Shown here: piece after piece, positions 1 to 64,000 of the stretch
Layout of the letters: each line of letters begins with the position of its first letter
Position numbering within the stretch: the stretch's first letter is position 1
Source of the DNA: Opitutales bacterium
Lineage (GTDB): Bacteria; Verrucomicrobiota; Verrucomicrobiia; Opitutales; PNEW01
Length of the DNA stretch: 64,000 nucleotides
Assembly: GCA_963692525.1 (NCBI GenBank)
Contig: OY829953.1
Span: forward strand, 4,420,720-4,484,719
Direction of reading: 5' to 3'
Notes under the pieces: generated by a model
Told to the model about the DNA's origin: nothing
The model's input: the letters and a program-made list of their open reading frames with translations, nothing else
Database searches by the model: none
Program-made: the position numbers and the translations under genes

Positions 1-687
1 GAAAACGAGGATATTGTGCAGGTAGAGTTTTCAGGCACAGGGACCTTTACCGTAACCCTCGACCCTGCCACTTTCCTGCCCCCGGCCGTCCCCCCACGCT
101 ACAACCAGACCGTAGAATATGTGACGGGCAAACCGAGCGTGGTCATTGATGGAGCGGATGCCAATACCTTCTTCAGCATCTTCACTGTAGGCACGATCAA
201 CGCGTTTAACCAGGCCCTCTTCCCCGAGGGACAGGTCTATGACGCCCAGGCCGATGTGGCCCTCGTGGAAGTCGTTAATTCCACCGGACTTGGAGGGGTG
301 CAGTTATCGAACACCGTGTTCAGTGGAAGCACGGGCAAGGTCGGTGTTGATGCGCGCGGGGTACCGATCGCAGTACGCCTGACAGTTGGCGACATCGACG
401 CGGATGGCGACGCAGTCCCGCACCTTCTGTTCGGTGAAGGTTCCTTCACTGTTGCCGCCGGTAACCCCGGCTTGCGGATCACTGGTGGTGACCTCTTGCA
501 GACAAACGGCGCCGCAGTCGTGGTCGCTGAGAGTGGATCGACAACAACCGGATTTGATACCCTGATCACACAGAACAACTTCAAGTCCGACAACACGCCT
601 CAGCCGACCCTGAGTATCGATGCTACCTTCGCCAATGAAGATGGCGATGAAATCGAAGTTGTTACCGAGGAGATCACTATTGAGTAA
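1..687 (+). CDS. C-terminal part of secreted surface protein, paralog A (5' end outside window)
   Basis: Frame 1 is open from base 1 (ENEDIVQVEFSG...). It is about 90% identical at nt and aa level to the C-termini of 981..3202 and 33761..35974, and a hairpin terminator follows. Confidence 0.7.
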   Translation, partial: ENEDIVQVEFSGTGTFTVTLDPATFLPPAVPPRYNQTVEYVTGKPSVVIDGADANTFFSIFTVGTINAFNQALFPEGQVYDAQADVALVEVVNSTGLGGVQLSNTVFSGSTGKVGVDARGVPIAVRLTVGDIDADGDAVPHLLFGEGSFTVAAGNPGLRITGGDLLQTNGAAVVVAESGSTTTGFDTLITQNNFKSDNTPQPTLSIDATFANEDGDEIEVVTEEITIE

Positions 688-715
688 TCTCTTCGATAAG
701 TGTTAGGTTTTATAC

Positions 716-750
716 AAAGAGGTGGGACTACGAGTCCCACCTCTTTTTTT
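716..750 (+). terminator. Rho-independent terminator
   Basis: Stem 'agaggtggga' (718-727) pairs with 'tcccacctct' (735-744), followed by a T6 run. Confidence 0.8.
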
Positions 751-980
751 AATTACACCTGAATGTTGATTATCGTTCCCTTCATCTGAATATCGATCAC
801 TTAATGCTGTTAGCTATGATGCAAGTCACTACGTATAATATACTTAAACCTATTTAATAGCGTCGTATTCTTAACCTATCCATAAAGATTTCATTAAAAG
901 AAGAATAATATTTGACGCCTTGTATTTCTCTTTTTAGAAATTTCATCCCTTTTGAAATTCAATCTATTAAAAAGCTCACT

Positions 981-3202
981 ATGATACTAAAAAAATCGCT
1001 CGCATTACTAATCGTAGCCTTATCCCCCATTCTACTCATCGCCCTCCCTCAAGATCTGGAAATTTTCGAAGATTTTGAAAACATCAGCGGTGAAGGGACT
1101 ATCTTCATCGGCGTGGAGCCAAACGTGATTACGCTCATCGGTTTCACGGTGGAAACGCTAGAGGATCCAGCTCAATTACATTCGGGAACGAAGGCTTTAA
1201 CCCTGGGACCGGGACAGGAGGGAAGGATTGTCACCAACAGGGGATGCAATTTCTCCAATTTTATGCTGGTGAGAGCACCGGAGCGGGTAGAATTGAAATA
1301 AGAGGAGAAATAAATACCGGCGATACAGGTGCTTCTGACACTAGAATTAACACCGTCCTCCCTGAAAATGGTACTACAGTTGGATTACCGACAAACATCA
1401 GCCCAGGTGCTAACCCCACATTATTCAGCTTTGTCGCCGACAGCGGTAGTTTTTTTGATCAAGATGATTTTAATTTCCTAAACGGCATACAAGAAGTGAA
1501 ATTTCTGAATGTTACGGGAAAACTCGTGATCGACGACCTGGGATTCACTCTGACCGACTTCCCCTCTAACAACACAGTTTACACTACTTTTGTAGAATTT
1601 GGAGCAGGTGCAGGACAGTCAGAACCCTTGGTTTTTGGAACTTCGCCAGTAACAGCAACTTTTGAGGGAGGATCTATTATCGTTGAATTTTCAGATGGGA
1701 CCGCTTATGTGCGCTCGTCGCCAACTGCCTATGGAGTATTTAATGGAGAATCTGCAACCATCACTTTTGAAACCCCGGCGTATGAAATAGTCACGTTTGC
1801 AGCTCAGAGTACTGCACCCAAAGAGGGCATCGAACCAGATGGTTTTATCGACGTCTATGATACAAACGACAACTTGATCTTTACAGTTGATAATTTAGAA
1901 GGGAATCTTTTACCTTTGTTCAAACCCGGTTTTACAATTATTAATGCGGATGAATTAGGAGCTCCGGGTGGCATCGGCAAGATTGTCTTGAGAGATGATC
2001 CTGATGTAAATCCCTCCGGTCGTACTTCAATCGATGATTTTGGCTTTACCCCGATCGGCGCACCGGGCACCGGCTCCGACGGTCCGCCACCCGCTGATGC
2101 TCCCTCTATCACCACACAACCCGCTAGCCAGGAAGTAGCATCCGGCGCCTCGGCGAGCTTATCTGTTGCCGCCAGTGGGGACGATCTTACTTACCAGTGG
2201 TTTACCGGCAACAGCGGTGACACCGCGGCTCCTGTCGCCGGCGCGACGACTGGAACTTTAGACACGGGCGCGCTCACCGCGAGCACAAGTTTCTGGGTAC
2301 AGATTACCAACGCCGGTGGGACAGCGGACAGTGAAACCGCGGTCGTCACGGTAGCGGCTCCTGCTGTTCCCCTCGTTCTCGACGGCTCAGGTGATATCGC
2401 CGGTGAAGACATTCAGCATGCCAACGGCAACGTCTTCGACCAGATATTACTCACCGGAGAGTTCGTCCAACTCCAGGCCAAACCGGGACAGATCACCCGC
2501 GTTTCCTTCATGGACGAAAACGAGGACATTGTGCAGGTAGAGTTCTCAGGCAACGGGACCTTTACCGTAACCCTCGACCCGGCCACTTTCCTGCCTCCGG
2601 CCGTCCCCCCACGCTACAACCAGCAGGTTGAGTACGTGACGGGCAAGCCCAGCGTGGTCATCGATGGAGCGGACGCCAATACCTTCTTCAGCATCTTCAC
2701 AGTGGGCAGGATCAACGCCTTTAACCAGGCGCTGTTCCCCGAAGGACAGGTCTATGACGCCCAGGCCGATGTGGCCCTCGTGGAAGTAGTCAACTCCACG
2801 GGAATGGGAGGGGTACAGTTATCGAACACCGTCTTCAGTGGAAGCACGGGCAAGGTCGGCTTCGATGCGCGCGGCGTGCCGATCGCGGTACGCTTAACGA
2901 TCGGTGATATCGATGCTGATGGCGATGCAGTACCTCACATTCTCTTCGGTGAAGGCTCCTTTACCGTTGCCGCAGGTAACCCCGGGTTGAGAATCACCGG
3001 TGGTGATCTATTGCAGACGAACGGCGCCGCAGTCGTCGTCGCGGAGAGTGGATCGACAACGACCGGGTTTGATACCCTGATCACACAGAACAACTTCAAG
3101 TCTGACGAAACGCCTCAGCCGACACTGAGCATTGACGCCACCTTTGCCAATGAAGACGGCGATGCGATCGAGGTTACGACTGAAGAATTGACGATCGAGT
3201 GA
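981..3202 (+). pseudogene. Secreted Ig-like surface protein, paralog B, interrupted by a 1-nt frameshift near 1245-1250
   Basis: The signal-like N-terminus MILKKSLALLIVALSPILLIALP is in the frame of 981, and the rest is in the frame of 1244. Both parts are colinear with intact paralog C (..GQEGVIVSERGLDEIQFYAAENTGAGKIEYRG..). An Ig-like block is present (TTQPASQEV..LTYQWF..AVVTVA). Confidence 0.6.
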
Positions 3203-3230
3203 TCTATCGATCAGTTTTAAGTTTTAAGCA

Positions 3231-3264
3231 GAAGAGGTGGAACCACACGTTCCACCTCTTTTTG
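3231..3264 (+). terminator. Rho-independent terminator
   Basis: Stem 'agaggtggaac' (3233-3243) pairs with 'gttccacctct' (3249-3259), followed by TTTT. It is homologous to the terminator at 716-750. Confidence 0.8.
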
Positions 3265-3342
3265 CTACAGTTACCGGGAGCAAAAGCATTTCATATATGA
3301 ATTGTCTCGTTTTTCGAGACCTTTTAAAATCAGGATAGCAAA

Positions 3343-4800
3343 GTGAATATTACCCTAAACGGTAAACAGGAAAATCTGGATGAAATAGTTCTTTTTCCGT
3401 TTGATGATTACGCGTTACCGCTGCAAAGAGGAGTCAAACTTCACCTTAATTCTTACCGGGCGCTCACTAATAAAGCGCCTATCGGTGTGGGGTTAGGTAG
3501 CCCCGGAGAACCAGACAGCTTGATCTGCGCTTATTATGGTTCCGTTAAACGGGTAGGAGACGAACTCTGGATGTGGTACTGCGGGCAAGGTGACAATGTT
3601 GATGATAAGTGGCATCAAAAACTCTGTTTTGCCAAAAGCAAAGACGGACGAAACTGGGAGAAACCCAATTTGGGTCTCGTTGAATACAACGGTTCAAAAA
3701 GCAATAATTTAATTGAGATTGATATTAGTGAACATATTCAAGCCTGTGTCGTCTACTATGAACCGGATGACCCTAACCCGGACCGGCATTTCAAAATGGT
3801 CTTTGAGACCGCACGCTACAGTAACAAGATAGCCATAGCATTCAGCGCTGACGGTTTACAGTGGAAGTTACACCCCGGAAATCCAGTAGGCCCTATATTT
3901 GAAGAGGCTGGTGGCACGAAATTCAATGGCGTTTACTATATCAACGGACAGGGATTGAGAGATGAACACTGGTCTCCGAGTGGGTTCGCGCGAGTGCTGA
4001 TGACCTATTTCTCTTATGACTTTGAGAATTGGTCCGAAGCTTCATGCATGAGTATGCGCCGAGACGCCCTGCCCCCCCGCCCTACTCTCTATGGAACGAA
4101 TAACGGACCCCAGGTACATCTGGGTGCAGCTCTCTGGAATCGGGGTAATACTTTAATCGGGTTTTACGGTATGTGGGATGGACATCCCTCTAACGACCGA
4201 CGTTTGATGAGTATGAACCTGGGACTCGTGGTAAGTCATGATGCGATGCACTTTCGCGAACCCATCCCGGATTTTCCCATTGTCGACGCTGCGGAAATCC
4301 GTTGGAAAAGAGCGTATGAATCACATATAAACTTTAATTACCCGGCTTTAATCCAAGGCCAGGGTTTCGAAAACGTTGGAGATGAGACACTCTTTTGGTA
4401 CGCCCCCTGGCCTGAGCAAAGTAGTGACGGAATCAGAGTGGCAAGCTGGCCCAAAGACAGGCTCGGACATTTTTCACCCTTTAATGGACCTGACAGTAAA
4501 GCTCATATCACATCGCAGCCCATTTTTATCGAAGGGAAAACAACTCGCATTCTTTTGAATGTCGATGGTTTATCAGAAGACTCTCGAATTAAAGTTTCTA
4601 TTCTCGACGAAAAGCTAAATGAACTTTCTGATTATAGCTGCGCCGACTCCTTGGATCTTTTAGAATCCGGTTTCCGACAGGTAGTCCGTTGGAAAAATCA
4701 GGACCGTGTGCGATCAGATGAACCGATCCGCGTGCGCGTTGATTTCGAAGGTCGACGACCTGAGGAGGTCAAACTCTACGCGATATACCTGGAGCAATAA
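3343..4800 (+). CDS. Glycoside-hydrolase-like beta-propeller protein with C-terminal beta-sandwich (family not assignable by eye)
   Basis: 485-aa ORF with a GTG start and no signal peptide. Motifs resemble GH32/43/130-type propellers (WMWYCGQGD, AKSKDGRNWEKP, FSADGLQWK). The layout matches 21880..23556 and 23940..25628. Confidence 0.45.
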   Translation: MNITLNGKQENLDEIVLFPFDDYALPLQRGVKLHLNSYRALTNKAPIGVGLGSPGEPDSLICAYYGSVKRVGDELWMWYCGQGDNVDDKWHQKLCFAKSKDGRNWEKPNLGLVEYNGSKSNNLIEIDISEHIQACVVYYEPDDPNPDRHFKMVFETARYSNKIAIAFSADGLQWKLHPGNPVGPIFEEAGGTKFNGVYYINGQGLRDEHWSPSGFARVLMTYFSYDFENWSEASCMSMRRDALPPRPTLYGTNNGPQVHLGAALWNRGNTLIGFYGMWDGHPSNDRRLMSMNLGLVVSHDAMHFREPIPDFPIVDAAEIRWKRAYESHINFNYPALIQGQGFENVGDETLFWYAPWPEQSSDGIRVASWPKDRLGHFSPFNGPDSKAHITSQPIFIEGKTTRILLNVDGLSEDSRIKVSILDEKLNELSDYSCADSLDLLESGFRQVVRWKNQDRVRSDEPIRVRVDFEGRRPEEVKLYAIYLEQ

Positions 4801-4897
4801 GGTCATTGGTGTTTAGTTTTAAGATGATAAAGGATATAGAGATTGCGGATTGTTCCTTACGCTTTTCTAGTATAAATCTTTACTTTTTAATTTTCCT

Positions 4898-5008
4898 TTT
4901 GTCATTGCGAGTCACAACGCGACGAAGCAATCCAGGGGACTGAACTTACGCAATAGACAGCCTCCTGGATCGCCGCAGTCGGCTTCGCCTTCTTCGCGAG
5001 GACAAAAG
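4898..5008. repeat. Hairpin element of the 'gtcattgcgag / caatccagg' family (short form)
   Basis: Left arm 'ttgtcattgcgagtcacaacgcgacgaagcaatccagggg', loop of about 26 nt, right arm 'ctggatcgccgcagtcggcttcgccttcttcgcgaggacaa'. Confidence 0.7.
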
Positions 5009-5088
5009 AATACGTTCGAAAATCGAAAATCGACATATCTCTTATGACATCATCTTCAGATCCGAAGGATACAACGAGAGGACTGCGC

Positions 5089-6819
5089 ATGGATCCGATC
5101 GAGTTTGAAGTCATGCGAAGCGCGTTCAACGCGGCGGCGGAAGAAATGAGCGCGGCCTTACGCAAAACTGCTTACTCAACAAACATCAAGACGAGAGCTG
5201 ATTATTCCTGTGCGATCTACGATAAAAAGTTACGCGTCGTTGCCCAGGCTTTTACGCAACCTATTCATTTGGCATCGATGACACGCATGATACCGGCGGC
5301 GGTAGGTCAATACGGTGCAGAGAAGTTGTCACCCGGTGATGGAATCGCGATGAATGATTCCCACAACGGCGCCATGCATCTGAACGACATCGCGATCATT
5401 GTGCCCTTGTTCTATAAGAACAGACTGACGGGGTACACGGCGGCGGTAGCACACCATGTTGATATCGGCGGCATGGCTCCGGGCGGGTTGTGCCTTTCAA
5501 CCGATATATATCAAGAGGGTATCATCATTCCTTCAACACAGATTCTTCGTGAAGGGAAAATTATTGATAACGTCTTTAACTTAATCGTCGCCAACATCCG
5601 GTCTCCCAAGCAAATGGCCGGTGACCTGCGCGCTCAAGTCGCCTCGACAATGCTGGGTCAAAAGCGTGTCTTTGAGATCCTCGAACGATTTGGTGAAAAA
5701 GCGATCTTCAGCTTTACCGATGAACTGATTGGCTATACCCAACGTTGGACGAAGAGTGAGATATTAAAACTACCTGAGGGAAAACATTGCGCTGAAGGTG
5801 AAATGGACGATGACGGCATTACCGATCAGCCGATCAAACTCGTCATGCAAGCAGAGGTTAAAGATGGAAGGGTGAGCTTTGACCTGACCGGATCCGACAA
5901 GCAGCGCCCCTCACCGATGAATGCTAATTTAACTTATTCCTATTCCGCCGTATCCTATGTAGTGAAGTGTTTAATTGATTCTGAAGTTCCGGTAAACGCA
6001 GGGTTCTATTCACAAATCGATGTCCATGCCCCCGAAGGAACAGTTGTAAACGCGCTGCATCCCGCGGGTGTTGTCGGTGGAAACGATATATGCCTGCGCC
6101 TTGTCGATCTCGGCTTCAAGGCATTTTCGGCTGCAATCCCGGAGAAGGTCGTCGCCTGCAGCAAAAGTATGGTTTGTAACATGGGGTGCGGTGGAGTTGA
6201 TCCGCGCTCAGGTGACTACTATACTTTCATGGAAACCCTTGCCGGTGGTTACGGTGGACGACCTACCAAAGACGGCCTCGACGCCATACAACCTCATATC
6301 CAGAACACGGAGAACTCGGCTATTGAGGAAACGGAAAACAACTACCCCATGCGCATCACACGCTACGAGTTGGTTCCCGACTCTGATGGTGCAGGTAAAT
6401 TTCGCGGCGGGCTGGGCCTCCGCCGCGATTGGCAGTTCCCTGATCACGAAACGACATTTACAATCATCGCGGACCACCGTAAAAAAGGACCCTGGGGGTT
6501 GTTCGGAGGCCAGAGTGGACAACCCTCCACTTACACGCGCAATCCGGAGGGAGAACATAAAGAACTGCCGTCCAAAATTACTCTCACCCTCAATGCCAAT
6601 GACACTATAAGTTATAAGACACCCGGCGGTGGCGGGTATGGCAATCCACTCGAACGCAACCCCCTCGCGGTGCTCGAGGATGTTATCGATGGTAAAGTCA
6701 GCGCGCAGCGCGCCCGCGAAGTATACGGTGTGGTCATCGCTATCGACCGACGAGAAGTCGATGAAAATGGAACTACGAAGTTGCGAGAAGAACTTCAAAA
6801 ATCGCAAGAAGCACGATGA
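5089..6819 (+). CDS. hyuB: Hydantoinase B / oxoprolinase family protein
   Basis: Long ORF. MDPIEFEVMRSAFNAAAEEM is a typical HyuB N-terminus and 'gagagga' lies about 10 nt upstream; ATG 5044 is an alternative start. It overlaps hyuA by 4 nt (ATGA). Confidence 0.85.
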   Translation: MDPIEFEVMRSAFNAAAEEMSAALRKTAYSTNIKTRADYSCAIYDKKLRVVAQAFTQPIHLASMTRMIPAAVGQYGAEKLSPGDGIAMNDSHNGAMHLNDIAIIVPLFYKNRLTGYTAAVAHHVDIGGMAPGGLCLSTDIYQEGIIIPSTQILREGKIIDNVFNLIVANIRSPKQMAGDLRAQVASTMLGQKRVFEILERFGEKAIFSFTDELIGYTQRWTKSEILKLPEGKHCAEGEMDDDGITDQPIKLVMQAEVKDGRVSFDLTGSDKQRPSPMNANLTYSYSAVSYVVKCLIDSEVPVNAGFYSQIDVHAPEGTVVNALHPAGVVGGNDICLRLVDLGFKAFSAAIPEKVVACSKSMVCNMGCGGVDPRSGDYYTFMETLAGGYGGRPTKDGLDAIQPHIQNTENSAIEETENNYPMRITRYELVPDSDGAGKFRGGLGLRRDWQFPDHETTFTIIADHRKKGPWGLFGGQSGQPSTYTRNPEGEHKELPSKITLTLNANDTISYKTPGGGGYGNPLERNPLAVLEDVIDGKVSAQRAREVYGVVIAIDRREVDENGTTKLREELQKSQEAR

Positions 6820-8900
6820 GTGACTACCGAATCGGTGTCGATATAGGCGGTACTTTCACCGATCTCGTGATGATGGATGAAGCGACGGGAAATTTACGCC
6901 TGATCAAAATGTCGAGTACGCCTCACGATCCATCGATAGGTTTTATGAATGTGACTGAACGGGTTCTCAAGGAATCCGCTATAGACCCGGCGCGTGTCTC
7001 CTACCTGGTCCACGGCACCACAGTGGCGACAAATACGATCATCGAAGGAAAAGGAGCCAAGACAGGCTTTATTGCAACCGAGGGATTTCGCGACGTCTTT
7101 GAGATTGGCCGGCAGATCCGTCCCACGCTCTATGACATTTTCTGTGATAAACCAAAGCCATTAATCCCGCGCTACCTTTGTCGTGAAGCACCCGAGAGGT
7201 TAGATTATGCCGGGGATGTTTTGAAGCCTCTGGAAACAGAGCGTGTCCGCGAAGTGATTCGCCAGTTAAAGGTTGAAGGCGTGGAGTCTATCGCCGTTTG
7301 CCTGCTTCATGCTTACGTCAATGCCGAGCATGAAAGACAGGTGAAGGAAATCATCGACGTAGAGATGCCAGAAGTATTCGTGTCGATCTCTTCAGATCTA
7401 TGCCCGGAAATGCGTGAGTATTTTCGCGCCAGCACGACGGCGATCAACTCACTCCTGATGCCAATCGTTACCCGTTATCTCGGCCAACTGGAAAACCGAC
7501 TTGAGTCTCTGGGGGTTAAAGCCGGACTGCACTTAATGACTTCCGCCGGCGGCATGTCATCCTCGGACGTAGCCCGCAAAGAACCCGTTCACCTGATCGA
7601 GTCGGGGCCGGCAGCGGGAGTTATCGCTTCGACCTTCATCGGTAAGATGGCGGGCGTTGATAACCTTATCAGCTTTGATATGGGCGGGACGACAGCAAAA
7701 GTGGGTTTGGTTGAAGACGGTATGCCCAAGGTCGCACCCCACTTCGAAGTCGGAAGCGCAGCCGTGGCTGACAACCGGGCTGCCGGTTATCCCGTCAGGA
7801 CCCCCGTCATCGACCTCGTTGAGATTGGCGCGGGCGGCGGCAGCATCGCATGGGTCGATCCGGGAGGTGCGTTGCGGGTCGGTCCTCGAAGCGGCGGTGC
7901 CGATCCCGGTCCAGCATGCTATGGCAAAGGCCAGAAAAATCCTTGTATTACCGATGCCAATCTTTTGCTCGGACGCCTTAACCCGGAATACTTTATCGGG
8001 GGGGAGCAGAAACTGTTTCCCGAGCTTGCCGAAACTGCAATTAAAAAACTGTCTGATCAACTGGGAATGAATGTCATCGAAGCGGCTGACGGAATCATCC
8101 AGATAGCCAACGCGAGCATGGTGGGAGCGATTCGCTTGATCTCGGTTCAACGCGGTTTTGATCCCCGTGAATTCGTCCTTGTCGCTTTTGGCGGCGCTGG
8201 TCCTCTGCACGCCAATGACCTCGCACAAGAATTGGAAATTCCAAAAATTCTTATCCCGATGAGCCCCGGTGTTACCTCGGCTTTGGGACTGCTCGTGAGC
8301 GATGTTAAACATGACTACGTACAAGCTAACATTGCACCGATGGAGACCGTAGACCTGCAGGCTAACAGTCGTATTTTCGAAGACCTTGAAACCCGGGCGC
8401 GACAGGTGCTCACTTCGGAGGATATCCCTGCATCTGATATATCTTTTCTTCGCTATCTCGACATCCGTTACATCGGTCAATCCTACGAATTAAAAATTCC
8501 CGTTGAGAATCGACTGCTTGAACCGGATGATAAAGAATCAATCAATGCCGCTTTTTTTAAGGAGCATGAACGGGCTTACGGCTACGCCACCGCAAGTGAA
8601 CCCACGGAAGTCGTCAACTTGAGGTTAACGGCAATCGGCTCAATCAGTAAACCGACATTGCGAGAACTGGAAGCAGGTGACGGTGACAGCTCGGGTGCGG
8701 TTAAATCCAAACGTCCGGTCTACTTTTCAAAGCTGGGGAAAAATGTTACCTGCAAGATATACGATCGCTATAAATTAAAAGCCGACGATTGTATCGACGG
8801 CCCTGCTATTGTCGAAGAATTCGATTCCACGGTCGTCATCCTACCCGACTACTTCGCAAAGGTGGATCGTTTTGGTAATTTATTTATAGAGGAAAAATAG
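6816..8900 (+). CDS. hyuA: Hydantoinase A / oxoprolinase family protein
   Basis: 694 aa. The N-terminus YRIGVDIGGTFTD is typical of the family and the gene is translationally coupled to hyuB. Confidence 0.9.
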   Translation: MSDYRIGVDIGGTFTDLVMMDEATGNLRLIKMSSTPHDPSIGFMNVTERVLKESAIDPARVSYLVHGTTVATNTIIEGKGAKTGFIATEGFRDVFEIGRQIRPTLYDIFCDKPKPLIPRYLCREAPERLDYAGDVLKPLETERVREVIRQLKVEGVESIAVCLLHAYVNAEHERQVKEIIDVEMPEVFVSISSDLCPEMREYFRASTTAINSLLMPIVTRYLGQLENRLESLGVKAGLHLMTSAGGMSSSDVARKEPVHLIESGPAAGVIASTFIGKMAGVDNLISFDMGGTTAKVGLVEDGMPKVAPHFEVGSAAVADNRAAGYPVRTPVIDLVEIGAGGGSIAWVDPGGALRVGPRSGGADPGPACYGKGQKNPCITDANLLLGRLNPEYFIGGEQKLFPELAETAIKKLSDQLGMNVIEAADGIIQIANASMVGAIRLISVQRGFDPREFVLVAFGGAGPLHANDLAQELEIPKILIPMSPGVTSALGLLVSDVKHDYVQANIAPMETVDLQANSRIFEDLETRARQVLTSEDIPASDISFLRYLDIRYIGQSYELKIPVENRLLEPDDKESINAAFFKEHERAYGYATASEPTEVVNLRLTAIGSISKPTLRELEAGDGDSSGAVKSKRPVYFSKLGKNVTCKIYDRYKLKADDCIDGPAIVEEFDSTVVILPDYFAKVDRFGNLFIEEK

Positions 8901-8901
8901 A

Positions 8902-10074
8902 ATGGAGAATACAGCCGATGCAGTAGTGATTGGCGGTGGCATTATGGGAGCCAGTATCGGACATTTCCTGGCGAAAAAAGGTTTTGGTAAAATACTGTTA
9001 TTTGAAAAGCGGAACCTGGCTGCTGTCAGCACCGGTCACTCGGCAGCACATGTCCGGACTTACTACTCCAACCCGGTAACAGTCCAACTTGCCTGGCGCG
9101 CGGTACAGATGTTTGAAAATGACCGTGAAGAACTCGGAGGGGATTGCGGGTTTCAACAGGTGGGATTTCTCACGGTTTTTGGTGAAAAAAATTCTGCACC
9201 CGGGAAACACGTCCTTGAGATGCAGAAGGAATACGGTGTCGAAATCGAAAATATTTCGACTAAGGTGATTAGTGAACTCGCGCCACAAATTGATCTCGAC
9301 GGTGTCGTCGGAGGATTATACGAGCGTCGATCAGGGTATGCCAATCCGGTGAAAACGACCCGCTCGCTCGTCGAGCGGGCAGCGGAGTGGAGACTGAAAG
9401 CTTACGAAGGCGTTGGCGTCAAAGAGATTCGACTTCAAGGTGATCGCGTAAGCGGAGTCGTTCTCGAGACTGGTGAAACCATCGAGACTAAAGTTGTCGT
9501 GAACGCAGCCGGACCCTGGGGTCGACAAGTTGGATTTACGGCAGGCATTAACAACTCCATACGCTGGAGCAGGGAAACTGACATGATCCTGAAAACACCT
9601 GCTGACTTCGGTCCCATTCCGGTCTTTTCAGACACCGATTTAAGGATGTATCTTCGCCCGAACGGTAGTGACGAGATTTTAGCCGGACTTGGCTGGCCCA
9701 AAGAGATCGAACCCCTCGATATCGACGAGTACGACCCAAACCTTGACGAAGATTCACGCGCTCGAATTGAAGCTGTGTTATTTAAGCGGATACCCGCCCT
9801 TCGCAAGGCAAGCTATGTTCGCGGATGGGCATCGATCTACACTATCACCGACGACTGGCATCCCCTGGTCGGGGCGGAACCCGGTCTCGAAGGGTATTAT
9901 GCTTTTTTCGGGGGATGCGGTCATTGCTTCAAGCTATCGCCACCCATTGGTGAATGTCTTGCCGACGTAATTACAGGTAGCACTCCGAAGATTGACATCA
10001 GCCCGTTCCGGCCGAGTCGATTTCTCGACGGAGAACCCCTCACCTCGGCATGGGGCGGTGGAAACCGGGCGTGA
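8902..10074 (+). CDS. FAD-dependent oxidoreductase (DAO / sarcosine-oxidase-beta-like)
   Basis: N-terminal dinucleotide fold VVIGGGIMGASIGHFLAKKGF. It starts 2 nt after the hyuA stop. Confidence 0.85.
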   Translation: MENTADAVVIGGGIMGASIGHFLAKKGFGKILLFEKRNLAAVSTGHSAAHVRTYYSNPVTVQLAWRAVQMFENDREELGGDCGFQQVGFLTVFGEKNSAPGKHVLEMQKEYGVEIENISTKVISELAPQIDLDGVVGGLYERRSGYANPVKTTRSLVERAAEWRLKAYEGVGVKEIRLQGDRVSGVVLETGETIETKVVVNAAGPWGRQVGFTAGINNSIRWSRETDMILKTPADFGPIPVFSDTDLRMYLRPNGSDEILAGLGWPKEIEPLDIDEYDPNLDEDSRARIEAVLFKRIPALRKASYVRGWASIYTITDDWHPLVGAEPGLEGYYAFFGGCGHCFKLSPPIGECLADVITGSTPKIDISPFRPSRFLDGEPLTSAWGGGNRA

Positions 10075-10116
10075 GGGGAGAATCGATTAATATGTTATAA
10101 TTTAGCTTCTTCTACC

Positions 10117-10366
10117 TTTTCGTCTTCGTCCGCATCTGCGTCAGTGTCTCTTTGTCATTGCGAGGGAGGCTATCAGCCGACCGCGGCAATCCAGGGGGAT
10201 GTCTGTTGTGTAATTACAGTCCCTAGATATTAGAGTTCACTCTAAGCTGGACGAATCCTCAATGGAAAGATCTGAGTTGTGCTTGGCAATTTAAGACACA
10301 ATGACTATTCGCCTGGATTGCCACGTCGCGTTGCTCCTCGCAATGACAATTGGGACGAAGACGAAG
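10117..10366. repeat. Nested palindrome: 'acgaagacgaag' outer arms around a 200-bp 'gtcattgcgag / caatccagg' element (X arm + ... Y arm -)
   Basis: Outer arms are 'cgtcttcgtcc' (10121-10131) and 'ggacgaagacgaag' (10353-10366). Inner arms are 10151-10203 and 10301-10350. The same element is inverted at 38491-38722. Confidence 0.8.
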
Positions 10367-10389
10367 ATTATTATGAATCAATATTATCC

Positions 10390-11301
10390 CTAAACCAAAG
10401 TATTCTCAACGGAACCGATAATCCCCATTTTCTGCGCCAGCAACTCCACTTCTCTTAAATGCCAATCGTAGGCGACACGGTACGGGGGCCTGACGATTAC
10501 ATGGTCAATGACTCCCTTCCATTTAAGAATATGTTTCATCGTGGAATAATTGTAAGGCAGGAGTTGTCCCCCATAAGCGATCATCGGTAACATCTGTTCC
10601 ACGAAATAGTTTCTTGCATCTTCCCATTTTTCTTCTTTTACCAATTTGTGCAACGCGACCTCGCGTTCGGGCATAACCGCGGCAGACCCCGCGACGACCC
10701 CGTCACTCCCCGCGCCATATGTAATCAAGGTGTACATATCCGACCCGCATAAACAGGGAATAGTTAATGCCTCCGTTTTCAGCGCATCGAATGAACCAAC
10801 ATCACCGCTTACTTTCATCGCCACGATACGATCACAGGAACGAACTATGGGCAGAACATCTTTTTGTATGTCGAGACTGCCATTGTCAGTCATATCATAA
10901 ATCATGACTGAAATTTCATCTGCCATTTTCAGAAAAAACGAGCGCAGGTTCTGGTAGGATTTCTTTTTAACCATCGCAAAACTGGCACCCTGCTTTGCAG
11001 CGATCCTGGCTACTTTTATCCCTTCATCCAGATCGACCGAAATCGCTCCCAGGCCTACAGGAACCCGACCATTTACATGTTCAACTACGTGGCTTATCAC
11101 CTGCTCGATTTCATTGAGGTTCAGGCCCTCAAACTCACCCGCTTTACCACAAGCGACAAGTCCATTTACTCCCGCATCGAGAACGTAATCAATCTGGCGA
11201 TTCATGCTGAGAGGATCAAATTTGCTCCCATCTTTATTAAAGGGTGTAAGCAGCAGCGTGTATACTCCACCCTTTAAATGAATATCTTTTTCGCTCGTCA
11301 T
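10390..11301 (-). CDS. Dihydrodipicolinate synthase / N-acetylneuraminate lyase family aldolase
   Basis: 303 aa with family-like blocks LTPF, GLVACGKAGEF and IVAMKVSGD (putative Schiff-base Lys). Confidence 0.8.
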   Translation of the reverse strand: MTSEKDIHLKGGVYTLLLTPFNKDGSKFDPLSMNRQIDYVLDAGVNGLVACGKAGEFEGLNLNEIEQVISHVVEHVNGRVPVGLGAISVDLDEGIKVARIAAKQGASFAMVKKKSYQNLRSFFLKMADEISVMIYDMTDNGSLDIQKDVLPIVRSCDRIVAMKVSGDVGSFDALKTEALTIPCLCGSDMYTLITYGAGSDGVVAGSAAVMPEREVALHKLVKEEKWEDARNYFVEQMLPMIAYGGQLLPYNYSTMKHILKWKGVIDHVIVRPPYRVAYDWHLREVELLAQKMGIIGSVENTLV

Positions 11302-11404
11302 CGTATATTTTCGTGTGAATTAAATTGCATCAGTGACAGATAACAGTCCAAGTTAAAAACGCCATGTTTATTAAATCAACCCATTAAGTTTCGGACTGAT
11401 TCTT

Positions 11405-11538
11405 TTTGTCATCGCGAGGCTGATTGTCAGCCGTGGCGATCCAGGGGAATATCGGACGCATATTGTAAGCCCCCTGGAATGGAAGATGTCGCTACGCTCG
11501 GTAGCGGCAGTCGGCCACGCCTCCTTCGCAATGACAAG
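11405..11538. repeat. Hairpin element of the 'gtcatcgcgag / cgatccagg' family carrying a 25-nt module insertion
   Basis: Same element as 50311-50421, but with 'ggaagatgtcgctacgctcggtagc' (11481-11505) inserted in the right arm. Confidence 0.8.
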
Positions 11539-11790
11539 ATTGAATAATGATGGGAGAAGACGCTCTGAGAAAAAGTAATGGAGGGCCACGCTCCGTCGTG
11601 GCCGTTAATTTTAAAATTAACCCTACATATCTTATTATAGGAATATAGAAAAAGGTTATATTAAAGAAATAAAGGGACGAAGACGAAGCTGTTTCGATAG
11701 TAGGTCACTCATCTTCTCATTCACGCATATCCCTTTTGACTTTTTGACTATTATCATGTGATTTTAGGTTTTAGAGATGGGAGATAAATT

Positions 11791-13569
11791 TTGAAAATTG
11801 CGAGTTTTGTACGGGATGGAGAAATCGATTGTGGGCTGGTCGACGGTGATCAGGGTTACCGGGTTTTTGACAATCACCCTGTAATCGGCAGCTTAAACTC
11901 CGAAAGCAGAATCTTCCACCTCCTCGGTCTATCGCCTGAAGAGAGAGATCGAGTCGATGAGGAGATGAAGGGTGCACCACTGATTTCTAGCAGTGAAATC
12001 AAACTGCTTCCCGCCATTCCTCACTGTCCGCTTTATATTTATAATCATGCGAATAATCCAACTGTATGGAAGCGGCAGATAAACAGAGAGTGGGAAGTCA
12101 CGCGATTGCCCTATATGCGGATCAGATCCTACAATTGCTTCAGCGGTGATGGGTGGGAAATTCCGATACACCCCGGGACAACGCTGTCTTGTGGGGCCGA
12201 GCTGGGTGTCGTGATCGGCCGTGAAGCCTACCGGGTTCCCCCCGAAAAAGCCGTGGAGCATATCGCCGGCCTCGTCTGTCTGAACGACAACTTCATCGAA
12301 GGTGATCACGAAGCATTCATCGACAACTCATCACCTGAGTCGGAGATGCACCAACACCAGGGTCTGCACGTTCTTTTTAAAACCGGTGATGGTAACGGCG
12401 GAATGGGACCCTGGATAACAACCGCTGAAGAATTTGAAAAGGTCATTGAAAACCGTTTACAACAGCAAGCATCTGATCGTTATCGGAATGTCCATGCCGC
12501 ATCCTGGATCTATGACAAAATGATGTGGACAAAAATAAACGGAGAAATCTGTGACGAGGCTTATACCGGCACCTATCTCTTCGGTGCGGAGTGGATGATT
12601 ACCTACCTCTCTCGATTTATGACCTTGCCCACAGGATCTATTATCGGCCTGGGAGCAGCGGGTTGGGACGGCGTGCACTTGCCCAGCATGGATGAACCGG
12701 GAGCAGCGTTTGAGGTGGCGGTCGAGTTACAGGGTGTAGGTGCATCCCGCACGACGGTCAGAAGACAAGCTGTCGATGAAGCAAGTGAGAGTCCCTTTAT
12801 TAAAAACATTACCGCTGCCGGTCTCAATCCTTCAAAGGCTATAATAAAACGCCCGTGCCGTGCGCTCTGGGTTCAACGCGGAAACAATCCCGAATCGGAT
12901 CCGGGTCTCCCCGTGACCGGTTTAAATCCTATTCTCTTTCCCACGACCGCATTGAAAGAAGATGCCAGCCCTATTATCCTTCCCCCTCACGCCACAAGTA
13001 TTCATCTTTCCGTCCAGGTTGCCGGAATTGTCGGCCCCGGAACACTCTATGGGCTCGGCAGTGACGGGCGGAAAATTAATGAAGAGGAATGTATTGAAAG
13101 GATCTCTCTTTTCGTGTCGGTAAGAGATACCTCGCTCATAGATGCGATAAAAGATCCATTCCCCTATGAAATGCGTGCAGCATATTTTTTCAGTTCTTGT
13201 GCTGACGGATTTTTCAGGCTCGGCGATCCCCTCCCCTATAAAGATATTGTGGACCTTTCAGCACAGACTATAAAGATGTCACTCCCTGGAATTGGGGAAC
13301 GCAATTGCAGCATAGCTGATTACCGTTTCGGGTTTTCAGAGATGCTCGCGATGATCAGCCGGACGATCACCCTATTTCCCGGTGATGTTGTCTCCCTCGG
13401 AGCGGCGGGCGCAGAAATTGTAATTCCGTCAGACTCGAAGATAGAAAAAGTGGAGAACAACGACGATAATGGAGAAGGCATTTTATCAGTCGACTCTTCC
13501 TGGGGCGCAACGATGCGTTTGACATTTGACGATCAGAGAGATTCCCGGTTTTTGGAAGTAAGGAGATAG
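11791..13569 (+). CDS. Fumarylacetoacetate hydrolase (FAH) family protein, apparently two tandem FAH-like domains
   Basis: 592 aa with a TTG start. MKIASFVRDGE.. is a typical FAH-family N-terminus. Blocks GAELGVVIGREA..LNDNF (domain 1) and ILFPTTAL..VQVAGIVGPG (domain 2). Confidence 0.7.
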   Translation: MKIASFVRDGEIDCGLVDGDQGYRVFDNHPVIGSLNSESRIFHLLGLSPEERDRVDEEMKGAPLISSSEIKLLPAIPHCPLYIYNHANNPTVWKRQINREWEVTRLPYMRIRSYNCFSGDGWEIPIHPGTTLSCGAELGVVIGREAYRVPPEKAVEHIAGLVCLNDNFIEGDHEAFIDNSSPESEMHQHQGLHVLFKTGDGNGGMGPWITTAEEFEKVIENRLQQQASDRYRNVHAASWIYDKMMWTKINGEICDEAYTGTYLFGAEWMITYLSRFMTLPTGSIIGLGAAGWDGVHLPSMDEPGAAFEVAVELQGVGASRTTVRRQAVDEASESPFIKNITAAGLNPSKAIIKRPCRALWVQRGNNPESDPGLPVTGLNPILFPTTALKEDASPIILPPHATSIHLSVQVAGIVGPGTLYGLGSDGRKINEEECIERISLFVSVRDTSLIDAIKDPFPYEMRAAYFFSSCADGFFRLGDPLPYKDIVDLSAQTIKMSLPGIGERNCSIADYRFGFSEMLAMISRTITLFPGDVVSLGAAGAEIVIPSDSKIEKVENNDDNGEGILSVDSSWGATMRLTFDDQRDSRFLEVRR

Positions 13570-13576
13570 GAGATTA

Positions 13577-13712
13577 GTCAAAACGTCAAAAGGTCAAAAA
13601 GTTGAAGACGATTAGAGTATAAATGCGATCTTAGAATGGGATTAATCTTTCTTTAAATGACGTATCAGAGCAGCATCTACCTTTTGACTTTTTGACCTTT
13701 TGACGTTTTGAC
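13577..13712. terminator. Perfect 26-bp inverted repeat of TTTTGAC words between convergent genes (candidate bidirectional terminator or processing stem)
   Basis: 'gtcaaaacgtcaaaaggtcaaaaagt' (13577-13602) is the exact reverse complement of 13687-13712. The loop is 84 nt. Confidence 0.75.
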
Positions 13713-13720
13713 CCATTGCA

Positions 13721-16700
13721 TTACCGCGCTCCGCCTTCCAAGCGTATGCGTGGGTCCAGCCACATGAGCAGGAGATCACTGACGAGGGTACCCATTACGC
13801 CCAACAGACTCAAAACCATGAGCATGGATCCCGCGAGATAAGTGTCTTCCATCATCAGCGCTTCCAACATCAACGGTCCCACGGTGGGTAAACTGAGTAC
13901 CATCGCGACAATCGCCCCGCCGGAAACGAGATGCGGGAAGAGCGCACCTATACCCGAGATAAAAGGATTAATCGCGATACGTACCGGGTATTTAATCAGC
14001 AATTTGAATGGACGCACGCCCTTGGCCATCGCGGTCGTGACATAGGGCTTTCGCAGCTCGTCGAGTAGATTACCGCGCATCACACGGACCATACCTGCAG
14101 TACCGGCAACGCCCAAAACCACAATCGGCACCCAGATATGTTGTAAAAGATCGATTATTTTTCCGACAGTCCATTCCGGCTGACCGGCGTGTTCAGGTGA
14201 AAAGAGCCCGGTCATACTGATACCGAAATAGACTTTGCTCCAGTACATGATTAGCAGCGCGAGGAGAAAGCTGGGTACGCACATTCCAATGAAGCCGAGG
14301 AAAGTGAAAAAGTAATCGGCAATTGAATACTGGCGCATGGCCGAATAAATGCCAATAGGCAGAGCAACTGCCCAGGTAAAAAGGACCGAACCCAACGCGA
14401 TAAGGACCGTGAGCAGTATACGATCACCAATCACATCGTTGACCGGTCTCCGGCTCTCCATGGAATAACCCAGGTGGCCTTGGAGTAATCCGCGATCCTC
14501 TGATCTATAGGATAAAAACCAGGGCAGACCTAACCAATCCATGTACTGGTTTAAAATAGGTTCATCGAGAGGAAATAACTCACGCAGCTGCTCGGCTTCA
14601 ATAATGTGCTGTTGCTCACCCGATATTTCCACCTCTAAAATCTTAATATCAATATAATTGCTTGGGGGAAGTTGAATGATCGTAAAGGTAACAATAGACA
14701 TGAAAAGGAGGGTGGGCAGCATAATTAATAAGCGTCGTCCAACATAAGGATGTCTCAGCCCGGCAAGGATAAGTCCCAATGTAAATATACCCAGGAAGAG
14801 ATGGCGAACAAACCTGCCAAACGGAATTTCATTACGGCGTTCAAGTGAATCCCTGATCGGGACATTACCTCGCGGTGTGATTTTAATTATTTCTTTTTTT
14901 ATTTGTGCAATTGTTCCGAGTGAATCTTTCGGGTTTTCGAAATAGAAAGTTTCCGGGCCGCCATGAGAGGGTGCCCACCAACCCCCGTATAAAAGTTTAC
15001 GTGGCACGTTTTTGAAATCATTCTTCACAATAGCAAGCTTGGGAAACGCTGTAGAGATGCCAATTACCCAGCGTTCATCAGCCATGATATCCTGGATTTC
15101 CCGAATAATCTTCCTCTGCTCTTGAAGGGTGAGGGCCTGGTGCGAAGCATCAAACAATTCCATCGTTCGCCGCACCGGGTGGCCTGGAGGCGGCTCGATC
15201 CTGCCTACTTTCTTCGCCTCGGGGTTACCGTAAAGCCCACCATCATTATACCATGCGTAATAGCCAAGCGCTTGGGCCGAACTGCCGAGGAAACCATCAC
15301 CTTTAAGCAGTGGATTGTTAGATCCCGTCCCACCCCAGATAAGAAAATCAGATTTTCGCGCAAGGTGAATTACCGTTCTGAGATTGACCGACATTTGACG
15401 CTCGATGGCATGGATGCCAACTTTTTTCCAATCCTCGACGATAAAGGAGAGCGTGCCTTCAGCAAAGTTAGGGATTATATCGAGATTCCAAATCATCCGC
15501 CTACCATCAGCAAAAGTACGATACCCTTCAGCATCACGCCCCGTTAATCCGATATCATCCAATATCCGGTTGGCTCGTTTGGGATCGTACTCGGTATAAC
15601 CTTTTTGCAATTCTTCATGATAAAAATAAGATTTTCTAACGGGCGCGTCTTGCGCCGGTTCTCCCCATCCATCATAGATCGCATCAATGATGTCCCACCT
15701 GTTTATCGCCAGCGAAAGCGCTTTGCGGAACCGCTTGTCATTAAGCAATTCCCATTTATTTTTTGTTCTTGGATCCTCGGGATCGATGTAACGATTCAGA
15801 TTGGGATAAAGCGCATAACTGGATACCTCATTACCGTACCAGTGGTAGACTTCATAATCATTTTCTTCACGCTGCGACATGAGGAGGGTGTAATATCTTT
15901 GGTAAATATTCATCGCCTGCATCGTTATACCTCCTTCTGCGGCGGTGATCGGAACCAATGCCGCGTTTTTAACATCGAGTAAAATACGGTCGACATAGGG
16001 AAGTTGATTACCCTCTGGATCGACCGCCCAGTAGTAGGGATTGCGTACGTATGATCTTGGAGGATTTGCTTTATTCGTGCGATAAAGCCATGGCCAGAGT
16101 CGGGGATGTTGAACGTTGTCAAAGAGCTGAAGCTCCGCATAGAGCCCACGTCGCGTGGAAATATCTCTCGCCTTCATCTCGACTTCAATCAGTTCATCAT
16201 CGCCGAATTCAGGGTGATATTTTTCCAGGTAATGGCGGGGGACACAGAACCCGTAATCACCCGTCAATCGCTCCAGAAACAACACGTGTGGAACGGGGAA
16301 GACAAATTTAACCGTATGGCTGTCTATTTTTATGATTTCACCCGTGTGACCGGCAATCTTCATCGCTGCGCTTATTGCCTTTAGTGACATTTTCGATTCA
16401 AAAATCCATTGGTAGAGAATGTCATCCGCGGTGAAAGGGTGGCCATCAGACCATTTCATCCCCTTGCGAAGGTAAACTGTCCACTCTTTGCGGTCAGGTG
16501 ATACTTTCCAACCCTTAGCGATGTGGGGCACAATCGGATAACCGAGAGGAGACCAGCGCACCAGGGGCGACCCCCCATACCGGTTTCCAATTAAATCTTT
16601 AAGATAATGTGGACTGTTTAAAACACCTAACCAGGTGCCACCGTAATTACCGATGCCGTCTACTCCTTCGATCACAACCGGTTCAGGTCCAACCCGTTCA

Positions 16701-16999
16701 GCCACCGGTGGCAACTTTCCCTCTTTGACTAATTCCGCGATGATAGGTGACTCGCCTTTTGGGTACCACCGCGCTGACTCGCCTTCAGTGTAATCGACAT
16801 CGACCTGAATAGTGTATTCATCTTCCGGACCCAAACGATTATCGCGAACCGATTTCGTTTCCTCAATAATCTCCGGCGCGTATTGAAGGGGTTCTTCCAG
16901 CAAATCCGTTTTTAAAACACGACTCCAAAGGTAGATGAATCCATAAAAAAAACATCCCGCAAGAACGAGAAACCCGAGATGTTTGAAAACTATTTTCAT
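13721..16999 (-). CDS. Fusion protein: family-5 (Opp/Dpp-type) ABC substrate-binding domain + OppB/DppB-like permease domain
   Basis: N-terminal TM anchor, an SBP-like region of about 680 aa, an extra TM, then a permease domain (YVGRRLLIMLPTLLFMS.., YVTTAMAKGVRPFKLLIKYPVRIAINPFISG). I chose the ATG at 16999, because the 15 codons upstream are translated repeat words. Confidence 0.8.
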   Translation of the reverse strand: MKIVFKHLGFLVLAGCFFYGFIYLWSRVLKTDLLEEPLQYAPEIIEETKSVRDNRLGPEDEYTIQVDVDYTEGESARWYPKGESPIIAELVKEGKLPPVAERVGPEPVVIEGVDGIGNYGGTWLGVLNSPHYLKDLIGNRYGGSPLVRWSPLGYPIVPHIAKGWKVSPDRKEWTVYLRKGMKWSDGHPFTADDILYQWIFESKMSLKAISAAMKIAGHTGEIIKIDSHTVKFVFPVPHVLFLERLTGDYGFCVPRHYLEKYHPEFGDDELIEVEMKARDISTRRGLYAELQLFDNVQHPRLWPWLYRTNKANPPRSYVRNPYYWAVDPEGNQLPYVDRILLDVKNAALVPITAAEGGITMQAMNIYQRYYTLLMSQREENDYEVYHWYGNEVSSYALYPNLNRYIDPEDPRTKNKWELLNDKRFRKALSLAINRWDIIDAIYDGWGEPAQDAPVRKSYFYHEELQKGYTEYDPKRANRILDDIGLTGRDAEGYRTFADGRRMIWNLDIIPNFAEGTLSFIVEDWKKVGIHAIERQMSVNLRTVIHLARKSDFLIWGGTGSNNPLLKGDGFLGSSAQALGYYAWYNDGGLYGNPEAKKVGRIEPPPGHPVRRTMELFDASHQALTLQEQRKIIREIQDIMADERWVIGISTAFPKLAIVKNDFKNVPRKLLYGGWWAPSHGGPETFYFENPKDSLGTIAQIKKEIIKITPRGNVPIRDSLERRNEIPFGRFVRHLFLGIFTLGLILAGLRHPYVGRRLLIMLPTLLFMSIVTFTIIQLPPSNYIDIKILEVEISGEQQHIIEAEQLRELFPLDEPILNQYMDWLGLPWFLSYRSEDRGLLQGHLGYSMESRRPVNDVIGDRILLTVLIALGSVLFTWAVALPIGIYSAMRQYSIADYFFTFLGFIGMCVPSFLLALLIMYWSKVYFGISMTGLFSPEHAGQPEWTVGKIIDLLQHIWVPIVVLGVAGTAGMVRVMRGNLLDELRKPYVTTAMAKGVRPFKLLIKYPVRIAINPFISGIGALFPHLVSGGAIVAMVLSLPTVGPLMLEALMMEDTYLAGSMLMVLSLLGVMGTLVSDLLLMWLDPRIRLEGGAR

Positions 17000-17000
17000 T

Positions 17001-17418
17001 GTGCTTAGCCATAAAAAGTTAGCCACAAGAGACATGAGAGGCACAAGATTAAATTATTTCAGTAGAGCGGTCCAACATCTTTCATTCCAGAGGCAGTCAT
17101 TGTGATTACGAATACTAGTCTTTGCACTAGAACATGGGTAACTTAATATATAGTGAAGACAGGCAAACGTCTACTGAACGAAGTTTTACATCCCGGGACT
17201 GTGGTTACGCAACAGACATTCCCCTGGAGTGGAAGATGTCGCTGCGCTCGGTAGCTTCGTTGTTTCACTCCTCGCAATGACAATAGTGGGGCGGGCTGCC
17301 TGGCTCTCCGACTTGAAAGATGTCGTTCCGCTATTGCGGAACTCGGAACTGGTCCTCAGGCCTTCCGGCCATTTGGCTTTCTCGCCATCTGGATGTCAGG
17401 CCTTCCGGCTTTCTATTC
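17001..17418. repeat. Composite of repeat modules
   Basis: 'tagccacaagag..aggcacaag' words (17001-17048); a half 'caatccagg/gcaatgac' arm with an inserted 'ggaagatgtcgctgcgctcggtagc' (17212-17285); a hairpin module (17312-17352); 'ccttccggctttc' words (17353-17418). Confidence 0.7.
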
Positions 17419-17796
17419 CTAACCGTAAGCACCGTGTTCAAGAAAGCCGAGCAGGCATTTAAGCCTGGGGTTGGCGTCCTTGTAGATTTGCTCGGGCATC
17501 GTGTAATTCATGAAGGGAAAATATTTATGTCCGATAAATCGGCGGGCATAGGAAACCTGGGTAATGTAACGATTCTTATCAGTGCGGTTAGGATTAGTTC
17601 TGAGTTGGTCATCGGGTTCATTGCCGGCTGAATGGTTATTGTCTATCGCCCATTCGAATTCGGCTTTCAACTGGGAAACATGAGCTTCGGTCAGAACATT
17701 TTTCAGGAAGAGGAAACCCTGGCGGTTAAAGGTGTCCACCCATTCCTCGATCTGTTTGGGATCGAGTGGGTAGTTGGATTCAAAGCGCTGGGACAT
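17419..17796 (-). pseudogene. N-terminal fragment of a PhyH-like (phytanoyl-CoA dioxygenase family) gene
   Basis: 125-aa ORF. Its start (LDPKQIEEWVDTFNRQGFLFLKNVLTEAHVSQLKAEF) resembles PhyH N-termini. It ends before any HxD motif, and the stop abuts a word array. Confidence 0.4.
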
Positions 17797-17816
17797 GCCG
17801 ATTTCGGATTTCAGAT

Positions 17817-18150
17817 GATGGATGTCGAGCGTAGCTCTCGGTAGTCGATTGCGGATTGATTAGAGTAAAAAGGTCATAGCGATTGCCGATTGTCGATTAT
17901 TTCTGATGGATACATCAATCTTTCTTTTAACCTCATAACCCTGCCTGCCCTGAGAATAGTCGAAGGGAACCCTTGATCCTTCTCTACTTAACACCTAACA
18001 CCCTTGGCACGTCATAGCGGAGCGAAGACGGCTAAAACTAAACACTAACATAGTTACCGATCACAGCTCTCTTGTTGTCTGACCTTCTCGTTTTCCGGCT
18101 CTCTGTCAGTCTGGTATTCTAATCCTCTGGCTTTTCGGCTTTCCGGTCTT
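17817..18150. repeat. Composite of repeat modules
   Basis: 'ggatgtcgagcgtagctctcggtag', 'attgcggattg / attgccgattgtcgatt' words, 'cctgccctgagaatagtcgaagggaaccc' (compare 40162-40194 rc), 'acttaacacctaacaccc', and 'ttccggctctctg..ggctttccggtcttc' words. Confidence 0.6.
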
Positions 18151-18206
18151 CATTTTACTCGAGCGAATCGACGAAAAAACTTAGAAGATTACAGATTGGG
18201 AAAAGT

Positions 18207-18770
18207 ATGGATATTAAATTCTATAGATTTTACTTCAGTTCTATTTTATTGATCGGGATGTGTGCGTTCGCAGAAGCGAATATACCAGTTCATGCTCCCA
18301 CGCTTCGTTCTACCTATATTCATATAAATGGACTCAGCTACCATTTCGACGCGAGTCCTAGCGCCAACGAATTCCTTTATGGAGTTGGTTTTCACTACGA
18401 CTGGTTCTATACGCAGGACATCCAATTCAAATTCTTAAACGGAATATTGATAGCCTTGGAAGCTGAAATTTTTAATGATTCCCAGCACCACTGGGCTTAC
18501 GCCGCCGGCCTCTCCTTCACTCGCACTCTGCAAAAAACAGAAAAATTGAGCTTCGATCTTGGAATCACAACTGGCCTTACTTACAAAAAGAATCTTCGGA
18601 GAGATTCGGACCTCCCGGTCTACCCCTTTGCACTTCCTTTTTTCCAGATCGGGACCCAAAAGATTAAGATTAGGACTACGTGGATTCCACCAGTAAGACA
18701 TGACAGCGATAACCAACTTATTATTCAGCTCGTGCTCCGTTGGAAAGATGGTAGAAAAAAATATCAATGA
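18207..18770 (+). CDS. Small outer-membrane beta-barrel protein, PagP-like by eye
   Basis: 187 aa with a signal-like N-terminus and alternating beta-strand pattern. The C-terminal half (LGITTGLTYKKN..PVYPFALPFFQIG..IRTTWIPP..LIIQLVLRW) resembles the E. coli PagP layout. The gene is AT-rich. Confidence 0.4.
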   Translation: MDIKFYRFYFSSILLIGMCAFAEANIPVHAPTLRSTYIHINGLSYHFDASPSANEFLYGVGFHYDWFYTQDIQFKFLNGILIALEAEIFNDSQHHWAYAAGLSFTRTLQKTEKLSFDLGITTGLTYKKNLRRDSDLPVYPFALPFFQIGTQKIKIRTTWIPPVRHDSDNQLIIQLVLRWKDGRKKYQ

Positions 18771-18910
18771 ACAATAAATCGAGCTGTTTTTAGTGTATAA
18801 ATTTTTTATACTTTCATCACTTAATAATGATATGATGCCGTGAATTTTGAGTTTTCATGATACTTTGAACTGCCTTTGTCCCATACTTAGTCGGGAGCTA
18901 CACACTTCAT

Positions 18911-19726
18911 TTATGATTTTTTCTCGTGTATATTTTCTACACCCAGTTCCTCAAGTCGAGCGACCATCTTTTTACGCGCGGGTCCGGCATTTTGTATCAT
19001 CTCATCACTATACATGTACGGTCGATCTTCGTTCAAATGATATTTCACCTGATCTCTAAACTCCAAAATCTCAAGCAGATCATTTCCAGGATCGGGTGTG
19101 TAACCGATAAACAGCGTCCTTCGCGGGAGACCGTCTTCTCGTTGAAAGGCCGAGTGCCAGATGTGGTTGTTCCACAAAACTATGTCTCCCGGCAACGTAT
19201 GCAGGGAAATTGCTCCGGGAATTTTATCCGGATCTAGATGCAGACGCGGGCGGCTTCCTTTTTCCCAGTAACCACAGGACTGGAAAAGAGATGCCGAAAA
19301 TTCCGGGTGATGGCTTCCGGGAATTACATTTAACGATCCCGTATTTTTATCCATTTCATCGAGGTAAAGAGCAATTTTAAGGGTAACTGTTTTTCTCGCC
19401 GGGGAGCCATCACAATGCCAGGGTGTTTCATCTCTGTTTTCCCACATATCCTGACCCCCGTTGTATAGGCATTCAGTTCCCCAAATGTCACGCATCACCT
19501 CCATTATTTTGGGGTGTTCGATTAAATTACCAAGGGTTTCGTCCTCAAAAACAAAACGGGCTGTCATCCGTGTTCCGATTTTTGTGAAATAGTTATAGAG
19601 CGGAGCACTTGGGATTATACGCCTATAGGCCTTTTCGATTTGCTCAAATTCATCCGCGTTCATACAATTTCTTATCACGGTAAAACCAAAGGCGTGGAAC
19701 TGTCCGACTTCAAGTGCTGACAACAT
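18911..19726 (-). CDS. Phytanoyl-CoA dioxygenase (PhyH) family Fe(II)/2-oxoglutarate oxygenase
   Basis: 271 aa with an HCD motif (PWHCDGS), SLNVIPGSHH and NHIWHSA. Confidence 0.75.
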   Translation of the reverse strand: MLSALEVGQFHAFGFTVIRNCMNADEFEQIEKAYRRIIPSAPLYNYFTKIGTRMTARFVFEDETLGNLIEHPKIMEVMRDIWGTECLYNGGQDMWENRDETPWHCDGSPARKTVTLKIALYLDEMDKNTGSLNVIPGSHHPEFSASLFQSCGYWEKGSRPRLHLDPDKIPGAISLHTLPGDIVLWNNHIWHSAFQREDGLPRRTLFIGYTPDPGNDLLEILEFRDQVKYHLNEDRPYMYSDEMIQNAGPARKKMVARLEELGVENIHEKKS

Positions 19727-19783
19727 TGCTATGAGTTTATTGAAGTATCGTTAACTTTCAAGTGCCTCTTCTTGAGACTGCTG

Positions 19784-20161
19784 CTACAGCGAGCCAGGAT
19801 CGAGGTTAATTAGAATCCGGTCGCCTTCGACGCGCAAGGGATAACTGCGGACTCTTATCGTTTCAGGATCGAAAATTGATCGCCCAGTGCGCAAGTTGTA
19901 CTCGTGACCGTGCCACGGACAGACCAGAATCTGACCATCAGAACCGTAAGGTATGCTTTCTCCTGGTTTGCAGTAAAGTGTAGTGCCGCTCACGTGACCC
20001 TGGGATAGACTGGCACCTTGATGGGGGCAGGTATCGTGTAAGGCGTAAAACTCATCTTTCTCGCGTACGACCACTAAAGCGCGGCCATTTACTTCCACCC
20101 GTTTGGGTTTGCTCTGAACGAAGTCGTTGACAGCTCCTATATCAAGCTCGCTCGAAGTCAT
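19784..20161 (-). CDS. Rieske [2Fe-2S] domain protein
   Basis: CPHQGASL and CPWHGHEY motifs. I chose ATG 20161 (MTSSELDIG..), which overlaps the upstream gene's stop by 20 nt. Confidence 0.85.
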
Positions 20162-21245
20162 AAAAGTCTGCGGCGTTATCAACCATGATCCGTCGGCGTA
20201 AAGCATCCGGCACGATGCTTGGGATCGCCTTGTCGGGGGCATCGAAGTCCCAGTGAGGATAATCGGTGGCAAAGAGGAGAAAATCATCTCGACCGATCAT
20301 CTCCATTATCTGCATCAGGTGCTCGGGATTTGCCGGCTCTTCCATCGGTTGAGTCGTTGCGCGAAAATGTTCCTGGATGTACTCGCTTGGTAGCTTCTTG
20401 AGCCAGGGCACTTCACTGCGCAATCCCCGGTAATTTTTGTCCAGACGCCACATCAGTGGTGGCAGCCAGGCAAAGCCTCCTTCTATGAGACAGACCCGTG
20501 TCTGAGGAAATTTTTCGAACACGCCCTCGCATACAAGGCTGACAACCTGGGCCTGAAATGCCTGCGCCATGGCGGTGTGGTCCTCAATGTAGTAAGAAGG
20601 CCATCCGCAGGCCGTAATCGGGTTTCCGTTACCACCAAAATGAATACCAATCGGTAGATTCACTTCGGCAGCCGCCTGAAAAATGGGATGAAATTCACGT
20701 CGACCATAGGGCGCGTGTGAACGCACGAGTAAAAGCACCTGGACAAAGCGGGGGTCACGAGCCACCCGTTTTATTTCCTCGGCCGAACTTGCAGCATCAC
20801 ACACGTTGACTGCGATCGACCCTCGCCAGCGCTCATCAGTACTCAGCCAGTCATTCGCTGTCCAGTCATTGACCGCTCGCATCAGCGCATTGGCAAAGTC
20901 AAGATTGAACACGGCCGACACTCCATATAACGGATTAAGAATAGCCCGATCAATTCCCCAGGTGTCCAGCAATTGACGGCTCGCAAAGACTGGATCGCTT
21001 CCCGGTTTTTTTCCGTTAGGCGGCCAGGCGTCCCGGCGCGCAGCCATATCAAAACCTTTCGGGTAGACGGGCCCCGGCGGACTTTTGAATCCCGACTGCT
21101 TGATGTAGGCCTGCCACCTGTCGGGTAAATAGGGCATCAGCTCATCGACCGAATCGGGGTAATTGTGGACGTCGCTATCGATAAGAGAAATAGCCGTCCG
21201 CTCCTGAGCTCCATTCGTCGAGGCTGGTGCAAGTGATTGTTTCAT
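20142..21245 (-). CDS. Amidohydrolase-2 (ACMSD-like TIM-barrel metal hydrolase) family protein
   Basis: [13 protein letters not shown]-terminal metal motif. ATG at 21245 follows a purine-rich stretch; TTG 21284 is an alternative start. Confidence 0.8.
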
Positions 21246-21307
21246 GGAAATCTTCTTTCTATATTCCGGAGTTTGAAATACCAACCGACAGGGTCATTTG
21301 CAACCGG

Positions 21308-21324
21308 AAAAAAAAGGGGGGGGG
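21308..21324. repeat. A8G9 double homopolymer tract
   Basis: 'aaaaaaaaggggggggg' lies between the four-helix-bundle gene's stop and the amidohydrolase start. Confidence 0.95.
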
Positions 21325-21328
21325 ATAA

Positions 21329-21357
21329 GTGAACAGTAAACAGTGAACAGTGAATAG
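21329..21357. repeat. 'gtgaacagt' word array, left arm of cassette 1
   Basis: 'gtgaacagtaaacagtgaacagtgaatag' is complementary to 21817-21850. Confidence 0.85.
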
Positions 21358-21369
21358 ATAGCTATCTCG

Positions 21370-21801
21370 TTATGGTGTGCTGTATTCGGCACCATCTTCT
21401 CTCATGTCAAATGGGTCCTTGACGCAAAAGGATGCGGATTTGAATGTCATACTATTCAGCATGCGTCCAATTTTGGAAAGCTTTTCACATAACTCGTTCG
21501 CTTTATCTTCGTTTAAATACATGCAATCTACCGCCGTTTCAATCCAGTGCTGCGTTTCATATTGTTCAGCATCTGCATCTGTAAGTTTACTCACAAAATG
21601 TTTCTCATAACGTCGTTTTCCCCATGCCTCAGCAATTTGGGCACCAATTGATCTGGATGACCGCCTTACTTGGTCTGTAAGCGAATAGATTTCTTCCTTA
21701 GGAACTTCTTTTGAGATTATGAAGATCTCAACAGAAACTGTTCTTGCCTTACGATAAACAATCAGGTCCCTGAAATTGGAAGCATGTGGATTTTTATGCA
21801 C
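21370..21801 (-). CDS. Four-helix-bundle protein (23S rRNA intervening-sequence protein / Avd-like family)
   Basis: 143 aa. NFRDLIVYRKA..EIYSLTDQVRRSSRSIGAQIAEAWGKR is typical of this family. GTG start, with 'gaggagg' upstream. Confidence 0.85.
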   Translation of the reverse strand: MHKNPHASNFRDLIVYRKARTVSVEIFIISKEVPKEEIYSLTDQVRRSSRSIGAQIAEAWGKRRYEKHFVSKLTDADAEQYETQHWIETAVDCMYLNEDKANELCEKLSKIGRMLNSMTFKSASFCVKDPFDMREDGAEYSTP

Positions 21802-21816
21802 GATCTACTTCCTCCT

Positions 21817-21850
21817 CTTACTGTTCACTGTTTACTGTTTACTGTTCACT
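21817..21850. repeat. 'actgttcac' word array, right arm of cassette 1
   Basis: 'cttactgttcactgtttactgtttactgttcact' has 16-20 bp of perfect complementarity to 21329-21357, depending on register. Confidence 0.85.
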
Positions 21851-21879
21851 CCTACCTATCGTCCTTTCCTCTTAAAATC

Positions 21880-23556
21880 TTAACCCTGCTTATCAATAAA
21901 CTGAAATGCGTAAATACTGGCTTGATGGAGATGAAAAATTAGGCGAACCGGCTTGTTCCACAGCGCACTCAGATCCGTTTTCCCTTTCCAACTGACGGTG
22001 TGCCAGATTTCATTGGGATCGTCACTGACCACGGGATCGCAGTCCTCAGTGGAAAAACCAGCAAAGGGTTTAAAGTGAGCATCAACTATCTCCACCTCAA
22101 TGTATCCGCCATAGGTATCCGCATTTACTTTTAAGGTATCGCCTTCGAAGACAAACTGCCGGGTAATCACCTTGCCGTTTTCATAATTTGGTTTCAGTTC
22201 TGCCCAGCCATCTTCGCGCAGGATGAGGGTGCTGATCCCTCCATCTTCCCTCGGAAATTTACCCATATTCTCAACCAGGCTCGCGTAATCGCGATCCCCT
22301 TTTTCAAAATTTTCTTCGGGCACAAAGGTTGTCGGCAGTGGGCGAATGTTTTTATATTTCGGTTGCGGTGGTCGGCCGTGCCAACTTTGTTTCTTAGGAC
22401 CTGTAGAGTGGACGATGTAGATTTTACCGTCATGGACAAGTTGCCCGGCAACCGAAGCAGCTACGAATCCACTATTATAACTGCCAGGCCGTCCATTATC
22501 TACCCATGGCTCCGAACCGCTTGCCCGCTGCCAATGTATTCCATCGCGACTGACGTAGAGACTTAAGTTCGCATAAGCCTGGTCGCGCCAATTCCGTGTC
22601 TTACCGACAACCCAAATCGGTTCGGAGTGAAATTCTGTCGCGATGCCGATGTAGAGACCACCCACCTTGCGCACCGACATTTCATGAAATTCTACATTGG
22701 GCGGTAAATGGGGGTCACCATCAACCGACAGCACCACCTCTTTAGGTGACCAATTGATGAAGTCCTCACTCACCTGCCGGCCAACCTGCCGCTTTAGGTG
22801 GAGAAAGTTCCAGTGATGGGAATACTGGCTGTAAGCAATCCATTTATTTATCGAATCATCCCAGATCGCGCGTTGATAATGATGATGGCGCATCGGCGTA
22901 TCCTCACTGACGGTGGTCCATTGCAAGCCGTCTGGCGAGACGGCCACTGTCGACATTGTTTTTTGCCCTCTCTCCTGCGCTTTGTCATTAGGATTGTAAA
23001 GTAGCATGAATTTACGTGCGGGATCGCTTTGGTCGGGATTCACCACCAGGGCAATATGATGACCGGAATCTTCAAGAACGATATTGGTTGCTTTGTGTTC
23101 TTTATAAGGGAAACATTTTTCACTGAGTGGTTTTTCCCAATGCCGACAATCCTGTGACTCGGCATAACAAAGGATCATGCCCGAATCACCCCAGGCTCCA
23201 CCGACATAAGATTGGCAGTACCAGAGCATGAACTTGCCGTCATCCGGATCCTGGAGAGCCGCGGCAGGAAAAATACCCGGTTTCAATTCCCAGGGTAGTT
23301 CCCTCGACTTGAAGATTGGATTTTTCGGTCGTTGGGGCTTGCATATGACACGCTTTACATCTTCGAGATGATCGAGGATGAAGTTATCAAGAAATAACTG
23401 CCTCTCCGTGCCAATGTGTAAGGTGTGTACTGCGTAATCGGGCGTGAAATAAGGATAATTGTCATCGATGGGCCGCGTGCCGGCTTGGGTCTCTTCAATC
23501 CTGCGCCGCACATCGAGCGCTTCCGTCGGGTTTTTCTTCTCAGGTTTTTCTTTCAT
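21880..23556 (-). CDS. Glycoside-hydrolase-like beta-propeller protein with C-terminal beta-sandwich, paralog 1
   Basis: 558 aa with no signal peptide. Motifs LCYAESQDCRHWEKP and VSPDGLQWT. About 70% identical to 23940..25628. Confidence 0.5.
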   Translation of the reverse strand: MKEKPEKKNPTEALDVRRRIEETQAGTRPIDDNYPYFTPDYAVHTLHIGTERQLFLDNFILDHLEDVKRVICKPQRPKNPIFKSRELPWELKPGIFPAAALQDPDDGKFMLWYCQSYVGGAWGDSGMILCYAESQDCRHWEKPLSEKCFPYKEHKATNIVLEDSGHHIALVVNPDQSDPARKFMLLYNPNDKAQERGQKTMSTVAVSPDGLQWTTVSEDTPMRHHHYQRAIWDDSINKWIAYSQYSHHWNFLHLKRQVGRQVSEDFINWSPKEVVLSVDGDPHLPPNVEFHEMSVRKVGGLYIGIATEFHSEPIWVVGKTRNWRDQAYANLSLYVSRDGIHWQRASGSEPWVDNGRPGSYNSGFVAASVAGQLVHDGKIYIVHSTGPKKQSWHGRPPQPKYKNIRPLPTTFVPEENFEKGDRDYASLVENMGKFPREDGGISTLILREDGWAELKPNYENGKVITRQFVFEGDTLKVNADTYGGYIEVEIVDAHFKPFAGFSTEDCDPVVSDDPNEIWHTVSWKGKTDLSALWNKPVRLIFHLHQASIYAFQFIDKQG

Positions 23557-23572
23557 TTAGATATATTTGGTT

Positions 23573-23928
23573 AGAAAGAGATAGCCACAAAAAGCACAAG
23601 ATGCACAAGAAATAAAATTATGAACTCAAGAACTCAGGAATTTAAGAAAGTTAACCACGAATGAACACGAATAAACACGAAAATAATATTTAGAGAAAAT
23701 TGAATAGCCACAAAAAGCACAAAAGACAAAAAAATTAGAAATATATTTAATAGTAAAATTGAATATTTTTGCCTCTATTTTCGTAACTAGTTATTTCCAC
23801 TCTCTAATTATTCGTGCTATTGGTGGATGTTGTCCCGCAACAGCGGGCCTCGGTAGTGTTCATTCGTGGTATATTCTCTCACCATAATCTTTTCTGTGCT
23901 TTATGTGCCTCTTGTGGCTATCTCTTTT
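23573..23928. repeat. Nested palindrome filling the intergenic region between the GH-like paralogs
   Basis: Outer arms are 'agagatagccacaaaaagcacaag..' (23578-23612) and 'tgtgcctcttgtggctatctct' (23893-23925). Inner arms are 'aaccacgaatgaacacgaataaacacgaa' (23653-23681) and 23811-23870, the latter split by a hairpin module at 23827-23855. Confidence 0.8.
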
Positions 23929-23939
23929 CCCTATATTTC

Positions 23940-25628
23940 TCATAGCTTAGAATCCACAAACTGAAATGCGTAGAGACTGGCTTGATGGAGGTGGATGATG
24001 AGGCGAACTGGCTTATTCCACAGTGCACTAAGATCTGATTTTTCTTTCCAACTGACGGTGTGCCAGATTTGATTGGGATCATCGCTGGCGATGGGATCGC
24101 AGTCTTCAGTGGAAAAACCATCAAAGGGATTAAAGTGCGGATCGACCAACTCTACACTGATGTACCCGCCATAGGCCTCGGCATTTATTTTTAAGGTATC
24201 GCCTTCGAAGACGAATTGCCGGGTAATCACTTTACCGTTTTCATAAGTCGGTTTCAACTCCGCCCAACCATCTTCGCGCAGGATAAGGGTGCTGATCGTT
24301 ATATAATCCCACTTCTGATATTTCCCAACATATTTAGCTAAATTCGCATGGTCTTGTTTACTTTTTTCAAAAACTGCTTCAGGCACGGGTTTAAATGATG
24401 CTTCACCTCCCCTGTCATCCGGTCTCTCGATGCCGTGCCAATTCTGTTTTTCGGTGCGCGCACTGTAAACAATGTAGGTTTTTCCATTATGAACGAGCTG
24501 CCCGGCAACCGTGTCACAGACAAATCCATAATCATAACTTCCCGGCCGTCCCGTATCCACCCATGGCTCAGCTCCACTCGCCCGCTGCCAGCGAATACCG
24601 TCGCGGCTAGAATATAGACTCAAGGTCCCATAGGCATGATCGCGCCAATTCTCATCTCCGAAAGCACCCCAGATGGGTTCGGTATTAAATTCTGTCGCTA
24701 TTCCGATGTAGAGGCCGCCCACTTTTCGTACCGACATTTCATGAAATTCTACATTGGGCGGAAGGTGAGGATCCCAATCCACAGAGAGCACCACCTCTTT
24801 GGGTGACCAGTGTATAAAGTCTTCACTCTCCTGCCGCCCAACCTGCCGTTTGCGGTGGAGAAAGTTCCAGTGAGGAGAATACTGACTGTAAGTTATCCAT
24901 TTATTTATCGAATCATCCCAAATCGCGCGCTGAAAATGGTGATGACGCTGCGTTGAATCCTCGCTGACCGTTGTCCAACGCAGACCGTCGGGTGACACGG
25001 CCATCGTTGACATGAACTTGAGACCCCGCGATTGCGCCCGGTCATGGGGGTTGTAAACCATCAGGTATTTCCGCGCGGAATCACTCTGGTCGGGATTCAA
25101 AACCAGTGCAATGTGGTGGCCTGAATCTTCGAGAACAATATTCGTAGCTTTGTGCTCTTTATAAGGGAGACACTTTTCACTGAGAGGTTTCTCCCAGTGT
25201 TGACAGTCGGTCGATTCAGCATAGCAGAGAATCATGCCTGAATCGCCAAACGCCCTATCGACATCTTCTTCATCAACTGAAGATTGGACGTACCAAATTT
25301 TGAACTTACCATCATCCGGATCATGGAGGGCCGCGGCGGGAAAAGTTTCATCGTCCACCTCCCAGGGATGATCCCTGGCATTGAGAATAGGTGCATCGGG
25401 TCGCTCCGGCTTGGGAATGATTCGCTCAACATCTTCGAGATGATCGAGGATGAAGTTGTCGACGAACAACTGCTTCTCCTTGCCAATGTGTAAAGTTTGC
25501 ACCGCGTAGTCGGGCTCGAAATATGGGTAGTTGTCATCGATAGGCCGCGTGCCGGCAATCGTCTCTTCAATCCTGCGCCGCACATCAAACGCCTCGGTCG
25601 GGTTTTTTTTCTCGGGCAATTCTTTCAT
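23940..25628 (-). CDS. Glycoside-hydrolase-like beta-propeller protein with C-terminal beta-sandwich, paralog 2
   Basis: 562 aa, colinear with 21880..23556. Confidence 0.5.
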   Translation of the reverse strand: MKELPEKKNPTEAFDVRRRIEETIAGTRPIDDNYPYFEPDYAVQTLHIGKEKQLFVDNFILDHLEDVERIIPKPERPDAPILNARDHPWEVDDETFPAAALHDPDDGKFKIWYVQSSVDEEDVDRAFGDSGMILCYAESTDCQHWEKPLSEKCLPYKEHKATNIVLEDSGHHIALVLNPDQSDSARKYLMVYNPHDRAQSRGLKFMSTMAVSPDGLRWTTVSEDSTQRHHHFQRAIWDDSINKWITYSQYSPHWNFLHRKRQVGRQESEDFIHWSPKEVVLSVDWDPHLPPNVEFHEMSVRKVGGLYIGIATEFNTEPIWGAFGDENWRDHAYGTLSLYSSRDGIRWQRASGAEPWVDTGRPGSYDYGFVCDTVAGQLVHNGKTYIVYSARTEKQNWHGIERPDDRGGEASFKPVPEAVFEKSKQDHANLAKYVGKYQKWDYITISTLILREDGWAELKPTYENGKVITRQFVFEGDTLKINAEAYGGYISVELVDPHFNPFDGFSTEDCDPIASDDPNQIWHTVSWKEKSDLSALWNKPVRLIIHLHQASLYAFQFVDSKL

Positions 25629-25661
25629 TCAAACCTTCTTCCTATTTAATTAGATTAGAAA

Positions 25662-25850
25662 GAGATAGCCACAAAATGTAAGGAGTGATAATGCGTGAAT
25701 GCGTATAAGCGATAATGCGGAGAGAATAGTCAAAAAGTTAAAAGGTCAAAATAAATGCTGGAATTGCCAGGATTAACTTTATTCTGTATCATCTATTCTG
25801 AATCCTGCGCATTCACGCATTCACGCATTCACGCATTCACGCACATCCGC
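25662..25850. repeat. Nested palindrome with a 4x tandem 8-mer
   Basis: 'gcattcac' x4 (25808-25843) faces 'aatgcgtgaatgcgtataagcg' (25690-25711). 'gtcaaaaagttaaaaggtcaaaa' lies at 25729-25753 and 'agatagccacaaaatg' at 25664-25680. Confidence 0.75.
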
Positions 25851-26627
25851 TTATGACGGCATGATTATTCCTCCACCAACTTCGATGACCTGGCCGTTAA
25901 TGTAGCTGCCATCGTCACTGGCGAGCAAGAGCACTGGGCCCACGCAATCTTCGGGTTCGCCAAAGCGACCCAGGGGGCTGCGGGCAATAATCTCATCGTA
26001 TGCTTTCTGATCGATGTTACCTTTAAATATTCGAGTCCAGATGGGGCCGGGCGCAATCGCATTTACGGTAATACCGCGCGCGCCGTATTCCTTGGCCCAA
26101 CCGCGCACCATATTGTTAACCGCGCCCTTGGATGCGGCATAGGTAATCATTCCCGGTCCGGCACCCGATCGCGCGCTGCCGGAAGAATTAACAATGATCC
26201 GACCGGTAGTATCAGGCAAATGAGGAACGGTGTGTTTTACGCAGTAAAAAACTGATTTGCAGTTTATTCCCATTCCCCGATTCCAATCTTCTTCCTCTAA
26301 ATCAACGGTGGGTTTATGCTCGGTAGGCCCTCCAGCATTCGCCACGAGAATATGTAAACCGCCAAATTCACGAAGAGAAGTATCCACCAGTTGCTCGACT
26401 TGATCTTCATCGGTTAAATCCGCTTTTACCGCTATCGCCCTACCCCCCTCAGCTTTTATCGATTCAACGGTTTCCTCCGCGCCTTTTTCACTGCGCGAAT
26501 AATTTACGACGACGGTTGCACCACAACGTGCCAATCCAATACATAGCGCGCTGCCGATACCCGTCCCACCACCAGTCACCAGCGCATGTCTGCCTTTTAG
26601 ATCAACCAGCATGGGTGTTGGGTTCAT
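25851..26627 (-). CDS. Short-chain dehydrogenase/reductase (SDR)
   Basis: TGGGTGIGSA, NAGG and YAASKGA motifs. Confidence 0.9.
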   Translation of the reverse strand: MNPTPMLVDLKGRHALVTGGGTGIGSALCIGLARCGATVVVNYSRSEKGAEETVESIKAEGGRAIAVKADLTDEDQVEQLVDTSLREFGGLHILVANAGGPTEHKPTVDLEEEDWNRGMGINCKSVFYCVKHTVPHLPDTTGRIIVNSSGSARSGAGPGMITYAASKGAVNNMVRGWAKEYGARGITVNAIAPGPIWTRIFKGNIDQKAYDEIIARSPLGRFGEPEDCVGPVLLLASDDGSYINGQVIEVGGGIIMPS

Positions 26628-26798
26628 GTCGAAAGTCGAAAGAGCGCTACCGCGCGTTTTAGGTTTTACGTGTTATGTTTTAAGGAAAGAAAGGATTGAG
26701 ATTGCAGGTTGTATCTTATGTAATATTTATCTCTTCATAGATCAGCGTTTGTCAACACGCGGTCGCAAACACAGTGGAACAATCATAGAGGTTGAGTT

Positions 26799-27887
26799 AT
26801 GAAAATTACAGAAATCACAACCGAGAGCTATCGCTGGCCGCTTAATATACCGATTACCAATGGCAAGCATACTTACACTCACGCGAGCCTGGGGTTGGTT
26901 AAAATCGAACCTGATACGGGACAAACAGGAATCGGACTCGGTGACATAAACCCCATCACTAAAGCCACCGTTGAGTATCTAAAACCGGAACTGATTGGTG
27001 AAGACCCATTGGATGTGGAACGTTTGTGGGAAAAGATGTGGGTTCCCAAACTGATTGGTAGACGGGGCATGACAACACGAGCAATCAGTGCGATTGACAT
27101 CGGTCTGTGGGACCTGAAGGCAAAGATTGCCGGCATGCCACTTTACAAATTACTGGGCGGCTATCGCAATCGCGTTCCAACCTATATCGCTGGGGGGTAC
27201 TATGAAGAAGGCAAGGGTCTTAAAGAGCTGGCTGAAGAAATGATAACGAATCTCGAGATGGGAGCTAAAGCGATTAAGATGAAAGTTGGCGGGGTCTCAA
27301 TCCGCGAGGACGTCGAGCGAGTAAAAACTGTCCGCCATGCTATTGGGGCCGAGATTAAACTGATGATCGATGCCAACTGTGCCTACCGTTACTACGAGGC
27401 CATCCAGTTAGCCAAACAGGTCGAGGAGTACGATGTCTTTTGGTTTGAGGAACCCGTAGCCGCAGACGACTATGAGGGCCACCGCAAACTTGCGGCGGCC
27501 ACTTCGATCCCTATCGCCACTGGTGAAAATGAATATACCCGATACGGTTTCCGTGACCTGATCGCCCAGCAGGCGGTGGCGATTTTTAATGCCGATGCGA
27601 TCATCCTTGGCGGTGTAACTGAGTTTATGAAAGTAGCGGCACTGGCATCCGCTTATAATTTGGACATCGCGCCACACGGTCCGCAGGAGATCCATGTCCA
27701 CCTCGTAGCAGCAATTGCCAACGGTCTGATTCTAGAGTTTTACCGCGATACTGTTGATCCCATGTGGGGAGAGATTTTCCTCCACACCCTAAACCTCAAT
27801 GCGGATGGAACGGTGAGCCCACCTGACGTACCCGGGATTGGCATAGATCCCAACTACGAGTCGCTCGCACCATATCGGGAAGCCTGA
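26799..27887 (+). CDS. Mandelate racemase / muconate lactonizing enzyme (enolase superfamily) protein
   Basis: 362 aa with family blocks AISAIDIGLWDLKAK, KMKVGG, LMIDANCAY, WFEEP and ATGENE. Confidence 0.85.
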   Translation: MKITEITTESYRWPLNIPITNGKHTYTHASLGLVKIEPDTGQTGIGLGDINPITKATVEYLKPELIGEDPLDVERLWEKMWVPKLIGRRGMTTRAISAIDIGLWDLKAKIAGMPLYKLLGGYRNRVPTYIAGGYYEEGKGLKELAEEMITNLEMGAKAIKMKVGGVSIREDVERVKTVRHAIGAEIKLMIDANCAYRYYEAIQLAKQVEEYDVFWFEEPVAADDYEGHRKLAAATSIPIATGENEYTRYGFRDLIAQQAVAIFNADAIILGGVTEFMKVAALASAYNLDIAPHGPQEIHVHLVAAIANGLILEFYRDTVDPMWGEIFLHTLNLNADGTVSPPDVPGIGIDPNYESLAPYREA

Positions 27888-28080
27888 AGACCGGAGGGCC
27901 GGAAAGCCAGAAAACCGGATATCCAGTTCCGAGTTCCGCCGTCGCGGAACGACATCTTCCAAGCCAGCGTTCCGGAAAGCCGGAAGACCAGACAGCCTGA
28001 TAGCCAGAAAGCAGTGATTAGTAAATTATCTAGTGTTAGAGCTCCTGCCTTTTGACCTTTTGACTTTTTGACATTTTGAC
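27886..28080. repeat. Composite: 'ccggaaagcc' words - hairpin module - 'ccggaaagcc' words - TTTTGAC array
   Basis: Hairpin module at 27923-27965 (stem gttccgc/gcggaac). Flanking purine-rich words at 27886-27919 and 27966-28012. 'ccttttgaccttttgactttttgacattttgac' at 28047-28080. Confidence 0.75.
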
Positions 28081-28166
28081 TCAACTCTTTAACTGTCCCA
28101 ACCACGATTGATAGCAATATTGAAGGTGATTGACCGTTTATCTTTAATATATATTCATTAAAAATA

Positions 28167-29231
28167 ATGACGGCTGTAAGGACAGAACCGGTGACGGATT
28201 CCAGTGCGTGGAGGAAAAACGATCTCATAAGAGATAGATCCTGGGAACATACCTTGTCGGACGATCATAGAGCTGATCTCGATAGCGCGCTGCAAAGCGT
28301 AAAAAGACTTGAATTGCAGTTGGCTGAGATCACACCAAATAATTTTCCTCTCCCTTCGCTTGAAAGTACGCTCACAAAGATTCAAGACGAATTGAAAACA
28401 GGACGTGGTTTTGCATTAATGCACGGGTTCCCGGTAAATGATTATAACTTGGAAGATCAGGTAATGCTCTATTGGGGGCTCTGCACTCATCTCGGTATCG
28501 GTGTCACGCAGAACAGCCAGGGAGACCTCGTCCAATACGTCACCGATGGACGCCTGCAGCCACAACAAGGCGCTCGTAGAGTTGGTAGTCCCAGAGCGGC
28601 ATCGCTTCACAACGATTTGACGGATTGTGTTTCTCTGCTCTCTGTCCGTCAGCCCCCCGATAGTCCACTCAGTTACGCTGCCAGTTCTACGACTCTGTAT
28701 AATGAAATACTGCGACAACACCCAGAATACCTGCCTCAATTGTTTAATGGTTTTATATGGGATCGACAGGATGAAGAAGGAGATGGGGAAACACCTACAT
28801 CAAACTATGCCGTCCCGTTGTTTAGCGAGGAGGATGGAATACTATCGTGTCGATACAATCGGGCTTGGATTCGAAAGGGATTCGAACGACGAGGTCTGGA
28901 ATTTACCCCCGAAGAGACTGAAGTCCTGGACTTCATCGATCAATTGACATATGAAAATCGATTTGAATTTGAATTTCCGGCGGGTGATATTCAATTTTGT
29001 AACAACTACTTCGTAATGCATGGTCGGGCCGCCCATGAACCGGTTGAAGACGAATCACTCAAGCGACTATTGCTGCGCATCTGGATGGATATACCGAATG
29101 TTCGCCCTTTCACCGATGAGTCCGTCATCCGTTATGGTGTCGTGCGTCACGGTCAATTAGGGTGGACCGCTGCTGACTTGCTCTCAGGTCGCCATCATCA
29201 TCCCCGTCAGCGACGGAGCGCCGCTGATTGA
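28167..29231 (+). CDS. TauD/TfdA-family Fe(II)/2-oxoglutarate dioxygenase
   Basis: 354 aa with an HND motif (SLHNDLTD) and a distal His (FVMHGRAAH). Confidence 0.7.
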   Translation: MTAVRTEPVTDSSAWRKNDLIRDRSWEHTLSDDHRADLDSALQSVKRLELQLAEITPNNFPLPSLESTLTKIQDELKTGRGFALMHGFPVNDYNLEDQVMLYWGLCTHLGIGVTQNSQGDLVQYVTDGRLQPQQGARRVGSPRAASLHNDLTDCVSLLSVRQPPDSPLSYAASSTTLYNEILRQHPEYLPQLFNGFIWDRQDEEGDGETPTSNYAVPLFSEEDGILSCRYNRAWIRKGFERRGLEFTPEETEVLDFIDQLTYENRFEFEFPAGDIQFCNNYFVMHGRAAHEPVEDESLKRLLLRIWMDIPNVRPFTDESVIRYGVVRHGQLGWTAADLLSGRHHHPRQRRSAAD

Positions 29232-29243
29232 GAATTAAGGGTA

Positions 29244-29267
29244 ACGCGCGAAGGCGTCTTCGCGCGT
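29244..29267 (+). terminator. Perfect 10-bp GC-rich hairpin 13 nt after the stop (no clean T-run)
   Basis: 'acgcgcgaag' - gcgt - 'cttcgcgcgt'. Confidence 0.45.
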
Positions 29268-29465
29268 GTGTTAAGTGTTAGGTGTTATGTTTTAAGTGGA
29301 GAAGGGTACAACCAGGACATCATTTACAGATTTAGTTCAAGACATGGTTTACACTTTGTGAGTAATGCTGAACGGTAATCGGGTTCTCCGTTTTGGAAGA
29401 TGTCGTTCCGCAACTGCGGAACTCGGTACTGGCCTTCTGGCCCACCGGTTTTCTGGTTGTCAGGA
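29267..29465. repeat. Composite of repeat modules
   Basis: 'gtgttaagtgttaggtgttatgttttaagtg' (29267-29298; rc copy at 40331-40368). Hairpin module at 29393-29432. 'ggccttctggcccaccggttttctgg' words follow. Confidence 0.65.
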
Positions 29466-29555
29466 TTTTCATATTGCTTTTGAGAGTAATATATCATATA
29501 ATCTTTGCGACGTAGTTAAAAACCCCACTATCCCCTAATTAAAATCAGTTACGTT

Positions 29556-30008
29556 TTGAGAAGTAAAATAAGTTTTACTTTAGTTGAAATCATGATCGCT
29601 ATTACCGTGATCGGATTATTGATGAGCGCGGCGATACCGGCGTTCTTTAAGATAATCGATTCGACGAAAGTAAATCGCTTTTTAAATGACATTAAAGTGG
29701 TTAGTAATGCATTTGAATTTTACAGCTTTGATAAAGGAGTCTATCCGCCTGATGCCGTTGTATCCGTGGTGCCGGATGGTATGGCTTATTACTTAAAAGA
29801 TTTTCCATGGACCGAATCGACCACCATTGGAGGTATGTGGGACTGGGATAACTTTAATGGTATAAGCGGCGGTATTACGGTAAATGGCTACTCTATATCA
29901 GCTGCTCAACTTTTGTCCATAGACATGAAGATTGATGATGGAGATCTCAGCAGCGGTATATTTATCGGCCAATTGGGATTAGGTAAATGTATTTATCTTT
30001 TGAATTAA
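29556..30008 (+). CDS. Prepilin-type N-terminal cleavage/methylation domain protein (pseudopilin-like)
   Basis: TTG start. N-terminus is ..KISFTLVEIMIAITVIGLL.. The gene is isolated, with no secretion or pilus genes nearby. Confidence 0.65.
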   Translation: MRSKISFTLVEIMIAITVIGLLMSAAIPAFFKIIDSTKVNRFLNDIKVVSNAFEFYSFDKGVYPPDAVVSVVPDGMAYYLKDFPWTESTTIGGMWDWDNFNGISGGITVNGYSISAAQLLSIDMKIDDGDLSSGIFIGQLGLGKCIYLLN

Positions 30009-30193
30009 ACGCGTGCAGTCATTGACTGTGACAGTTGGACTATGGACGACAGGTGCTCGATCGAATGAGACTGATTCCTGGGATTACAAATTACGAAAAT
30101 CGCCAGGGAATATTTCATTCTGAATCATTTAACTTTTTGATCTTCTAACATTATCCCATCGACAATCGGCATTCGAAAATCGACAATCGATGG

Positions 30194-31672
30194 ATGCGAA
30201 TAGCCGTTGGCTGTATTGGACATGAAACCAATACCTTTTCCCTAGTCCCGACGACGATTGATAGTTTCAAGAAAAGGGAGTATTTTGTTGGCGAGGAAAT
30301 GTTCCCGGTCTTTAGAAATACGAACACGATCATGGGCGGGTACATGGACGCCGCTGAGGAACGAGATATGGAGCTTGTTCCCCTCCTCTGGACTTTTGCT
30401 ATTCCCTCCGGAATTGTGGAGCAGTCTGCCTACGACACTCTCAAATCTGAATTCATGGAAATACTGCACAATGCAGGAAATCTTGACGGCGTTCTTCTTG
30501 ATTTGCACGGGGCGATGGCGGTGGAAGAGATCGAAGACGGTGAGGCAGACTTAATTGCCGCTGTTCGCGAATATGTTGGCACGCTGCCCATTGTCACAAC
30601 GCTTGATCTTCATGCAAATATAGGGCCTCAAATGGTCAAATTTTCCGATGTCATTATCGGGTACGATACTTATCCGCATATCGATATGTATGATCGCGGG
30701 TACGAGGCCGGACAATTGCTGCATAAAGTCATCGAAGGTAAAGTTGTGCCGACAATGGCTTACCGACAGCTCCCATTGCTGACCTCACCACCCGGTCAGT
30801 GCACGATGAAACAGCCGATGATTAACGTTATGGAAAAACTTCACGCTCTCGAAGAGGGGCCCGGAGTGGAGACCGCGACACTGTCAATGGGATTTCCCTT
30901 TGCCGACATTTCTATCGCCGGCGTAACGGTGCTGGTGACGACGAACAATGATCAAGCGCTTGCCGATAGATTGGCCGATGAATTTTCAGCTTACGTGTGG
31001 GATACTCGAGAAGTTTTCCAGGTCAACCTTGTATCGATCGATGAGGCAATCGCACACGCCAATAAATCTGATGGAAAACCGATAGTGCTCGCTGAAGGTT
31101 CGGACAACCCCGGTGGTGGAGCGCCCTGTGATGGCACCCATATTCTCCGCGCATTTATTGAAGCAGAAGTGCAGGACGCGGTTTTTGCGATCATTGCTGA
31201 TCCTGAATCCGTTAATCTCGCGATTGAAGCGGGTGTCGGTAACACGGTTTCACTCCAAGTTGGGGGCAAGACAGACCCCAGGCATGGAGAACCAGTCGCG
31301 CTCGATGGCTATGTGAAATTAATTTCTGATGGAAGTTTTGTCCACAAAGGGCCGATGAGCCGGGGGATAAAATCGGGAATGGGAAAGACCGCGGTAATCG
31401 TAACCGGTGGCATCGAAATCATCCTGACCGAAAACCGAACGCAACCCTATGATGCCGAAGTCCTTCGATGCGTCGGTATTGAACCCACCGACCGAAAAAT
31501 AATCGTGCTTAAATCCGCGGTCCACTTTCGAGCGGATTACACGCCGATCGCACATAAAATTCTGGATGTCGATACCCCCGGTGTGCATAGTCCAAATCTG
31601 TTAAGCTATGAATATAGAAATGTTCGGCGCCCAATTTATCCGCTCGATGAGGATGCAGAATTTAAGAGATGA
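30194..31672 (+). CDS. M81 family metallopeptidase (MlrC-like)
   Basis: MRIAVGCIGHETNTF N-terminus, and the 492-aa length is typical. Confidence 0.8.
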   Translation: MRIAVGCIGHETNTFSLVPTTIDSFKKREYFVGEEMFPVFRNTNTIMGGYMDAAEERDMELVPLLWTFAIPSGIVEQSAYDTLKSEFMEILHNAGNLDGVLLDLHGAMAVEEIEDGEADLIAAVREYVGTLPIVTTLDLHANIGPQMVKFSDVIIGYDTYPHIDMYDRGYEAGQLLHKVIEGKVVPTMAYRQLPLLTSPPGQCTMKQPMINVMEKLHALEEGPGVETATLSMGFPFADISIAGVTVLVTTNNDQALADRLADEFSAYVWDTREVFQVNLVSIDEAIAHANKSDGKPIVLAEGSDNPGGGAPCDGTHILRAFIEAEVQDAVFAIIADPESVNLAIEAGVGNTVSLQVGGKTDPRHGEPVALDGYVKLISDGSFVHKGPMSRGIKSGMGKTAVIVTGGIEIILTENRTQPYDAEVLRCVGIEPTDRKIIVLKSAVHFRADYTPIAHKILDVDTPGVHSPNLLSYEYRNVRRPIYPLDEDAEFKR

Positions 31673-31713
31673 TAATCCGAGAAGATTTAGACTTCGACGC
31701 TAAGCGTTCCAGT

Positions 31714-32601
31714 TCAGCACCCGCTTATAAAAAAATCAGAAACGGACCAGACATTCTGTTGATAGCTGGCTCCGCCTACAATCGTAGCGAAGGCACCGCC
31801 GGCGACACAATCAGGAGAGGAACTAAAAAAACCGGAGATATCAACCGTATCCATTAATTTTCCATCCAGAAGCCAGGATAAAGAATTACCGTCATCAGTA
31901 AGCAGCAAGCCATAACAATGGCCCCAACCCGTGTTATCACCGAGCGGATCGTGCTTGACCGCTAGTGAAATGGAATTACCCGGAATCGTTATAACTGGGC
32001 AATCGACACTATGAGTGCTAGGCCATTTTTCTTTGTCCCCATTCTTTCCCCAAACACGTATCTTTTCCTTGTCACCAGAGAGCAGGTTACGATTGAGACA
32101 ATACGAGAGCCCAAACTTTGAATACCAGTCGAAATGAATCTGAACTACCCGATTGATATACGTTTCCGCGGGGATGGACTTAACTACTGGTCCAGTCCCG
32201 ACAAGCCCCCGAAAAGTACCAATCGCGAGGCTAAAGCCCATCAGGTAATTTCCACTATAGGGATCCTCGTGATCGGAACTTGCTCCGTCGGCCGTCATAT
32301 ATTGATTGAGGAAGGGTCCTTTATGCCTGTAGTCGACCAGAGTAAGTTCAAGAAGGTTGGTTCCAGCTAAATGGGGAGTGAACTGACGGTTTCTGGTGGC
32401 AAAACCGCAGTAGGCCATAATACCGGGCCCTGCGGGTGATGAGGTGCTCGCTTCCATGTGCGCTGATCCGTTGTCGGCAGTCACTTTGCCACCCGGCCAT
32501 CCAGCGACATCCGTAGTCCAAATGTCCGGGTCGAAACCTTGATTAAAATTATCAGAGAAGAGGACGTTTAAATCAGATCTTGTCATACGTAATTCAGTCA
32601 T
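31714..32601 (-). CDS. Hypothetical protein, possibly a concanavalin-A-like lectin/glucanase fold
   Basis: Clean 295-aa ORF. The FSDNFNQGFDPDIWT start resembles LamG/glucanase-fold proteins. No stronger evidence. Confidence 0.4.
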   Translation of the reverse strand: MTELRMTRSDLNVLFSDNFNQGFDPDIWTTDVAGWPGGKVTADNGSAHMEASTSSPAGPGIMAYCGFATRNRQFTPHLAGTNLLELTLVDYRHKGPFLNQYMTADGASSDHEDPYSGNYLMGFSLAIGTFRGLVGTGPVVKSIPAETYINRVVQIHFDWYSKFGLSYCLNRNLLSGDKEKIRVWGKNGDKEKWPSTHSVDCPVITIPGNSISLAVKHDPLGDNTGWGHCYGLLLTDDGNSLSWLLDGKLMDTVDISGFFSSSPDCVAGGAFATIVGGASYQQNVWSVSDFFISGC

Positions 32602-32629
32602 CTCTACTTAAAATTATTGTTTATATGCG

Positions 32630-33496
32630 ATGGCTTACAAATTAAATCCAGAAAAAATGTACATGATGCCGACGCACTTTGGCCCGGGATTGGGCCCGAG
32701 GCAGGGGCCGGACGGAAGAAAATTCGACTGTAAAGACTCACCCAAGGTGACGTCGCGGTCTGTCAATTTCTTAACCAATCGCGAACAGCTTGATGCTCTG
32801 ATACCCGATGGCATGGGCCTGGATCTAGGTGAAGAACCTATTGTTACCGTTTATGCCACCTACATGACAGAGATCGAATGGTTGGCCGGTCGTGGATACA
32901 ATGTCCTTGGTGTAAGTTTTCCCGTTATTTTTAATGGAAAGCAGGACCGCGCTGTCGGCAGCTTCCTTACCGTGCTCTGGGAAAATTTAACCGATCCGAT
33001 ACTGACCGGGCGCGAGCAATTGGGTTTCTCTAAAATCTATTGCGAACTACCAGAGCCGACGGTGCTGGATGGAGAAACACATTGTATTGCCAGTTGGCTT
33101 GGCTTCAAGTTTATGGATATGCATCTTCATAACATGAAACCCGTGGAAATGAATAACCCCTCTGATCCTTCAGCCGAACAAAACGCTGATAATCAGGACA
33201 GTGATGTTTTGACGGGAATCCTGCACTATAAGTATATGCCTCGAACGGGTGAGTGGGGAGTTGCCGATGCCAATTACATTGTTATGACACCAGAAGCTAC
33301 ACCTAATTCCAAAGTGCAAGAATCATGGGAAGGAGAAGGAACCGTGCAGTTTCATAAAGCTCGCTGGGAAGACCTCCCAACGCAGTACTCAATCGTCAAC
33401 GCCTTTCATGAACTAGAAATTAAGGAATACCGCGGCGCTACTATTACGAAGAGTGTTGGAGGCAAAGACCTCAGCGATCAACGCATCCTCCGGTAG
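32630..33496 (+). CDS. Acetoacetate decarboxylase (ADC) family protein
   Basis: 288 aa with blocks YMMPTHFGP and LTDPILTGREQLGFSKIY, which are typical of the ADC-like family. Confidence 0.6.
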   Translation: MAYKLNPEKMYMMPTHFGPGLGPRQGPDGRKFDCKDSPKVTSRSVNFLTNREQLDALIPDGMGLDLGEEPIVTVYATYMTEIEWLAGRGYNVLGVSFPVIFNGKQDRAVGSFLTVLWENLTDPILTGREQLGFSKIYCELPEPTVLDGETHCIASWLGFKFMDMHLHNMKPVEMNNPSDPSAEQNADNQDSDVLTGILHYKYMPRTGEWGVADANYIVMTPEATPNSKVQESWEGEGTVQFHKARWEDLPTQYSIVNAFHELEIKEYRGATITKSVGGKDLSDQRILR

Positions 33497-33757
33497 GCCG
33501 GAGGACCGGAAGGCCAATACCGAGCTCCGCAATCGCGGAACGACATCTTCCAAGCCGGAGAGCCAGTTTTTATTAAATAAGGTGGAACGCGCTGCCTGAC
33601 CGACATAGCCTTGGCGACGGCTGATCCCTAGCCCGTTTAATTAATGCGATACTCTCAAACGCGGTAGGGACACCGCGTTCCACCATTGCAAAGATAATCT
33701 GAAAGTATTAATTTCCGTTACGTAAAATCCGAAATCCGCATTCCGAAATCCGAAATT
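33496..33757. repeat. Composite: word array, hairpin module, interrupted terminator stem and 'aatccgaaatccg' words
   Basis: Hairpin module at 33514-33556. The 11-bp stem 'ggtggaacgcg' (33581-33591) / 'cgcgttccacc' (33674-33684) encloses an 82-nt insert. Word array at 33726-33757. Confidence 0.7.
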
Positions 33758-33760
33758 GGC

Positions 33761-35974
33761 TCACTCAATAGTGATCTCCTCGGTAACAACCTCGATCGGA
33801 TCGCCATCTTCATTGGCGAAGGTGGCGTCGATGCTCAGTGTCGGCTGGGGAGTGTTGTCTGATTTGAAGTTGTTCTGGGTGATCAGGGTCTCAAATCCTT
33901 TCGTCGTCGATCCGCTCTCCGCAACAACAACCGCGGCGCCATTTGTCTGCAGGAGGTCACCACCGGTGATTCTCAACCCGGGATTGCCGGCTGCTACGGT
34001 GAAGGAGCCTTCACCGAAGAGAATGTGAGGTACTGCATCGCCATCAGCATCGATATCACCGATGGTTAAGCGCACCGCGATCGGCACGCCGCGCGCATCA
34101 ACACCGACCTTGCCCGTGCTTCCACTAAACGTGGTGTTCGATAACTGTACCCCTCCCAGTCCCGTGGAGTTGACTACTTCCACGAGGGCCACATCGGCCT
34201 GGGCGTCATAGACCTGTCCTTCGGGGAACAGCGCCTGGTTAAAGGCGTTGATCGTGCCTACGGTGAAGATGCTGAAGAAGGTATTGGCATCCGCGCCGTC
34301 GATGACCACGCTCGGTTTGCCCGTCACATACTCTACGGTCTGGTTGTAGCGTGGGGGGATAGATGGGGGCAGGAAGGTAGCCGGGTCGAGGGTTACGGTA
34401 AAGTTCCCATTACCTGAAAATTCTACCTGCACAATATCCTCGGTTTCATCCATAAAGGAGACGCGTGTAATCTGTCCCGGTTTGGCCTGGAGTTGGACAG
34501 ACTCTCCGGTGAGTAAAATCTGGTCGAAGACATTACCGTTGGCATGCTGAATATTCTCACCGGCGATATCGCCCGAGCCGTCGAGAACGAGGGGAATAGC
34601 CGGGGCCGCTACCGTGACGACCGCGGTTTCGCTGTCCGCTGTCCCGCCGGCGTTAGTTATCTGCACCCAGAAGCTTGTGCTCGCGGTGAGAGCGCCCGTA
34701 TCCAGGGTGCCAGCGGTCGCACTGGCGACGGGACTGGCGGTATCGCCACTGTTGCCGGTATACCACTGGTAAGTAAGATCATCACCGCTGGCGGCCACTG
34801 ACAAGCTCGCCGAAGCGCCAGACTGCACTTCCTGGCTTGCCGGTTGCGTGGTGATAGTGGGTGCATCAGCGGGCGGGGGCCCCTCACCGCCACTGCCGGG
34901 CGCGCCGATCGGGGTAAACCCAAAAGTGTCTATGACTGTCCGGCTTCTCGCTACATTTAAATTGGGATTGTCTTTAACAATCAGTCTGCTGATACCGCCC
35001 GGAGCTCCCAATTCAACTGCATTGATCGTTAAAAAAGGGGGTTTGAATTCAAAGCGTAGAGCACCAGAAGCCAAAAAATCCGTAAAAGTAGCAATCAGGT
35101 TATCATCAGTATCATAGACTTCAATCGAGCCATCGGATTCTGAAGAGCTTGATAATAAAAGTGCGCCTGCATAAGTATCTATTTCATAAGCCGGGGTTTC
35201 AAAGACAACTTCGAATGAGTCGCCATTAACTTGAATCCCAAAGGACAGTTCTCCCGAATGAGTGGGGTTTTCTGATGCTCCGGACATAATTATACCGCCT
35301 TCAAAAGAAGCAGTATAGGGTGATGTCCCAATAACAATGGGTTCGAACTGTCCAAGACCTACACTGAATTCATCAAAATAAGTATAAACCGTGTTATTGG
35401 ACGGTCTGGACGTAAGCGTGAAGCCCAGATCGTCGATGGATAATTTACCTGTAACATTTTTAATTTTTAATTCTCTGATGCCATCGATAAAGTCAAAGTC
35501 GTCGTTATCGATAAAAATACCACTGTCTGCAATACCACTCTGTAAGGGGGGATTTGCACCGGGGCTGATATTATTGGGCAAACCATTGACTACGCCATTG
35601 TCGGCGAGAATGATTCCTATAGTTCCATCAGCTAGAATGTAGTTTCCTCGGTACTCGATTTTGCCTGCTCCCGTATTCTCAGCCGCATAGAATTGGATTT
35701 CATCAAGTCCTCTTTCCGATACAATTACCCCCTCCTGACCAGGCCCGAGAGTTATCGCCTTTGTTCCGGAGTGTAAGAGCGCCGGATCTTCCAGCGTTTC
35801 CACGGTGAATCCGACTAACTTGACCCTGTTGGGTTCCTCCCCAATGAAAAATTGTCCTTCACCGCTGATGTCCTCGAAATCGGTGAACACCTCGAGATCT
35901 TGCGGAAGAGCTGAGAGTAACACCGGAAACAGCAAGTAAATTAAAGATAGTGATACTAGATTTTTTGTGCGCAT
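33761..35974 (-). CDS. Secreted Ig-like surface protein, paralog C (intact)
   Basis: 737 aa with a signal-like N-terminus and an Ig-like block. The C-terminal ~385 aa are about 93% identical to paralog B. Confidence 0.8.
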   Translation of the reverse strand: MRTKNLVSLSLIYLLFPVLLSALPQDLEVFTDFEDISGEGQFFIGEEPNRVKLVGFTVETLEDPALLHSGTKAITLGPGQEGVIVSERGLDEIQFYAAENTGAGKIEYRGNYILADGTIGIILADNGVVNGLPNNISPGANPPLQSGIADSGIFIDNDDFDFIDGIRELKIKNVTGKLSIDDLGFTLTSRPSNNTVYTYFDEFSVGLGQFEPIVIGTSPYTASFEGGIIMSGASENPTHSGELSFGIQVNGDSFEVVFETPAYEIDTYAGALLLSSSSESDGSIEVYDTDDNLIATFTDFLASGALRFEFKPPFLTINAVELGAPGGISRLIVKDNPNLNVARSRTVIDTFGFTPIGAPGSGGEGPPPADAPTITTQPASQEVQSGASASLSVAASGDDLTYQWYTGNSGDTASPVASATAGTLDTGALTASTSFWVQITNAGGTADSETAVVTVAAPAIPLVLDGSGDIAGENIQHANGNVFDQILLTGESVQLQAKPGQITRVSFMDETEDIVQVEFSGNGNFTVTLDPATFLPPSIPPRYNQTVEYVTGKPSVVIDGADANTFFSIFTVGTINAFNQALFPEGQVYDAQADVALVEVVNSTGLGGVQLSNTTFSGSTGKVGVDARGVPIAVRLTIGDIDADGDAVPHILFGEGSFTVAAGNPGLRITGGDLLQTNGAAVVVAESGSTTKGFETLITQNNFKSDNTPQPTLSIDATFANEDGDPIEVVTEEITIE

Positions 35975-36099
35975 ATTTCCCCCATAATTCTGTGATGTGA
36001 CTTAAGTAGTTCTCGACGAGATAACTTTTATTTAATTGTCAAATGAACATATTTCAAGCGTTTAAGTATAATTGAATTAAATCCAAACGTGTTACTCTT

Positions 36100-36270
36100 A
36101 AGACCAGCGTTCCGGTTCCGAGTTCCACAATCGCGGAATGACGTCTTCCAAATCGAAAAACTGAATTGATAGAGGATGCAAATTTCACTTCGAAACCCGT
36201 TAGGCACAATCTGCAATCCAATATCCGCAATCAGCAATTGTCTGGCTTTTTGACTTTTTGACCTTTTGAC
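36100..36270. repeat. Composite of repeat modules
   Basis: Hairpin module at 36112-36154. 'caatctgcaatccaatatccgcaatcagcaattg' at 36207-36240. 'ggctttttgactttttgaccttttgac' at 36244-36270. Confidence 0.7.
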
Positions 36271-36286
36271 TCTATCCAATCGGATA

Positions 36287-37075
36287 ATGAATTTAGACTT
36301 AAAAGGAAAACGGGCGATAGTAACGGGTGGAAATCGTGGAATCGGACGGTGTTGTGCGCTGGCGCTTGCTCGCGAAGGGGCCCGTATATGCATCACCGCG
36401 CGTGACGAGCAACGTCTGAATAATACCCTCGAAAAGATTAAAGAAGCCGGTGGAGACGGGTATGCGGTTACCGCCGACCTGACCGAACTGGAAAACTGTA
36501 AGAAAGTTGTCGATGAAACGGTGGGGGCGTTCGGCGGCGTTGACATCCTCGTCAATTGTGCCGGTGCCGCGAAGGGTGGTGATATCTTGGATCTCCCCAC
36601 TGAATTGATCGATGACGCGCTGGGTTTAAAGAGTTACAGCTACCTGCGCATGTCACAATTGGTTTTTCCTCATATGAAGAAAAACAATTGGGGTCGTATC
36701 ATTAATATCGCCGGTGGAGCGGGAACGAGTCCCACCCAAAAAAACATTCCTGTTAGTCTCGCCAATATCAGTATCCTGAATATGACACGCGCTCTCTCGG
36801 ATGCGACTTCCAAATATGGTATTCTCGTAAATGCGATCTGTCCGGGAATTACCAATACTCAACGGGCGCGCAATATACACCAGGCGAGAGCGGATAAAGA
36901 AGGTCGAGACGTTGAGGAGATTCTCCGGGAACTCGGAGCTGACCTTCCCGCCGGACGCATGGCTGAGCCGGAGGAAATTGCCAGCGTCGTAACCTTCCTG
37001 GCCTCTGAACCGTGTTCTTATATGTTCGGCAGTTCTCTTTACATGGATGGCGGAGAAAGACGGGGCACGCCATAA
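36287..37075 (+). CDS. SDR-family protein lacking the canonical catalytic Ser/Tyr/Lys
   Basis: MNLDLKGKRAIVTGGNRGIGR N-terminus. The expected YxxxK region reads VSLANISILNMT. I chose ATG 36287, because the TTG 36266 extension is translated repeat. Confidence 0.8.
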   Translation: MNLDLKGKRAIVTGGNRGIGRCCALALAREGARICITARDEQRLNNTLEKIKEAGGDGYAVTADLTELENCKKVVDETVGAFGGVDILVNCAGAAKGGDILDLPTELIDDALGLKSYSYLRMSQLVFPHMKKNNWGRIINIAGGAGTSPTQKNIPVSLANISILNMTRALSDATSKYGILVNAICPGITNTQRARNIHQARADKEGRDVEEILRELGADLPAGRMAEPEEIASVVTFLASEPCSYMFGSSLYMDGGERRGTP

Positions 37076-37131
37076 ATGCATATTCATATTTATCGATACA
37101 AATCCCTACCTGAATTAAAGGAATCCCCCTT

Positions 37132-38022
37132 ATGAAAGTTGGTTTCATAGGTCTGGGAAATATGGGTAATGCGATGGCACACAATGTCCTAAAGGCAGGG
37201 CATAAATTAACCATCTACGACATCGATCGCGTCAAGGGTCGGAACCTCGAAAAAGTCGGTGCCAACTGGGCGATAAGTCCGCGGGACGTAGCGACATACT
37301 CCGAAGTGGTGCTGTCATCGTTGCCTGGACCTAAAGAAGTCGAAACCGTGGTCCTTGGTGAAACGGGTGTTTTTGCAGGGTTGGCTAAAGGTGCGGCTTA
37401 CATCGACACCACTACAAATTCGCCTGTCGTCATGCGAAATCTCGCTGAGATCGGATTGTCGAGCGGATTTCATGTGCTCGATGCCCCGATCAGCGGCGGC
37501 ATATTCGGTGCCAGGGACGCAACGCTTTCCATTTTTGTGGGAGGCACAAAGGGGACCTTCGACCGCTATCAAGCTCTGTTGCAAATCATCGGTAAAAATG
37601 TCTTTTATATGGGTCCAGCTGGAAGTGGCAATGTAACCAAGCTGGTTAATAATCTGATGCTGTTCATTAATTTAATCGGTGCGTGCGAGGGTATGTCGAT
37701 TGGGGCAAAAGCCGGCATCAATCTTCAGGCTCTGCTAAGTGTAATTACACGGAGTATGGGTCAGAGTGTGATGATGGAACGATGCATGACCTTGCTGCTA
37801 AAAAATGAAAGGATGTACTCTGCCACGGATCTGGCCGTCAAGGACATGCATCTTGGTGTTGAACTGGGGCGGGAACTGGGTGTGCCGTTAGAACTCAGTC
37901 CGTTAGTTGAAGAAGTCATTACCCGTTTTAGCGATAACGGGCATGGCCAGGCAGATATTAACGAGATAATTCGCGATTACCTGCAACGCTCAGGTGTGGA
38001 CACAGGATCAAAAAAGGGTTAG
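37132..38022 (+). CDS. NAD(P)-dependent 3-hydroxyisobutyrate dehydrogenase-like oxidoreductase
   Basis: KVGFIGLGNMGNAMAHNV N-terminal Rossmann motif; 296 aa. Confidence 0.85.
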   Translation: MKVGFIGLGNMGNAMAHNVLKAGHKLTIYDIDRVKGRNLEKVGANWAISPRDVATYSEVVLSSLPGPKEVETVVLGETGVFAGLAKGAAYIDTTTNSPVVMRNLAEIGLSSGFHVLDAPISGGIFGARDATLSIFVGGTKGTFDRYQALLQIIGKNVFYMGPAGSGNVTKLVNNLMLFINLIGACEGMSIGAKAGINLQALLSVITRSMGQSVMMERCMTLLLKNERMYSATDLAVKDMHLGVELGRELGVPLELSPLVEEVITRFSDNGHGQADINEIIRDYLQRSGVDTGSKKG

Positions 38023-38073
38023 CAACTGCTAAAGCGACAAGGATACAAATAACACAAGAGGAGGAACAAGACA

Positions 38074-38460
38074 ATGACCGAGAAAACAACCAAGGCATTT
38101 GCTTCACATGCAAAGGACGCACAATGGACGACGGGATTGCGGCCCTATTTTAAGTACCGTGATCTTGGAATCAAGGATGCCACCGAAGGCAAAGTAATGG
38201 CGCACGTCATTCGCGCCGTTCAACCTTGCGAGGAAGCCATGGGCTACCACTCCCATGTTCTGGATTTCCAATGGAACTATCTGCTCCGTGGGTGGGCGCG
38301 ATTAGACTTTGAAGACATCGGCGAAATCCGCGTCGAGGCCGGTGATGCCTGGTACCAGTCGTCTGGAATCAAACACGAGGTGCTGGAGTATTCCGATGAC
38401 TTTGAGGTTATCGAGATCACGATGCCGGCCGATTTTCCCACACAGGACGAATCAAGATAG
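38074..38460 (+). CDS. Cupin domain protein
   Basis: 128 aa with GYHSHVLDF..GWARLDF and IKHEV motifs. 'aggagg' RBS upstream. Confidence 0.7.
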   Translation: MTEKTTKAFASHAKDAQWTTGLRPYFKYRDLGIKDATEGKVMAHVIRAVQPCEEAMGYHSHVLDFQWNYLLRGWARLDFEDIGEIRVEAGDAWYQSSGIKHEVLEYSDDFEVIEITMPADFPTQDESR

Positions 38461-38464
38461 TTTG

Positions 38465-38790
38465 CTTATTCGTTTTCGTGTTTTGTCACTATTGTCATTG
38501 CGAGGAGTGAAACGACGAAGCAATCCAGGCGAATAGTCATTTAACTTACGAATACCAGTCGCTGCTCAGATTTTCCAATGTGGGTTCGATGAACAAATTA
38601 TTGTATATTGAAAATCGGCATTCGTACTCCAGAGTGTAGCTTTACATGCAAGGATTGTGATAATGCAACTGACATCCCCCTGGATTGCCGCGGTCAGCTG
38701 ATAGCCTCCCTCGCAATGACAAGTGAGCATCATGTATCAATCCGGTCTTCCGGTTTTCCTTCTTTCTGACCTTCTGGAATTCCGGCTTTC
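38465..38790. repeat. 232-bp 'gtcattgcgag / caatccagg' element (Y arm + ... X arm -) flanked by word arrays
   Basis: Arms at 38491-38540 and 38671-38722. The rc of 38671-38722 matches 10151-10203 at 51 of 53 nt. 'ccggtcttccggttttcc..ccggctttc' words at 38731-38790. Confidence 0.8.
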
Positions 38791-38799
38791 TATCCCAAT

Positions 38800-39231
38800 T
38801 TAAGGATTCGGAGGCGAAGTGCAGATAAGGATTTCGAGGCTGACATTACCCGTGTTCTCGACACCGTGCTCACACCAGGGAGGTAAATACACAAAATCTC
38901 CGGCTTTAACTTTCTCTTGCTTGCCCTCGGCAAAAGTCATCGTCCCCTCGCCTCTCATGATAACATAAGTTTCCTCCGTCTCATGTGAACCCGGTGGCAA
39001 GAGTGTCGCATGCGGCGGTAGACAAAACATCACGAGGCCGAGATTCTTTGCAGGTGCTTCCGGGTTTGAAGGGTGAACAATACGCACGCCAACACCCTGA
39101 CAACCTTTATACCTTACGGGCCTGCCGTTTTTAGCCGATACAATCTTCGGGAAAACGGGGTGATCAGGTTTGGGTATTTTAGGAACGTAATCCTCTGGTG
39201 TATAACTTTTAAAGTCTTCTATCTTAGCCAT
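38800..39231 (-). CDS. Cupin domain protein
   Basis: 143 aa with GSHETEETYVIMRGEG..CEHGVEN. Confidence 0.7.
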   Translation of the reverse strand: MAKIEDFKSYTPEDYVPKIPKPDHPVFPKIVSAKNGRPVRYKGCQGVGVRIVHPSNPEAPAKNLGLVMFCLPPHATLLPPGSHETEETYVIMRGEGTMTFAEGKQEKVKAGDFVYLPPWCEHGVENTGNVSLEILICTSPPNP

Positions 39232-39268
39232 CTTCTCCTCAATTTGAATTATTTATTTTAACCAATTT

Positions 39269-40054
39269 CTAAAAATCACGAATAAAGCCTGCCGTCCATC
39301 CACCGTCAACGGCCAACACCTGGCCCGTTATATACGCGCTCTCTGGAGCCGCTAAAAAAAGTACTGCATGGGCAATCTCCTCCGGCTGGGCGGGCCTACC
39401 TAAGGGCACATGATCCAAGTGACGCTGCACGTGTTCAGAAAAGCTGCCGTCCTCGCTATAAAATATTTTACGCGTCCCATCGGTCAAAGTAGATCCAGGG
39501 GCAATAGCATTGATCGTTATCCCATGTCCCCCCATTTCAACCGCCAAGGCTTTCGTGAGTTGAATGAGCCCGGCTTTGGACGCATCATAGGCACACTGCA
39601 ACTGCAGGGGCACGATACCGGCGACGGAGGCGATGTTGATGATGCGACCGGACTTCTGCGGGATCATACAATCAGTTAACACTTTCTTAGATATTTTGAA
39701 CGGACTATTTAAATTCATGTCGACGGCCATCGCCCACGATTTATCGGGAAGACGGTCGCCTGTCACCCGCTGGTTGGGATCGCCACCTCCAGCATTATTT
39801 ACCAGGATATCGATGGGGCCGCATTCTTTTATAATCCTGGAAATGGTCTCCTCGATATGATCGTCGTTGAGAACATCTAACTCGTAGACACTATGATTAT
39901 CACCTTTTGGAGGATTCTCCCTAAGCAGTGCCTCATCGACATCCGTATAGGCGACATGGGCACCGTTTTCTGTAAAGGTTTCCGCGATTGCGCGTCCGAT
40001 ACCCTTCCCCGCGCCCGTCACTAAAGCGATTTTTCCCTTAAGGTCTACTTTCAT
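39269..40054 (-). CDS. Short-chain dehydrogenase/reductase (SDR)
   Basis: TGAGKGIGRA, NNAGG and YDASKAG motifs. Confidence 0.9.
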   Translation of the reverse strand: MKVDLKGKIALVTGAGKGIGRAIAETFTENGAHVAYTDVDEALLRENPPKGDNHSVYELDVLNDDHIEETISRIIKECGPIDILVNNAGGGDPNQRVTGDRLPDKSWAMAVDMNLNSPFKISKKVLTDCMIPQKSGRIINIASVAGIVPLQLQCAYDASKAGLIQLTKALAVEMGGHGITINAIAPGSTLTDGTRKIFYSEDGSFSEHVQRHLDHVPLGRPAQPEEIAHAVLFLAAPESAYITGQVLAVDGGWTAGFIRDF

Positions 40055-40130
40055 TACTTCTTCTTATGCTCCCACAAATTAATCTCAAGAATTAAGAATA
40101 GAGGTCAAGCGGTTATGTGGACGGAGGGGA

Positions 40131-40415
40131 GAAGGTGTCGGGTTTCAGGTGTCGGTGAAGCGGGTTCCCATCGACTACGCTCAGTGTAGACAGGTTTCAG
40201 AGTTTAGCCGGAGTACCGGTTCCGAGTTCCGCCTTTGCGGAACGACATCTTCCAAACCAGACAACCGGAAAGTCGGAAGGCCGAGGTACGAGATAGGCAA
40301 CTTGTCCTAAGCCCAGTACCTGGAAACTATCTTCACTTAAAACCTAACACCTAAAACTTAACACGCGCGTAGCGCTCCCCTCCTTTTGACTTTTTGACAT
40401 TTTGACATTTTGACC
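40131..40415. repeat. Composite of at least five module types
   Basis: 'gaaggtgtcgggtttcaggtgtcgg' (rc copy at 45879-45907). 'gggttcccatcgactacgctcag' follows. Hairpin module at 40213-40258. 'cttaaaacctaacacctaaaacttaacac' follows. TTTTGAC array at 40382-40415. Confidence 0.75.
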
Positions 40416-40420
40416 AAATC

Positions 40421-41308
40421 TCAAGCTCGATTAACGAGGTAAATTCCGTATGCGACGAAGATTGCGCCAAAGGCAAGATTGATCGTAATTGGTTCATTCA
40501 ATATGAGATAGCTCAACGCCACACCAAAGAGCGGGGTCGCGAAAAAAAACGCAGTTAGTTTTGTCGGGCTGTGTTGTTTTAAGATAAGTGTCCAGCAGAC
40601 GAAGCAAAAACCTCCCACGACAAGCCCTTGATAAACGATTGCCAGCAAAGCAATGGGAGTAAAATGATAACTATCCAATCCTTCGAAGCAAAAACTGAGA
40701 CCAAAAAATATCGGAAGACTTATAGCCATTTGCCAAATGAGCAGTCGATAGATATTTATATGTTGAATGAGAAGTTTTGTGTAGATATTACATATACCGA
40801 GAACAAAAGCACTCGCTAAGACGAAAAGGTCACCAATTAAAAAATCACTCCCTAAAGAAAAATTAGCGCGGAAAACAATAATTACCCCGATAATTGCAAC
40901 CAATAAGCCTAAACACTTTTTCAGATTTAATTCATCACCTTTAAAATAGAAATGAGCCAGCCCAGCAGTAAATAATGGATTTATGTTGATGAGAATAGTG
41001 GTGTGCGAGGCGTAGGTGTAGTGCGTTCCAATATTTATAAGCCCAATCTGTGTAGTGAATAACAACGACATGATAAGAAGCAGAATTCTCTCTGATTTAG
41101 GCGGCATTATCGGAATCCGGTAAATTACTGCCCAAAGAATAATCCCCAGGATTGCCAGTGAAAAACGAAGCCCGCCAACCATAAATGGCGGCATATCGAC
41201 GAGGGAAGTTTTGAGCGCTACCGAATTCCCACCCCAGAGAAATCCGAGAAAAAGCGCTATCGCTATGACCTTTGCACTCGGCTGATCAACCGGTATCGTT
41301 TTTTTCAT
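40421..41308 (-). CDS. EamA/DMT-family transporter
   Basis: 295 aa, about 10 TM segments, AT-rich. Confidence 0.8.
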   Translation of the reverse strand: MKKTIPVDQPSAKVIAIALFLGFLWGGNSVALKTSLVDMPPFMVGGLRFSLAILGIILWAVIYRIPIMPPKSERILLLIMSLLFTTQIGLINIGTHYTYASHTTILININPLFTAGLAHFYFKGDELNLKKCLGLLVAIIGVIIVFRANFSLGSDFLIGDLFVLASAFVLGICNIYTKLLIQHINIYRLLIWQMAISLPIFFGLSFCFEGLDSYHFTPIALLAIVYQGLVVGGFCFVCWTLILKQHSPTKLTAFFFATPLFGVALSYLILNEPITINLAFGAIFVAYGIYLVNRA

Positions 41309-41330
41309 CGAAAAATAATTTGTTTAGCGT

Positions 41331-41682
41331 AATGAACAAGAATGATTCACCACGAATATGCACGAATGAGAGATAGCCACAAAATGCACAAAAAGCACAA
41401 GCTAGAATTCAGGGGTTACGCATAGTCTGATTTCAAAATTGTCCCGCTAAAAATTATGAATGAGACTGACAAAGCTCAGCTATTGCTCAGCATGCGATCA
41501 TACACCAAGATTCATCTTATAATTCTTTTAGATTCTTTCCATATATACTCTCACATGTTCTTCTAATTTTTTGAGTCTTTTGTGCCTCTTGTGGCTAATC
41601 AATCTGCTTTTTACAGTGTATGTGTCTTTATCCGCGTTGATCCAGCGGGCTATATAACGTTAAGCTATGGCCGACAGGCAGC
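41331..41682. repeat. Palindrome of 'cacgaat' and 'atagccacaa..gcacaag' words, plus further modules
   Basis: 41331-41402 faces 'tgtgcctcttgtggctaatc' (41576-41600). 'ttatccgcgttgatccagcggg' and 'gctatggccgacaggcagc' follow. Confidence 0.7.
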
Positions 41683-41715
41683 ACATTCCACCTTTTCTGC
41701 ATTATCGCCTATCGG

Positions 41716-42975
41716 TTAAAAACTAATAAAGCGAATACTGAGGTAGCTGAGCAAACCGACAGCTGCAGCGGCGATAAAGCCTACGAAGAGAGGGGTGAAT
41801 CCGAGATTTTTTATTTTTGCCATGCTGGTGCTCAGCCCAAGCGAGGCCATGGCCAAGGTTAGACACCAGGTCGCCAATGTTTGTGCATTGATTAAAATAA
41901 TCTCCCACGTTTCCGGATCGAGAACGGCAAATGGTTTTTCCCCAATATCACCCAATGAGCGGACAACAGCCAAACAGACAAAAACGACAACGAAAAGAGG
42001 AACCATGTGATACCAGCGCGGCGCCAGATGAGATGATCCGTCAGTATTTTTTGAGCGCTGATAAAGCAAGGCCATTAATGGTATGACGATAATCATGAAG
42101 AGATTTCTCAGCAACTTCGTTACCGTTGCCGCATCTAATGTTTCCGGCACGAGATAGTGCTGTGAGTAAATTAATCCAGCTCCAGCAACCTGGGAGGTGT
42201 CATGTATCGCGGTACCCAGGAAGATACCAACCATTTGCGCATCGCCATGAAATAACCAATGGGCAAGGAAGGGATAGAAAATGAGACCGCACAATCCATA
42301 AATAGTCACACAGGCAACCGCGTAACTGACTTCATCATCTTCTGCTTTAATGCTTTGCGAGGTAGCGACAACCGCACTTACACCGCAGATGCTCGTCCCC
42401 ACGGCAATAAGTGTGCCCAGGCGAGATGGTATATTTATAAAACGGGTAAGTGCTGAAACGATAAGCAATGCTCCTGCAATGCAAATGACAACGACCGGGA
42501 GGCTGACCAGACCGATTTGACCAACAACGGAGATACTTAATCTCAAGCCCAGGAGCGCAATTCCAATTCTCAGGATATACCGTACGCAATATTTTAAACC
42601 CGCCACATATTCATTGGGGACACCGATGAAATTCCTACATGCGATGCCCAGAATTATGATAAACATTATGGGACTGAATGGACTTTTTTCGAAACTGAAA
42701 AGCGAGGTTCCCAGCCATCCCGCTATGAATTTACCGATTATCGCCAGGAGCAAAGCCAGGGCAATTCCCGGAATTATAGCCGCTAAATCAGAAAAATGTT
42801 TATATACTGTTGTATCGGCTTTTTGCGCATCGGAAACCTCAGCTTCTGGCTCAGCATAATGTCCCCATTCCAGGTCTCCCTCCATACTCGAAAGAGAATT
42901 TGCCTGTTCAGGGGTGAGATAGGAAAACCCGCTATTCTTTTTCGATGGTTTCTCCAATTCGTCACTCATCCACAC
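41716..42975 (-). CDS. YeiH/UPF0324-family putative sulfate exporter-type membrane protein
   Basis: 419 aa and polytopic. The family call is from overall pattern recognition only. Confidence 0.6.
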   Translation of the reverse strand: MWMSDELEKPSKKNSGFSYLTPEQANSLSSMEGDLEWGHYAEPEAEVSDAQKADTTVYKHFSDLAAIIPGIALALLLAIIGKFIAGWLGTSLFSFEKSPFSPIMFIIILGIACRNFIGVPNEYVAGLKYCVRYILRIGIALLGLRLSISVVGQIGLVSLPVVVICIAGALLIVSALTRFINIPSRLGTLIAVGTSICGVSAVVATSQSIKAEDDEVSYAVACVTIYGLCGLIFYPFLAHWLFHGDAQMVGIFLGTAIHDTSQVAGAGLIYSQHYLVPETLDAATVTKLLRNLFMIIVIPLMALLYQRSKNTDGSSHLAPRWYHMVPLFVVVFVCLAVVRSLGDIGEKPFAVLDPETWEIILINAQTLATWCLTLAMASLGLSTSMAKIKNLGFTPLFVGFIAAAAVGLLSYLSIRFISF

Positions 42976-43132
42976 TGCCTATCGCGATAAAAGTGAAACC
43001 AAAACCTACCCATGACAAAATAGAAAATGGATAAGTGTATTATTTCAATATTAATAATCACACTTTTTTCACCCGAACAAATAATGATTACTGGACAGCT
43101 ATACCGACTGAGCACATCGTTATGCTGTCCTC

Positions 43133-45700
43133 ATGAATCTCTCCTATGCTGTCACTTTATGTTTAACCACCTTCCTATGCTTTATCGGGCGCGCCGAAGG
43201 TGAAACGCGAAGACCAGAGAACATCACCTGGGAAGAACTGCCAGAACTCCCCAACGCCCAAGGTCTGGGAGGGGCTTTTGCCGGGGTCAGCAATGGCGCG
43301 CTCATCGTCGCTGGAGGTTCGAATTTTTCACAGGCCGCGGAAACAGGACTCGGAAGCAAAGTCTGGTATGCGGATATTTACGTTCTGCCCGAAACTGAGC
43401 GAGCAACTTGGCTAACGGGTTATAAACTGAATGAGCCGCGAGCTTACGGAGCATCCGTTAGTAGTGGTAAGCATTTAATCCTGATTGGCGGAAGCAGTGC
43501 AGAGGGTTATCACAATGAGGTTACGCAAATTACCTGGGAGGCCACTACTCAGAGAGTGAAACAAGAGTTGCTTCCTTCCCTGCCGCTAAATCTAACATTA
43601 AACGGCGCTGTTGAAATTGATGATATTGTATACGTTGTGGGGGGTCAGATCGATGACGAGAGAGCGAACTTGAAGAAGATCTTCTGGTCACTCAACCTGA
43701 ATAACCCCGAAGCGGGATGGGAATCGTTAGAAACCTGGGGGGGACCTGCCCGGAGAAGCGCTGTTGTTGTGAGTCAGAATACCGGCAATAGAAGAAACAT
43801 ATACATTATGGGCGGTGAAACACTCATCGAAAATGAAATGGGTGAAATTCACTCCAAGCAGTTGACTGACGGCTACCGCTACTCACTGCATAAGGATAAG
43901 TGGGAACAGACTAAGGATATCCCCCACCCCGTAACCGCGGCTCCCGGTATTGCTTATGGTCAATCACACATACTTATTTACGGTGGGAAAACACATGAGG
44001 ATATCGCACTGGACCCCTCTTATTCACGCGATCTTCTTGTCTATCATACGATCACGGACACCTGGCTAATAAAAGCCGAGATGCCTTTAAGCCTGGTGTC
44101 AGCAGAAGCGGTATCCTGGGGTGAAGGAATCGCCTTAACCGGTGGCGAGACCGAACCTGGGACGATGACCCCAAAGGTGCAATTAATGATTCACGACCCA
44201 GGAGCTGGCGCGTCGTTTGGAATTATAAATTACACTTTTCTCACTCTCTATCTCATGGGCATAGTTTACCTTGGCTTTTACTTTTCCAAAAGAGAAAAAG
44301 GAACGGATGATTACTTTCTTGCGGGGCGCCGTGTTCCCTGGTGGGCGGCAGGGCTCAGTTTACTGGGCACAGGGCTTAGCGCCGTTACTTATATTGCCCA
44401 TCCCGCCTTAACTTTTTCTACGGACTGGTTTTATTTTCCGGTTCGGATCGGGTTCTTTTTCGCACCGATCATGATAATTTATTTCTACCTGCCATTTTAT
44501 CGAAGGTTAAATATTACGACCGCTTACGAATACCTGGAGCTACGTTTTAACGTGGCCGTACGCTTATTCGGCAGTGCTCAATTTATTTTATTTCAATTGT
44601 TGAGGATCAGTCTAATCATGTATCTACCCGCCATTGTTCTTACCACGATCACGGGGATAAATATTTATGTATGCATACTGTCTTTAGGATTGATCAGCAC
44701 TTTTTACACGGTACTGGGCGGCATTGAAGCGGTGATTTGGTCGGATGTTATCCAAGTGTTCATATTCATTGCCGGACTCATAGTTGCCCTGATCGTCGTC
44801 TTCTTTAATGTCGATAACGGTTTTAAAGGGATGATCGATATTGGTCTCGCCGATGATAAATACCGGATGTGGTACCTGGACTGGGATTTTACCGAACCAA
44901 CATTGTGGGTATTATTAATTAGCGGTGCGATGGGTACCTTTATAGTCTTATCCTCCGACCAAAGCAGAATACAAAGATTTCTAACAACAAAAGATGAAAA
45001 AGGTGCGGCGAAAGGGTTATGGTTAAACGTAATTGCCAGTCTTCCGCTGGGGGTAATCGTCCTTGCCATGGGATCAGCACTTTACGCTTATTACAAAACA
45101 CACCCGAGCAGTGTCAGCTTGGGGATGCGGAACGACGCGATTTTTCCTCTCTTCATCGCGCAAAATCTTCCCACAGGTATTGCCGGTTTCGTCATCGCGG
45201 CCATCTTTTCCGCGGCGATGTCGAGTCTGGACAGCGGGATGAACTCTATCGCTACAGTCTTTGTCACCGATTTTTATCGTCGGTTTAAAGCGAATAATTC
45301 TGATAAATTTTATTTAAACCTCGCGCGTTCCATTACCTTGCTCATTGGTATTTTTGCAACCTCTGTCGCCCTCCTCCTGGTTACCTTGAATATTTATTCT
45401 GCTGTTATCTTCGCCAGCTCCGTCTTAGGGCTTTTTATTGGGGGATTGGGGGGATTATTTGCCCTCGGTATTTTTACTCGACGGGCGAATGGGTATGGGG
45501 CCTTCGTCGGCGCGGTCATCAGTGCAATAATCCTTTATTATGTAAAATACCATACTCCGATAAGTATATTCCTCTACCCCACGATTGGATTCACCGTCTG
45601 TCTTGTCGCCGGGTATTTTGCCAGTCTGATTATACCCGAGCGGAAAAAATCCCTCGAAGGACTGACTATTTACACGGTCCTACCGAGGGGTGATCAGTGA
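43133..45700 (+). CDS. Fusion: periplasmic kelch/NanM-like beta-propeller + sodium:solute symporter (SSS) family transporter
   Basis: Signal peptide. Kelch-like blocks GGAFAGVSNGALIVAGGSNF and YGASVSSGKHLILIGG resemble E. coli NanM. From about aa 365 it carries the SSS hallmark DYFLAGRRVPWWAAGLS and about 13 TMs. Confidence 0.8.
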   Translation: MNLSYAVTLCLTTFLCFIGRAEGETRRPENITWEELPELPNAQGLGGAFAGVSNGALIVAGGSNFSQAAETGLGSKVWYADIYVLPETERATWLTGYKLNEPRAYGASVSSGKHLILIGGSSAEGYHNEVTQITWEATTQRVKQELLPSLPLNLTLNGAVEIDDIVYVVGGQIDDERANLKKIFWSLNLNNPEAGWESLETWGGPARRSAVVVSQNTGNRRNIYIMGGETLIENEMGEIHSKQLTDGYRYSLHKDKWEQTKDIPHPVTAAPGIAYGQSHILIYGGKTHEDIALDPSYSRDLLVYHTITDTWLIKAEMPLSLVSAEAVSWGEGIALTGGETEPGTMTPKVQLMIHDPGAGASFGIINYTFLTLYLMGIVYLGFYFSKREKGTDDYFLAGRRVPWWAAGLSLLGTGLSAVTYIAHPALTFSTDWFYFPVRIGFFFAPIMIIYFYLPFYRRLNITTAYEYLELRFNVAVRLFGSAQFILFQLLRISLIMYLPAIVLTTITGINIYVCILSLGLISTFYTVLGGIEAVIWSDVIQVFIFIAGLIVALIVVFFNVDNGFKGMIDIGLADDKYRMWYLDWDFTEPTLWVLLISGAMGTFIVLSSDQSRIQRFLTTKDEKGAAKGLWLNVIASLPLGVIVLAMGSALYAYYKTHPSSVSLGMRNDAIFPLFIAQNLPTGIAGFVIAAIFSAAMSSLDSGMNSIATVFVTDFYRRFKANNSDKFYLNLARSITLLIGIFATSVALLLVTLNIYSAVIFASSVLGLFIGGLGGLFALGIFTRRANGYGAFVGAVISAIILYYVKYHTPISIFLYPTIGFTVCLVAGYFASLIIPERKKSLEGLTIYTVLPRGDQ

Positions 45701-45948
45701 ACAGTGAGAAAATGTAGCAGATTGTGCAGAAAAATCCACATGCCGCGAATTGCTTAGATTATATTGCATCGTGAATCATGCATCTTGCATCCTGAACCTT
45801 GAACTATCTTCACCTAAAACCTAAAACTTAACACTGCTACTGCATTTTCACCGTTCACTGTTTACTGTTCACTTCTTCCCTGAAACCTGACACCCGACAC
45901 CCTCTCCGCACTTTTCACTTTCCACTTATCATTTCTCACTTCTCTCTC
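45697..45948. repeat. Word-array intergenic region containing a decayed four-helix-bundle cassette
   Basis: 'gtgaacagtgag' (45697-45708) overlaps the stop codon. 'ccgttcactgtttactgttcac' at 45852-45873. 'cctgaaacctgacacccgacaccc' at 45879-45907. 'cttcacctaaaacctaaaacttaacac' at 45808-45834. Confidence 0.8.
45724..45774 (+). pseudogene. Remnant of a third four-helix-bundle gene (first ~10-16 codons only)
   Basis: 'gtgcagaaaaatccacatgccgcgaat' (MQKNPHAAN) aligns with the 5' ends of both intact copies (MHKNPHASNF and MQRNPHAVNF). It is flanked by the same words in the same relative order. Confidence 0.55.
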
Positions 45949-48528
45949 ATGAAACAATCCTGTGTTATCTTATTGTGCTTAGCTGCCTTGAATTGCATAG
46001 CAGGGCACAGTGAAAGCGCAGCGCCGACACAGGAAGCCATCAGTTGGAGTGAACTTCCCGAACTGCCTAACCGCTTAGGTCTGGGAGGGGCTTTTGCCGG
46101 GGTCAGCAATGGCGCGCTCATCGTCGCTGGTGGTTCGAATATTCCACAAGGTTCGGAAGCAGAAGTAGGAAGCAAAGTCTGGCATGCGGACATTTACGTT
46201 CTGCCCGAATCTGAGCAAGACGCATGGCTAACGGGATATAAACTGGAAAATCCTCAAGCTTACGGAGCATCCGTAAGTAGTGGTGAGCATTTGATCCTGA
46301 TTGGCGGAAATAATGCAGAGGGTTATCACAAAGAGGTTACGCAAATTACATGGGATACCACGACCCAGAAAATGAATCAAGAGTTCCTGCCGCCCCTTCC
46401 CCAGGCTCTCGCATACACCGGCGCTGCAGAAATAGATGATATTGTATATGTTGTGGGTGGTCAGGTTGACGGCGAGAGATCAAGTCTGAAGAATATTTTT
46501 TGGTCACTTGACCTGAATAATCGGGAAGCGGGATGGAAATTGCTAAAATCCTGGGAGGGCCCGGCGAGGAGAAGGGCCATCGTTGTAGGCCAGAATATTA
46601 GTAATGGCAGATATGTATACATTATTGGCGGTGAAGAAAGGATTCAGAATGAAAATGGTGAGATTCAAAGCAGGCAATTGACCGACGGCTACCGCTATTC
46701 CCTTCGTTATGAGCAATGGGAACCTATCGCCGACGCCCCCCACCCCGTAACCGGGGCCTCTGGAGTTGCCTATGGGCAATCACATATTCTTATCTTTGGA
46801 GGCAATACCTGGAAGCACAAGGATGTGAATTCAAGTAAGGATCATCCCAGCTATTCACGCGATCTTCTCGTCTATCACACGGTCACTGATACCTGGTTGG
46901 TAAAAGGTGAAATACCATTAGGGGTTGTGTCTTCTGAAGCGGTGTTATGGGAAGAAGGGATCGCCATTACCGGTGGAGAGACAGAACCAGGGATAATGAC
47001 CCCTAAGGTTCAAATAATGATTCATGATGCGGGAGCGAATGCATCGTTTGGAATCATAAATTATGCTTTTCTCCTGCTGTATATGGTGGCGCTTATCTAT
47101 ATGGGTTTTTATTTTTCCAGGCGGGAGAAAGGAACAAAAGATTATTTTCTCGCCGGTCATCGTATACCGTGGTGGGCGGCAGGGCTCAGTATTCTGGGAA
47201 CCGGACTTAGCGCCCTAACTTATATTTCCTATCCCGCATTGGCTTACACCACGGACTGGTTCCTATTTCCCGGAAGGATTGGGTTAATCTTTGCTCCAAT
47301 AATTGTTATCTATTTTTTCCTGCCGTTTTACCGAAGGCTTAATGTTACTACCGCTTACGAATACCTGGAGAAACGATTTAATCTGCCTGTTCGCTTATAC
47401 GGGAGTGTACAATTCATAATTTATCAATTAATCAGGATCAGTATTATTCTTTATCTACCGGCAGTCGTTCTCTCCACCATCGCGGGGATTAATATCTACT
47501 TATGTATTCTCTTTATGGGATTAATCAGCACCTTTTACACCGTGCTGGGTGGTATCGAAGCGGTCATATGGTCGGATGTTTTACAGGTCATTATATTTTT
47601 TATCGGTATCATTATTGCCCTCATCGTCATTCCTTTTCATATCGATAATGGTTATAAGGGGATAATCGATATCGGTTTGGCTGATGATAAATACCGCATG
47701 TTGTATCTGGAGTGGGACTTTACTGCGCCCGTCCTATGGGTGTTATTAATTAGTAGTGCTTTTGGTGCCTTTTTGGGACCATCCACCGATCAAACCACGA
47801 TCCAAAGGTATCTTACGACGAAGGACGAAAAAGCGGCCGCGAAAGGGATATGGTTAAGTGCTATAATAGGTATTCCCGTCGGTTTTTTATTTTATGGAAT
47901 GGGTACCGCCCTCTACGCCTATTATAAAACGCACCCAGCCACAGTCAGCATGGGAATGCAGAATGACGCGATTTTTCCTCTCTTCATCGCACAAAATCTT
48001 CCCTTCGGGCTTGCCGGTTTTGTCATTGCAGCCATCTTTTCCGCAGCGATGTCGAGTCTTGACAGCGGGATGAACTCGGTGGCCACGGTCATTGTCACAG
48101 ATTTTTACCGACGCTTCAAACCCAAGAAACCCGATCGTCTCTATTTGTATCTGGCTCGCTCGGTTACCTTAGTCATCGGTCTCATTGTCACCGTTATCGC
48201 CCTCTCTCTGGTTACTTTTGATATTCATAATGCCGCATTGTTTGCTACCGCTATCGCCGGATTGTTTATCAGCGGATTGGGCGGACTGTTTGCCCTGGGT
48301 ATTTTTACTCGACGTGCGAATGGTATTGGTGCCTTAGTCGGTGCGATTACCAGTGCGATAGTCCTTTATTTTGTGAAATTTGAAACACCGATACACTTTC
48401 TCCTCTACTCATCTATCGGATTCATCACCTGTTTTGTCGTTGGCTATTTATCCAGTCTATTTATACCCGAGCGAAAAAAGTCTCTCGAGGGGCTGACGAT
48501 TTATTCCATGCTCGCGAGGAAGGAATAG
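45949..48528 (+). CDS. Fusion: periplasmic kelch/NanM-like beta-propeller + sodium:solute symporter, tandem paralog
   Basis: 859 aa, colinear with 43133..45700 and roughly two-thirds identical to it. Confidence 0.8.
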   Translation: MKQSCVILLCLAALNCIAGHSESAAPTQEAISWSELPELPNRLGLGGAFAGVSNGALIVAGGSNIPQGSEAEVGSKVWHADIYVLPESEQDAWLTGYKLENPQAYGASVSSGEHLILIGGNNAEGYHKEVTQITWDTTTQKMNQEFLPPLPQALAYTGAAEIDDIVYVVGGQVDGERSSLKNIFWSLDLNNREAGWKLLKSWEGPARRRAIVVGQNISNGRYVYIIGGEERIQNENGEIQSRQLTDGYRYSLRYEQWEPIADAPHPVTGASGVAYGQSHILIFGGNTWKHKDVNSSKDHPSYSRDLLVYHTVTDTWLVKGEIPLGVVSSEAVLWEEGIAITGGETEPGIMTPKVQIMIHDAGANASFGIINYAFLLLYMVALIYMGFYFSRREKGTKDYFLAGHRIPWWAAGLSILGTGLSALTYISYPALAYTTDWFLFPGRIGLIFAPIIVIYFFLPFYRRLNVTTAYEYLEKRFNLPVRLYGSVQFIIYQLIRISIILYLPAVVLSTIAGINIYLCILFMGLISTFYTVLGGIEAVIWSDVLQVIIFFIGIIIALIVIPFHIDNGYKGIIDIGLADDKYRMLYLEWDFTAPVLWVLLISSAFGAFLGPSTDQTTIQRYLTTKDEKAAAKGIWLSAIIGIPVGFLFYGMGTALYAYYKTHPATVSMGMQNDAIFPLFIAQNLPFGLAGFVIAAIFSAAMSSLDSGMNSVATVIVTDFYRRFKPKKPDRLYLYLARSVTLVIGLIVTVIALSLVTFDIHNAALFATAIAGLFISGLGGLFALGIFTRRANGIGALVGAITSAIVLYFVKFETPIHFLLYSSIGFITCFVVGYLSSLFIPERKKSLEGLTIYSMLARKE

Positions 48529-48663
48529 AAAGCCGGAGGACCAGAGAACCAGAAGACCGAAAAGCCGTAGGACTAGTGAGAGAGGGTGGAAGATGTCGAG
48601 CTACGCTCTCGGTACGGGGTTCAGAGGATAGTGAACAGTGAACGGTAAACAGTGAACAGTGGG
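48529..48663. repeat. Left flank of cassette 2: 'ccggaggaccag' words, hairpin-type module and 'gtgaacagt' array
   Basis: Module 'gtggaagatgtcgagctacgctctcggtacggggttcagagg' at 48586-48627. Array at 48631-48663. Confidence 0.8.
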
Positions 48664-48678
48664 AAAATGATTGACGCC

Positions 48679-49113
48679 CTACAGGGTGAAATAATCGGCG
48701 TCATCTTCTTTAATAATAAATGGGAATTTCTCACAAAATGATGCGGACTTGTCTATCATGCTATTCAACATACGTCCGATTTTGGAAAGCTTTTCACATA
48801 GCTTGTTCGAATTATCATCACTTAAATACCCGCTATCTACAGCAGTCTCAATCCAATGCTGCGTTTCATATTGTTCAGCATCTGCATCTGTAAGTTTACT
48901 CACAAAATGTTTCTCGTAACGTCGTTTCCCCCATGCTTCCGCTATTTGGGCCCCAATCGATCTTGACGATCTCCGCACCTGGTCAGTAAGTGAATAGATT
49001 TCTTCCATTGGGAATTGTTTTGAGATAATGAAGATTTCCTCAGCAACATTCCTTGCTTTCTGATAAACGATCAGATCCCTGAAATTTACAGCGTGCGGGT
49101 TTCTCTGCATCAT
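48679..49113 (-). CDS. Four-helix-bundle protein (23S rRNA intervening-sequence protein / Avd-like family)
   Basis: 144 aa. A 57-aa central block is identical to 21370..21801. Confidence 0.85.
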   Translation of the reverse strand: MMQRNPHAVNFRDLIVYQKARNVAEEIFIISKQFPMEEIYSLTDQVRRSSRSIGAQIAEAWGKRRYEKHFVSKLTDADAEQYETQHWIETAVDSGYLSDDNSNKLCEKLSKIGRMLNSMIDKSASFCEKFPFIIKEDDADYFTL

Positions 49114-49123
49114 CAGCTTCCCT

Positions 49124-49249
49124 CTTACTGTTCACTGTTTACTGTTCACATCTAACTATCGGCATTTTTCCTGAACCCTGTACCGAGGGCGTAGTCCGAC
49201 ATCTTCCACTCTGAACCCTTTCTCACTGTTCACTGTTTACTGTTCACAG
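49124..49249. repeat. Right flank of cassette 2: 'actgttcac' array, inverted hairpin-type module, second 'actgttcac' array
   Basis: 49127-49149 is complementary to 48631-48663 with 1 mismatch in 23. 49170-49210 is the inverted copy of 48586-48627 (about 37 of 41). A second array lies at 49222-49249. Confidence 0.8.
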
Positions 49250-49257
49250 ATTACTGA

Positions 49258-50274
49258 TCAACTCGTCCAGACTTCACGGAAGAGTCGCAGCCAGTTTCCG
49301 CCCAGGATAAGGGTGATGTCGGCTGGCTTGTAGCCCCGAGCGAGGAGTGAATCGGCGAGGGCGGGCATCTTATCCGGTGTTTCCAGTCCTTTGGGCGCAT
49401 GTGCTAATTCCGCATAACCTTTGGGTCCGTCGAAAAAAGTGGAAGGGAGTTTTGTCCCCTGCTGCGCACCGATGTAATTCCAGAATTCCTGTGGCTGATC
49501 CTGAGTAAAGTCCGTTCCGAACCCCACGTGTTCAACACCGATTCGTTGAACGAGGTCGTCAATCGCGTCTACGAAATTCTCGATCGTGGATTCGCGGCCA
49601 GCGGGCAGAAACATGTTGAATGCCGTCGCGCCACACACGCCCCCTCGATCCGCCAATAATTTCAGTGCTTCATCCGTTTTATTTCTCGGGTGCATGTGAA
49701 AGCTCTGCGCATTGGCGTGCGTGCAGGCGACCGGTTTGCTCGACATCTCAATCGCATCGATCGTTGTCCGTTCACCACAGTGGGAGAGATCAATCAATAT
49801 ACCCAATCGGTTCATCTCATGCACTGCGTCGATACCAAAGTTGCTGAGGCCGGCATCACCGCGTTCCAAACAACCATTGCCGATAAAATTTCGCTCGTGA
49901 AAAGTGAGTTGCATGATGAGCACACCGAGGGAGCGAAACAGTTCGATGCGCCGCAAATCGTTTTCAATCGGAGTCGCGTTCTGCCATCCCAGAATAACAC
50001 CGACTTTACCGTCCTGCTTTGCTTTCAGGATGTCATCTACGCTGTTGACTTGAATGATTTGTGCACTTCGCTCCCTGAAAATATCCTGCCAGTCAGCGAT
50101 AGTGCCCAAAGTCTGTTGAAAATTTTCCCACGTCACGAGGGTCGCATTTATCGCAGTGGTACCGCTTGCGGCCAGACTCTCATAGACGGCGGGACTCTTC
50201 CAATTACTCACATTAAGCGCATCGATTACAATCGCTTCATCGTAGATTTCTTTCGCAGTATTTTCTTTTGGCAT
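49258..50274 (-). CDS. Membrane dipeptidase (peptidase family M19)
   Basis: 338 aa with VIDALN.. and DLSHCGERTTIDAIEMSSKPVACTHANA blocks. Confidence 0.85.
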   Translation of the reverse strand: MPKENTAKEIYDEAIVIDALNVSNWKSPAVYESLAASGTTAINATLVTWENFQQTLGTIADWQDIFRERSAQIIQVNSVDDILKAKQDGKVGVILGWQNATPIENDLRRIELFRSLGVLIMQLTFHERNFIGNGCLERGDAGLSNFGIDAVHEMNRLGILIDLSHCGERTTIDAIEMSSKPVACTHANAQSFHMHPRNKTDEALKLLADRGGVCGATAFNMFLPAGRESTIENFVDAIDDLVQRIGVEHVGFGTDFTQDQPQEFWNYIGAQQGTKLPSTFFDGPKGYAELAHAPKGLETPDKMPALADSLLARGYKPADITLILGGNWLRLFREVWTS

Positions 50275-50285
50275 TGTCAGTTTCT

Positions 50286-50602
50286 GATTTACGATTGTCG
50301 TTTGATTCTATTTGTCATCGCGAGGCTGCTTGTCAGCCGTGGCGATCCAGGGGAATATCGGACGCATATTGTTAGCCCCCTGGATTGCCGCAGTCGGCTT
50401 CGCCTCCTTCGCAATGACAAGAGAGAATGCAGGATACATGTTGTAAGATTCAAGATTATCCCTAGCGGTTGCCACTTTTTTTTATGACCACATACTCGCA
50501 TTTCCGCATTCACGCTTGTCCGCTTTTTCGCATTTCCCTTTTTGACATTTTGACCTTTCTTGCCGGCCATAGCCTTGGCGACGGCTGGTGACTTTTTGAC
50601 CC
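50286..50602. repeat. Composite: word arrays + 111-bp 'gtcatcgcgag / caatccagg' hairpin element + TTTTGAC arrays
   Basis: The element at 50311-50421 is the uninterrupted version of 11405-11538. 'ggccatagccttggcgacggctgg' at 50565-50588. TTTTGAC words at 50538-50556 and 50590-50602. Confidence 0.8.
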
Positions 50603-50603
50603 G

Positions 50604-51404
50604 CTACGCACAGCGACAGGTGAGTCCGCCATCGACGACGAGTTGGGTGCCGGTAACATATCTTGCTTCGTCAGAGGCGAGAAAGAGAGCGGCATAAGCG
50701 ACATCCCAGGCATCACCCATTTTTCCCGTGGGGCAAAGATTATCTCTGATTTCGACCATTTTATCCAAATCACCCCCTGCATAGTACTCACCCAGGGCTT
50801 TAGCTACTAAGGGTGTGTTCATTAAACCGGGAAGGATAGAGTTAGCCCGGATATTTTTCTTCGCGTACTGTATGGCGATACTCTGGGTAAGTTGATTGAT
50901 CGCTCCTTTACTTGCATTGTATGCAACAGAAGCTATTCCGTACCACCGAATTGAGGCGATGGATGATAAGTTTACGATGGCCCCTCCTCCCTGTTTTTCC
51001 ATCAGGGGTAATACGTGTTTACAGGTCAAAAACATACTCTTAACGTTTACATCCATTACGCGATCCCAGCTTTCCTCGCTTGCTTCGACACAACCTCCAA
51101 TTTCATTTATCCCCACATTATTATGCAGGATGTCTATTCTGTCATAAGTCTCAAGGCAGCGCGCGACCATGTCCTCAACCTTATTTGCTTGAGAAACATC
51201 GGCTTTGTGAACAATGCATTCCCCTCCCTCATCTTCGATAAGGCTTTTCGTTTCCTCGGCCGCAGCGAGGTTGATATCAACGGCGAAAACTTTTGCTCCT
51301 TCGCGAGCAAAAAGAACCGCAGTTGCTTTACCATTCCCCCAACCGGGCCCACCGGATCCCGCACCCGTAACGAGGGCTACTTTGTCTTTCAATCGATCAC
51401 TCAT
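50604..51404 (-). CDS. Short-chain dehydrogenase/reductase (SDR)
   Basis: VTGAGSGGPGWGNGKA, NNVG and YNASKGA motifs. Confidence 0.9.
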   Translation of the reverse strand: MSDRLKDKVALVTGAGSGGPGWGNGKATAVLFAREGAKVFAVDINLAAAEETKSLIEDEGGECIVHKADVSQANKVEDMVARCLETYDRIDILHNNVGINEIGGCVEASEESWDRVMDVNVKSMFLTCKHVLPLMEKQGGGAIVNLSSIASIRWYGIASVAYNASKGAINQLTQSIAIQYAKKNIRANSILPGLMNTPLVAKALGEYYAGGDLDKMVEIRDNLCPTGKMGDAWDVAYAALFLASDEARYVTGTQLVVDGGLTCRCA

Positions 51405-51433
51405 AGTTTACTCCCTTTAATTAAATTTTACGA

Positions 51434-52288
51434 TCACCTTTGCCGACGACGGATAATAGCCGCGGCATTATTATAATAAATGTCCTGAATCTCTTTTTTG
51501 GAAAATCCACGGTATTCTGTTCGCAGCATTTCCACCGTCTGCTTCATGGTGTTAAATGGCAGGACTGGGGCGGCGTCCGAGGCGAACAACAAACGCTTGG
51601 GCGTAAAATGATCACGCAAAAAATCCACCGCGGGAAACATATCGTCCTGAGGGTACTTCCACCCTTTCGCAGATAAAGCATAAAAGCCGGATAATTTAAC
51701 AAACACATTGGGGTAATTTTTCAGTTCCTTCATGACTAGAAAAGCTTTGTTCAATTTTCCGTTTTTAACGACTGGGAAGACCATGTGAGCGAGCAACAAG
51801 ATACAATTTGGGTAACGATCCAGCGCTTTCAGCAGGAAGGGCAAATTTGTGTGATTCATGTTTATACTAACCGGCACCTCTTGCTCCTCCACCAGGGCCC
51901 AGAAGTCATTCATTTTACGCTCGGCCATCCAACGGGGGCTTTTGGTGAGCCAAACGGCGTCCCTGGAATCCGGGTATAACGTCAAGCCGAAAAATTTCTT
52001 CTTTAAAAGCCGCTCCGCATCCCTCGCCATCGTGGATGGGTTGGACTTCAGATATCCAAAGGGAAGGATCCACTTGCGACGTTTGGAAAGATTTAAGACG
52101 TATTCGTTATTCCTGGAGTTCGGGCGATATTCGTAGCATATGACGAATGCATGAGAAATATCGTGAGTGCGGCGAAAATTTTCATACTGGGTCACCTCAC
52201 CTTCCGGACCGTTCTTGATATGGTCGGCATTGAAAGCCAAGGCAAAAGGACGATCGAATAAATGAATGTGGGTATCAATAATGGGCAT
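51434..52288 (-). CDS. Amidohydrolase-2 family TIM-barrel hydrolase
   Basis: MPIIDTHIHLFD N-terminus; 284 aa. Confidence 0.8.
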   Translation of the reverse strand: MPIIDTHIHLFDRPFALAFNADHIKNGPEGEVTQYENFRRTHDISHAFVICYEYRPNSRNNEYVLNLSKRRKWILPFGYLKSNPSTMARDAERLLKKKFFGLTLYPDSRDAVWLTKSPRWMAERKMNDFWALVEEQEVPVSINMNHTNLPFLLKALDRYPNCILLLAHMVFPVVKNGKLNKAFLVMKELKNYPNVFVKLSGFYALSAKGWKYPQDDMFPAVDFLRDHFTPKRLLFASDAAPVLPFNTMKQTVEMLRTEYRGFSKKEIQDIYYNNAAAIIRRRQR

Positions 52289-52305
52289 AGATTACTTTTT
52301 TTAAG

Positions 52306-52676
52306 AGTCAAAAAGGGAGATGCGATTATGAGTGTAAGCGAAAATGCGGTAATGCGGTAATTTGGAAAGAATAAACCGCGAATAGACACCGATATATATA
52401 AGAATAAGATTTAGGAAATTAGAACTCAGGAATTCAGGAAATGAGTGGAGAATATTATAGAGTAGAATATGATTGAACAGCAGAGACGCTGAGATCGAAG
52501 AGAATACAACAAGGGTTATTTTATATGAAACACGATACTATTAATTTTTTAAATAATTATTTTACTCTCTAATTATTTGTGCTCATTGGTGTTCATTCGT
52601 GGTTTTTTACTTGTATTCCTGAGTTCTTAAGTTCCAAATTTTCACTCATTTGTTTTTTGTGCCTTTTGTGGCTATA
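52306..52676. repeat. Composite element (copy a of the 'ggaaagaataaaccgcgg' family) plus paired word arrays
   Basis: 52364-52520 is homologous to 56724-56890. 'agaactcaggaattcaggaaa' (52421-52441) faces 'attcctgagttcttaagttcc' (52615-52635). 'actctctaattatttgtgctcattggtgttcattcgtggt' matches 23799-23870. Confidence 0.75.
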
Positions 52677-52740
52677 TCTTCTATACACCGCGAACTCCGT
52701 GTCTTCATGTAGAAATCTTTGTCGTTCTTTTCTTTTGACT

Positions 52741-55536
52741 CTACTCAAAACGGACTTCCTTAAGCTTGGGAGAACCGCATCCGTAAAGGGAAATGAAAGT
52801 CGCTTTGTACTGCAACCATCGGGACCTACTCGGGATGTTTGCTATGGATTCACCGGAAGTTTCATAATATGACTCCTCACCCTCGGGACCCATCCATGTG
52901 GCATCATCCAGTCCCGCTTGTGTTTCACTTTCTCTTAACTGGAATTTAATTCTCAAAAGATCGGTTTCTTCACTTATCCATTTAATGGCATTCACCTTTT
53001 CTTTGCCCAGTTCATATGGTGGTGAAATATAATTTTCTTCAGGTTTCCGCGTAAAAGCATTGCCGTGATCACGCTTGTACATCCCATGTGGTCCCAAACC
53101 AGGAATGCCAGTTCTCCTCGTAATGGAAAATCCATCCGGGCTATTCCAGTATATTAAAGAATCTAACTTGTGCGTGATATCATTTCGGTGATTACCCAAG
53201 ACAATATCCGCCCAGCCATCGCGGTTTAAATCGAGCTGCATGATGGCATTGGCTCCGTAAGTATGAAGCCGATCTGGATTTTCAAAATCCAGTTTCGTCC
53301 CATCACCATGAAAAATCAGGGTGGGATATGACCGATGGACGGCATTGACACTGTCGCTGTAATAAACGGTGGCCGCGATATCCAGGTTCCCATCCTTATT
53401 AAAATCAGCAACGCCAATCGCCTTTGTCGTATACCCGGCTTCGAGTTGCTGTGTATTTTCTGGAAGGTAACCCTGGGGACTGCCATAAAAGACTTCCATC
53501 GTATCGCGAAAACGCATTCGTGTCGGGAATTTTGAAACCACAATATCCAACCAGCCGTCTTTATTCAGATCTGCCAGGTAAGGCATGGCCGAATCATAGA
53601 TCGTATCGCAGGGAACTTTCCAAATATGATCTTCAGAGTATCCGTCATCACCTCCGAGGAAAATTAATAGATAATTCCATTTATCATGAAAAAGGATATC
53701 GAGATGACCGTCATTGTTTACATCTCCAAGGGTGGAGTAATTTCCATAATTATCCAGCCGTTTAATATTATTTTCTGAAAAACCGTCCTTCGAACCATAA
53801 AAAATAGTCGATGGTTTATGATCTTTCTTCATAATCATTTCACCCCTTTCAACGGCCAGTAGATCGAGATACCCGTCACGATTGAAATCAGCTACATCGA
53901 GATCAAAGTTGGGCGGATTGGCGGTGGGCAGAATTGAGAATTGACCCGGTATCGGTCCCTCCGGCGTTCCCTCGTAGATCTGAACACCCTTTTTCGCGGT
54001 AAAAATCGTCTCCGGATATCCATCGAGATTCAAATCACTGACAATCGCGACAACCCCGTGATCGGTCTGGAGCTCAAGACGATTTTCCGGTCCGTACTTT
54101 GCCTCTTTATTACCATAATAGATATAAGAGGGCGTTGATGCCACCGGTCCACTCATGTGATTATGGAAAATTACTTCACTTTGACCATCGCCATTCAGAT
54201 CCCCGACCGTATTGCCTATCGCCCCTTCAGTGGAAATCCAACTGACGTTCTTTTCAGAGAAACCTGAGTGACTATTCCAGAATATGGGTGATTCAGATTC
54301 ATACATCACTTCACCGTGGAACTTGCTGACAACGAGTTCCGGTAGCTTATCACCATTGAGGTCAGAGACTGTAATCCATCTTGCATTTTCTACAGCGAGA
54401 GTGGTTTTCACGGTAAGCAAATCGTCAACCGAGTGTATCTCTACACCATTATCGGTGGCCATAATCATATCCTTTACCTTATCACCATCAACATCAGCAA
54501 AAGTGATGTGTAATTGGCTTTTTGATCTACCCTCTTCTCCAGCTTTCCTCATTACTTCTATGATTAAGGGTTCGTCTGAATTGAACTTTCCATTTTCGTT
54601 CCAATAGATACACGCGTGCCCCCGACAGCTGAAGATGATATCTTTATCACCATCTCCATTGAGGTCTTCCAGGACAACCTGTCGCACCCCACTGGTGGGT
54701 AAATAATGGGGTGTCTTTGTATCGAATCCTTCCGCTGTACCCCAGTAAAGGACCGAATCTATACTTGTATCATATTCGCGTCTTAAATTGGCCAAAACGA
54801 GATCGCCATAGCCGTCATCATTCAAGTCAGCGATATCAACCGAGGTTGCCGCCATCCCCCACAAGTCATAGTACTCAGTGGCGAATTCAAATTGACGATC
54901 TTCCTGTTGAAGATAAACCTGAGCCAACAATGGCATACCGGGGTTGTGCGGGTCTTTCCACGCGGAGGGATAGACAACATCTAACCGCCCATCACGGTTG
55001 ATATCGTAAACCGCGAAATCATAAGCGCCAATCGTTGGCAGGTCAGAGCGGTTGACCCCCAGTCCGTTCGGTCCACCCCAGTAAATGTATGATGGCACTT
55101 CACAAGTAACTTCATTATAGGAATTGGCGGTAACGAGATCCATGTATCCATCTTCATCCAGATCGATAATCCGGCTCATCCATAAACAGTAACTGCCGAC
55201 AAACATTTGCTCACGTTTCCACTGATCCGAGGGTCCCTCATCGACGGTAAATACATGGGTGGGGCCCCACTCTGTTTTTCCATGCGCATTTGCCAGGATG
55301 ATATCCGCATAGCCATCGTTGTTGACATCGAAATTATTGATCATCTCGATGATCCCGTTCGCATTCACGTAAAGGTTGGCTCCCCCATTTTCAAACCAGC
55401 CCTGGGAAAAATCTTCAAAACCTCCATGCACCCATGCCTTTTTGGCGATCAAAGAGAGTGGGAAGACAAAAACGAAGAGTGTTAATAGAAATATATGCGA
55501 TAGGTAACAAGTTTTTATTTCCATTTTATAACCCAT
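52741..55536 (-). CDS. FG-GAP/VCBS-repeat protein (about 14 repeats, consistent with two 7-bladed propellers)
   Basis: 931 aa with a signal-like N-terminus and 14 Ca-binding-type motifs of the form D(V/L/F/I)N.DG..D(I/L/V). Confidence 0.8.
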   Translation of the reverse strand: MGYKMEIKTCYLSHIFLLTLFVFVFPLSLIAKKAWVHGGFEDFSQGWFENGGANLYVNANGIIEMINNFDVNNDGYADIILANAHGKTEWGPTHVFTVDEGPSDQWKREQMFVGSYCLWMSRIIDLDEDGYMDLVTANSYNEVTCEVPSYIYWGGPNGLGVNRSDLPTIGAYDFAVYDINRDGRLDVVYPSAWKDPHNPGMPLLAQVYLQQEDRQFEFATEYYDLWGMAATSVDIADLNDDGYGDLVLANLRREYDTSIDSVLYWGTAEGFDTKTPHYLPTSGVRQVVLEDLNGDGDKDIIFSCRGHACIYWNENGKFNSDEPLIIEVMRKAGEEGRSKSQLHITFADVDGDKVKDMIMATDNGVEIHSVDDLLTVKTTLAVENARWITVSDLNGDKLPELVVSKFHGEVMYESESPIFWNSHSGFSEKNVSWISTEGAIGNTVGDLNGDGQSEVIFHNHMSGPVASTPSYIYYGNKEAKYGPENRLELQTDHGVVAIVSDLNLDGYPETIFTAKKGVQIYEGTPEGPIPGQFSILPTANPPNFDLDVADFNRDGYLDLLAVERGEMIMKKDHKPSTIFYGSKDGFSENNIKRLDNYGNYSTLGDVNNDGHLDILFHDKWNYLLIFLGGDDGYSEDHIWKVPCDTIYDSAMPYLADLNKDGWLDIVVSKFPTRMRFRDTMEVFYGSPQGYLPENTQQLEAGYTTKAIGVADFNKDGNLDIAATVYYSDSVNAVHRSYPTLIFHGDGTKLDFENPDRLHTYGANAIMQLDLNRDGWADIVLGNHRNDITHKLDSLIYWNSPDGFSITRRTGIPGLGPHGMYKRDHGNAFTRKPEENYISPPYELGKEKVNAIKWISEETDLLRIKFQLRESETQAGLDDATWMGPEGEESYYETSGESIANIPSRSRWLQYKATFISLYGCGSPKLKEVRFE

Positions 55537-55587
55537 GATTGATGCGTATGATAGCTATACATTCATATGAAGAATAGTCACAAGAAA

Positions 55588-55680
55588 CACTTCCGAGTCC
55601 CGCAGCTGCGGGACGACTTCTTCCAAAGACGCATAAAGATTAAGGGGAAAGGATTGCCAATTAAATTTCAATGACAATAT
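55588..55680. repeat. Hairpin module plus a degenerate 'ggattgcc..caatgacaat' arm
   Basis: 'cacttccgagtcccgcagctgcgggacgacttcttccaaag' at 55588-55628 (stem gtcccgc/gcgggac). Confidence 0.6.
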
Positions 55681-55782
55681 AGAGTTAAAGAGGGATGAAC
55701 TTTACAAATCAAATAAATAAGATATTCTCCACGATCAAGGAAATGATCGTCTTGAATATAAAACTCTAAGAATCGTACTAAA

Positions 55783-56574
55783 ATGACTCCAGAAGAAAGA
55801 TATTTATTTGATTTGAAAGGGTACCTTGTTATTCGGCAAGCGCTGCCAGAAGATCTGGTAAAAAGTTTAAATGAAGAGATCGATTTCATGGAAACACTTA
55901 CCACAGAGGAAGTGACGGCAAGAGGAGTAATTCGACAGTACAATAACAAGAATGAAAATTACGATGTATCGCGACATAATTACAGCTGTAACCCTTTACC
56001 CATGGGCGGGTCTTTTGAGAAGCTGATCGACTGTCCGAGTACACTTCCCTACATCCGTGCCATGATCAACGAACCTGTTCGGCTCGATGCCTATTCATTT
56101 TTTTCAAGAAAACAGGGACAATGCAGCCCATTACATCATGGCTACGCAGAGCTTTTGGCCTATAGTGAATTTGCCATCGAAAACGGACAGTTTAAATGTG
56201 TCAGTGTGAAAGTGGCCTATGCTTTAACGGATGTCTCCGAAGAAAAAGGCTCATTCGTGGTTATACCGGGAAGCCATAAGAGTAATTTTGATAATCCGTT
56301 TAGCGGTAGCGTCCCCGATGAGAATCACCCATTAATTGAAACCTGTCCCTGTAAAGCAGGGGATGCCGTACTTTTTTCGGAAGACCTTACTCATGGAGCG
56401 TTGATTAACCAGAGCAATAACACACGCCGGACATTTTTTATATCTTATGCCCCGGCTTTTCAAACACCATGGGGTAAATTAGTAGATACCGCGGAAGGAT
56501 TTGAAGAGAGAGCTACTCCCGGGCAATTGGAATTAATTAAGAGTCCTTCGCCTTTTGCAATCGCAGAAAGTTGA
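55783..56574 (+). CDS. Phytanoyl-CoA dioxygenase (PhyH) family oxygenase
   Basis: 263 aa with ERYLFDLKGYLVIRQAL, VIPGSHKSN and LTHGA blocks. Confidence 0.8.
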   Translation: MTPEERYLFDLKGYLVIRQALPEDLVKSLNEEIDFMETLTTEEVTARGVIRQYNNKNENYDVSRHNYSCNPLPMGGSFEKLIDCPSTLPYIRAMINEPVRLDAYSFFSRKQGQCSPLHHGYAELLAYSEFAIENGQFKCVSVKVAYALTDVSEEKGSFVVIPGSHKSNFDNPFSGSVPDENHPLIETCPCKAGDAVLFSEDLTHGALINQSNNTRRTFFISYAPAFQTPWGKLVDTAEGFEERATPGQLELIKSPSPFAIAES

Positions 56575-56599
56575 CACTTGATTGATTTTTATCCCGTCA

Positions 56600-56999
56600 C
56601 CTCCAACGGAGGGTAAAATGACAATGCGATTGTGCGTAAAAGCGTACCGAGGGCAAAGTCCGCCTGTCGTCCATAGCCTCGTGCGACGGTTGGGCATCCT
56701 CAAATGCTTGTATACGGTAATGTGGAAAGAATAAACCGCGGATGGACGCGGATTAATACGGATATAATATAAGAATAAGATTTAGAAATTTAGAACTCAG
56801 GAAATCAGGAAAAAAGAAGATAATATTACAAGTAGAATATAATTGAACCGCAAAGCCGCTGAGATCGCTTCGCTCGGGAAGGGGTTATTTCCTCATTCGA
56901 CTTTCGACCTTTGACTTTAGACTCCTCTAAAACAAAATCCGCGCATATCCGCGTAATCCGCGGTTATTGATTCTTTATTTCCTGAGTTCATGAGTTCCA
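56600..56999. repeat. Composite element (copy b of the 'ggaaagaataaaccgcgg' family), itself a nested palindrome
   Basis: 'aataaaccgcggatggacgcggatt' (56730-56754) faces 'aatccgcgcatatccgcgtaatccgcggttatt' (56936-56968). 'agaactcaggaaatcaggaaa' faces 'tttcctgagttcatgagttcc' (56977-56997). Confidence 0.75.
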
Positions 57000-57003
57000 A
57001 ATT

Positions 57004-58098
57004 TCACCTTAACCATTTTTCCAAAAACCGCAGGCCGGGTTCGATGACTACTTCATGGGTTCCTTCGTGGCAGAGAAATTCGACATTCTCCTTCAAGTCA
57101 AGCTTGTCATAGTGTTGGTATAACTTTTGAAATTCTTTTTCTTGTAAGGGCCACCAGCTGGTGGAATCTTTTTTACCTTCCGCTATCTGCAGTGCGCGTG
57201 GACAGACCATGCTCAATAGATTAGCGTCGGTAAATCCACCTTTAAACCAACCCGGTATGAGCAGGTGTTCTTCATGAGGGAGGAACCAACTACCGTAGTG
57301 TGGTGACTCTACGGTTATTTTTTCTAAGCGGTCCATAAAAAATGCACACATGATCGCCGCCTTTATCCTTTTGTCCAAAGCAGCTATGCACATCGTGTAG
57401 AGTCCGCCCAGTGATATTCCCCACATCCCTATTCGCTCCTCGTCAATCTCGGGCAAACTTAAAACATAATCCAACAATCTTCTTATTTTTCCCACCTCCA
57501 GACCAGTAATTGAACTGCCCACGAGCATACTCAATCGATGCACTCTGATCCGTGGAGTGGATTCGTTAATGCTTGCCGGCGCCAAGACAGCAAACCCCTT
57601 TTTTAATAACTCTCTTCCGTACCCATGATAGGCTTCTTCCTGCGAGTCTTTAAAGCCAAACACCACGGAGGGAGACCCCAGCATCCCATGCAGAGCGACA
57701 ACGAGTGGCAAGGGACCTGTCTTATTCTTTGGCAGAGCCAACACCGCTTTCGCCGTTAAGTCAGATTGCACATTAATCGATACCCACTCAGCTATCGCAT
57801 CATCATCTTCAAAAAAAGGTTCTTTTTCCGGATGAAATTCACTATCACAATTTATCTCCCCCATCGTATCACGCCAGCTATCTCTATAGGGATCCATACT
57901 TTTTTCATAGGCACCTGCGGATGTATAGTCCCACTCCCATTGAGAATTTTCTTCAAGTATCCTTTTACATTCAGAGACCACCCAGTTTTGATTTTCTTCA
58001 AGCAGTGAGGCCTGCAGTTCTTTATTCTGCTTTTGGATCTCGCTGTCGGAAATATTCATACTGTTATTCCGACTAGAGGATAAATTATTTTTAGCCAT
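57004..58098 (-). CDS. Alpha/beta hydrolase (dienelactone hydrolase / acetyl-esterase-like)
   Basis: 364 aa with nucleophile elbow GISLGG. Confidence 0.7.
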   Translation of the reverse strand: MAKNNLSSSRNNSMNISDSEIQKQNKELQASLLEENQNWVVSECKRILEENSQWEWDYTSAGAYEKSMDPYRDSWRDTMGEINCDSEFHPEKEPFFEDDDAIAEWVSINVQSDLTAKAVLALPKNKTGPLPLVVALHGMLGSPSVVFGFKDSQEEAYHGYGRELLKKGFAVLAPASINESTPRIRVHRLSMLVGSSITGLEVGKIRRLLDYVLSLPEIDEERIGMWGISLGGLYTMCIAALDKRIKAAIMCAFFMDRLEKITVESPHYGSWFLPHEEHLLIPGWFKGGFTDANLLSMVCPRALQIAEGKKDSTSWWPLQEKEFQKLYQHYDKLDLKENVEFLCHEGTHEVVIEPGLRFLEKWLR

Positions 58099-58117
58099 CG
58101 CAGGAATTAAAGAAAGT

Positions 58118-58350
58118 TAAATACGAATGAACACTAATAAACACGAAAACAATATTTCGAGAAAATTGAATAGCCACAAAAAGCACAAGAAAGAAAATTA
58201 AGAACTCAGGAATTTAAAAAAATAAACCACGGATAAACGCGGATGCAGTATTCTCTACTCTTTTCCTGATTTCCTGAGTCCTAAATTCCTAAATCTTCTC
58301 CTTATATCATATCCGTGTTTATCCGCGTCCATCCGCGGTTCATTCTTTCC
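58118..58350. repeat. Composite element (copy c, inverted) plus 'cacgaat' and 'atagccacaa' words
   Basis: The rc of 58262-58350 matches 56724-56812. 58118-58190 matches 23647-23730. Confidence 0.8.
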
Positions 58351-58383
58351 CTTATCCGCAATCCGGAATTGATAGTCATTCAG

Positions 58384-58857
58384 TCATTCCACGAGGGGTA
58401 ACCACTGAATATTCTTCAAATTCGCCCTTCTCCCAATTCCTTCAGGAGGTGAATAATTTCTGGCCAGGTAATCCAGGATAATAGTTTCATTATCACCCAG
58501 GTCCCAAAAATTCTGCGTTTCCTGCATCCACCGGATAGTACTTAACCAGCCGTCACGTGTTGCCCTATTTTGTGTGACGAGGAGAGATGAATGGCATCCC
58601 ATGCAGTTCGCCCTGACTTCTTCGAAACCTGAATCGATAATAAAGCCAGTGGTATCATCAATCCCTGGTTCTGCTTTTTCCATCTCTGGAGAGGTACTTG
58701 TGTTAACGATCAACACTTTATTTTCTCCAGATGGGGGGGAGCTTGTACTATTTTTATCGGTGAGGGGCTGTTGAAATAAATTTTTAAAAAAAACACCGTT
58801 TGAGAAAATGATCGCAACAACAATTAATGTACCGAACAAAAGCTTGGTTTTACACAT
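58384..58857 (-). CDS. Monoheme c-type cytochrome, probable partner of the molybdoenzyme
   Basis: 157 aa with an N-terminal TM/signal and a single CMGCH (CxxCH) site. It lies 7 nt downstream of the SorA-like gene. Confidence 0.6.
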   Translation of the reverse strand: MCKTKLLFGTLIVVAIIFSNGVFFKNLFQQPLTDKNSTSSPPSGENKVLIVNTSTSPEMEKAEPGIDDTTGFIIDSGFEEVRANCMGCHSSLLVTQNRATRDGWLSTIRWMQETQNFWDLGDNETIILDYLARNYSPPEGIGRRANLKNIQWLPLVE

Positions 58858-58864
58858 CGTTCGC

Positions 58865-60169
58865 TTATCCCGTTTGGGGTGAACTTAATTTACTCTTCGG
58901 ATCGACGACTTTGAGCGCAATTCGATGACAGGCATTGTTCAAGTAACCTTTAGGATTCCAACCGGGCAGGACTATCGGTTGCATCACTCCTCTACTATCT
59001 GTTGCTCTTGCCCAAACTTCGTAGTAACCTTTACCATTTGGTAGAATCTCAGTTTGAAAATGTTGCCAGGCAAAGCGATTGATTGGTGATTTGAGATCAC
59101 ATTCCTGCCAGGTAGCGCCATAGTCTATGGACAGATGCATAGCCGCCACTTCAAAGTCTCCAGCCCAGGCATGCCCTCTTACCATCACTGCTTTACCTTT
59201 ATTGATAATCGAGCCCGTTCGGGGATAGGTGATGAGCGATTTAACCGGCATCGATTCAATGATACGCATATCCTCTTTCGCTACTTCAGTTCCAGGTGCG
59301 ACCGGATAGCGGGGCACACGGTAGGAATAGCCACCCATTTTTGTGCCGTCATGGACCTTGTTTCTAATATCAATCTGCTCCAACCATTTTCCTGATGTCG
59401 AGCCGGGCCAACCGCCAAAAATTAAACGCAAAGGATAACCATTCATCAGCGGCAGGGCCTCCCCGTTCATCGCCCAGGCGATTAGCGATTCATCCTCGAG
59501 AGCCTTGGACATGGGCACCCCCCGAGAGATAGGATCTTTATTCGGGTCTCCGCTTAAATGAGTATCCTTACCGTAATAACCGATATATACCGCATCGTCT
59601 TTAATGCCCGCGTACTCCAATACATCTCGCAATCTAACTCCTGTCCACTTGGGACAGCCCACCGCACCTAGCGTCCATTGATTGCCTTTAGCGGGGGGAT
59701 TGAATTCACTGCGCCCGTTTCCCCCGCATTCTAAAGTCAATTGATAAGTGTGATGCGTAAATTCTGATTTTAATTCTTTTAATGTAAGAACTTTTTTATT
59801 TTTAACCGACTCTCCCCCGATTGTTAAAGTCCAGTTATCGACATCAATCTTTGTCGGGACGAGTCCATTATTCCTGACGAATAATTTATCCGCTGGGGTA
59901 ATCTCATCATCTAAAAGGTGTGCGGGAGTTTCCGCATTCCACGGTCTATTATTTAAAATAGTCAGCCCGGGATGTTTCCCCTTCAAGATCATGGGTTCAA
60001 TTTCTCCAGCAAAAGCAGAAGAGTTAATCATTGCCTGGACCTTGGGTGATAACACGAATTGTGATCCCAACGTCGCGCTTAGCGCGGCCCATAAGCTTTT
60101 TTTAATAAATCTTCGCCTCGAAGTGAGAACGCTTAACCAATGATTCTTCCTGTATTCATCCATTCTCAT
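58865..60169 (-). CDS. Sulfite-oxidase-family molybdopterin oxidoreductase (SorA-like), Tat-exported
   Basis: Twin-arginine motif SRRRFIKK and Mo-binding Cys block TLECGGNGR; 434 aa. Confidence 0.85.
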   Translation of the reverse strand: MRMDEYRKNHWLSVLTSRRRFIKKSLWAALSATLGSQFVLSPKVQAMINSSAFAGEIEPMILKGKHPGLTILNNRPWNAETPAHLLDDEITPADKLFVRNNGLVPTKIDVDNWTLTIGGESVKNKKVLTLKELKSEFTHHTYQLTLECGGNGRSEFNPPAKGNQWTLGAVGCPKWTGVRLRDVLEYAGIKDDAVYIGYYGKDTHLSGDPNKDPISRGVPMSKALEDESLIAWAMNGEALPLMNGYPLRLIFGGWPGSTSGKWLEQIDIRNKVHDGTKMGGYSYRVPRYPVAPGTEVAKEDMRIIESMPVKSLITYPRTGSIINKGKAVMVRGHAWAGDFEVAAMHLSIDYGATWQECDLKSPINRFAWQHFQTEILPNGKGYYEVWARATDSRGVMQPIVLPGWNPKGYLNNACHRIALKVVDPKSKLSSPQTG

Positions 60170-60240
60170 ATCTACTTATAATTATTTAATGCCAATGATT
60201 TTAAAACGAGAAAAATCCATTTCCCATTCAAACTTAAAAA

Positions 60241-60510
60241 AGAAGAATTGCCACCAGTCGTCGTCCCGCAGTCGCGGGACTATGCCCGACAGGCATCGAT
60301 CGATATGCGAAATGCAGGGTTCCCGTCTTCGCTTCGCTTCGCCGTGACAGGCAGGGTTCGGGGTTCGGGGTTTAGAGAAGATAGATATACGATTTCCGAT
60401 ATCCGATATGCGATATGCGATATTCGAAGTATCGATAAGGTTCAACCCCTCGCAAATCGAATATCGAATATCAAACGTCGGATATCATTTCCCTCGCATA
60501 TCAAACATCA
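60241..60510. repeat. Composite: hairpin module, 'cttcgcttcgcttcgcc' words and unit U1 of the 'gatatgcgatat' family
   Basis: 'gtcgtcccgcagtcgcgggac' at 60258-60280. U1 at 60376-60510 is about 85% identical to U3 at 61906-62036. Confidence 0.75.
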
Positions 60511-61577
60511 ACTCCCCGTCTCCGTTCCTTCATCGAGCCAGGCGATAAACAATTTGTATCCCAGGGACAGGATTATTGCGCCGATAAACATGCCGACAAA
60601 TCCCGAGGTAATGAATCCACCAATCGTTCCGAGAAATATGACTAGCATCGGCACGGGTGCTCCTTTTCCAAGGAGGATCGGCTTGAGGAAACTGTCCGAA
60701 ATCATCACGATCACGAGGTATACAGTCCACAATATTGCCCCCAACAGTTCCATCGTAGAAAAGAGATAGATGATGACCGGAATGATCACCAGTCCCGGAC
60801 CGATTTGGATGATGGCGAGGATCAGGCATATCAGCGCCATAGACCCGCATAGGGCACACCCGCCAGTATAAAACCTATACCGGCCAATGTGGATTGAATA
60901 AAAGCAACACCCAGGATACCCTTCGCCACATTCTTGATTGTGACATTGCTTATCTCGGCAAATTCATCTCCGCGCTCACCCACAATCTTACGAAAGAAAT
61001 TTCTGGCGAATAGGGATCCCTTTTCGGATGTGGCTAATAAAATTCCTGCAATGATGATGGAAAGAATAAATTGCAATACCCCCAGCCCGGTTCCTAAGGC
61101 CGAATTAAGCATCATCTTACCAACAGCAGACAATTGTTTATCGTATTTCTCTAACGCCGCATCCAGGTTTTCAGAGGCAAGTTTCCATGCTTTATAGGTT
61201 TTTTCTCCTATCAGTGGCCAATCCGCCACCTTTTCACTTGGAAGCGGTAGATGGAATTCATTGTTTTCCAACTGCGTGCCAATGGTCCTCGTTCCGGAAA
61301 CAAGAGAATCAAAGAAGACATAGCTGGCAAGGAGGACAATAGCTAACAGGACGATAGAAATTATCGTCGCACTCAATTTACCCCGCCCCCCAATACGGAT
61401 TTTGAGTGTCTCATATAATGGCTTCAATATTACGGCAATGAGAAGCCCCCAAAGTACGGGCGTGAAAAAAGGAGTCAGGATCTGAAAGCACCAGGCAATC
61501 AGGGCCAATAAAAAACCAACACGGATAATTATGTCGACAACGGTTTGTGTGGTTGTGTCTGTTCGTGACTGATTCAT
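60508..61577 (-). pseudogene. AI-2E (PerM/TqsA) family transporter interrupted by a frameshift near 60835-60845
   Basis: ORFs 60831..61577 and 60508..60840 are consecutive parts of one transporter. The break falls at ..LAGVPYAGLW / ALICLILAIIQIGPG... Confidence 0.7.
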
Positions 61578-61620
61578 ATATGCATCGTCAGTTTGTCAAC
61601 GAGTACGGAGAGGTCAATAT

Positions 61621-62036
61621 TAAGATAGATATACGATGTTTGATATACGATATGCGATGTAAGCTATGCGATAATGCGTATAAGCGTGAATGAGGTAATG
61701 CGGATTTAACATCACTCAATCCGCCATCGAAAATCGGATATCGATAAGATAGATATGCGATATCCGAAGTAAGAAAGAAATCTCCAACCCTTCACAAATC
61801 GAACGTCGGATATCAAACGTCGGATATCAAATCCCTCGATACGCGGTCATGCATATATGCGTGAATGAGGTTATGGGGATTTAACATCACTCAATCCGCC
61901 ATCGATAAGAAAGATATACGATTTAGGATATCAGATATATGATATTCGAAGTATGGATAAGGTTCAATCCCTCGCACATCGAATATCGGATATCAAACAT
62001 CGGATATCAATTCCCTCGGATATCAAATCAATCGAT
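61621..62036. repeat. Tandem composite units (V, U2, V', U3) of the 'gatatgcgatat / atcggatatcaaac' family
   Basis: U2 at 61745-61840 and U3 at 61906-62036. There is a ~45-bp direct repeat 'gcgtgaatgagg.ta.tg.ggatttaacatcactcaatccgccatcga' at 61683-61730 and 61859-61903. Confidence 0.8.
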
Positions 62037-62042
62037 AGACTC

Positions 62043-63113
62043 TCATGCACTCGTCGGATCGGCAACGACCATGTAAACCACGTCGCTGCCCGCGTAAAAG
62101 GGGCGATAATAGGTCTCTGCGTAGACAAAATATTCGGTGTCTTTGATCTTCTTGGTAACGGTCCCCTCGGGTAAGGTGTCGACCGTGGCGCCCACCGGGG
62201 GAGTTACAACTTCGTACGCAGGCACACCGCCTTCTTCTTCGGGGGGTTTTACATCGTAATAGGCTCCGTTCGAATAGCCGTATTGCTGGTCATTGACATA
62301 AACATTGGTAACCTGTGCAGGTGCGTTTTGCACCGTTGCGCCGACGGGTGGCGCAACGACTGTATAGCCGTCGCCAGTGGGTGCTGGTGAGTAATAGCTT
62401 CCATTGGAATAGTAGTAGGTATGGTTTTCTACAACTACGACCTCGTTCTTCTCGGGAATGGATGCGATGGCCGCACCGAGGACGAGCCCACCAAAGAAGG
62501 CCCAAGCCGCGTCGTCGTTGCCCCAATAGCCGCCATGGTGATGGTGACCCCAGTAGTTGCCGTAGTCGTTAAAGTTGCGGTAGTATTCCTCGCGCGACCC
62601 GGTGCGTGACTCCGTTCGGTCGCTTCGTCCATCCTGGCGCGAATCGGTGCGATCGGTGCTACCCTCCTGACGATTTCCCTGCCGCTCCGTGCGGTCGTCG
62701 CCACGTTCTGTACGATCACTCGAACTATTGGAACGGTTCTCCGAACGACCGCTCGTGCGTTCGCTGGAGGCTGCGCTCGAACGGCTAGAGCTTCCCTGCC
62801 CTTGCGCATTGCTCCTGCGGTCCTGGGAAGCACCTCCACTGAACCCGCCACCGGAAAACTGGCCCGACGTGTTATAACTGCGCTGCGACGATGACGATGC
62901 CCGGCTCGACGAACCGGAGCCGAACCGGCCCTGCACAGAGCTTCCACCTCCGCCGCTACGGGAGCCACCTCCGCCACTACGGCCGCCGCCTCCACCACCG
63001 CGCCGTTGCGCCTGGGCAAAATCCATCAGCGTCACCGACGCCGATACGATAAGAACAACGGTCGTTAACGTGATGCGCCATACTCTTTTTCTTCTCATCA
63101 ATCCCAAAATCAT
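62043..63113 (-). CDS. Secreted or membrane-anchored protein with a ~150-aa Gly/Ser/Arg low-complexity region and a C-terminal Tyr-rich repeat domain
   Basis: 356 aa with an N-terminal hydrophobic segment. RRGGGGGGRSGGGGSRSGGGG.. is followed by DRTERGDDRTERQGNRQ... A HHHH tract is present. The motif YTVVAPPVGATV / YEVVTPPVGATV occurs twice. Confidence 0.6.
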   Translation of the reverse strand: MILGLMRRKRVWRITLTTVVLIVSASVTLMDFAQAQRRGGGGGGRSGGGGSRSGGGGSSVQGRFGSGSSSRASSSSQRSYNTSGQFSGGGFSGGASQDRRSNAQGQGSSSRSSAASSERTSGRSENRSNSSSDRTERGDDRTERQGNRQEGSTDRTDSRQDGRSDRTESRTGSREEYYRNFNDYGNYWGHHHHGGYWGNDDAAWAFFGGLVLGAAIASIPEKNEVVVVENHTYYYSNGSYYSPAPTGDGYTVVAPPVGATVQNAPAQVTNVYVNDQQYGYSNGAYYDVKPPEEEGGVPAYEVVTPPVGATVDTLPEGTVTKKIKDTEYFVYAETYYRPFYAGSDVVYMVVADPTSA

Positions 63114-63877
63114 GACGCCCTCCCTTTAATTTTTATCGGTTCGGCACGTACAGAGCCGGCGGGTAATTGCGCGGTGAAAAGAGCGTCCTCAAGCGGCGGG
63201 TTGGCCACAAATTCGGTTATTACGGTGGCATGTTGCGGTGCGCCTTCAAGCTCCTTATAAGTGACTACGATCTTACGCAGCACAGGATCGCCATCGGCGT
63301 CTATCCATAGTTGCCAGTCGACCGCATCGCCAACGAATAATAGGTGATGACAGGTGATTCCATCTGCATCATGGAGGCCCAGGTTACGTTGTTTGGATGA
63401 ACCATCTTGAAAAACCTGGCTAGCGTTTTCGCGCAGCAAGCTCGCCAGTGGTAGAAATAATCCGTAATCGTTCTCCAGTTGCTTCAATGCATCCTGAATC
63501 CGTGGAGCCGCATCCATCTGCATGTAAACTTTCTTCAAATGGTCGAGGAAGGTAACGGTCTTGCCGTTATACCACATTTCCTTAGCGCTCAGATCGTCGC
63601 CATAGTCAATATGAATGCCGTCGGGACGGCGGATGGAAAGGGTCGCTGCTCCGGCGAACTGCACCTTTGCGCCGTCGGACAGGACGTCGTCGAACACCTT
63701 TTCCGTATAGAGTGTAAAGGAGTCTAACGATAGCAGGTACGCTGCCATGGACTCCAGCAACGCACCGGGGTCAACCGGAGCGCTCGATTCTCCGGGTGCA
63801 ACTCTGACCATCAGGACGAGCGGTAGAACGATTAAAATAACAGTTAATTTTCTCATGGGCTGCCAGCTTGAATTCAT
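63110..63877 (-). CDS. Periplasmic LolA-like protein (DUF2092-like by eye)
   Basis: 255 aa with a signal peptide and blocks FTLYTEKVFDDV, RRPDGIHIDY and VDWQLWIDADGDPVLRKIVVTYK. Overlaps the next gene by ATGA. Confidence 0.55.
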   Translation of the reverse strand: MNSSWQPMRKLTVILIVLPLVLMVRVAPGESSAPVDPGALLESMAAYLLSLDSFTLYTEKVFDDVLSDGAKVQFAGAATLSIRRPDGIHIDYGDDLSAKEMWYNGKTVTFLDHLKKVYMQMDAAPRIQDALKQLENDYGLFLPLASLLRENASQVFQDGSSKQRNLGLHDADGITCHHLLFVGDAVDWQLWIDADGDPVLRKIVVTYKELEGAPQHATVITEFVANPPLEDALFTAQLPAGSVRAEPIKIKGRAS

Positions 63878-63940
63878 CTAATGCGCCATAATCAATACGG
63901 CGATCCATTGCATGGCAAGGCGGAATTTTAACCCCTCGGA

Positions 63941-64000
63941 GATCGCAATAAATGATATATGATGTTTGATATTCGATATACGAAGTAAGCTATGCGATAA
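63941..64000. repeat. Start of another V-type unit of the 'gatatgcgatat' family (cut by the window end)
   Basis: 'gatatatgatgtttgatattcgatatacgaagtaagctatgcgataa' matches 61628-61675. Confidence 0.7.

Follow-up and report, generated by a model that had tools for sequence, protein, structure and literature searches.

Short-period tandem repeats (STRR) of filamentous and heterocystous cyanobacteria lie between genes and form hairpins; roles in transcript stability, translational coupling and termination have been proposed for them, and their function is still unknown (PMC2670836). Heptamers of the TAACTGA type have been described in Beggiatoaceae, Cyanobacteria and Bacteroidetes (MacGregor 2015, PMC4679880), and Mrazek 2007, as summarized there (PMC4679880), reports a general preference of long simple-sequence repeats in bacteria for a 7-nt period. 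The REP/BIME elements of enterobacteria and pseudomonads, with their REPINs and RAYT, are strain-polymorphic intergenic mosaics of a small hairpin and other motifs; they are recombination hot spots and have been proposed to protect mRNA 3′-ends or to terminate transcription. A REP is a short, GC-rich, imperfect palindrome that occurs in many copies beside a conserved tag, and REPs flank the cognate RAYT (Y1 transposase) gene. In the 23S rRNA intervening sequences (IVS) of the Leptospira type, a PF05635 ORF is bracketed by inverted repeats that give a long stem if transcribed. RNase III excises these stems, and the Pfam family name of PF05635 originates from 23S rRNA intervening sequences. Neisseria NIME/Correia, pneumococcal BOX (A-B(n)-C) and Drosophila Foldback elements have a modular grammar with one tandemly iterated module, the inverted arms of the eukaryotic Foldback elements being built of short tandem repeats. 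CRISPR loci consist of repeats of 23-50 nt with unique spacers of similar length and have cas genes.

The window analysed here, 64,000 nt from a marine Opitutales (Verrucomicrobia) bacterium (OY829953.1:4420720-4484719), contains 49 ORFs, and its nearest genomes are Opitutales MAGs. Tandem arrays with a period of 6-24 nt, as called by TRF, cover 1391 of 9554 intergenic bases (14.6%) versus 346 of 54446 coding bases (0.64%); in shuffled intergenic DNA coverage is ~0.4%. Individual words are 7- to 69-fold denser between than inside genes (GTCAAAA 27x, GTGAACA 11.5x, GAACTCAGG 69x). The arrays lie outside CDS, as an earlier note on this DNA had stated, and its figure of about 25 array-built intergenic regions agrees with the count here: among 31 spacers that are 100 nt or longer, 25 carry one array or more. 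All arrays listed in that note are present by TRF and sequence (13679-13713, 28048-80, 36246-71, 40384-414, 21328-54, 48630-61, 25808-43, 23586-611, 41378-400, 52422-40, 56793-812, 29268-98, 40334-64 and 60384-62027), and they do recur as families. Its word length of 8-10 nt needs correction, since TRF most often gives a period of 7 nt (30 rows) or 8 nt (24 rows). Arrays comprise 2-6 copies with a unit match of 66-100% and fall into ~15 unrelated word families, each word having a constant core and 1-2 free positions, e.g. GTCAAAA-N or CGATAT-N-C. Many arrays are solitary, such as those at 45764-45791 and 45909-45941; the latter, (CACTTTT)x4.7, stops 7 nt short of the start codon at 45949.

Array spacers match no Rfam family, and there is no rRNA in the window. 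Pfam searches of all 49 window ORFs found no transposase, integrase, RAYT or cas domains; the absence of the first three had been claimed before, but two PF05635 genes had been overlooked. A CRISPR locus was rejected, in line with the previous description, because the 7-8-nt units run head to tail without spacers and no cas domains were found.

With imperfect tandem units of ~7 nt in several families, non-coding, dispersed and capable of forming hairpins, the arrays resemble STRR. The STRR consensus words of Mazel et al. 1990 are reportedly CCCCAGT (STRR1), TTGGTCA (STRR2) and CAACAGT (STRR3), and the window words GAACAGT and AAACAGT match this STRR3 word at 6/7 positions. Unlike STRR, the arrays reside in Verrucomicrobia (Opitutales) rather than Cyanobacteria, their 8-mers are as common as 7-mers, and they are combined with REP-like modules. 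The TAACTGA repeats likewise lie between genes, as runs of 2-6 heptamers next to start codons; their host genomes have few SD motifs, and their phylogenetic distribution is patchy. In BOGUAY, however, one word forms almost always direct repeats 5′ of starts with a single inverted case, whereas the window has many words, frequent inverted pairs and a stop-codon bias. The units of NIME/Correia, BOX and Foldback elements are 20-150 nt long and show no sequence relationship to the arrays. The proposal of a new grammar was therefore not sustained, as the building blocks are of described kinds: STRR- or TAACTGA-type short-period repeats and REP-like modules, here joined in a BIME-like mosaic in an Opitutales lineage. 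The match to described repeat families, which the earlier note had named as evidence against its reading, is one of kind; no exact STRR1-3 or TAACTGA tandem copies occur in the window.

Inverted pairs of at least 16 nt form 28 clusters in ~14 spacers, about half of the array-bearing ones, and by a strict test only 7 array-against-array pairs are found in the window. Palindromes had been said to occupy nearly every long spacer, which is too strong a statement. In the simplest case (GTCAAAAN)x3 at 13577-13602, 7 nt past the stop of the + strand gene 11791-13569, is 100% complementary over 26 nt to (NTTTTGAC)x3-4 at 13687-13712, 7 nt from the stop of the - strand gene 13721-17044, and the fold of 13568-13722 has a dG of -49.2 kcal/mol (z -5.8). 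An (AATGCGNN) arm at 25690-25722 pairs with a perfect (CGCATTCA)x4.5 arm at 25808-25843 (25690-25843, z -5.9). Within 23575-23927 outer ATAGCCACAAAAAGCACAAG arms (23575-23623 and 23879-23927) surround inner CACGAATGAACACGA arms (23643-23670 and 23854-23881), with a spacer z of -5.1. The claimed nesting of up to three levels was recovered to a depth of at least two: 23575/23927 encloses 23643/23881, and 48583/49212 encloses 48630/49160. The hairpin unit ‘U1’ (60376-60510) has the form (GATATNC)n ... (ATCGAAT / GATATCAAAC)n, with a dG of -53.7 kcal/mol and z -5.4; more U1-type units follow at 61614-61690, 61745-61840 and 61905-62036 (61614-62036, spacer z -5.9), and another begins at 63947. Repetitive arms do pair in several registers, as had been proposed. 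The median folding z-score is -2.4 for spacers versus -0.03 for coding segments, with 8 of 30 spacers below -3; individually folded palindromes reach -5.0 to -5.9, and 0 of 200 shuffles fold as well.

The palindromes have a polarity. Of 26 inverted pairs, 23 have the purine-rich arm 5′ (p 9e-5, for pairs from shared families that are not fully independent), and under the strict array-array test the ratio is 7:0 for the window and 3:0 for relatives. GTCAAAA follows the stop codon in 5 genes, its complement in 0. Typically, a purine/A-rich array comes first, often starting no more than 10 nt past a stop codon, and the complementary pyrimidine/U-rich array follows, in many cases immediately ahead of the next start codon. 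Arrays within 10 nt of a CDS end make up 27% versus 10% expected, and array coverage is 19% in co-directional, 15% in convergent and 4.7% in divergent spacers. Neither purine-first polarity nor systematic stop-codon placement did we find described for STRR. A bidirectional intrinsic terminator has a stable stem with a U-tract behind it and, for the reverse direction, an A-tract ahead of it. The A-rich to U-rich polarity and the 3′-end bias fit this pattern; the stems are A-U-rich and their loops of 30-470 nt are quite unlike those of canonical terminators. Terminators of the canonical GC-stem/T-run type lie at 716-756 and 3223-3269, and a consensus terminator scan of the window gave counts at chance level.

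A REP-like module is present in the window in 9 hairpin-type and 4 short-stem copies. Pairing in its 7-bp stem holds in 88% of cells; one pair has compensatory changes, and covariation is modest. The single-stranded flanks CCGAG and CGACATCTTCCA are conserved, and copies are common to relatives at ~66-75% nt identity. At 27886-28080 the hairpin CCGAG-TTCCGC-N4-GCGGAA-CGACATCTTCCA lies within arrays of direct CCRGNNNN 8-mers, and (CCTTTTGA)x4 comes next. A reverse-oriented copy accompanies a (GTGTTAA)x4.4 array at 29268-29456. At 33490-33756 the module is flanked by CCGGNNNN words, and (AAATCCG)x4.6 ends 4 nt away from the stop codon of gene 33761-35974; at 36104-36271 it combines with (CTTTTTGA)x3.2 immediately 5′ of an SDR gene, and at 40207-40414 with (CACCTAA)x4.4 and (TTTTGACA)x3.9; the latter array ends 6 nt away from the stop codon of gene 40421-41308. 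Composite elements of ~300 nt with inverted GAACTCAGGAA arms occupy 52307-52680, 56724-57005 and 58244-58350 and are also found in two relatives (L087 and L134). The first has GAACTCAGGAA-type arms at 52406-52441 and 52607-52642 plus AATGCGGT words; the second copy (56720-57005) has interleaved arm pairs, 56780-56818/56964-57002 and 56737-56754/56936-56953. The window differs from REP/BIME in consisting mostly of tandem 7-8-mers rather than a 20-40-nt palindrome, in having no RAYT among its 49 ORFs, and in that a GTAG/CGTC-type tag is not established for the REP-like module.

Two palindromes carry a gene in their loop. Gene a (21370-21801, - strand, 143 aa, Pfam E 6e-31) encodes a PF05635/bAvd-like four-helix-bundle protein and has its own AGGAGG ribosome-binding site. 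Around it lie an (AGTGAAC/AGTAAAC) heptamer array at 21328-21357 and an (ACTGTTC/ACTGTTT) array at 21820-21850, which are 93% complementary over 30 nt (21328-21357 versus 21821-21850). Gene b (48679-49113, - strand, 144 aa), also PF05635, is 80% identical to gene a and is absent at the orthologous site of a relative (L081). Its cassette has an (AGTGAAC)n arm at 48630-48666, two (ACTGTTC)n arrays at 49127-49160 and 49219-49255 (49127-49255), and an outer inverted module of GGAAGATGTCG...CTCGGTAC type at 48583-48624, whose partner at 49171-49212 lies between these two arrays; the outer arms are 88% complementary over 42 nt. The same words build a palindrome without a gene at 45690-45873, with (TTCACTG)x3.9 at 45847-45873, GTGAACAGTGAG overlapping the stop codon 45697-45700, and solitary TTGCATC and ACCTAAA arrays in its loop.

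When PF05635 loci were picked by protein homology only, inverted 7-8-mer arrays bracketed the gene at 14 of 15 scored loci, plus L207, and in 11 of 12 independent genomic contexts, including Nostocales plasmids, Azospirillum and deltaproteobacterial MAGs with TAACTGA-type arrays. Flank complementarity scored a median of 22 at PF05635 genes versus 7-8 at 78 control genes. The homologues L211-L220 are flanked by ACTGATA/ACTGATT, exactly the TAACTGA word type; a tblastn search of 72,556 plasmids with the PF05635 protein gave matches that were almost all cyanobacterial, and four-helix-bundle homologues are mostly on contigs below 3 kb. These comparisons show that NNNCAGT heptamers (GAACAGT here) are the terminal inverted arrays of a PF05635 cassette whose architecture is conserved across phyla; the papers that we read do not mention the link between this gene and short arrays. 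Unlike the 23S rRNA IVS, the window cassettes lie between protein-coding genes and not in rRNA, and their inverted repeats are tandem heptamer arrays. Only 1 of the ~15 word families in the window is tied to a PF05635 gene, and 21 kb of one relative (L001) are rich in arrays and contain no such gene.

Comparison with relatives showed that array turnover is very fast. Arrays are present in L208, with 95% CDS identity to the window; relative to it, the 25808-25843 arm has ~3 more 8-mers and the 21820-21850 arm one more heptamer, while the partner arms are unchanged. These one-arm-only gains point to slipped-strand mispairing. The spacer 23557-23939 is entirely replaced by unrelated modules in L208. 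Across genomes with ~90% CDS identity, spacer length and orientation vary as well: the mosaic spacer at 58124-58389, whose AGTCATTC words overlap the stop codon of gene 58384-58857, measures 285 nt in the window, whereas L134 has 75 nt with (GTCAAAAN)x4 at this place and L001 has 1.57 kb, including an additional stretch as long as an ORF, and the central 170 nt of the 56724-57005 element is inverted relative to L001. Moreover, an insertion of 4 kb with two genes has a copy of one composite element on each side, PhyH is relocated in L134, and synteny with L001 stops at 60262, within the U1 region. Thus, modules or whole spacers are shown to be exchanged, inverted, duplicated and deleted via recombination between dispersed copies, making array spacers breakpoints of gene-order change. 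L001 is array-dense (25 TRF rows in 21 kb) and L134 also has arrays; they are nearly absent in L081 (M19 peptidase 89% identical at the protein level) and in L002.

The spacer at 50478-50558 holds (CGCATTTC)x5 and (TTTTGACA)x2.4 here, downstream of the SDR gene 50604-51404. Its orthologue is a simple 4+4 GTCAAAAN palindrome in L001 and has single proto-words in L087; the L001 loop is native spacer sequence by comparison with L087. No target-site duplications were seen at the filled and empty sites compared, and arrays of one family, such as those of GTCAAAAN, share no flanking sequence. The lack of shared flanks and the native L001 loop argue against simple transposition.

We put at about even the chance that the spacers hold lineage-restricted, fast-turnover, selfish or semi-selfish non-coding repeats, namely 7-8-nt arrays, the REP-like module and composites. 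Gene-less palindromes would behave as non-autonomous relatives of the PF05635 cassette. Transcribed palindromes would fold into 20-30-bp multi-register stems with U-rich 3′ arms, and such stems may act as bidirectional terminators, in 3′-end protection or as RNase III processing sites, like the stems flanking the 23S rRNA IVS. Such a role, which we infer, would account for the tolerance of palindromes at the 3′ ends of genes and for how few occur in spacers with promoters only. A 3′-end role leaves unexplained the many arrays that are solitary or directly upstream of start codons, and these comparisons demonstrate no mechanism for the dispersal of identical words to many loci.

It appears unlikely that all modules are non-autonomous transposons of MITE/REPIN type, the REP-like module being served by a RAYT and the composites by IS enzymes from outside the window, with the words as subterminal repeats. 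The recurrence of composites with inverted GAACTCAGGAA arms in the window, L087 and L134 would fit, as would the conserved flanks and largely paired stem of the REP-like module, with its compensatory position, and its diverged copies in relatives. Yet the 64 kb contain no Pfam match to a transposase, integrase or RAYT, GTCAAAAN arrays lack common flanks, arrays border native spacer sequence without bringing along a loop of their own (L001 versus L087), and units are gained in one arm only; MITEs have terminal inverted repeats with a target-site duplication and ends like those of an IS, and membership in them was rejected because the inverted arms come with neither a target duplication nor an IS in the window. 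That the arrays merely reflect slippage-prone replication or repair in this lineage, growing neutrally where selection is weak and having no function or mobility, we hold to be very improbable. One-arm gains, the perfect x4.5 array, the 7-nt preference of bacterial long simple-sequence repeats (PMC4679880) and the restriction of arrays to non-coding DNA all agree with such a process, but it explains neither the same words at many unlinked loci nor complementary pairing with purine-first polarity, nor the 3-4-fold depletion in divergent spacers, nor the cross-phylum bracketing of PF05635 genes.

Six start codons have an array ending 0-18 nt upstream, and the inspected host leaders are without SD motifs. 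The arrays might thus be cis-regulatory binding arrays for RNA- or DNA-binding proteins in a transcriptional or post-transcriptional network, with start-codon words tuning translation without a Shine-Dalgarno. The words, with their constant core and 1-2 free positions, look suitable, a single CCTTTT(T)[GA]AC word lies 15-30 nt 5′ of the ATG in orthologous leaders, even in array-free L081, and a precedent has been argued for TAACTGA repeats (PMC4679880). We consider this quite unlikely, however, since orthologues in 90-95%-identical genomes differ in words or copy number or have no array, which fits poorly with a conserved regulon; moreover, there are ~15 unrelated word families, arrays are most frequent after stops and in convergent spacers, and close relatives do without them.

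In cyanobacteria, STRR-like repeats have been known for decades without origin or function. In the unrelated phylum studied here their bloom is dense and very young, and there are sister genomes at 95%, 92%, 90% and lower identity, some of them array-free. These sister genomes form a natural time series in which to follow the origin and spread of such repeats and their reshuffling of gene order. In practice, short-read assemblies break at array spacers, and where tandem arrays adjoin a small conserved gene they might be taken for a CRISPR locus. Through the inverted arrays on both sides of PF05635 genes in Verrucomicrobia, Deltaproteobacteria, Azospirillum and Nostocales plasmids, two orphan phenomena become connected, and PF05635 becomes a specific candidate protein behind short repeat arrays. 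We raise, as a speculation with the odds against it, that PF05635 proteins, bAvd-like four-helix-bundle pentamers, may be the cognate trans-acting partner of STRR-type arrays; gene and purine-first arrays would then be a widespread unrecognized cassette, either mobile or a self-insulating RNA-level ‘intervening sequence’, and the gene-less palindromes of cyanobacteria, Beggiatoa and Opitutales its non-autonomous derivatives. If true, this would provide a function for both the heptamer repeats described around 1990 and the orphan PF05635 family.

Tandem repeats in the window were called with TRF, as exact-run detection proved too stringent for imperfect arrays. Of the 9.55 kb between genes, 14.6% is array sequence, compared with 0.64% of coding sequence and ~0.4% of shuffled intergenic sequence; among the 31 spacers of 100 nt or more, 25 contain one or more arrays. 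All arrays listed in the earlier note were recovered in place by TRF and in the sequence itself; the unit size given there (8–10 nt) should be 7–8 nt, as the 79 TRF rows include 30 of period 7 and 24 of period 8. That note had also named a result that would overturn it, namely repeat words as frequent inside genes as between them genome-wide. Within the window the density of the words between genes is 7 to 69 times that inside them, and this refutation therefore fails there. The arrays are real and non-coding. The only strong tandem repeat within any window CDS is a 21-nt unit repeated 2.6 times (62944–63001) in a DUF6515 gene, its period a multiple of three.

Three kinds of module are intermixed in the spacers: tandem words, a REP-like module and composite elements. 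Tandem words consist of a constant core with one or two free positions, and include GTCAAAA-N, GTGAACA/GTAAACA, AATGCG-NN, GAACTCAGG, CACAAAAAG, CGATAT-N-C and CCRG-NNNN. Identical words occur at many loci without shared flanks, and solitary arrays are present at start codons. The REP-like module, CCGAG-[TTCCGC N4 GCGGAA]-CGACATCTTCCA, is found in nine hairpin-type and four short-stem copies in the window, and further copies occur in relatives; across the copies the 7-bp stem pairs in 88% of cells, with one compensatory position. Composites of ~130–300 nt include the GATAT ‘U1’ hairpin (60376–60510, with further units up to 62036) and a GAACTCAGGAA-armed element. A further dispersed hairpin family, TTGTCATTGCGAGG...GACGAAGCAATCCAGG, lies at 4899–4974, 10148–10353, 17247–17288, 38487–38727 and 50337–50393 and also in relatives L091 and L117; we take it to resemble a repeat of many bacterial phyla.

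Orthologous genes carry a single CCTTTT(T)[GA]AC(TC) word 15–30 nt before their ATG, also in an array-free relative (window 52289–52320; L087 1715–1750; L001 18900–18930; L081 8190–8230 and 9970–10000). This word may be a leader or promoter motif, and the TTTTGAC arrays may derive from its amplification. Inspection by eye found no consistent –10 partner for TTGAC words read as tandem –35 boxes. A metagenome scan with three GTCAAAAN units returned at least 120 contigs with GC fractions of 0.27–0.66, some of them rich in microsatellites of period 2–4 and possibly eukaryotic. The word is thus not restricted to one lineage and the scan is a poor guide to distribution, though it was the route by which relatives L134, L156, L091, L117, L140 and L106 were recovered.

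Pairs of inverted repeats 16 nt or longer fall into 28 clusters spread over ~14 spacers; seven are array against array by a strict test. The earlier claim of palindromes in nearly every spacer was accordingly too strong, but the pairs that exist are convincing by folding: four examples have folding energies of –49 to –59 kcal/mol (z –5.0 to –5.9), with none of 200 shuffles as good, and the median folding z is –2.4 for spacers against –0.03 for coding segments (mononucleotide shuffles). We also found two regularities absent from that note, a polarity of the paired arms and a positional bias towards gene 3′-ends. The purine-rich arm is the 5′ one in 23 of 26 inverted pairs (P = 9e-5), and under the strict array-array test no pair departs from this order, either in the window (7:0) or in relatives (3:0). 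Since an inverted repeat is identical on both strands, this polarity is independent of gene orientation. The same arrangement, A-rich before and U-rich after, is that of a bidirectional terminator. In 27% of cases (10% expected) no more than 10 nt separate an array from a CDS end, and arrays cover 19% of co-directional and 15% of convergent spacers, but only 4.7% of divergent ones; GTCAAAA follows the stop codon of five genes and its complement of none. Transcripts would be expected to fold the array stems, which might then terminate transcription, protect RNA or be cleaved by RNase III, by analogy with the stems of rRNA intervening sequences.

Canonical intrinsic terminators (GC-rich stem with a T-run and A-rich 5′ flank) were seen at 706–756 and 3223–3269, both in array-poor spacers; the organism thus also uses ordinary terminators. 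A consensus scan of positions 1–20000 for sigma-70 promoters and terminators gave counts at shuffle level, and a tRNA/tmRNA scan of the window returned none.

Comparison with close genomes revealed how the spacers change. In the palindrome at 25690/25843 one arm has about three more 8-mers than in L208, a relative of 95% CDS identity, and one of the arms around a PF05635 gene is a heptamer longer; the partner arm is unchanged in both cases. Such one-arm gains are what slipped-strand mispairing would produce. Larger changes involve whole modules. The full length of spacer 23557–23939, between the stop codon and the following start, is taken up by unrelated modules in L208. Among the relatives at 90–92% identity (L001, L134 and L087), L001 has a 170-nt core in the opposite orientation to the window. 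Spacer 58099–58383 measures 285 nt in the window and 75 or 1570 nt in other genomes at 90–92% identity; the extra 1.57 kb in L001 (11927–13500) includes a stretch of ORF length together with several hairpin modules. Where L001 has a simple 4+4 GTCAAAAN palindrome, L087 has single proto-words and the window other modules; the palindrome's loop is native spacer sequence common to L001 and L087. A two-gene 4-kb block has copies of one composite element on both flanks (n = 2), PhyH has moved in L134, and L001 synteny stops at 60262, inside the U1 region. Change proceeds by unit slippage and module-level recombination, and array spacers are rearrangement breakpoints. L081 (89% protein identity in the M19 peptidase) and L002 have plain AT-rich spacers with essentially no arrays, and some more distant contigs share modules, so the distribution is patchy and the bloom recent.

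Other duplications and lesions were also seen in the window. An AI-2E family transporter gene between U1 hairpin units (60508–61577, – strand) is split into two ORFs, 60831–61577 (profile positions 4–224) and 60508–60840 (225–326); the frameshift near 60840 indicates a pseudogene or a sequencing error. Positions 1–3202 and 33761–35974, ~30 kb apart, form a large inverted duplication, with matching segments of 1165 nt (87% identity) and 685 nt (88%), that covers Ig-like (CHU_C-associated) surface-protein genes. Two tandem paralogue pairs, 43133–45700/45949–48528 and 21880–23556/23940–25628, are ~75–84% identical in DNA within the pair, and each encloses an array-rich spacer. One encodes Kelch/NanM beta-propeller–sodium:solute symporter fusions, a gene that is single in L081, and the other proteins of 558 and 562 aa with no Pfam match.

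The source of the window is a marine member of the Opitutales (Verrucomicrobiota), and the public sequences nearest to the window's sulfite-oxidase-like gene are in the Opitutales MAGs L001 (93% protein identity) and L002 (82%). By Pfam the 49 credible ORFs of the window are ordinary catabolic and transport genes, with no transposase, integrase or RAYT among them, as the earlier note had held, though two PF05635 genes were overlooked there. A transposon carrying its own transposase was rejected as an explanation of the arrays, and the modules could not be placed in the REP/RAYT or MITE classes. A CRISPR reading was likewise excluded, in line with the earlier note, and so was an assembly artefact: three or more independent assemblies (L001, L208, L209) share the same architecture. 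The Rfam search that the note had suggested gave no match in the window at gathering thresholds. The mosaic organisation of the spacers is similar to that of BIMEs, and the closest described phenomena are TAACTGA repeats (PMC4679880) and cyanobacterial STRR, which likewise form intergenic hairpins (PMC2670836); from STRR sensu stricto the window arrays differ in consensus words and host. A literature search for intergenic repeats in Verrucomicrobia/Opitutales found no specific description. The kind of repeat is already described, and what is new is the phylum and the quantified polarity and turnover.

The two PF05635 (bAvd-like) ORFs, 21370–21801 and 48679–49113 (both – strand), encode proteins 80% identical to each other, the second near the pentameric PDB entries 2RLD and 2GSC by sequence search. 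Each gene lies between the arms of a palindrome, (AGTGAAC)n ... (ACTGTTC)n, whose loop it occupies, and homology between the two cassettes extends over the arrays. An AGGAGG site belongs to the window cassette itself, whereas no Shine-Dalgarno motif was seen in the host leaders inspected; L081 lacks the cassette at the orthologous position. Just beyond the downstream array of the first cassette is an A8-G9 homopolymer pair (21310–21327; C9-T8 when read along the gene), shorter and interrupted in L208.

Homologues were picked by protein similarity only, from at least 7924 members at E ≤1e-20, mostly on tiny contigs. An inverted 7–8-nt array bracket was found in 11 of 12 independent contexts from several phyla (orthologues and near-identical clusters counted once). 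Flank-complementarity scores have a median of 22 for PF05635 genes vs 7–8 for 78 controls, two of which reach 17. The L208 ortholog has fully (100%) complementary arms; in L209, a different context, 8.4 kb contains no arrays beyond the bracket except two weak rows within adjacent genes; L210 is bracketed like the window genes. Long AGTGATC/ACTGATA arrays of TAACTGA type flank L211–L220, a GGTATTT/AAATACC bracket L207, and G-rich or A-rich words five plasmid genes (Tolypothrix, Leptolyngbya, Nostoc punctiforme, Geminocystis, Azospirillum). The exception, an Oscillatoria plasmid gene, has direct-orientation arrays on both sides. The bracket word shifts with protein divergence (GAACAGT, GGACAGT, GATCAGT/TAACTGA type, CAGGGGAG, GGGAAAA, GGACAGA, GGTATTT). 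Matches by tblastn against 72,556 plasmids were almost all cyanobacterial (Nostoc 21 of 40), the group in which STRR were defined.

PF05635-type genes are reported as inserted in cas operons (PMC3936711). Flanking arrays go unmentioned in the TAACTGA paper (PMC4679880) and in the PF05635 literature consulted, and may be described elsewhere. Gene-less palindromes might relate to the PF05635 cassette as MITEs do to IS elements. One word family of these spacers supplies the terminal arrays of a PF05635 cassette that recurs across phyla, and this link is a separate lead, more novel than the spacer repeats themselves.

Follow-up and report, generated by a model that had tools for sequence, protein, structure and literature searches.

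The window analysed here is a 64,000-nt stretch (G000:C1:4420720-4484719) of the 4.49-Mb, 45% G+C single-contig genome of an Opitutales bacterium (G000). It contains two similar gene-less elements, each located between convergent ORFs. Copy A (198 bp, 10152..10349, plus strand) lies between the genes of a DAO-type oxidoreductase and a DHDPS-family protein, and copy B (231 bp, 38492..38722, minus strand) lies between two cupin genes. Strands are given in the sense of a relic of a small nuclease gene, ssn, which both copies carry. Copy A was delimited by its paired termini (TTGTCATTGCGAGG / CCTCGCAATGACAA), and copy B by alignment and its paired termini. These boundaries bear out the original prediction that one structured element recurs at 10.2 kb and, inverted, at 38.6 kb.

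We aligned positions 10131-10370 (plus strand) with 38471-38742 (minus strand), and found that the first conserved arm (10151-10203) is identical at 51 of 53 positions, as had been claimed. The second arm (10301-10350), for which ~42 identities had been estimated, is identical at 44 of 50. The centre (10204-10300), described earlier as diverged, is identical at 57 of 96 aligned positions (59%), with an additional 34-35-nt indel. The similarity ends sharply, exactly at TTGTCATT... and ...AATGACAA, and the flanks outside these ends are unrelated (4/19 and 8/20 identical). Further out, copy A is enclosed by an inverted repeat of 13 bp that is composed of heptamer words (TTCGTCTTCGTCC / GGACGAAGACGAA, 10119-10131 and 10353-10365). 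Arrays of CTTCGTC-type words also flank an ssn cassette at genome position 4214812 and one in G003 (L170). In the sister genome G001, heptamer-word arrays flank a different element at the site orthologous to copy A.

The 5' arm of copy A (10152..10195, plus strand) is a forward unit resembling the published SRM hairpin. It reads TT-GTC-ATTGC-[GAGG GAGGCTATCAGCCGACCGCG G]-GCAAT-C-CAGG, is identical to the copy B arm at 43 of 44 positions, and is closed in the centroid fold by the stem ATTGC/GCAAT. The arm is followed by a non-coding module, termed the R-half (10196..10249, plus strand), which is present ~22 times in the genome (R-HMM match at genome 4430910-4430961, E=5.8e-14). Next come the relic of the ssn 3' end and the 3' UTR-like sequence ACAATGACTATTCGCC (10250..10311, plus strand), in which codons 10251-10304 read TNPQWKDLSCAWQFKTQ*. 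The 3' arm (10312..10349; 32/38 identical to copy B) is an SRM-like unit running forward on the minus strand. Copy B has the same order, with a forward 5' arm (38679..38722, minus strand, from the alignment with copy A), an R-half joined to a ~34-nt 'C' module (38591..38678, minus strand; R-HMM match at genome 4459351-4459402, E=1e-11), and a frameshifted ssn relic (SNPHWK / ..LSSDWYS*) with 3' UTR (38530..38590, minus strand; L-HMM match at genome 4459244-4459307). Comparison of the arms places its 3' arm at 38492..38529, forward on the plus strand, with the variable segment AGTGAAACGACGAA.

Pairing between the two arms of one element is restricted to the terminal 14 nt and the GCAATCCAGG block, as predicted, because the 14-20 nt between these blocks differ from arm to arm. 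In copy A, the two variable segments are GAGGCTATCAGCCGACCGCG and AGCAACGCGACGTG. A mini-hairpin had been expected inside the resulting internal loop, and one of the variable segments indeed contains it (GGCT...AGCC).

Arm-pair elements in the window and the genome

With up to two mismatches, the terminal 14-mer TTGTCATTGCGAGG occurs 10 times in the window, where 0.62 occurrences are expected; therefore the window contains six elements, not two. The other four are a 132-bp arm pair without an ssn relic but with a nested ~25-nt module (11406..11537), a 109-bp arm pair (50312..50420), a degenerate arm pair of ~107 bp recognised by its terminal 14-mer matches (4899..5005), and a half element with a single terminal arm (17091..17283). 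The half element consists of a truncated L-half (the second half of the centre, containing the relic), the C module, the R-half and an arm with a nested module (HMM matches at genome 4437810-4437946).

The genome-wide copy count that the original prediction had called for gave 59 exact and 58 one-mismatch termini. By our own arithmetic, ~1.4 would be expected by chance against this total of 117. Forty-two head-to-head pairs of termini form elements of 90-461 bp. Their layout is modular: a terminal block is followed by a variable segment of one of several types, then by GCAATCCAGG or a version of it with a ~25-nt insert, and finally by the loop. In all 40 parsed pairs, one arm carries a different variable segment from the other, which explains the unpaired internal loop noticed in copies A and B. 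It is possible that the arms of one element never match since perfect long palindromes are perhaps not tolerated. Across the 40 parsed elements, segments with an AGCCG core sit opposite segments of the AGCAACGCGACG type or the CCCGCA..TGCGGG type.

The ~25-nt module (CTACCGAG[CGCAGCG]ACATCTTCCATT and its complement) replaces GCAATCC by GCTACCGAG...CATTCC in ~15 arms. In the window it is found at 11482-11506 and 17231-17255, and it also occurs in arms of gene-bearing cassettes of G000 and G003. It behaves like a separately nested mini-element. A literature search for the arm sequence returned unrelated primer matches alone.

The ssn gene and its relics

We built HMMs from the two halves of the centre ('L' and 'R') and ran them over G000, which gave 24 L copies and 22 R copies. 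About 60 nt of the centre of each copy correspond to the last ~14 codons of ssn (NPxWKDLSGDWYS*) and its 3' UTR. The L-HMM matches the 3' ends of intact ssn genes at E=2e-16 to 3e-23, and copies A and B at 7e-15 and 2.3e-15. By tblastn, NPQWKDLSCAW was found at 10254-10286 in copy A, fragments were found at 38604-38549 in copy B, and C-terminal relics (NPHWKDLSGDWYS) at no fewer than 12 loci. Copy A reads ..TNPQWKDLSCAW.. where intact genes have ..MNPHWKDLSGDWYS*. In this one genome, ~21 relics of the ssn 3' end lie at separate loci.

An alignment of 17 elements, together with the copies of relatives, forms a decay series that runs from intact genes through genes with stops or frameshifts, a 44-codon stump and 14-23-codon stumps to arm pairs with a ~30-nt loop. 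Copies A and B belong among the 14-23-codon stumps. In G003, full-length ssn copies with stop codons are present together with a 44-codon stump. The R-half and C (~50-85 nt) are unrelated to ssn; they are common to ~20 gene-less copies and absent from the gene-bearing cassettes. In the family alignment the optional C module, which copy A lacks, accounts for the 34-nt indel between A and B, and no short ORF with a conserved frame was found in it. Two origins of the R-half were considered and rejected. Neither an ssn 5' end nor a mirrored ssn 3' end gave a significant result: local alignments scored no higher than shuffled sequences, and the R-HMM matched 12 arm-proximal nt only.

Since part of the centre is the 3' end of ssn, we regard copies A and B as gene-less, MITE-like derivatives of a gene-bearing element. 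In our judgement, they are probably non-autonomous and decayed descendants of an 'arm - ssn - arm' cassette encoding a GIY-YIG protein of the Ssn type (site-specific single-strand DNA nuclease). The gene-less form appears to have multiplied after losing the gene, because ~20 copies share one architecture with different later deletions.

Eight PF01541 (GIY-YIG) matches were found in G000, and three of them lie inside the three longest arm pairs. Two of these pairs (genome 4214812-4215257 and 857681-858140) contain intact ORFs of 97 aa, at 4214905-4215198 and 857761-858051, and the third pair (genome 1577474-1577934) contains a frameshifted copy. A full cassette measures 446-461 bp and comprises a 5' arm, an AT-rich promoter-like leader, the 97-codon gene, an 18-nt 3' UTR and an inverted 3' arm. 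The protein is a single domain (Pfam GIY-YIG over residues 5-77, E=5.5e-14; no other domain). By tblastn, it is 45.5% identical over residues 7-94 (E=2e-17) to the product of a single N. gonorrhoeae locus, a value to be set beside the blastp threshold of E<1e-10 used by Chenal et al. for SsnA homologues. Four canonical NTS motifs lie within 400 nt of the gonococcal locus, and from this context we infer that it is ssnA.

Residues Y8, Y19 and E66, as well as R29, H33 and N85, are invariant in 15 homologues; the first three correspond to the catalytic Y6, Y17 and E64 of N. meningitidis SsnA (PMC11893778). Among the intact ssn copies dN/dS is 0.11-0.21, and the gene is under purifying selection. 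The sequence of the protein fits the Ssn family (cd10448-type single-domain GIY-YIG), which makes it a putative nuclease. NCBIfam had no informative family for it, a PDB search gave only a weak match to UPF0213 1zg2, and a phage collection contained no homologue. Three other small GIY-YIG genes (80-82 aa) of different subfamilies are present at G000:C1:2255378-2255590, 3427338-3427550 and 3433142-3433354. Each is surrounded by long repeats of its own, such as directly oriented copies of CCGCCAGGCGAAGGCTGCGCGCCATAGCTCGAAGAGCGAAGGCGGGCATTTCG on either side, and additional nuclease-repeat pairs may be present here.

The N. meningitidis enzyme SsnA has 94 aa and a single GIY-YIG domain, and its substrate is reported to be single-stranded DNA, not RNA (Chenal et al. 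2025, Nat Commun 16:2388, PMC11893778). It recognises the NTS hairpin repeat (CGTCATTCCCGCGMAVGCGGGAATCYRG) only when this is single-stranded DNA, and cleaves a few nt upstream; cutting depends above all on the three nt preceding the palindrome, and binding on the C that follows it (PMC11893778). Genes of this family are typically flanked by inverted repeats, and the authors liken the architecture to an insertion sequence (PMC11893778).

The hairpin within each arm

The arms share the frame GTC | ATTGC ... GCAAT | C CAGG, to be compared with GTC-ATTCCCGC...GCGGGAAT-C of NTS. GTC before the stem and C after it are present in every arm class seen. The units measure 26-70 nt (median 36), and their variable loop of 15-35 nt holds small nested hairpins. 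The published SRM pattern, HGTCWYN(0-2)YYVSBRHN(0-5)WNVSBRGN(0-2)RNCYNB, recovers the NTS control as well as the sequences flanking Citromicrobium ssn genes. It matched none of the arms (0 matches in the window; 16 in G000 vs 12-14 in simulated genomes), because their loop is 15-35 nt long. By their frame, then, the arms are a putative long-loop variant of the SRM hairpin. Other Ssn paralogues come with different stems in the same frame, namely GTC-ATTCT..AGAAT-C, GTC-ACCCCGGC..GCCGGGGT-C and GTC-ATTCCGGG..CCCGGAAT-C. Arms of the type GTCATTCTGAGCGCAGCGAAGAATCC bracket a sister Ssn clade (49-58% identical; loci L185, L187 and L189 of G184 and G322), and their stem ATTCT/AGAAT is doubly compensated relative to ATTGC/GCAAT.

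Covariation, a check proposed with the original prediction, gave different answers for the two possible stems. Within the arms of G000, position 8 covaries with its partner (54 T-A, 14 C-G and 5 others; 68/73 Watson-Crick), a count resting on few independent events because the 14 C-G arms, with ATCGC/GCGAT in place of ATTGC/GCAAT, are one sublineage. From arm to arm, the same position shows an uncompensated C/T mismatch in 15 of 40 elements. What has been conserved is thus the hairpin inside each arm and not the long stem between the two arms. By analogy with NTS, this hairpin is a candidate recognition unit in single-stranded DNA. The folding energy of the within-arm variants of copies A and B is no better than that of shuffled sequences (z = -0.7 to +0.2), with the closing stem present in the centroid folds; variants with mini-hairpins reach z = -1.6 and -2.2, and NTS reaches z = -5.5.

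Homologues of ssn enclosed by arms of the same class were also found in four Opitutales genomes (G001, G003, G015 and G184), in a Thiobacillus MAG and in an unclassified 1.1-Mb MAG, whose protein is 60% identical. Inverted arms flank ssn three times in G000, and also in G001, G003, G015, G184, G045 and the Thiobacillus MAG; in G184 a complete arm pair stands on either side of the homologue. The arms of copies A and B enclose no more than an ssn relic. Searched with an exact two-block pattern, the long-loop class was found on at least 116 contigs from many phyla. The matches listed include Alpha-, Beta- and Gammaproteobacteria, Patescibacteria, Spirochaetota, Planctomycetota, Omnitrophota, Nitrospinota, Actinomycetota, Bacteroidota, Bacillota and others. 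On locus L119 of a Candidatus Paceibacterota MAG, a long-loop arm (TTGTCATTGCGAGGTACTCCGTCGCAATCCAGG) lies ~25 nt from a canonical NTS-type unit (TTGTCATTCCCGCGTAGGCGGGAATCCAG) in the same intergenic stretch.

Among 301 Verrucomicrobiota genomes the arm pattern was found in nine Opitutales genomes only, and a reversed-pattern control over the Verrucomicrobiota genomes gave zero matches. Of these nine genomes, G000, G184 and G322 have a close ssn homologue. The association of arms with ssn is strong but not absolute, because G012 (same order, 100% complete) carries 41 exact arms and no close ssn homologue (best GIY-YIG match E=8e-5), and five further Opitutales genomes with 1-6 arms likewise have no close ssn homologue. 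The association between SRM and the gene in general is also reported as not absolute (PMC11893778).

The least probable explanation we weighed is that the elements are structured RNAs (small RNAs, hairpins serving as terminator or insulator, or 3' structures that stabilise an mRNA), transcribed from the convergent gene ends and selected for the long stem. The setting of both copies between convergent genes agrees with this, and their folds are far more stable than those of shuffled sequences (z = -8.4 and -4.6). However, a strong fold is what any DNA palindrome gives. The suggestion of an RNA selected for its stem, part of the original prediction, was not sustained: the arm-to-arm stem is the one with uncompensated mismatches and unlike variable segments, the centre varies by whole modules and holds a decayed coding relic, Rfam gave no match at gathering score in the whole window and only a chance snoRNA at E up to 10 in the element, and a terminator scan was negative, with no terminator-like T-tract. 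The covariation within the arms, the lack of an Rfam match and the lack of a terminator signature thus disfavour an RNA. The presence of the arm sequence in many phyla leads to the same conclusion, and it therefore points to a variant of the system described in 2025 and not to an RNA gene.

Two further explanations keep the elements as mobile DNA. It is very unlikely that they are REP/REPIN-type repeats mobilised by RAYT, an IS200/IS605-like Y1 transposase, with the GIY-YIG gene as an incidental passenger. Inverted doublets of hairpin units without target duplications do recall REPINs (PMC3116915), and G000 has six Y1_Tnp (PF01797) matches, three of which are RAYT-like ORFs of ~330 aa (1502732-1503802, 806650-807630 and 1073514-1074539); a single arm lies 45 nt upstream of the start of one of them (1502777-1503802). 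Yet none of the six Y1 genes is bracketed by arms on both sides, whereas arms enclose the GIY-YIG gene at three loci of G000 and in a further six genomes across phyla, and the relics in the gene-less copies derive from ssn, not from Y1. Marginally less improbable, but still very unlikely, is that independent tiny mobile hairpins, comparable to the small dispersed repeats of cyanobacteria, piled up in each other without any functional link to the nuclease gene. The arms are indeed mosaic, and the ~25-nt module and the CCCGCA..TGCGGG mini-hairpins are present or absent at fixed points. Such hairpins would explain the variable inserts, but not the conserved GTC-stem-C frame shared with NTS or the repeated bracketing of ssn in distant phyla. 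Rather than competing with the cassette, tiny nested hairpins would add a layer to it.

Turnover, proposed movement and known systems

We compared the window with the sister genome G001, which has ~92% nucleotide identity in the flanking genes. Copies A and B are both absent from the orthologous sites, and at both sites G001 carries a different repeat within similar heptamer-word flanks. This alternative repeat is the same at both sites of contig G001:C2 (GGTGGAACGCGCTGTCCC(T)AGCGCG ... GCTAGGGA.CAGCCCGCTCCACC; orthologues of window 10079-10353 and 38480-38793, L002 and L014), and thus the two loci swapped the same pair of element types. The 11.4-kb element was kept in G001, and the 50.3-kb element is missing there. 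These comparisons show turnover of elements between the sister genomes. A clean filled-versus-empty site was sought in G001 and not found; the exact boundaries are unreadable there because the intergenic regions were replaced wholesale. With a different repeat at both sites of G001, movement of this particular unit is an inference rather than an observation.

No target-site duplications were found: flanking direct repeats are lacking in 30 of 42 elements and measure just 1-2 nt in the others. The flanks show only a weak mirror symmetry of pyrimidine-rich and purine-rich sequence. The MITE-like reading of the original prediction holds for a dispersed family with sharp inverted ends, gene-bearing versions of 446-461 bp, ~20 gene-less copies with shared relics, and occupancy that differs between sister genomes. 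It does not hold for an anonymous element, since the arms are variants of hairpin repeats recognised by Ssn and part of the centre is an ssn relic; nor does it extend to target-site duplications. As to the observations that had been named beforehand as refuting the prediction, compensatory changes are present within the arms, target-site duplications are absent, and Rfam has no matching family.

The following mechanism can be proposed. The intact cassettes (genome 857,681-858,140 and 4,214,812-4,215,257) would supply Ssn in trans, and Ssn would bind each arm once the DNA is single-stranded. It would then nick a few nt outside the element end, with one cut at the 5' boundary per strand because each strand has one forward arm. 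Repair or recombination induced by the nick among the many arm copies could spread and homogenise the arms, and could also carry the gene and its relics from one hairpin to another, leaving no target-site duplication. Since recombination would homogenise the arms, they would stay conserved while the useless centre drifts. The step from arms that resemble NTS and bracket ssn to an Ssn that would cut here and drive the spread is taken by analogy with the meningococcal enzyme.

A bolder proposal, which we advance tentatively and hold to be somewhat doubtful, is that arm-ssn-arm is a self-propagating element. A GIY-YIG nuclease gene would 'home' into the tips of the hairpins that its product recognises, and the gene-less 200-bp copies would be its MITE-like offspring. 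Such movement was only hypothesised by Chenal et al. (PMC11893778). If the proposal is true, the ~21 relic loci and the mismatched, recipient-type arms of the gene-bearing cassettes would be its first footprint, and the published motif would have missed a large SRM class, namely the pan-phylum GTCATTGCGAG...GCAATCC arm.

The analysis assigns two structured look-alikes to a recently described nuclease-plus-repeat system and may extend that system in three ways. It adds a candidate class of recognition hairpins, GTCATTGCGAG...GCAATCCAGG, that spans many phyla and escapes the published search pattern; it reveals many decayed gene-less copies in one genome, the kind of trace that a cassette would leave if it moved as insertion sequences do; and, through covariation, it identifies the hairpin within each arm rather than the long foldback as the selected structure. 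In genome annotations, many spurious short ORFs and 'palindromic repeats' can be traced to these arms. For single-strand DNA tools, every pairing of an arm class with its cognate Ssn offers a candidate new specificity.

Among known systems, NTS/SRM with Ssn is alike in that inverted hairpin repeats enclose a short gene for a single-domain GIY-YIG protein (97 aa here, 94 aa in N. meningitidis), in the frame GTC, palindromic stem, C(C/T)(A/G)G, and in the many solitary intergenic copies. Unlike the published pattern, whose loop is 0-5 nt, the arms described here have a 5-bp stem and a loop of 15-35 nt with nested mini-hairpins, and the units mostly form inverted pairs, which make a foldback of 90-460 bp. 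Gene-less derivatives that keep ssn relics are not mentioned in the main text of Chenal et al. (PMC11893778). REPIN/RAYT systems (Bertels & Rainey 2011, PMC3116915) share inverted hairpin doublets, a mostly intergenic location, the lack of target-site duplication, and an enzyme gene in single or low copy flanked by repeats thought to be its substrate; they differ in that the enzyme here is a GIY-YIG nuclease and not a Y1 HUH transposase, and the Y1 genes are unbracketed.

MITEs, which are deletion derivatives of insertion sequences and non-autonomous, likewise keep their ends while the interior is deleted or decayed, share terminal inverted repeats with a gene-bearing element of the same genome, and occur as many copies of one internal deletion lineage (here R-half plus L-half). 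In contrast to MITEs, the elements described here make no target-site duplications, their 'parent' encodes a nuclease and not a known transposase, and their transposition is hypothetical. The repeats SDR1-8 of Nostoc, which Elhai and colleagues are said to have described in 2008, are reportedly modules of ~20-30 nt that sit at set positions inside other hairpin repeats. In this respect the arm inserts resemble them, whereas the 200-bp unit and its link to a nuclease gene do not.

Follow-up and report, generated by a model that had tools for sequence, protein, structure and literature searches.

Modules of 23 to 34 nucleotides, probably acting as discrete insertion units, are nested within other repeats of an Opitutales genome

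The genome of the Opitutales bacterium studied here (G000) is a single contig of 4.49 Mb with 45% G+C, and the window that we analysed is a stretch of 64,000 nt within it (contig OY829953.1, positions 4,420,720 to 4,484,719). Besides genes, among them those for a 1107-aa protein and for a 144-aa four-helix-bundle protein of the 23S-IVS type, the window contains two plus-strand copies of one hairpin element, here called A (11405-11538, family TTGTCATCGCGAGG...CCTTCGCAATGACAA) and B (50311-50421). Their identity as one element, proposed in an earlier sequence-only reading, was confirmed: A and B are close paralogues, and the sequences quoted in that reading are found as given at all four of its sites. 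Both copies fold as long hairpins (z = -5.6 for A and -5.9 for B). Their pairwise alignment contains a single 23-column gap, with 72 of 74 bases identical to its left and three mismatches in 35 bases to its right. The net insert of A (GGAAGATGTCGCTACGCTCGGTA, 11481-11503, plus strand) lies in the right arm between CCCCTGGAAT and GCGGCAGTCGGC and reads GGAAGATGTC-gctacgc-TCGGTA; the corresponding empty site of B is located between T50386 and G50387 (CCCCTGGATT/GCCGCAGTCGGC). An insertion of 25 nt had been proposed here. The insertion stands, but its length is 23 nt, because the final GC is part of the host, all empty arms having it within GCC or GCT. Position -2 relative to the junction differs as well, giving GGAAT in A and GGATT in B. 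Roughly 11 bases to the left of the TTGTCAT terminus (window 11394-11404; consensus ATTGATTCCnT) are kept in most type-1 copies of the hairpin; since this left flank (ATTGATTCC) is kept across copies, it is part of the element, which thus reaches past its inverted termini on one side.

Taken by itself, the A/B pair gives no direction for the event. In the sister species represented by the MAG CBDCNV01 (G001), whose counterpart of the 1107-aa window protein is 97% identical, the orthologous copy of A is filled too, which dates the insertion into A to before the species split. The orthologous G001 spacer contains no copy of B. The counter-case that the sequence-only reading had set against its own proposal, a 23-nt segment that the A/B lineage had from the start and that B lost by precise deletion, finds some backing in these data: A is filled in both species while B exists in G000 only, and the similarity of B to A equals that between the two A orthologues. 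The loop of B is of the derived type common to both A orthologues. However, B lacks both the 'ctgA' change common to the A orthologues and the changes specific to A of G000, so that it must have separated earlier than the two species did and is not a copy of the filled A. Moreover, the left arm of A is of the empty type (GCGATCCAGGGG), which leaves the module without a partner within the hairpin. Deletion requires more steps, since it would also have had to restore a T at position -2, as found in the empty arms described below, and the exact period of the repeat arrays. We therefore regard it as very improbable; the best explanation is that A was hit before the two species separated and that B is an unhit old sister copy.

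The 23-nt segment has many relatives. With up to three mismatches, the 25-mer of A occurs twice in the window against 0.00 expected (100 shuffles), and the resemblance between inserts pointed out previously is thus far above chance; with up to four mismatches, it has 36 genomic copies (the short-core type). A relaxed pattern, GGAAGATGTC followed by 4-19 nt and TCGGTA with one mismatch allowed per flank and a pairing core required, identified 112 copies in the G000 genome, with core lengths of 7-19 nt. These modules measure 23-34 nt and consist of a conserved 10-nt 5' flank, a GC-rich hairpin core of variable sequence, and a conserved 6-nt 3' flank, TCGGTA or TCGGAA. The 7-nt cores read gctgcgc and gctacgc, the 9-12-nt cores gagctacgctc, gggctacgccc, ggacttcgtcc and gccttcggc, and the 18-nt cores gtcccgcaactgcgggac and gttccgcgattgcggaac. 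As the two flanks are mutually non-complementary, the module has a polarity. Analysing 57 distinct 27-mers from three genomes, we found 86.8% of cells in the 4-bp stem of the 11-nt cores to be paired, compared with 36-66% in slid controls. This stem also covaries, with 22 double-change cells against 5.6 in shuffles and none of 500 shuffles as high. The earlier description as a 'hairpin module' suits the long relatives, which have an 18-nt core and a 7-bp stem (z = -2.4), but it barely applies to the 23-nt form, where a 5-bp stem is obtained only with the host GC counted in (z = -1.05).

Further modules lie elsewhere in the window. The copy at 17231-17253 (plus strand, GGAAGATGTC-gctgcgc-TCGGTA) occupies the same arm position as the module in A, CCCCTGGAGT/module/GCTTCG. 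The same module type at an equivalent site had been recognised here (as 17231-17255), correctly; its host is not a half-element but a 5'-truncated representative of the 243-nt long form of the same hairpin family (17060-17283, plus strand), with a decayed module remnant in the left arm and a filled right arm. A paralogue at genome positions 1121164-1121406 is in the opposite state, with a module in the left arm and none in the right, and the whole 17.2-kb element is missing from the orthologous G001 spacer. A related module placed by the same reading at 23827-23855 is indeed related, but runs from 23825 to 23855 (plus strand); it is a 31-nt variant with a different 5' flank (GGATGTTGTC-ccgcaacagcgggcc-TCGGTA) in an ATTCGTG-type word array. 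CCGG-type arrays carry long-core modules at 17315-17348 (plus strand, 34 nt, GAAAGATGTC-gttccgctattgcggaac-TCGGAA), 27927-27960 (minus strand, gttccgcgacggcggaac, conserved in G001) and 29395-29428 (plus strand, gttccgcaactgcggaac). Others of the long-core type are found on the minus strand at 33518-33551 (gttccgcgattgcggagc), 36116-36149 (GGAAGACGTC, with one flank change) and 40220-40253 (gttccgcaaaggcggaac); for the first and last of these three, the orthologous G001 spacer has been rebuilt, so that it fails to align cleanly over the first and does not align over the last. A 34-nt module at 55591-55624 (minus strand, core gtcccgcagctgcgggac) sits in a CACAAG-type host (CTTT/module/GTGTTTCTTGTG) and is conserved in G001. 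Finally, the 23S-IVS-type gene cassette has as its left outer arm a 27-nt module at 48588-48614 (plus strand, core gagctacgctc) whose context is of the GGGTTCA type, and the inverted partner of this module lies on the other side at 49181-49207 (minus strand, 27 nt, core ggactacgccc). The gene in this cassette (48679-49113, minus strand) is surrounded by inverted GTGAACA arrays, with the inverted modules outside them.

Genome-wide, modules reside in at least five unrelated classes of host repeat, with exact junctions and one fixed orientation per host. In the hairpin family TTGTCAT(T/C)GCGAGG...CCTCGCAATGACAA (the TTGTCATTGCGAGG hairpin family for short), both arms serve as hosts, with the junction CCCCTGGA(A/G)T/module/GCC or GCT; modules in the left arm are the reverse complement, so that the GGAAG end faces the hairpin tip in every case. 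The remaining hosts are GGGTTCA heptamer arrays (GGGT/module/CA), CGAT-type arrays (CGATTT/module/CGAT), CACAAG-type arrays (GCCTTT/module/GTGGCTATC) and CCGG-type arrays (GGCTT/module/CTGG). For 56 modules, joining the two flanks retrieved paralogous empty sites elsewhere in the genome. The base 5' of the module is T, the sole exception being one C among 45 filled hairpin arms, and comparison of filled with empty junctions revealed no duplication of the target. One base gives way to the module in arrays, GGGT-T-CA turning into GGGT[module]CA and GATTT-N-CGAT, with any N, into GATTT[module]CGAT. This loss was seen at every filled array site checked and is common to unrelated host classes. Because empty arrays keep their exact period and filled ones are one base short, the events are insertions and not deletions. 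Each host class has its own module subtype. By eye, no guide-like pairing of cores with their targets was found. Attempts to bring all hosts under one junction rule, by assuming a TA target, by counting the preceding T as part of the module, or by letting two bases be replaced, gave none that fits arrays and hairpin arms together.

In the hairpin arms, length is preserved on filling, with the module between GGA(A/G)T and GCC. Scoring these arms across the genome, as the sequence-only reading had suggested, gave 45 filled and 58 empty arms and corroborated a preferred site after T without target duplication. The dinucleotide at positions -2 and -1 is AT in 33 filled arms, GT in eight, TT in two, and GG and AC in one each; in empty arms it is TT (44) or TC (14). 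Position -2 is therefore a purine in 43 of the 45 filled arms as opposed to T in 58 of 58 empty ones, with two departures recorded besides: an empty arm reading GGAAT/GCC at genome position 2140829 and a filled GGATT arm in another genus. A purine at -2 creates a stem mismatch next to the insertion point, which may reflect a need for a locally unpaired target. The same arm position has received at least 20 distinct cores of three length classes. Among 39 paired hairpin elements of at least 90 nt, modules are absent from 20, fill one arm in 16, and fill both arms in three (for example, genome 2826792-2826957, with the left core ggcccgcagttgcgggac and the right core gctgcgc). In these three elements, the two cores differ and cannot pair with each other, and symmetrisation of the palindrome did not give rise to them. 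The type-1 subfamily contains three pairs defined by their loops, namely A/B, 242362/813033 and 1350752/804463, in each of which a filled copy stands beside an empty one.

Comparison with 1.2 Mb of G001 sequence allowed us to follow individual sites between species. Coding DNA of G000 and G001 is collinear and about 92-97% identical, and the spacers are largely rebuilt; different repeats occupy the same gap at, for instance, window positions 11546-11775, 17030-17388, 33500-33800, 40100-40450 and 50257-50588. A whole-region gap scan consequently returned mostly noise, and constructs of filled and empty flanks were used instead. Where the flanks of a module could be aligned, it was mostly present in both species (34 of 38 scored from G000 and 32 of 48 from G001), and several of the 'empty' calls proved to be paralogues. 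Module activity is thus slow or past. Four orthologous sites nevertheless show exact presence or absence. In each, G001 is filled and G000 is empty: a 24-nt module opposite G000 4298413 (net +23, one T lost); a 34-nt module at G001:C2:1656088 opposite G000 2210091 (GGCTT[module]CTGG versus GGCTT-T-CTGG, flanks 96.7% identical over 1.2 kb); a 23-nt module at G001:C2:1489584 opposite G000 2065225 (CCTTT[module]GTGG versus CCTTT-T-GTGG); and a 27-nt module at G001:C2:945198 opposite G000 252764 (flanks 94% identical). At the second site, the spacer of G002, a more distant relative, is plain AT-rich sequence free of repeats, which agrees with an insertion. In addition, the locus G001:C2:1442809 contains two identical modules and G000 none, and at G000 4376495 a module together with two heptamers has no counterpart in G001. 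For hairpin-arm sites, no orthologous filled/empty pair was found between G000 and G001, the 'empty' calls there all being paralogues.

The module appears to be restricted to a few relatives. Using the A element, module included, as query, we found matches in G001 and in G003, which belongs to a different genus of this family; the incomplete G002 matched weakly, and 17 other Opitutales genomes did not match. A scan of 185,579 species for the exact 11-nt-core module returned CBDCNV01 and CBDANS01 alone, the latter likewise a MAG labelled Opitutales bacterium; at loci of CBDANS01 and of G003, the same modules sit in the same hosts. The host hairpin family is far wider in distribution than the module. 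Its outer arm (TCATTGCGAG-N10-ACGAAGCAATCC) recurs in more than 120 stretches from many phyla among the matches listed, including Bradyrhizobium, sphingomonads, Rickettsiales, Spirochaetes, Fibrobacter, Helicobacter and Anaerolineae, among others. A literature search with the host arm sequence retrieved chance primer matches only.

Since each host class has its own subtype and filled hairpins are themselves multi-copy, composite copying or gene conversion may explain some of the spread. Carried further, this would mean rare founder insertions, multiplication of most filled copies as composites or by ectopic gene conversion, and no dedicated machinery today. Several observations agree with such a history. 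Junction quirks are constant within a class, both the purine at -2 of filled arms and the single base lost in arrays. In G001, at least ten type-1 hairpins are filled and match A at 82-91% identity along the full 135 nt. Moreover, G001:C2:1267197-1267340 comprises three tandem 57-nt units of module plus CCGG spacer, compared with one at G000:C1:4401820, which indicates that module copy number changes by tandem duplication as well. On the other hand, composite copying and gene conversion leave unexplained the many cores of three length classes found at one arm site and the one-base loss common to unrelated host classes, and they sit poorly with the alternation of filled and empty states within the three type-1 sub-lineages. 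At two of the orthologous insertion sites, furthermore, similarity to other filled sites extends over just 5-8 nt, too short for homologous conversion. As an account of most filled copies, we consider this history unlikely.

Selection might instead keep or create the module in place as an immobile functional site, such as a protein-binding site, a terminator or an RNA motif. The flanks are conserved in two genera despite the fast turnover of spacers, and the covariation of the core stem would suit a functional structure. Yet a 16-nt asymmetric pair of flanks is implausible as some 110 independent creations, orthologous sites differ by exact all-or-none indels, and modules lie inside the stems and arrays of other repeats, where they break the host structure. 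In agreement, no Rfam family reached the gathering score within the window. An exclusively functional origin thus has very little probability in our view; function and mobility of the module can coexist.

Considering the evidence together, we conclude that the 23 extra bases of A are probably a copy of a lineage-specific family of 23-34-nt non-autonomous insertion modules that act as discrete units. The diverse hosts, the reuse of sites, the orthologous indels and the array period all support the original proposal of a small module that is moved or copied into a preferred site inside another repeat.

We compared this family with known systems. The closest match in behaviour is provided by the small dispersed repeats (SDRs) of Nostocaceae; SDR4, SDR5 and SDR6 were reportedly described by Elhai and colleagues in 2008 in Nostoc punctiforme and relatives. 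Both kinds are dispersed, mobile-like and protein-free units of similar size (20-30 nt for SDRs and 23-34 nt for the module with its 112 copies), and both insert exactly at a fixed position inside another repeat, with empty sites known. According to one article, the insertion point of SDR5 lies precisely after the third base of HIP1 and before the fourth (PMC4390886), and another gives SDRs as seen in Nostocaceae only (PMC5861425). HIP1 is not over-represented in the 4.49-Mb genome studied here (143 occurrences). The two kinds differ in that SDRs belong to heterocyst-forming cyanobacteria and the module to Opitutales (Verrucomicrobiota), and in that the module has cores of 7-19 nt, several target classes each with its own subtype, and one base replaced in arrays. 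Their sequences are apparently unrelated.

REP, BIME and REPIN-RAYT systems share with the module the form of short, high-copy extragenic hairpin repeats arranged in mosaics, the lack of target duplication, a conserved unpaired motif beside a covarying stem, and a genome that encodes Y1_Tnp proteins. However, there is no conserved GTAG 5' of the module stem, where GGAAGATGTC is found instead; GTAG arises downstream of the stem alone, and there only in copies whose TCGGTA is followed by a G of the host. Module flanks are also asymmetric and longer, modules are nested at exact sites in other repeats, and none flanks a Y1 gene, the sole RAYT-like gene having its own palindrome and an in-frame stop. 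MITEs differ from the module by its non-complementary flanks, the absence of target-site duplication and the base lost in arrays; inverted termini are present in the host hairpin, unlike the module. PATEs of the IS200/IS605 group resemble it in inserting 3' of a short target without duplication, in hairpin dependence and in their single-strand logic. They are, however, 100-300 nt long, have hairpins at both ends and use a target of 4-5 nt, whereas the module has one hairpin in 23-34 nt, only T is common to all targets, and one target base is lost; the lagging-strand bias of PATEs is likewise absent from modules. Many modules reside in GGGTTCA, GTGAACA and octamer arrays, which are of the same kind as the STRRs of cyanobacteria and the TAACTGA repeats that MacGregor and colleagues are said to have described in 2013 in Beggiatoaceae; such arrays are hosts and not the module. 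Membership in REP/RAYT, MITE or IS200/IS605-PATE groups fails in each case on at least one defining feature tested. The modules are a new family of very small mobile repeats, of a kind that is known but very poorly understood.

Searching for a mobilising gene, we identified six Y1_Tnp (PF01797) matches in G000, three of which are proteins of 326-347 aa with that domain alone. All six are more than 3 kb away from the nearest module. The one RAYT-like gene of classic size (G000:C1:4038331-4038675; locus L031 1285-1960) has an in-frame TGA and is flanked by inverted CCCACAGC..GCTGTGGG palindromes of its own, unrelated to the module; the palindromes read ACCCACAGCTTAAGCTGTGGGCTA and CCCCAGCGGGGTGACAC. 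Y1_Tnp is present in 12 of 21 Opitutales genomes, nine of which gave no match to the A element. A RAYT/IS200 link is thus unsupported, none of the Y1_Tnp genes being near a module, the classic-size one having different palindromes of its own, and the domain being present also where the A element is unmatched. Replication-strand bias is not seen either, with 52 copies having their top strand leading and 60 lagging and no host class biased, in a genome of weak GC skew.

Modules lie within 500 nt of four of 16 23S-IVS-type genes, against 0.46 expected for random positions that treat coding and intergenic DNA alike. Matches to PF05635 (23S_rRNA_IVP) number 18, 14 and 14 in G000, G001 and G003, respectively, 0-7 in 17 other Opitutales and zero in the incomplete G002; this enrichment in module-bearing genomes is a lead rather than a test, the genomes being related.

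Four IS3-family copies in G000 (G000:C1:2764826, 3845951, 3997603 and 4256900), identical over the 60 flanking bases compared, contain a 24-mer that resembles the module, GGTAGATGTCgcttacgcTCGGTA; it lies between orfA and orfB and immediately follows the A8 slippery run there. An 84% identical paralogue at 4325426 is without the 24-mer and has one extra base at this place; the insert alters the frame relation of orfA and orfB.

A mechanism consistent with mobile modules can be sketched. A trans-acting factor common to the three genomes of this Opitutales family might recognise the two asymmetric flanks together with the hairpin and would copy or paste the module, probably as single-stranded DNA, into unpaired T sites; the target repeats would be those able to fold or slip themselves. 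Within a host class, further copies probably come from composite copying and gene conversion. As to the enzyme, a protein of the HUH/Y1 type is our best guess, a tentative one. A bolder reading, which we hold to be rather improbable, sees a new mechanism: site- and structure-specific insertion of a DNA hairpin shorter than 35 nt, with one target base replaced and no duplication, with subfamilies matched to their target words by guide-like recognition and with a protein common to the three module-bearing genomes as the factor. Candidates for that factor would be the 326-347-aa Y1_Tnp-domain proteins and the expanded 23S-IVS four-helix-bundle family.

To our knowledge, mobile DNA of fewer than 40 bases is almost undocumented, the cyanobacterial SDRs having stood nearly alone since 2008 with no mechanism found. 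The modules rank among the smallest known mobile DNA, and the Opitutales family adds a second, apparently unrelated system with clean junctions and a reproducible signature, namely insertion after T, no duplication and one base replaced. Several target classes, polymorphisms between sister species and the small number of genomes in which to search for a factor make it more tractable. Repeats of this sort also call for caution, as they create spurious ORFs and disturb the alignment of intergenic DNA. In this lineage, the modules account for much of the mosaic, fast-changing character of the spacers.

Follow-up and report, generated by a model that had tools for sequence, protein, structure and literature searches.

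In a 64,000-nt stretch of the genome of a marine Opitutales bacterium (hereafter the window) short tandem arrays of a TTTTGAC-type word border numerous gene ends, which raises the question of what determines the direction in which they read. According to the initial annotation, ten of them read TTTTGAC next to start codons and GTCAAAA next to stop codons in the sense of the adjacent gene, and their polarity was taken to track the direction of transcription. Coordinates, orientation and neighbouring gene ends were verified for all ten sites (Table 1); the one at 52306-52316 turned out to be a single unit rather than an array. The word CTTTTGAC is present ten times within the window, compared to 2.55 expected occurrences, and in none of 100 shuffles was this count reached. 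An Rfam scan of the 64-kb window at gathering score yielded no matches. Two of the sites, 26628-26645 and 56896-56920, are 7-mer variants of the GTCGAAA type.

Table 1. TTTTGAC-type sites in the window, their neighbouring gene ends and their counterparts in the congener G001 (G000, the genome studied here).
Position	Strand	Sequence	Setting	Counterpart in G001
11731-11748	+	CC(CTTTTGAC)(TTTTTGAC), 2 units	At the right of spacer 11302-11790, 42 nt upstream of TTG start at 11791; unpaired arm	Entire block of ~190 nt holding the array missing or replaced
13577-13602	-	(GTCAAAAN)x3 on + strand	Left arm of convergent spacer 13570-13720; begins 7 nt past stop of FAA-hydrolase-like gene 11791..13569; paired with 13681-13712 in MFE fold	Kept; spacer bases altered
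13681-13712	+	(NTTTTGAC)x4	Right arm of convergent spacer 13570-13720; ends 8 nt short of stop end of - gene 13721..16999 (SBP_bac_5 / ABC permease fusion), several paralogues of which have the same array past their stops	2 units
25728-25751	-	GTCAAAA-type, 3 units, degenerate	Centre of spacer 25629-25850; 99 nt to either gene, hence ambiguous for the rule; missing from the initial annotation	
26628-26645	-	GTCGAAA GTCGAAA, 7-mer variant, outward reading	15 nt beyond called start 26612 of - SDR gene (26627 in the initial annotation)	
28047-28080	+	(NTTTTGAC)x4	86 nt before ATG 28167 (TauD-like gene); unpaired arm	Identical; adjacent CCGGAAAG-type arrays differ
36244-36270	+	(NTTTTGAC)x3	16 nt before ATG 36287 (SDR gene); unpaired arm	Retained; sequence immediately inside the array replaced
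40382-40415	+	(NTTTTGAC)x4	Ends 5 nt before stop end of - EamA gene 40421..41308	One unit at the same position
50538-50602	+	TTTTGAC array, interrupted by 30-nt insert (50559-50588)	1 nt from stop end of - SDR gene 50604..51404	Unbroken 4-unit arm plus matching left GTCAAAA x4 arm; left arm absent in G000
52306-52316	-	Single GTCAAAAAG unit (AGTCAAAAAGG)	17 nt beyond start of - gene 51434..52288	Two units; TTTTGAC-type unit near 52741 in G000 and G001
52732-52739	+	Single CTTTTGAC unit	Touches stop end of - gene 52741..55452; right-hand counterpart of 52306-52316	
56896-56920	+	TTCGAC/TTTGAC 7-mer variant array	Right half of spacer 56575-57003, within a segment of ~115 nt	Segment inverted; array in left half, reading GTCRAAA

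Array orientation was tabulated across the whole genome (4.49 Mb), as the initial annotation had proposed, using a set of 3508 genes from our own ORF and coding-potential calls and counting as an array of this family, written (N)TTTTGAC, any run of at least two TTTGAC cores spaced 8 nt. The outcome is far from 50/50 and can be expressed in one rule: the strand running 5'→3' outward from any gene end reads GTCAAAA. This is true of 176 among 186 arrays altogether and of 164 among the 174 intergenic ones (p = 5e-37), and after collapsing paralogous flanking gene ends 136 of 145 independent loci still conform. The median distance to the gene amounts to 12 nt. All 134 intergenic arrays lying no more than 30 nt from a gene end conform, while only 6 of 11 do so at distances above 120 nt, a range at which the “nearest gene” is ambiguous. 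The rule is followed without exception in 400 kb examined of the congener G001 (30/30 arrays) and in the sister genus G003 (14/14). As TTTTGAC arrays of at least three units place TGA in all three frames while GTCAAAA arrays stay open, open reading frames could in principle swallow “wrong” arrays, and the boundaries set by gene callers could thus mimic such a rule. Yet only 12 of the 186 arrays reside inside called genes, every one of them at an extreme ORF terminus and in conforming orientation. Moreover, the rule is obeyed equally well after stops as before starts and also holds in word families without stop-codon asymmetry. With the p value given above, its validity on the stop side and the terminal position of the 12 genic arrays, chance or annotation artefact is effectively refuted, and its probability appears negligible to us.

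The orientation is not, however, governed by the direction of transcription as initially proposed. In every spacer, viewed on the + strand, the left side carries GTCAAAA and the right side TTTTGAC, no matter whether the spacer separates two + genes, two - genes, convergent or divergent genes. Starts account for 96 arrays and stops for 78, which corresponds to an equal rate per gene boundary. Since the orientation stated relative to the gene flips between start and stop, the four cases of + or - gene and start or stop merge into a single statement; polarity being the same in all spacer types and at both kinds of gene end, the rule is invariant to gene direction and follows the side of the spacer. 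Distances to stops peak at -1 to +5 nt, some arrays reaching or overlapping the stop codon, and those to starts at 6-10 nt upstream. Given these positions (6-10 nt before starts, 0-5 nt after stops), it is almost certain that transcripts include the arrays as the ends of their UTRs. Two further words had been mentioned alongside the TTTTGAC type. The consistency of the “atagccacaa..gcacaag” words is borne out genome-wide, ATAGCCACAA reading outward and inward in a ratio of 61:3, but their restriction to minus-strand genes is not, as 23 + genes and 41 - genes are flanked. The “cacgaa” array at 38465-38487 had been regarded as breaking the pattern; CACGAA words, however, lack any polarity across the genome (132:115), and this array is therefore no exception to anything.

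Genes such as 11791..13569, which is flanked by 11731-11748 and 13577-13602, are bracketed by complementary arrays, and this geometry, likened in the initial annotation to rRNA processing stalks and stem-enclosed small-gene cassettes, had suggested that UUUUGAC repeats in the 5' UTR pair with GUCAAAA in the 3' UTR of the same mRNA. Bracketed genes do exist, and genes with arrays on both sides necessarily possess complementary flanks. Their number (20) exceeds the 3.3 expected under a uniform model, but control combinations of neighbours at lags 1-5 and 10 give 12-30, so that strong regional clustering of the arrays explains it; the bracketed geometry itself follows automatically from the mirror rule. 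Furthermore, convergent and divergent spacers follow one and the same rule, which is blind to gene direction, and 75% of the array-bearing spacers have one arm only. The array 13577-13602 finds a perfect 26-nt partner at a distance of 78 nt within its own spacer, compared to a two-unit array 1.8 kb away at the other end of the gene. Pairing of mRNA ends thus receives no support from the data, and we deem it very improbable.

Among the 139 spacers bearing arrays, 35 (25%) contain a convergent GTCAAA...TTTGAC pair, while neither divergent nor same-sense pairs occur in any of them. The other arm of the same spacer is located at a median distance of 86 nt, and in minimum free energy folds the arms pair with each other in 28 of 34 pairs. 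Folding of spacer 13570-13720 yields z = -6.65 for RNA and -6.5 for DNA. Arm periods within pairs of G000 are concordant (26 pairs with periods 8 and 8, two with 7 and 7, three mixed). Partner-specific complementarity is absent, however: paired arms match over 18.6 nt, compared to 18.2 nt with arms of other spacers, the value of the paired arms being reached in 87 of 300 permutations, and the variable eighth base does not covary between paired arms. Neither do the interiors of the 35 pairs share a common core; they are unrelated to one another and give no indication of a MITE-like master copy. Of the 104 single arms 98 conform to the rule, and relic words on the partner side of single arms are almost absent (7/89, compared to ~5% in controls).

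We consider it somewhat more likely than not that the TTTTGAC arrays constitute just one word family, the most gene-proximal one, of a system of lineage-specific short tandem intergenic modules whose orientation is set relative to the spacer centre and not to transcription. Modules of about 3-4 units of 7-8 nt would occupy the spacers in particular parts of the genome within a single Opitutales family, and a spacer on either strand would read 5'-(GTCAAAAN)n ... (NTTTTGAC)n-3', each arm running GTCAAAA outward from the gene it touches. They may have been laid down as the inverted arms of foldback-type spacer repeats of fixed chirality. Later modules would insert within earlier ones, leaving the oldest arms adjacent to the genes, and subsequent loss or overwriting of partner arms would produce the many single arms. 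Two-armed spacers could close as a hairpin of 20-33 bp, either in RNA or in single-stranded DNA, and any regulatory effect would then be that of a local spacer hairpin or insulator and not of mRNA-end pairing. A TRF search reveals 968 intergenic arrays with periods of 6-10. About 15 other word families obey the same rule, 119 of 121 arrays located no farther than 30 nt from a gene showing the orientation of their family; the GTCGAAA family reads outward in 19 of 20 TRF arrays and in a ratio of 63:8 for words no more than 40 nt from a gene end. Among the 151 genomes searched, TTTTGAC-type arrays are found in one Opitutales family only.

Comparison of G000 and G001 reveals that arrays turn over rapidly between congeners. 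Orthologous spacers differ by slippage of units, whose number varies from 1 to 4, by replacement of one family for another in the same slot, by replacement of the whole spacer and by inversion of an inner segment. The last is exemplified by 56896-56920, where the segment is reverse-complemented and the array has moved to the opposite half of the spacer, its polarity therefore being preserved. Wherever one word family is swapped for another at orthologous gene ends, the new one appears in its own canonical polarity. Both arms of one spacer change jointly from 8-mer to 7-mer units, and this switch takes place in concert across a stretch of 9 kb; word variants are lineage- and region-wide.

Several of these observations could also be accommodated if the arrays were cis elements, under selection at the ends of genes, which are read in an orientation-dependent manner on the strand or RNA leaving the gene, be it as a polar stop for transcripts exiting on either strand or as targets of a protein that binds single strands in a sequence-specific way. 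One arm would then suffice for function, and the word families would be interchangeable versions of one signal. The conformity of single arms lacking partner or partner relic, the very exact placement against coding ends and the canonical polarity kept upon family replacement all argue for such a boundary signal. The same applies to the unit number, which shows a mode at four without geometric decay (81 arrays with 4 units, 54 with 3, 46 with 2, four with 5 and one with 6), as it does in Xanthomonas and Nostoc, to the concerted 8-mer/7-mer switch, which looks as if a trans factor were involved, and to the independent occurrence of an equal geometry in three other phyla. On the other hand, a single job would have to be done by 15 or more unrelated words, and the arrays are confined to certain regions, where they touch only 17-28% of the gene ends. 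The adjoining genes are ordinary metabolic ones without a common theme, and no candidate binding protein emerged. Nor did we find a property common to the families that could underlie polarity: stop-codon content does not account for it, nor do YC dimers or a U-tract in the words inspected by eye, and the outward strand is richer in G than in C in only 13 of 18 families. Hence, we regard a boundary signal as possible but rather unlikely.

The bias towards G on the outward strand, reminiscent of telomeric repeats, suits a further scenario in which spacers break and are resected to the essential gene ends, whereupon a polymerase or a reverse transcriptase carrying a short template extends each 3' end by about four units before the ends are rejoined with filler. 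Addition starting from gene ends would of itself orient the arrays outward and generate both convergent pairs and single arms, the arms being independent draws of the same word. It fits arms which share a family but are not mirror copies, heterogeneous interiors, a narrow unit number around 3-4, arrays reaching or overlapping stop codons and the lineage- and region-wide word variants. Against it, many distinct templates would be needed, and arrays 6-10 nt before starts in divergent spacers imply simultaneous loss of promoters. In addition, growth and shrinkage by slippage are visible between the congeners and suffice to explain unit variation, and we know of no bacterial enzyme adding such repeats. 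We therefore consider templated addition hardly credible.

By analogy, the array system appears to be of the same kind as the GGGAATC and GGGGAYT heptamer repeats of Xanthomonas and Nostoc, and the mirror geometry itself has already been published for these heptamers (Rehm et al. 2015, PLoS One 10:e0144275, PMC4692102). That study describes GGGAATC repeats in Xanthomonas campestris and X. axonopodis and STRR-type GGGGA(C/T)T repeats in Nostoc PCC 7120 which “almost exclusively” have the nearer ORF on their 5' side whatever its orientation, form 70-75 convergent inverted pairs per genome, differ in unit number among close species and neighbour ordinary metabolic genes (PMC4692102). No function was assigned to them, but a G-quadruplex rationale was proposed for the preference for four units and for the placement (PMC4692102). 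Common to both systems are tandem units of 7-8 nt, a non-coding bias (here 174/186 intergenic), the preference for about four units, the nearest ORF located 5' of the repeat strand within 50 bp or with overlapping stops (here 164/174) and frequent convergent pairs (here in 35/139 spacers, with no divergent ones). In contrast, the present unit, GTCAAAAR / YTTTTGAC, is an A/T-rich octamer that contains one or two G but lacks any G-tract; it is unable to form a G-quadruplex, so that this rationale cannot be transferred. Also unlike the heptamers, about 15 word families occur side by side and nested here, the arrays are regionally clustered instead of spread over the genome, divergent spacers are not under-represented, and the host belongs to the Verrucomicrobiota. 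Somewhat different again are the TAACTGA heptamers of marine Beggiatoaceae, some Cyanobacteria and Bacteroidetes (MacGregor 2015, Front Microbiol 6:1397, PMC4679880), which comprise 2-6 tandem intergenic units of 7 nt with between-strain indels in unit steps and are mostly “forward”, ending a few nucleotides before start codons at the place of the Shine-Dalgarno sequence; in Flexibacter litoralis a set in reverse orientation directly follows a stop codon. In “Maribeggiatoa” they are overwhelmingly start-associated with one inverted set only, whereas here starts and stops are served equally and convergent pairs are present in a quarter of the array-bearing spacers; the account given for TAACTGA (PMC4679880) does not cover the stop-side arrays found here.

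As a more far-reaching and rather improbable interpretation, the mirror rule could reflect a single process or machinery, hitherto undiscovered, that sets or requires about four outward units of 7-8 nt against coding ends. This process may be common to the Opitutales octamers, Xanthomonas GGGAATC, Nostoc STRR and Beggiatoa TAACTGA, and may consist in a polar gene-boundary signal on the outgoing nucleic acid or in templated repeat addition. If true, the octamers, not being G-rich, would do away with G-quadruplexes as the explanation and speak for a general mechanism.

Mobile and uptake-related repeats resemble the arrays in part. With MITEs they share the fixed “chirality” of the two ends, the non-coding location in spacers and presence or absence between strains, but there is no conserved interior in the 35 pairs, the arms are not mutually matched and most loci are single-armed. 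A TA precedes the outer end of 43% of the arrays only (58% at starts, 23% at stops), and thus no clear target-site duplication is discernible. The DUS of Neisseria and the USS of Haemophilus are short words which, like the present ones, stand singly or as convergent inverted pairs of fixed arrangement just past genes, where the pairs act as terminators; they are single 10-12-mers, distributed genome-wide and linked to DNA uptake. Here, in contrast, the arrays are tandem and regionally confined, and genic copies of the word are biased towards neither strand nor replication direction (286:273). REP/BIME elements and REPIN doublets, associated with RAYT (TnpA-REP, Y1) transposases, are abundant proteobacterial extragenic repeats often located right past stops, and their inverted doublets can fold into hairpins in transcripts. 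While a REP unit is an imperfect palindrome of about 20-40 nt, TTTTGAC units are repeated directly in tandem without internal dyad and can form hairpins only between two arms, and the pairs revealed neither a conserved spacing of the doublet nor a conserved core. Matches to PF01797 (Y1_Tnp) number six in G000, four in G001 and one in G003, and they are likewise present in 13 of the 27 array-free Opitutales genomes searched.

Read on the + strand, the four cases distinguished in the initial annotation (gene on the + or − strand, array at its start or its stop codon) reduce to one statement: arrays in the left part of an intergenic spacer are GTCAAAA and those in its right part TTTTGAC. Equivalently, GTCAAAA is read on the strand which runs 5' to 3' away from the adjoining gene. 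Since the four cases collapse into one, this rule is mirror-symmetric about the spacer and holds no information on gene direction. In the closed genome under study (G000; 4.49 Mb, 45% G+C) genes were called by an ORF plus dicodon-score procedure, which yielded 3508 genes at a coding density of 83% and reproduced the initially annotated gene ends within the window. Arrays were defined as at least two TTTGAC cores at 8-nt spacing. Tabulated genome-wide against the nearest gene end, 164 of 174 intergenic arrays obey the mirror rule (p = 5e-37), equally in ++, −−, convergent and divergent spacers. The proposal that polarity tracks the direction of transcription is thus not borne out, as the rule is blind to it. 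Arrays number 96 at starts and 78 at stops, or about 3.5% of the start and 3.3% of the stop boundaries of genes. Paralogy was dismissed as a source of pseudo-replication, since it accounts for a few clusters only and 136 of 145 loci still obey after paralogous adjacent gene ends have been collapsed. All ten exceptions lie 50 to 183 nt away from the nearest called gene; at distances of up to 30 nt 134 of 134 arrays conform, compared to 6 of 11 beyond 120 nt. The 12 arrays within called genes conceal no exception, as every one is found at an ORF terminus, 11 of them within the last 4-49 nt with GTCAAA in sense and one 48 nt past the called start with TTTGAC in sense, which brings the conforming total to 176 of 186. 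The orientation observed next to gene ends is confirmed and close to absolute. It holds for 30/30 arrays in the 400 kb examined of the congener (G001) and for 14/14 in the sister genus (G003). A search of 151 Opitutales genomes located three-unit arrays in all four genomes of the family to which G000 belongs (4/4) and, save for a single unrelated locus, in none outside it.

Within the window (G000:C1:4420720-4484719), Tandem Repeats Finder reports 79 short-period rows, of which almost every one has a period of 7-8 and is intergenic, with few exceptions on either count; CTTTTGAC is over-represented fourfold. The ten sites named in the initial annotation are all present as described, except that one of them does not amount to an array (see table). 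The consistency ascribed to the ATAGCCACAA words holds as well (61 outward, 3 inward), and the caveat that all cases listed there flank minus-strand genes is resolved, since genes of both strands are flanked. The 'cacgaa' array at 38465, listed as breaking the pattern, is no true exception because CACGAA words lack polarity (132:115).

The arrays were further proposed to bracket genes and to pair the 5' and 3' ends of mRNAs. Twenty genes lie between complementary arrays, versus 3.3 expected under a uniform model. Control neighbour combinations at lags 1-5 and 10, however, give 12-30 each because the arrays are strongly clustered regionally (1.8-2.2, 3.9-4.1 and 4.2-4.49 Mb), alongside all other word arrays (r = 0.68) and in regions of slightly higher G+C content and lower coding density. 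Hence, bracketing is a by-product of regional clustering and the mirror rule, and the data lend no support to a polarity that tracks transcription and pairs the ends of mRNAs. Considered per spacer, 35 of 139 array-bearing spacers contain a convergent pair (GTCAAA...TTTGAC), only about 1.7-fold above the clustering background, and none a divergent or same-sense arrangement; the remaining 104 possess a single arm which obeys the mirror rule in 98 cases. Gene-centred cassettes in a palindromic site predict an 'empty site', a spacer in which TTTTGAC precedes GTCAAAA; this is found 0 times versus 35 for the pair, and bracketing also shows no enrichment, so that this model was rejected. In 28 of 34 pairs the predicted fold is dominated by the two arms. 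Arm complementarity amounts to 18.6 nt with the own partner and to 18.2 nt with arms of other spacers, and this lack of partner specificity speaks against an origin of pairs by mirror copying. Neither co-variation of variable bases between paired arms nor a common core across pair interiors was detected. Sequences opposite single arms contain relics at background level, which eliminates decayed partner arms. A MITE with a master copy was discarded, since there is no conserved interior and blocks have no more than modules of 26-45 nt in common with other loci; the arrays differ from REP/REPIN elements and from MITEs in defining features, an association with RAYT was not discriminating, and Rfam gave no match within the window.

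The arrays lie directly against coding sequence. After stop codons the commonest distances are −1, 0, 1 and 3 nt, and at −1 the first G of the array completes a TAG stop codon. Ahead of start codons the distances peak sharply at 6-10 nt, and this gap contains no Shine-Dalgarno-like sequence. The outer array end is preceded by 'TA' in 43% overall (58% at starts, 23% at stops), the number of units has its mode at 4 and seldom exceeds 5, and the eighth base alternates between G and A, leading to a 16-nt super-unit. A promoter −35 element (TTGAC) was excluded as the arrays end 6-10 nt ahead of starts and are equally common after stops. A polar genome signal resembling Chi or KOPS was likewise rejected, since genic GTCAAAA has no replication-strand skew (286:273) and arrays are regionally confined. 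Intergenic arrays are only mildly skewed, GTCAAA being read on the presumed leading strand in 108 and on the lagging strand in 66, with origin and terminus placed at about 0.71 and 3.13 Mb by cumulative GC skew. These data are best read as a repeat architecture that is centred on the spacer and mirror-symmetric, a type described before without being explained; the main rival reading takes the arrays to be orientation-dependent boundary signals. In practical terms, array orientation predicts the side of the nearest real gene end, arrays aid the placement of start codons 6-10 nt downstream, and they flag ORFs with array-encoded tails. Eleven G000 ORFs traverse a GTCAAAA array and end just past it, so that the repeat encodes their predicted C-terminal residues, a Lys-rich tail.

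Generality was assessed by scanning 7-mers for polarity and by a census with TRF, according to which most word families in G000 have a fixed outward-reading strand. The majority orientation of the outward-read unit is adopted by 53 of 58 arrays for AACAGTG, 28 of 32 for CGTCTT, 19 of 20 for GTCGAAA, 18 of 19 each for CAGGGTT and AAGTGTT and 15 of 16 for GCGGATT. Of the 121 arrays from families other than TTTTGAC that lie no more than 30 nt from a gene end, 119 show their family's orientation. The outward strand has G>C in 13 of 18 polar families. TTTTGAC read towards the gene contains TGA in all three frames, while GTCAAAA is open; stop-codon content was nevertheless rejected as the cause of polarity, as the 18 polar families split into 13 ties, 4 one way and 1 the other. 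We would like to note that the AGTGAAC...ACTGTTC family scores as outward because the gene caller truncated one of the small ORFs it surrounds and missed the other. If these are real genes, the arrays are inward relative to the ORF and the gene lies in a foldback loop.

Comparison with G001 reveals a considerable turnover. Over the stretches compared, gene identity amounts to 88-98%; spacers are often unalignable. Arms by the strict array definition comprise 21 in common, 26 in G000 only and 9 in G001 only. Orthologous spacers differ in unit number (4 vs 2, 4 vs 1, 3 vs 1), in a block of about 190 nt of modules including an array which is present in G000 only, in the replacement of inner sequence with retention of the gene-proximal array, and in replacement of the whole spacer, reaching the gene ends. 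In one spacer G001 has a complete pair where G000 retains one arm, split by a 30-nt insert. Elsewhere a GTCAAAA array is swapped for another word family, e.g. CAGGGTT or AGGTGTT/AAGTTTT, the slot being unchanged and the new family adopting its canonical polarity. Throughout seven neighbouring spacers of one 9-kb stretch all arms are 8-mer GTCAAAAR in G000 and 7-mer GTCGAAR/GTCTAAR in G001, with gene identity (about 89-95%) lower than in nearby stretches. Finally, an inner segment of about 115 nt is reverse-complemented in G001. Such an inversion moves the array to the other side as well as to the other strand and thus preserves polarity; it looks like recombination between spacer arms.

The arrays have a geometry identical to that of the repeats described by Rehm et al. 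2015 (PMC4692102), i.e. GGGAATC in Xanthomonas and GGGGA(C/T)T in Nostoc. There, the nearest ORF is almost always 5' of the repeat whatever its orientation, repeats lie 0-50 bp off ORFs or overlap stop codons, those upstream of an ORF occupying its non-coding strand and those downstream its coding strand, convergent pairs number 70-75 per genome, and G-quadruplex formation is offered as the rationale. MacGregor 2015 (PMC4679880) reported TAACTGA heptamers in forward orientation just ahead of start codons and a reverse set just past a stop. Unlike in these systems, the G000 word is A/T-rich and unable to form a G-quadruplex, numerous word families occur side by side and nested, the arrays concentrate in certain regions and the phylum differs. 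Since an A/T-rich octamer incapable of G-quadruplex formation has the same geometry, this sole published rationale is weakened. In the literature searched, no work on tandem intergenic repeats of Opitutales was found. A rule obeyed by 134/134 arrays at gene ends, and found in three genomes and with many unrelated words, is unusual for bacterial non-coding DNA. The shared geometry joins repeats described separately in four phyla as one phenomenon, and the mirror symmetry corrects the tempting misreading of the pattern as a code in UTRs or a signal for mRNA circularisation.

Location of individual features (window positions unless G000 or G001 is named)
Feature	Position	Strand	Observation
TTTTGAC site	52306-52316		single unit, no array
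GTCGAAA-type sites	26628-26645; 56896-56920		7-mer variants
Paired spacer	13570-13720		predicted stem ~30 bp; z = -6.65 as RNA, -6.5 as DNA
30-nt insert CTTGCCGGCCATAGCCTTGGCGACGGCTGG	50559-50588		within TTTTGAC array; exactly missing from orthologous G001 array
Insert similar to CTTGCCGGCCATAGCCTTGGCGACGGCTGG	orthologue of G000 4016560-4016756		in G001 array
Inverted segment	~56810-56930 (spacer 56575-57003)		bordered by inverted GCGGATT-type arrays
Stretch with seven spacers compared	G000 3980717-3989157; G001:C1 ~1245900-1254500		
AGTGAAC...ACTGTTC arrays	21328-21354 / 21820-21850; 48630-48661 / 49127-49149		around small ORFs (143-144 aa)
Small hairpin module GGTTCCGAGTTCCGCC..GCGGAACGACATCTTCCAA	~27925-27965; ~36110-36150; ~40215-40260		embedded between CCGGAAAG-type arrays
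Spacer with hairpin module	35924-36286		additional module copy in G001
Repeated non-coding element TTGTCATCGCGAGGCTG..TGTCAGCCGTGGCGATCCAGGGGAATATCGGACGCATATTGT..CCTCCTTCGCAATGACAAG, ~130 nt	11405-11540; 50310-50420		two spacers; copy at 11405-11540 conserved in G001
ORFs through arrays (examples)	G000 1194129-1194158; 1999245-1999274; 3740396-3740425; 4342187-4342216		
Solute-binding/permease fusion	13721-16999	-	1092 aa
Tandem paralogues (n=2)	43133-45700; 45988-48528	+	~850 aa

The fusion protein joins a family-5 solute-binding domain to an ABC permease domain. Its paralogue family is large (18 DNA matches in G000), and in several members the same array follows directly on the stop codon. 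At least six further copies of the tandem paralogues, 59-62% identical, are present in each of G001 and G003.
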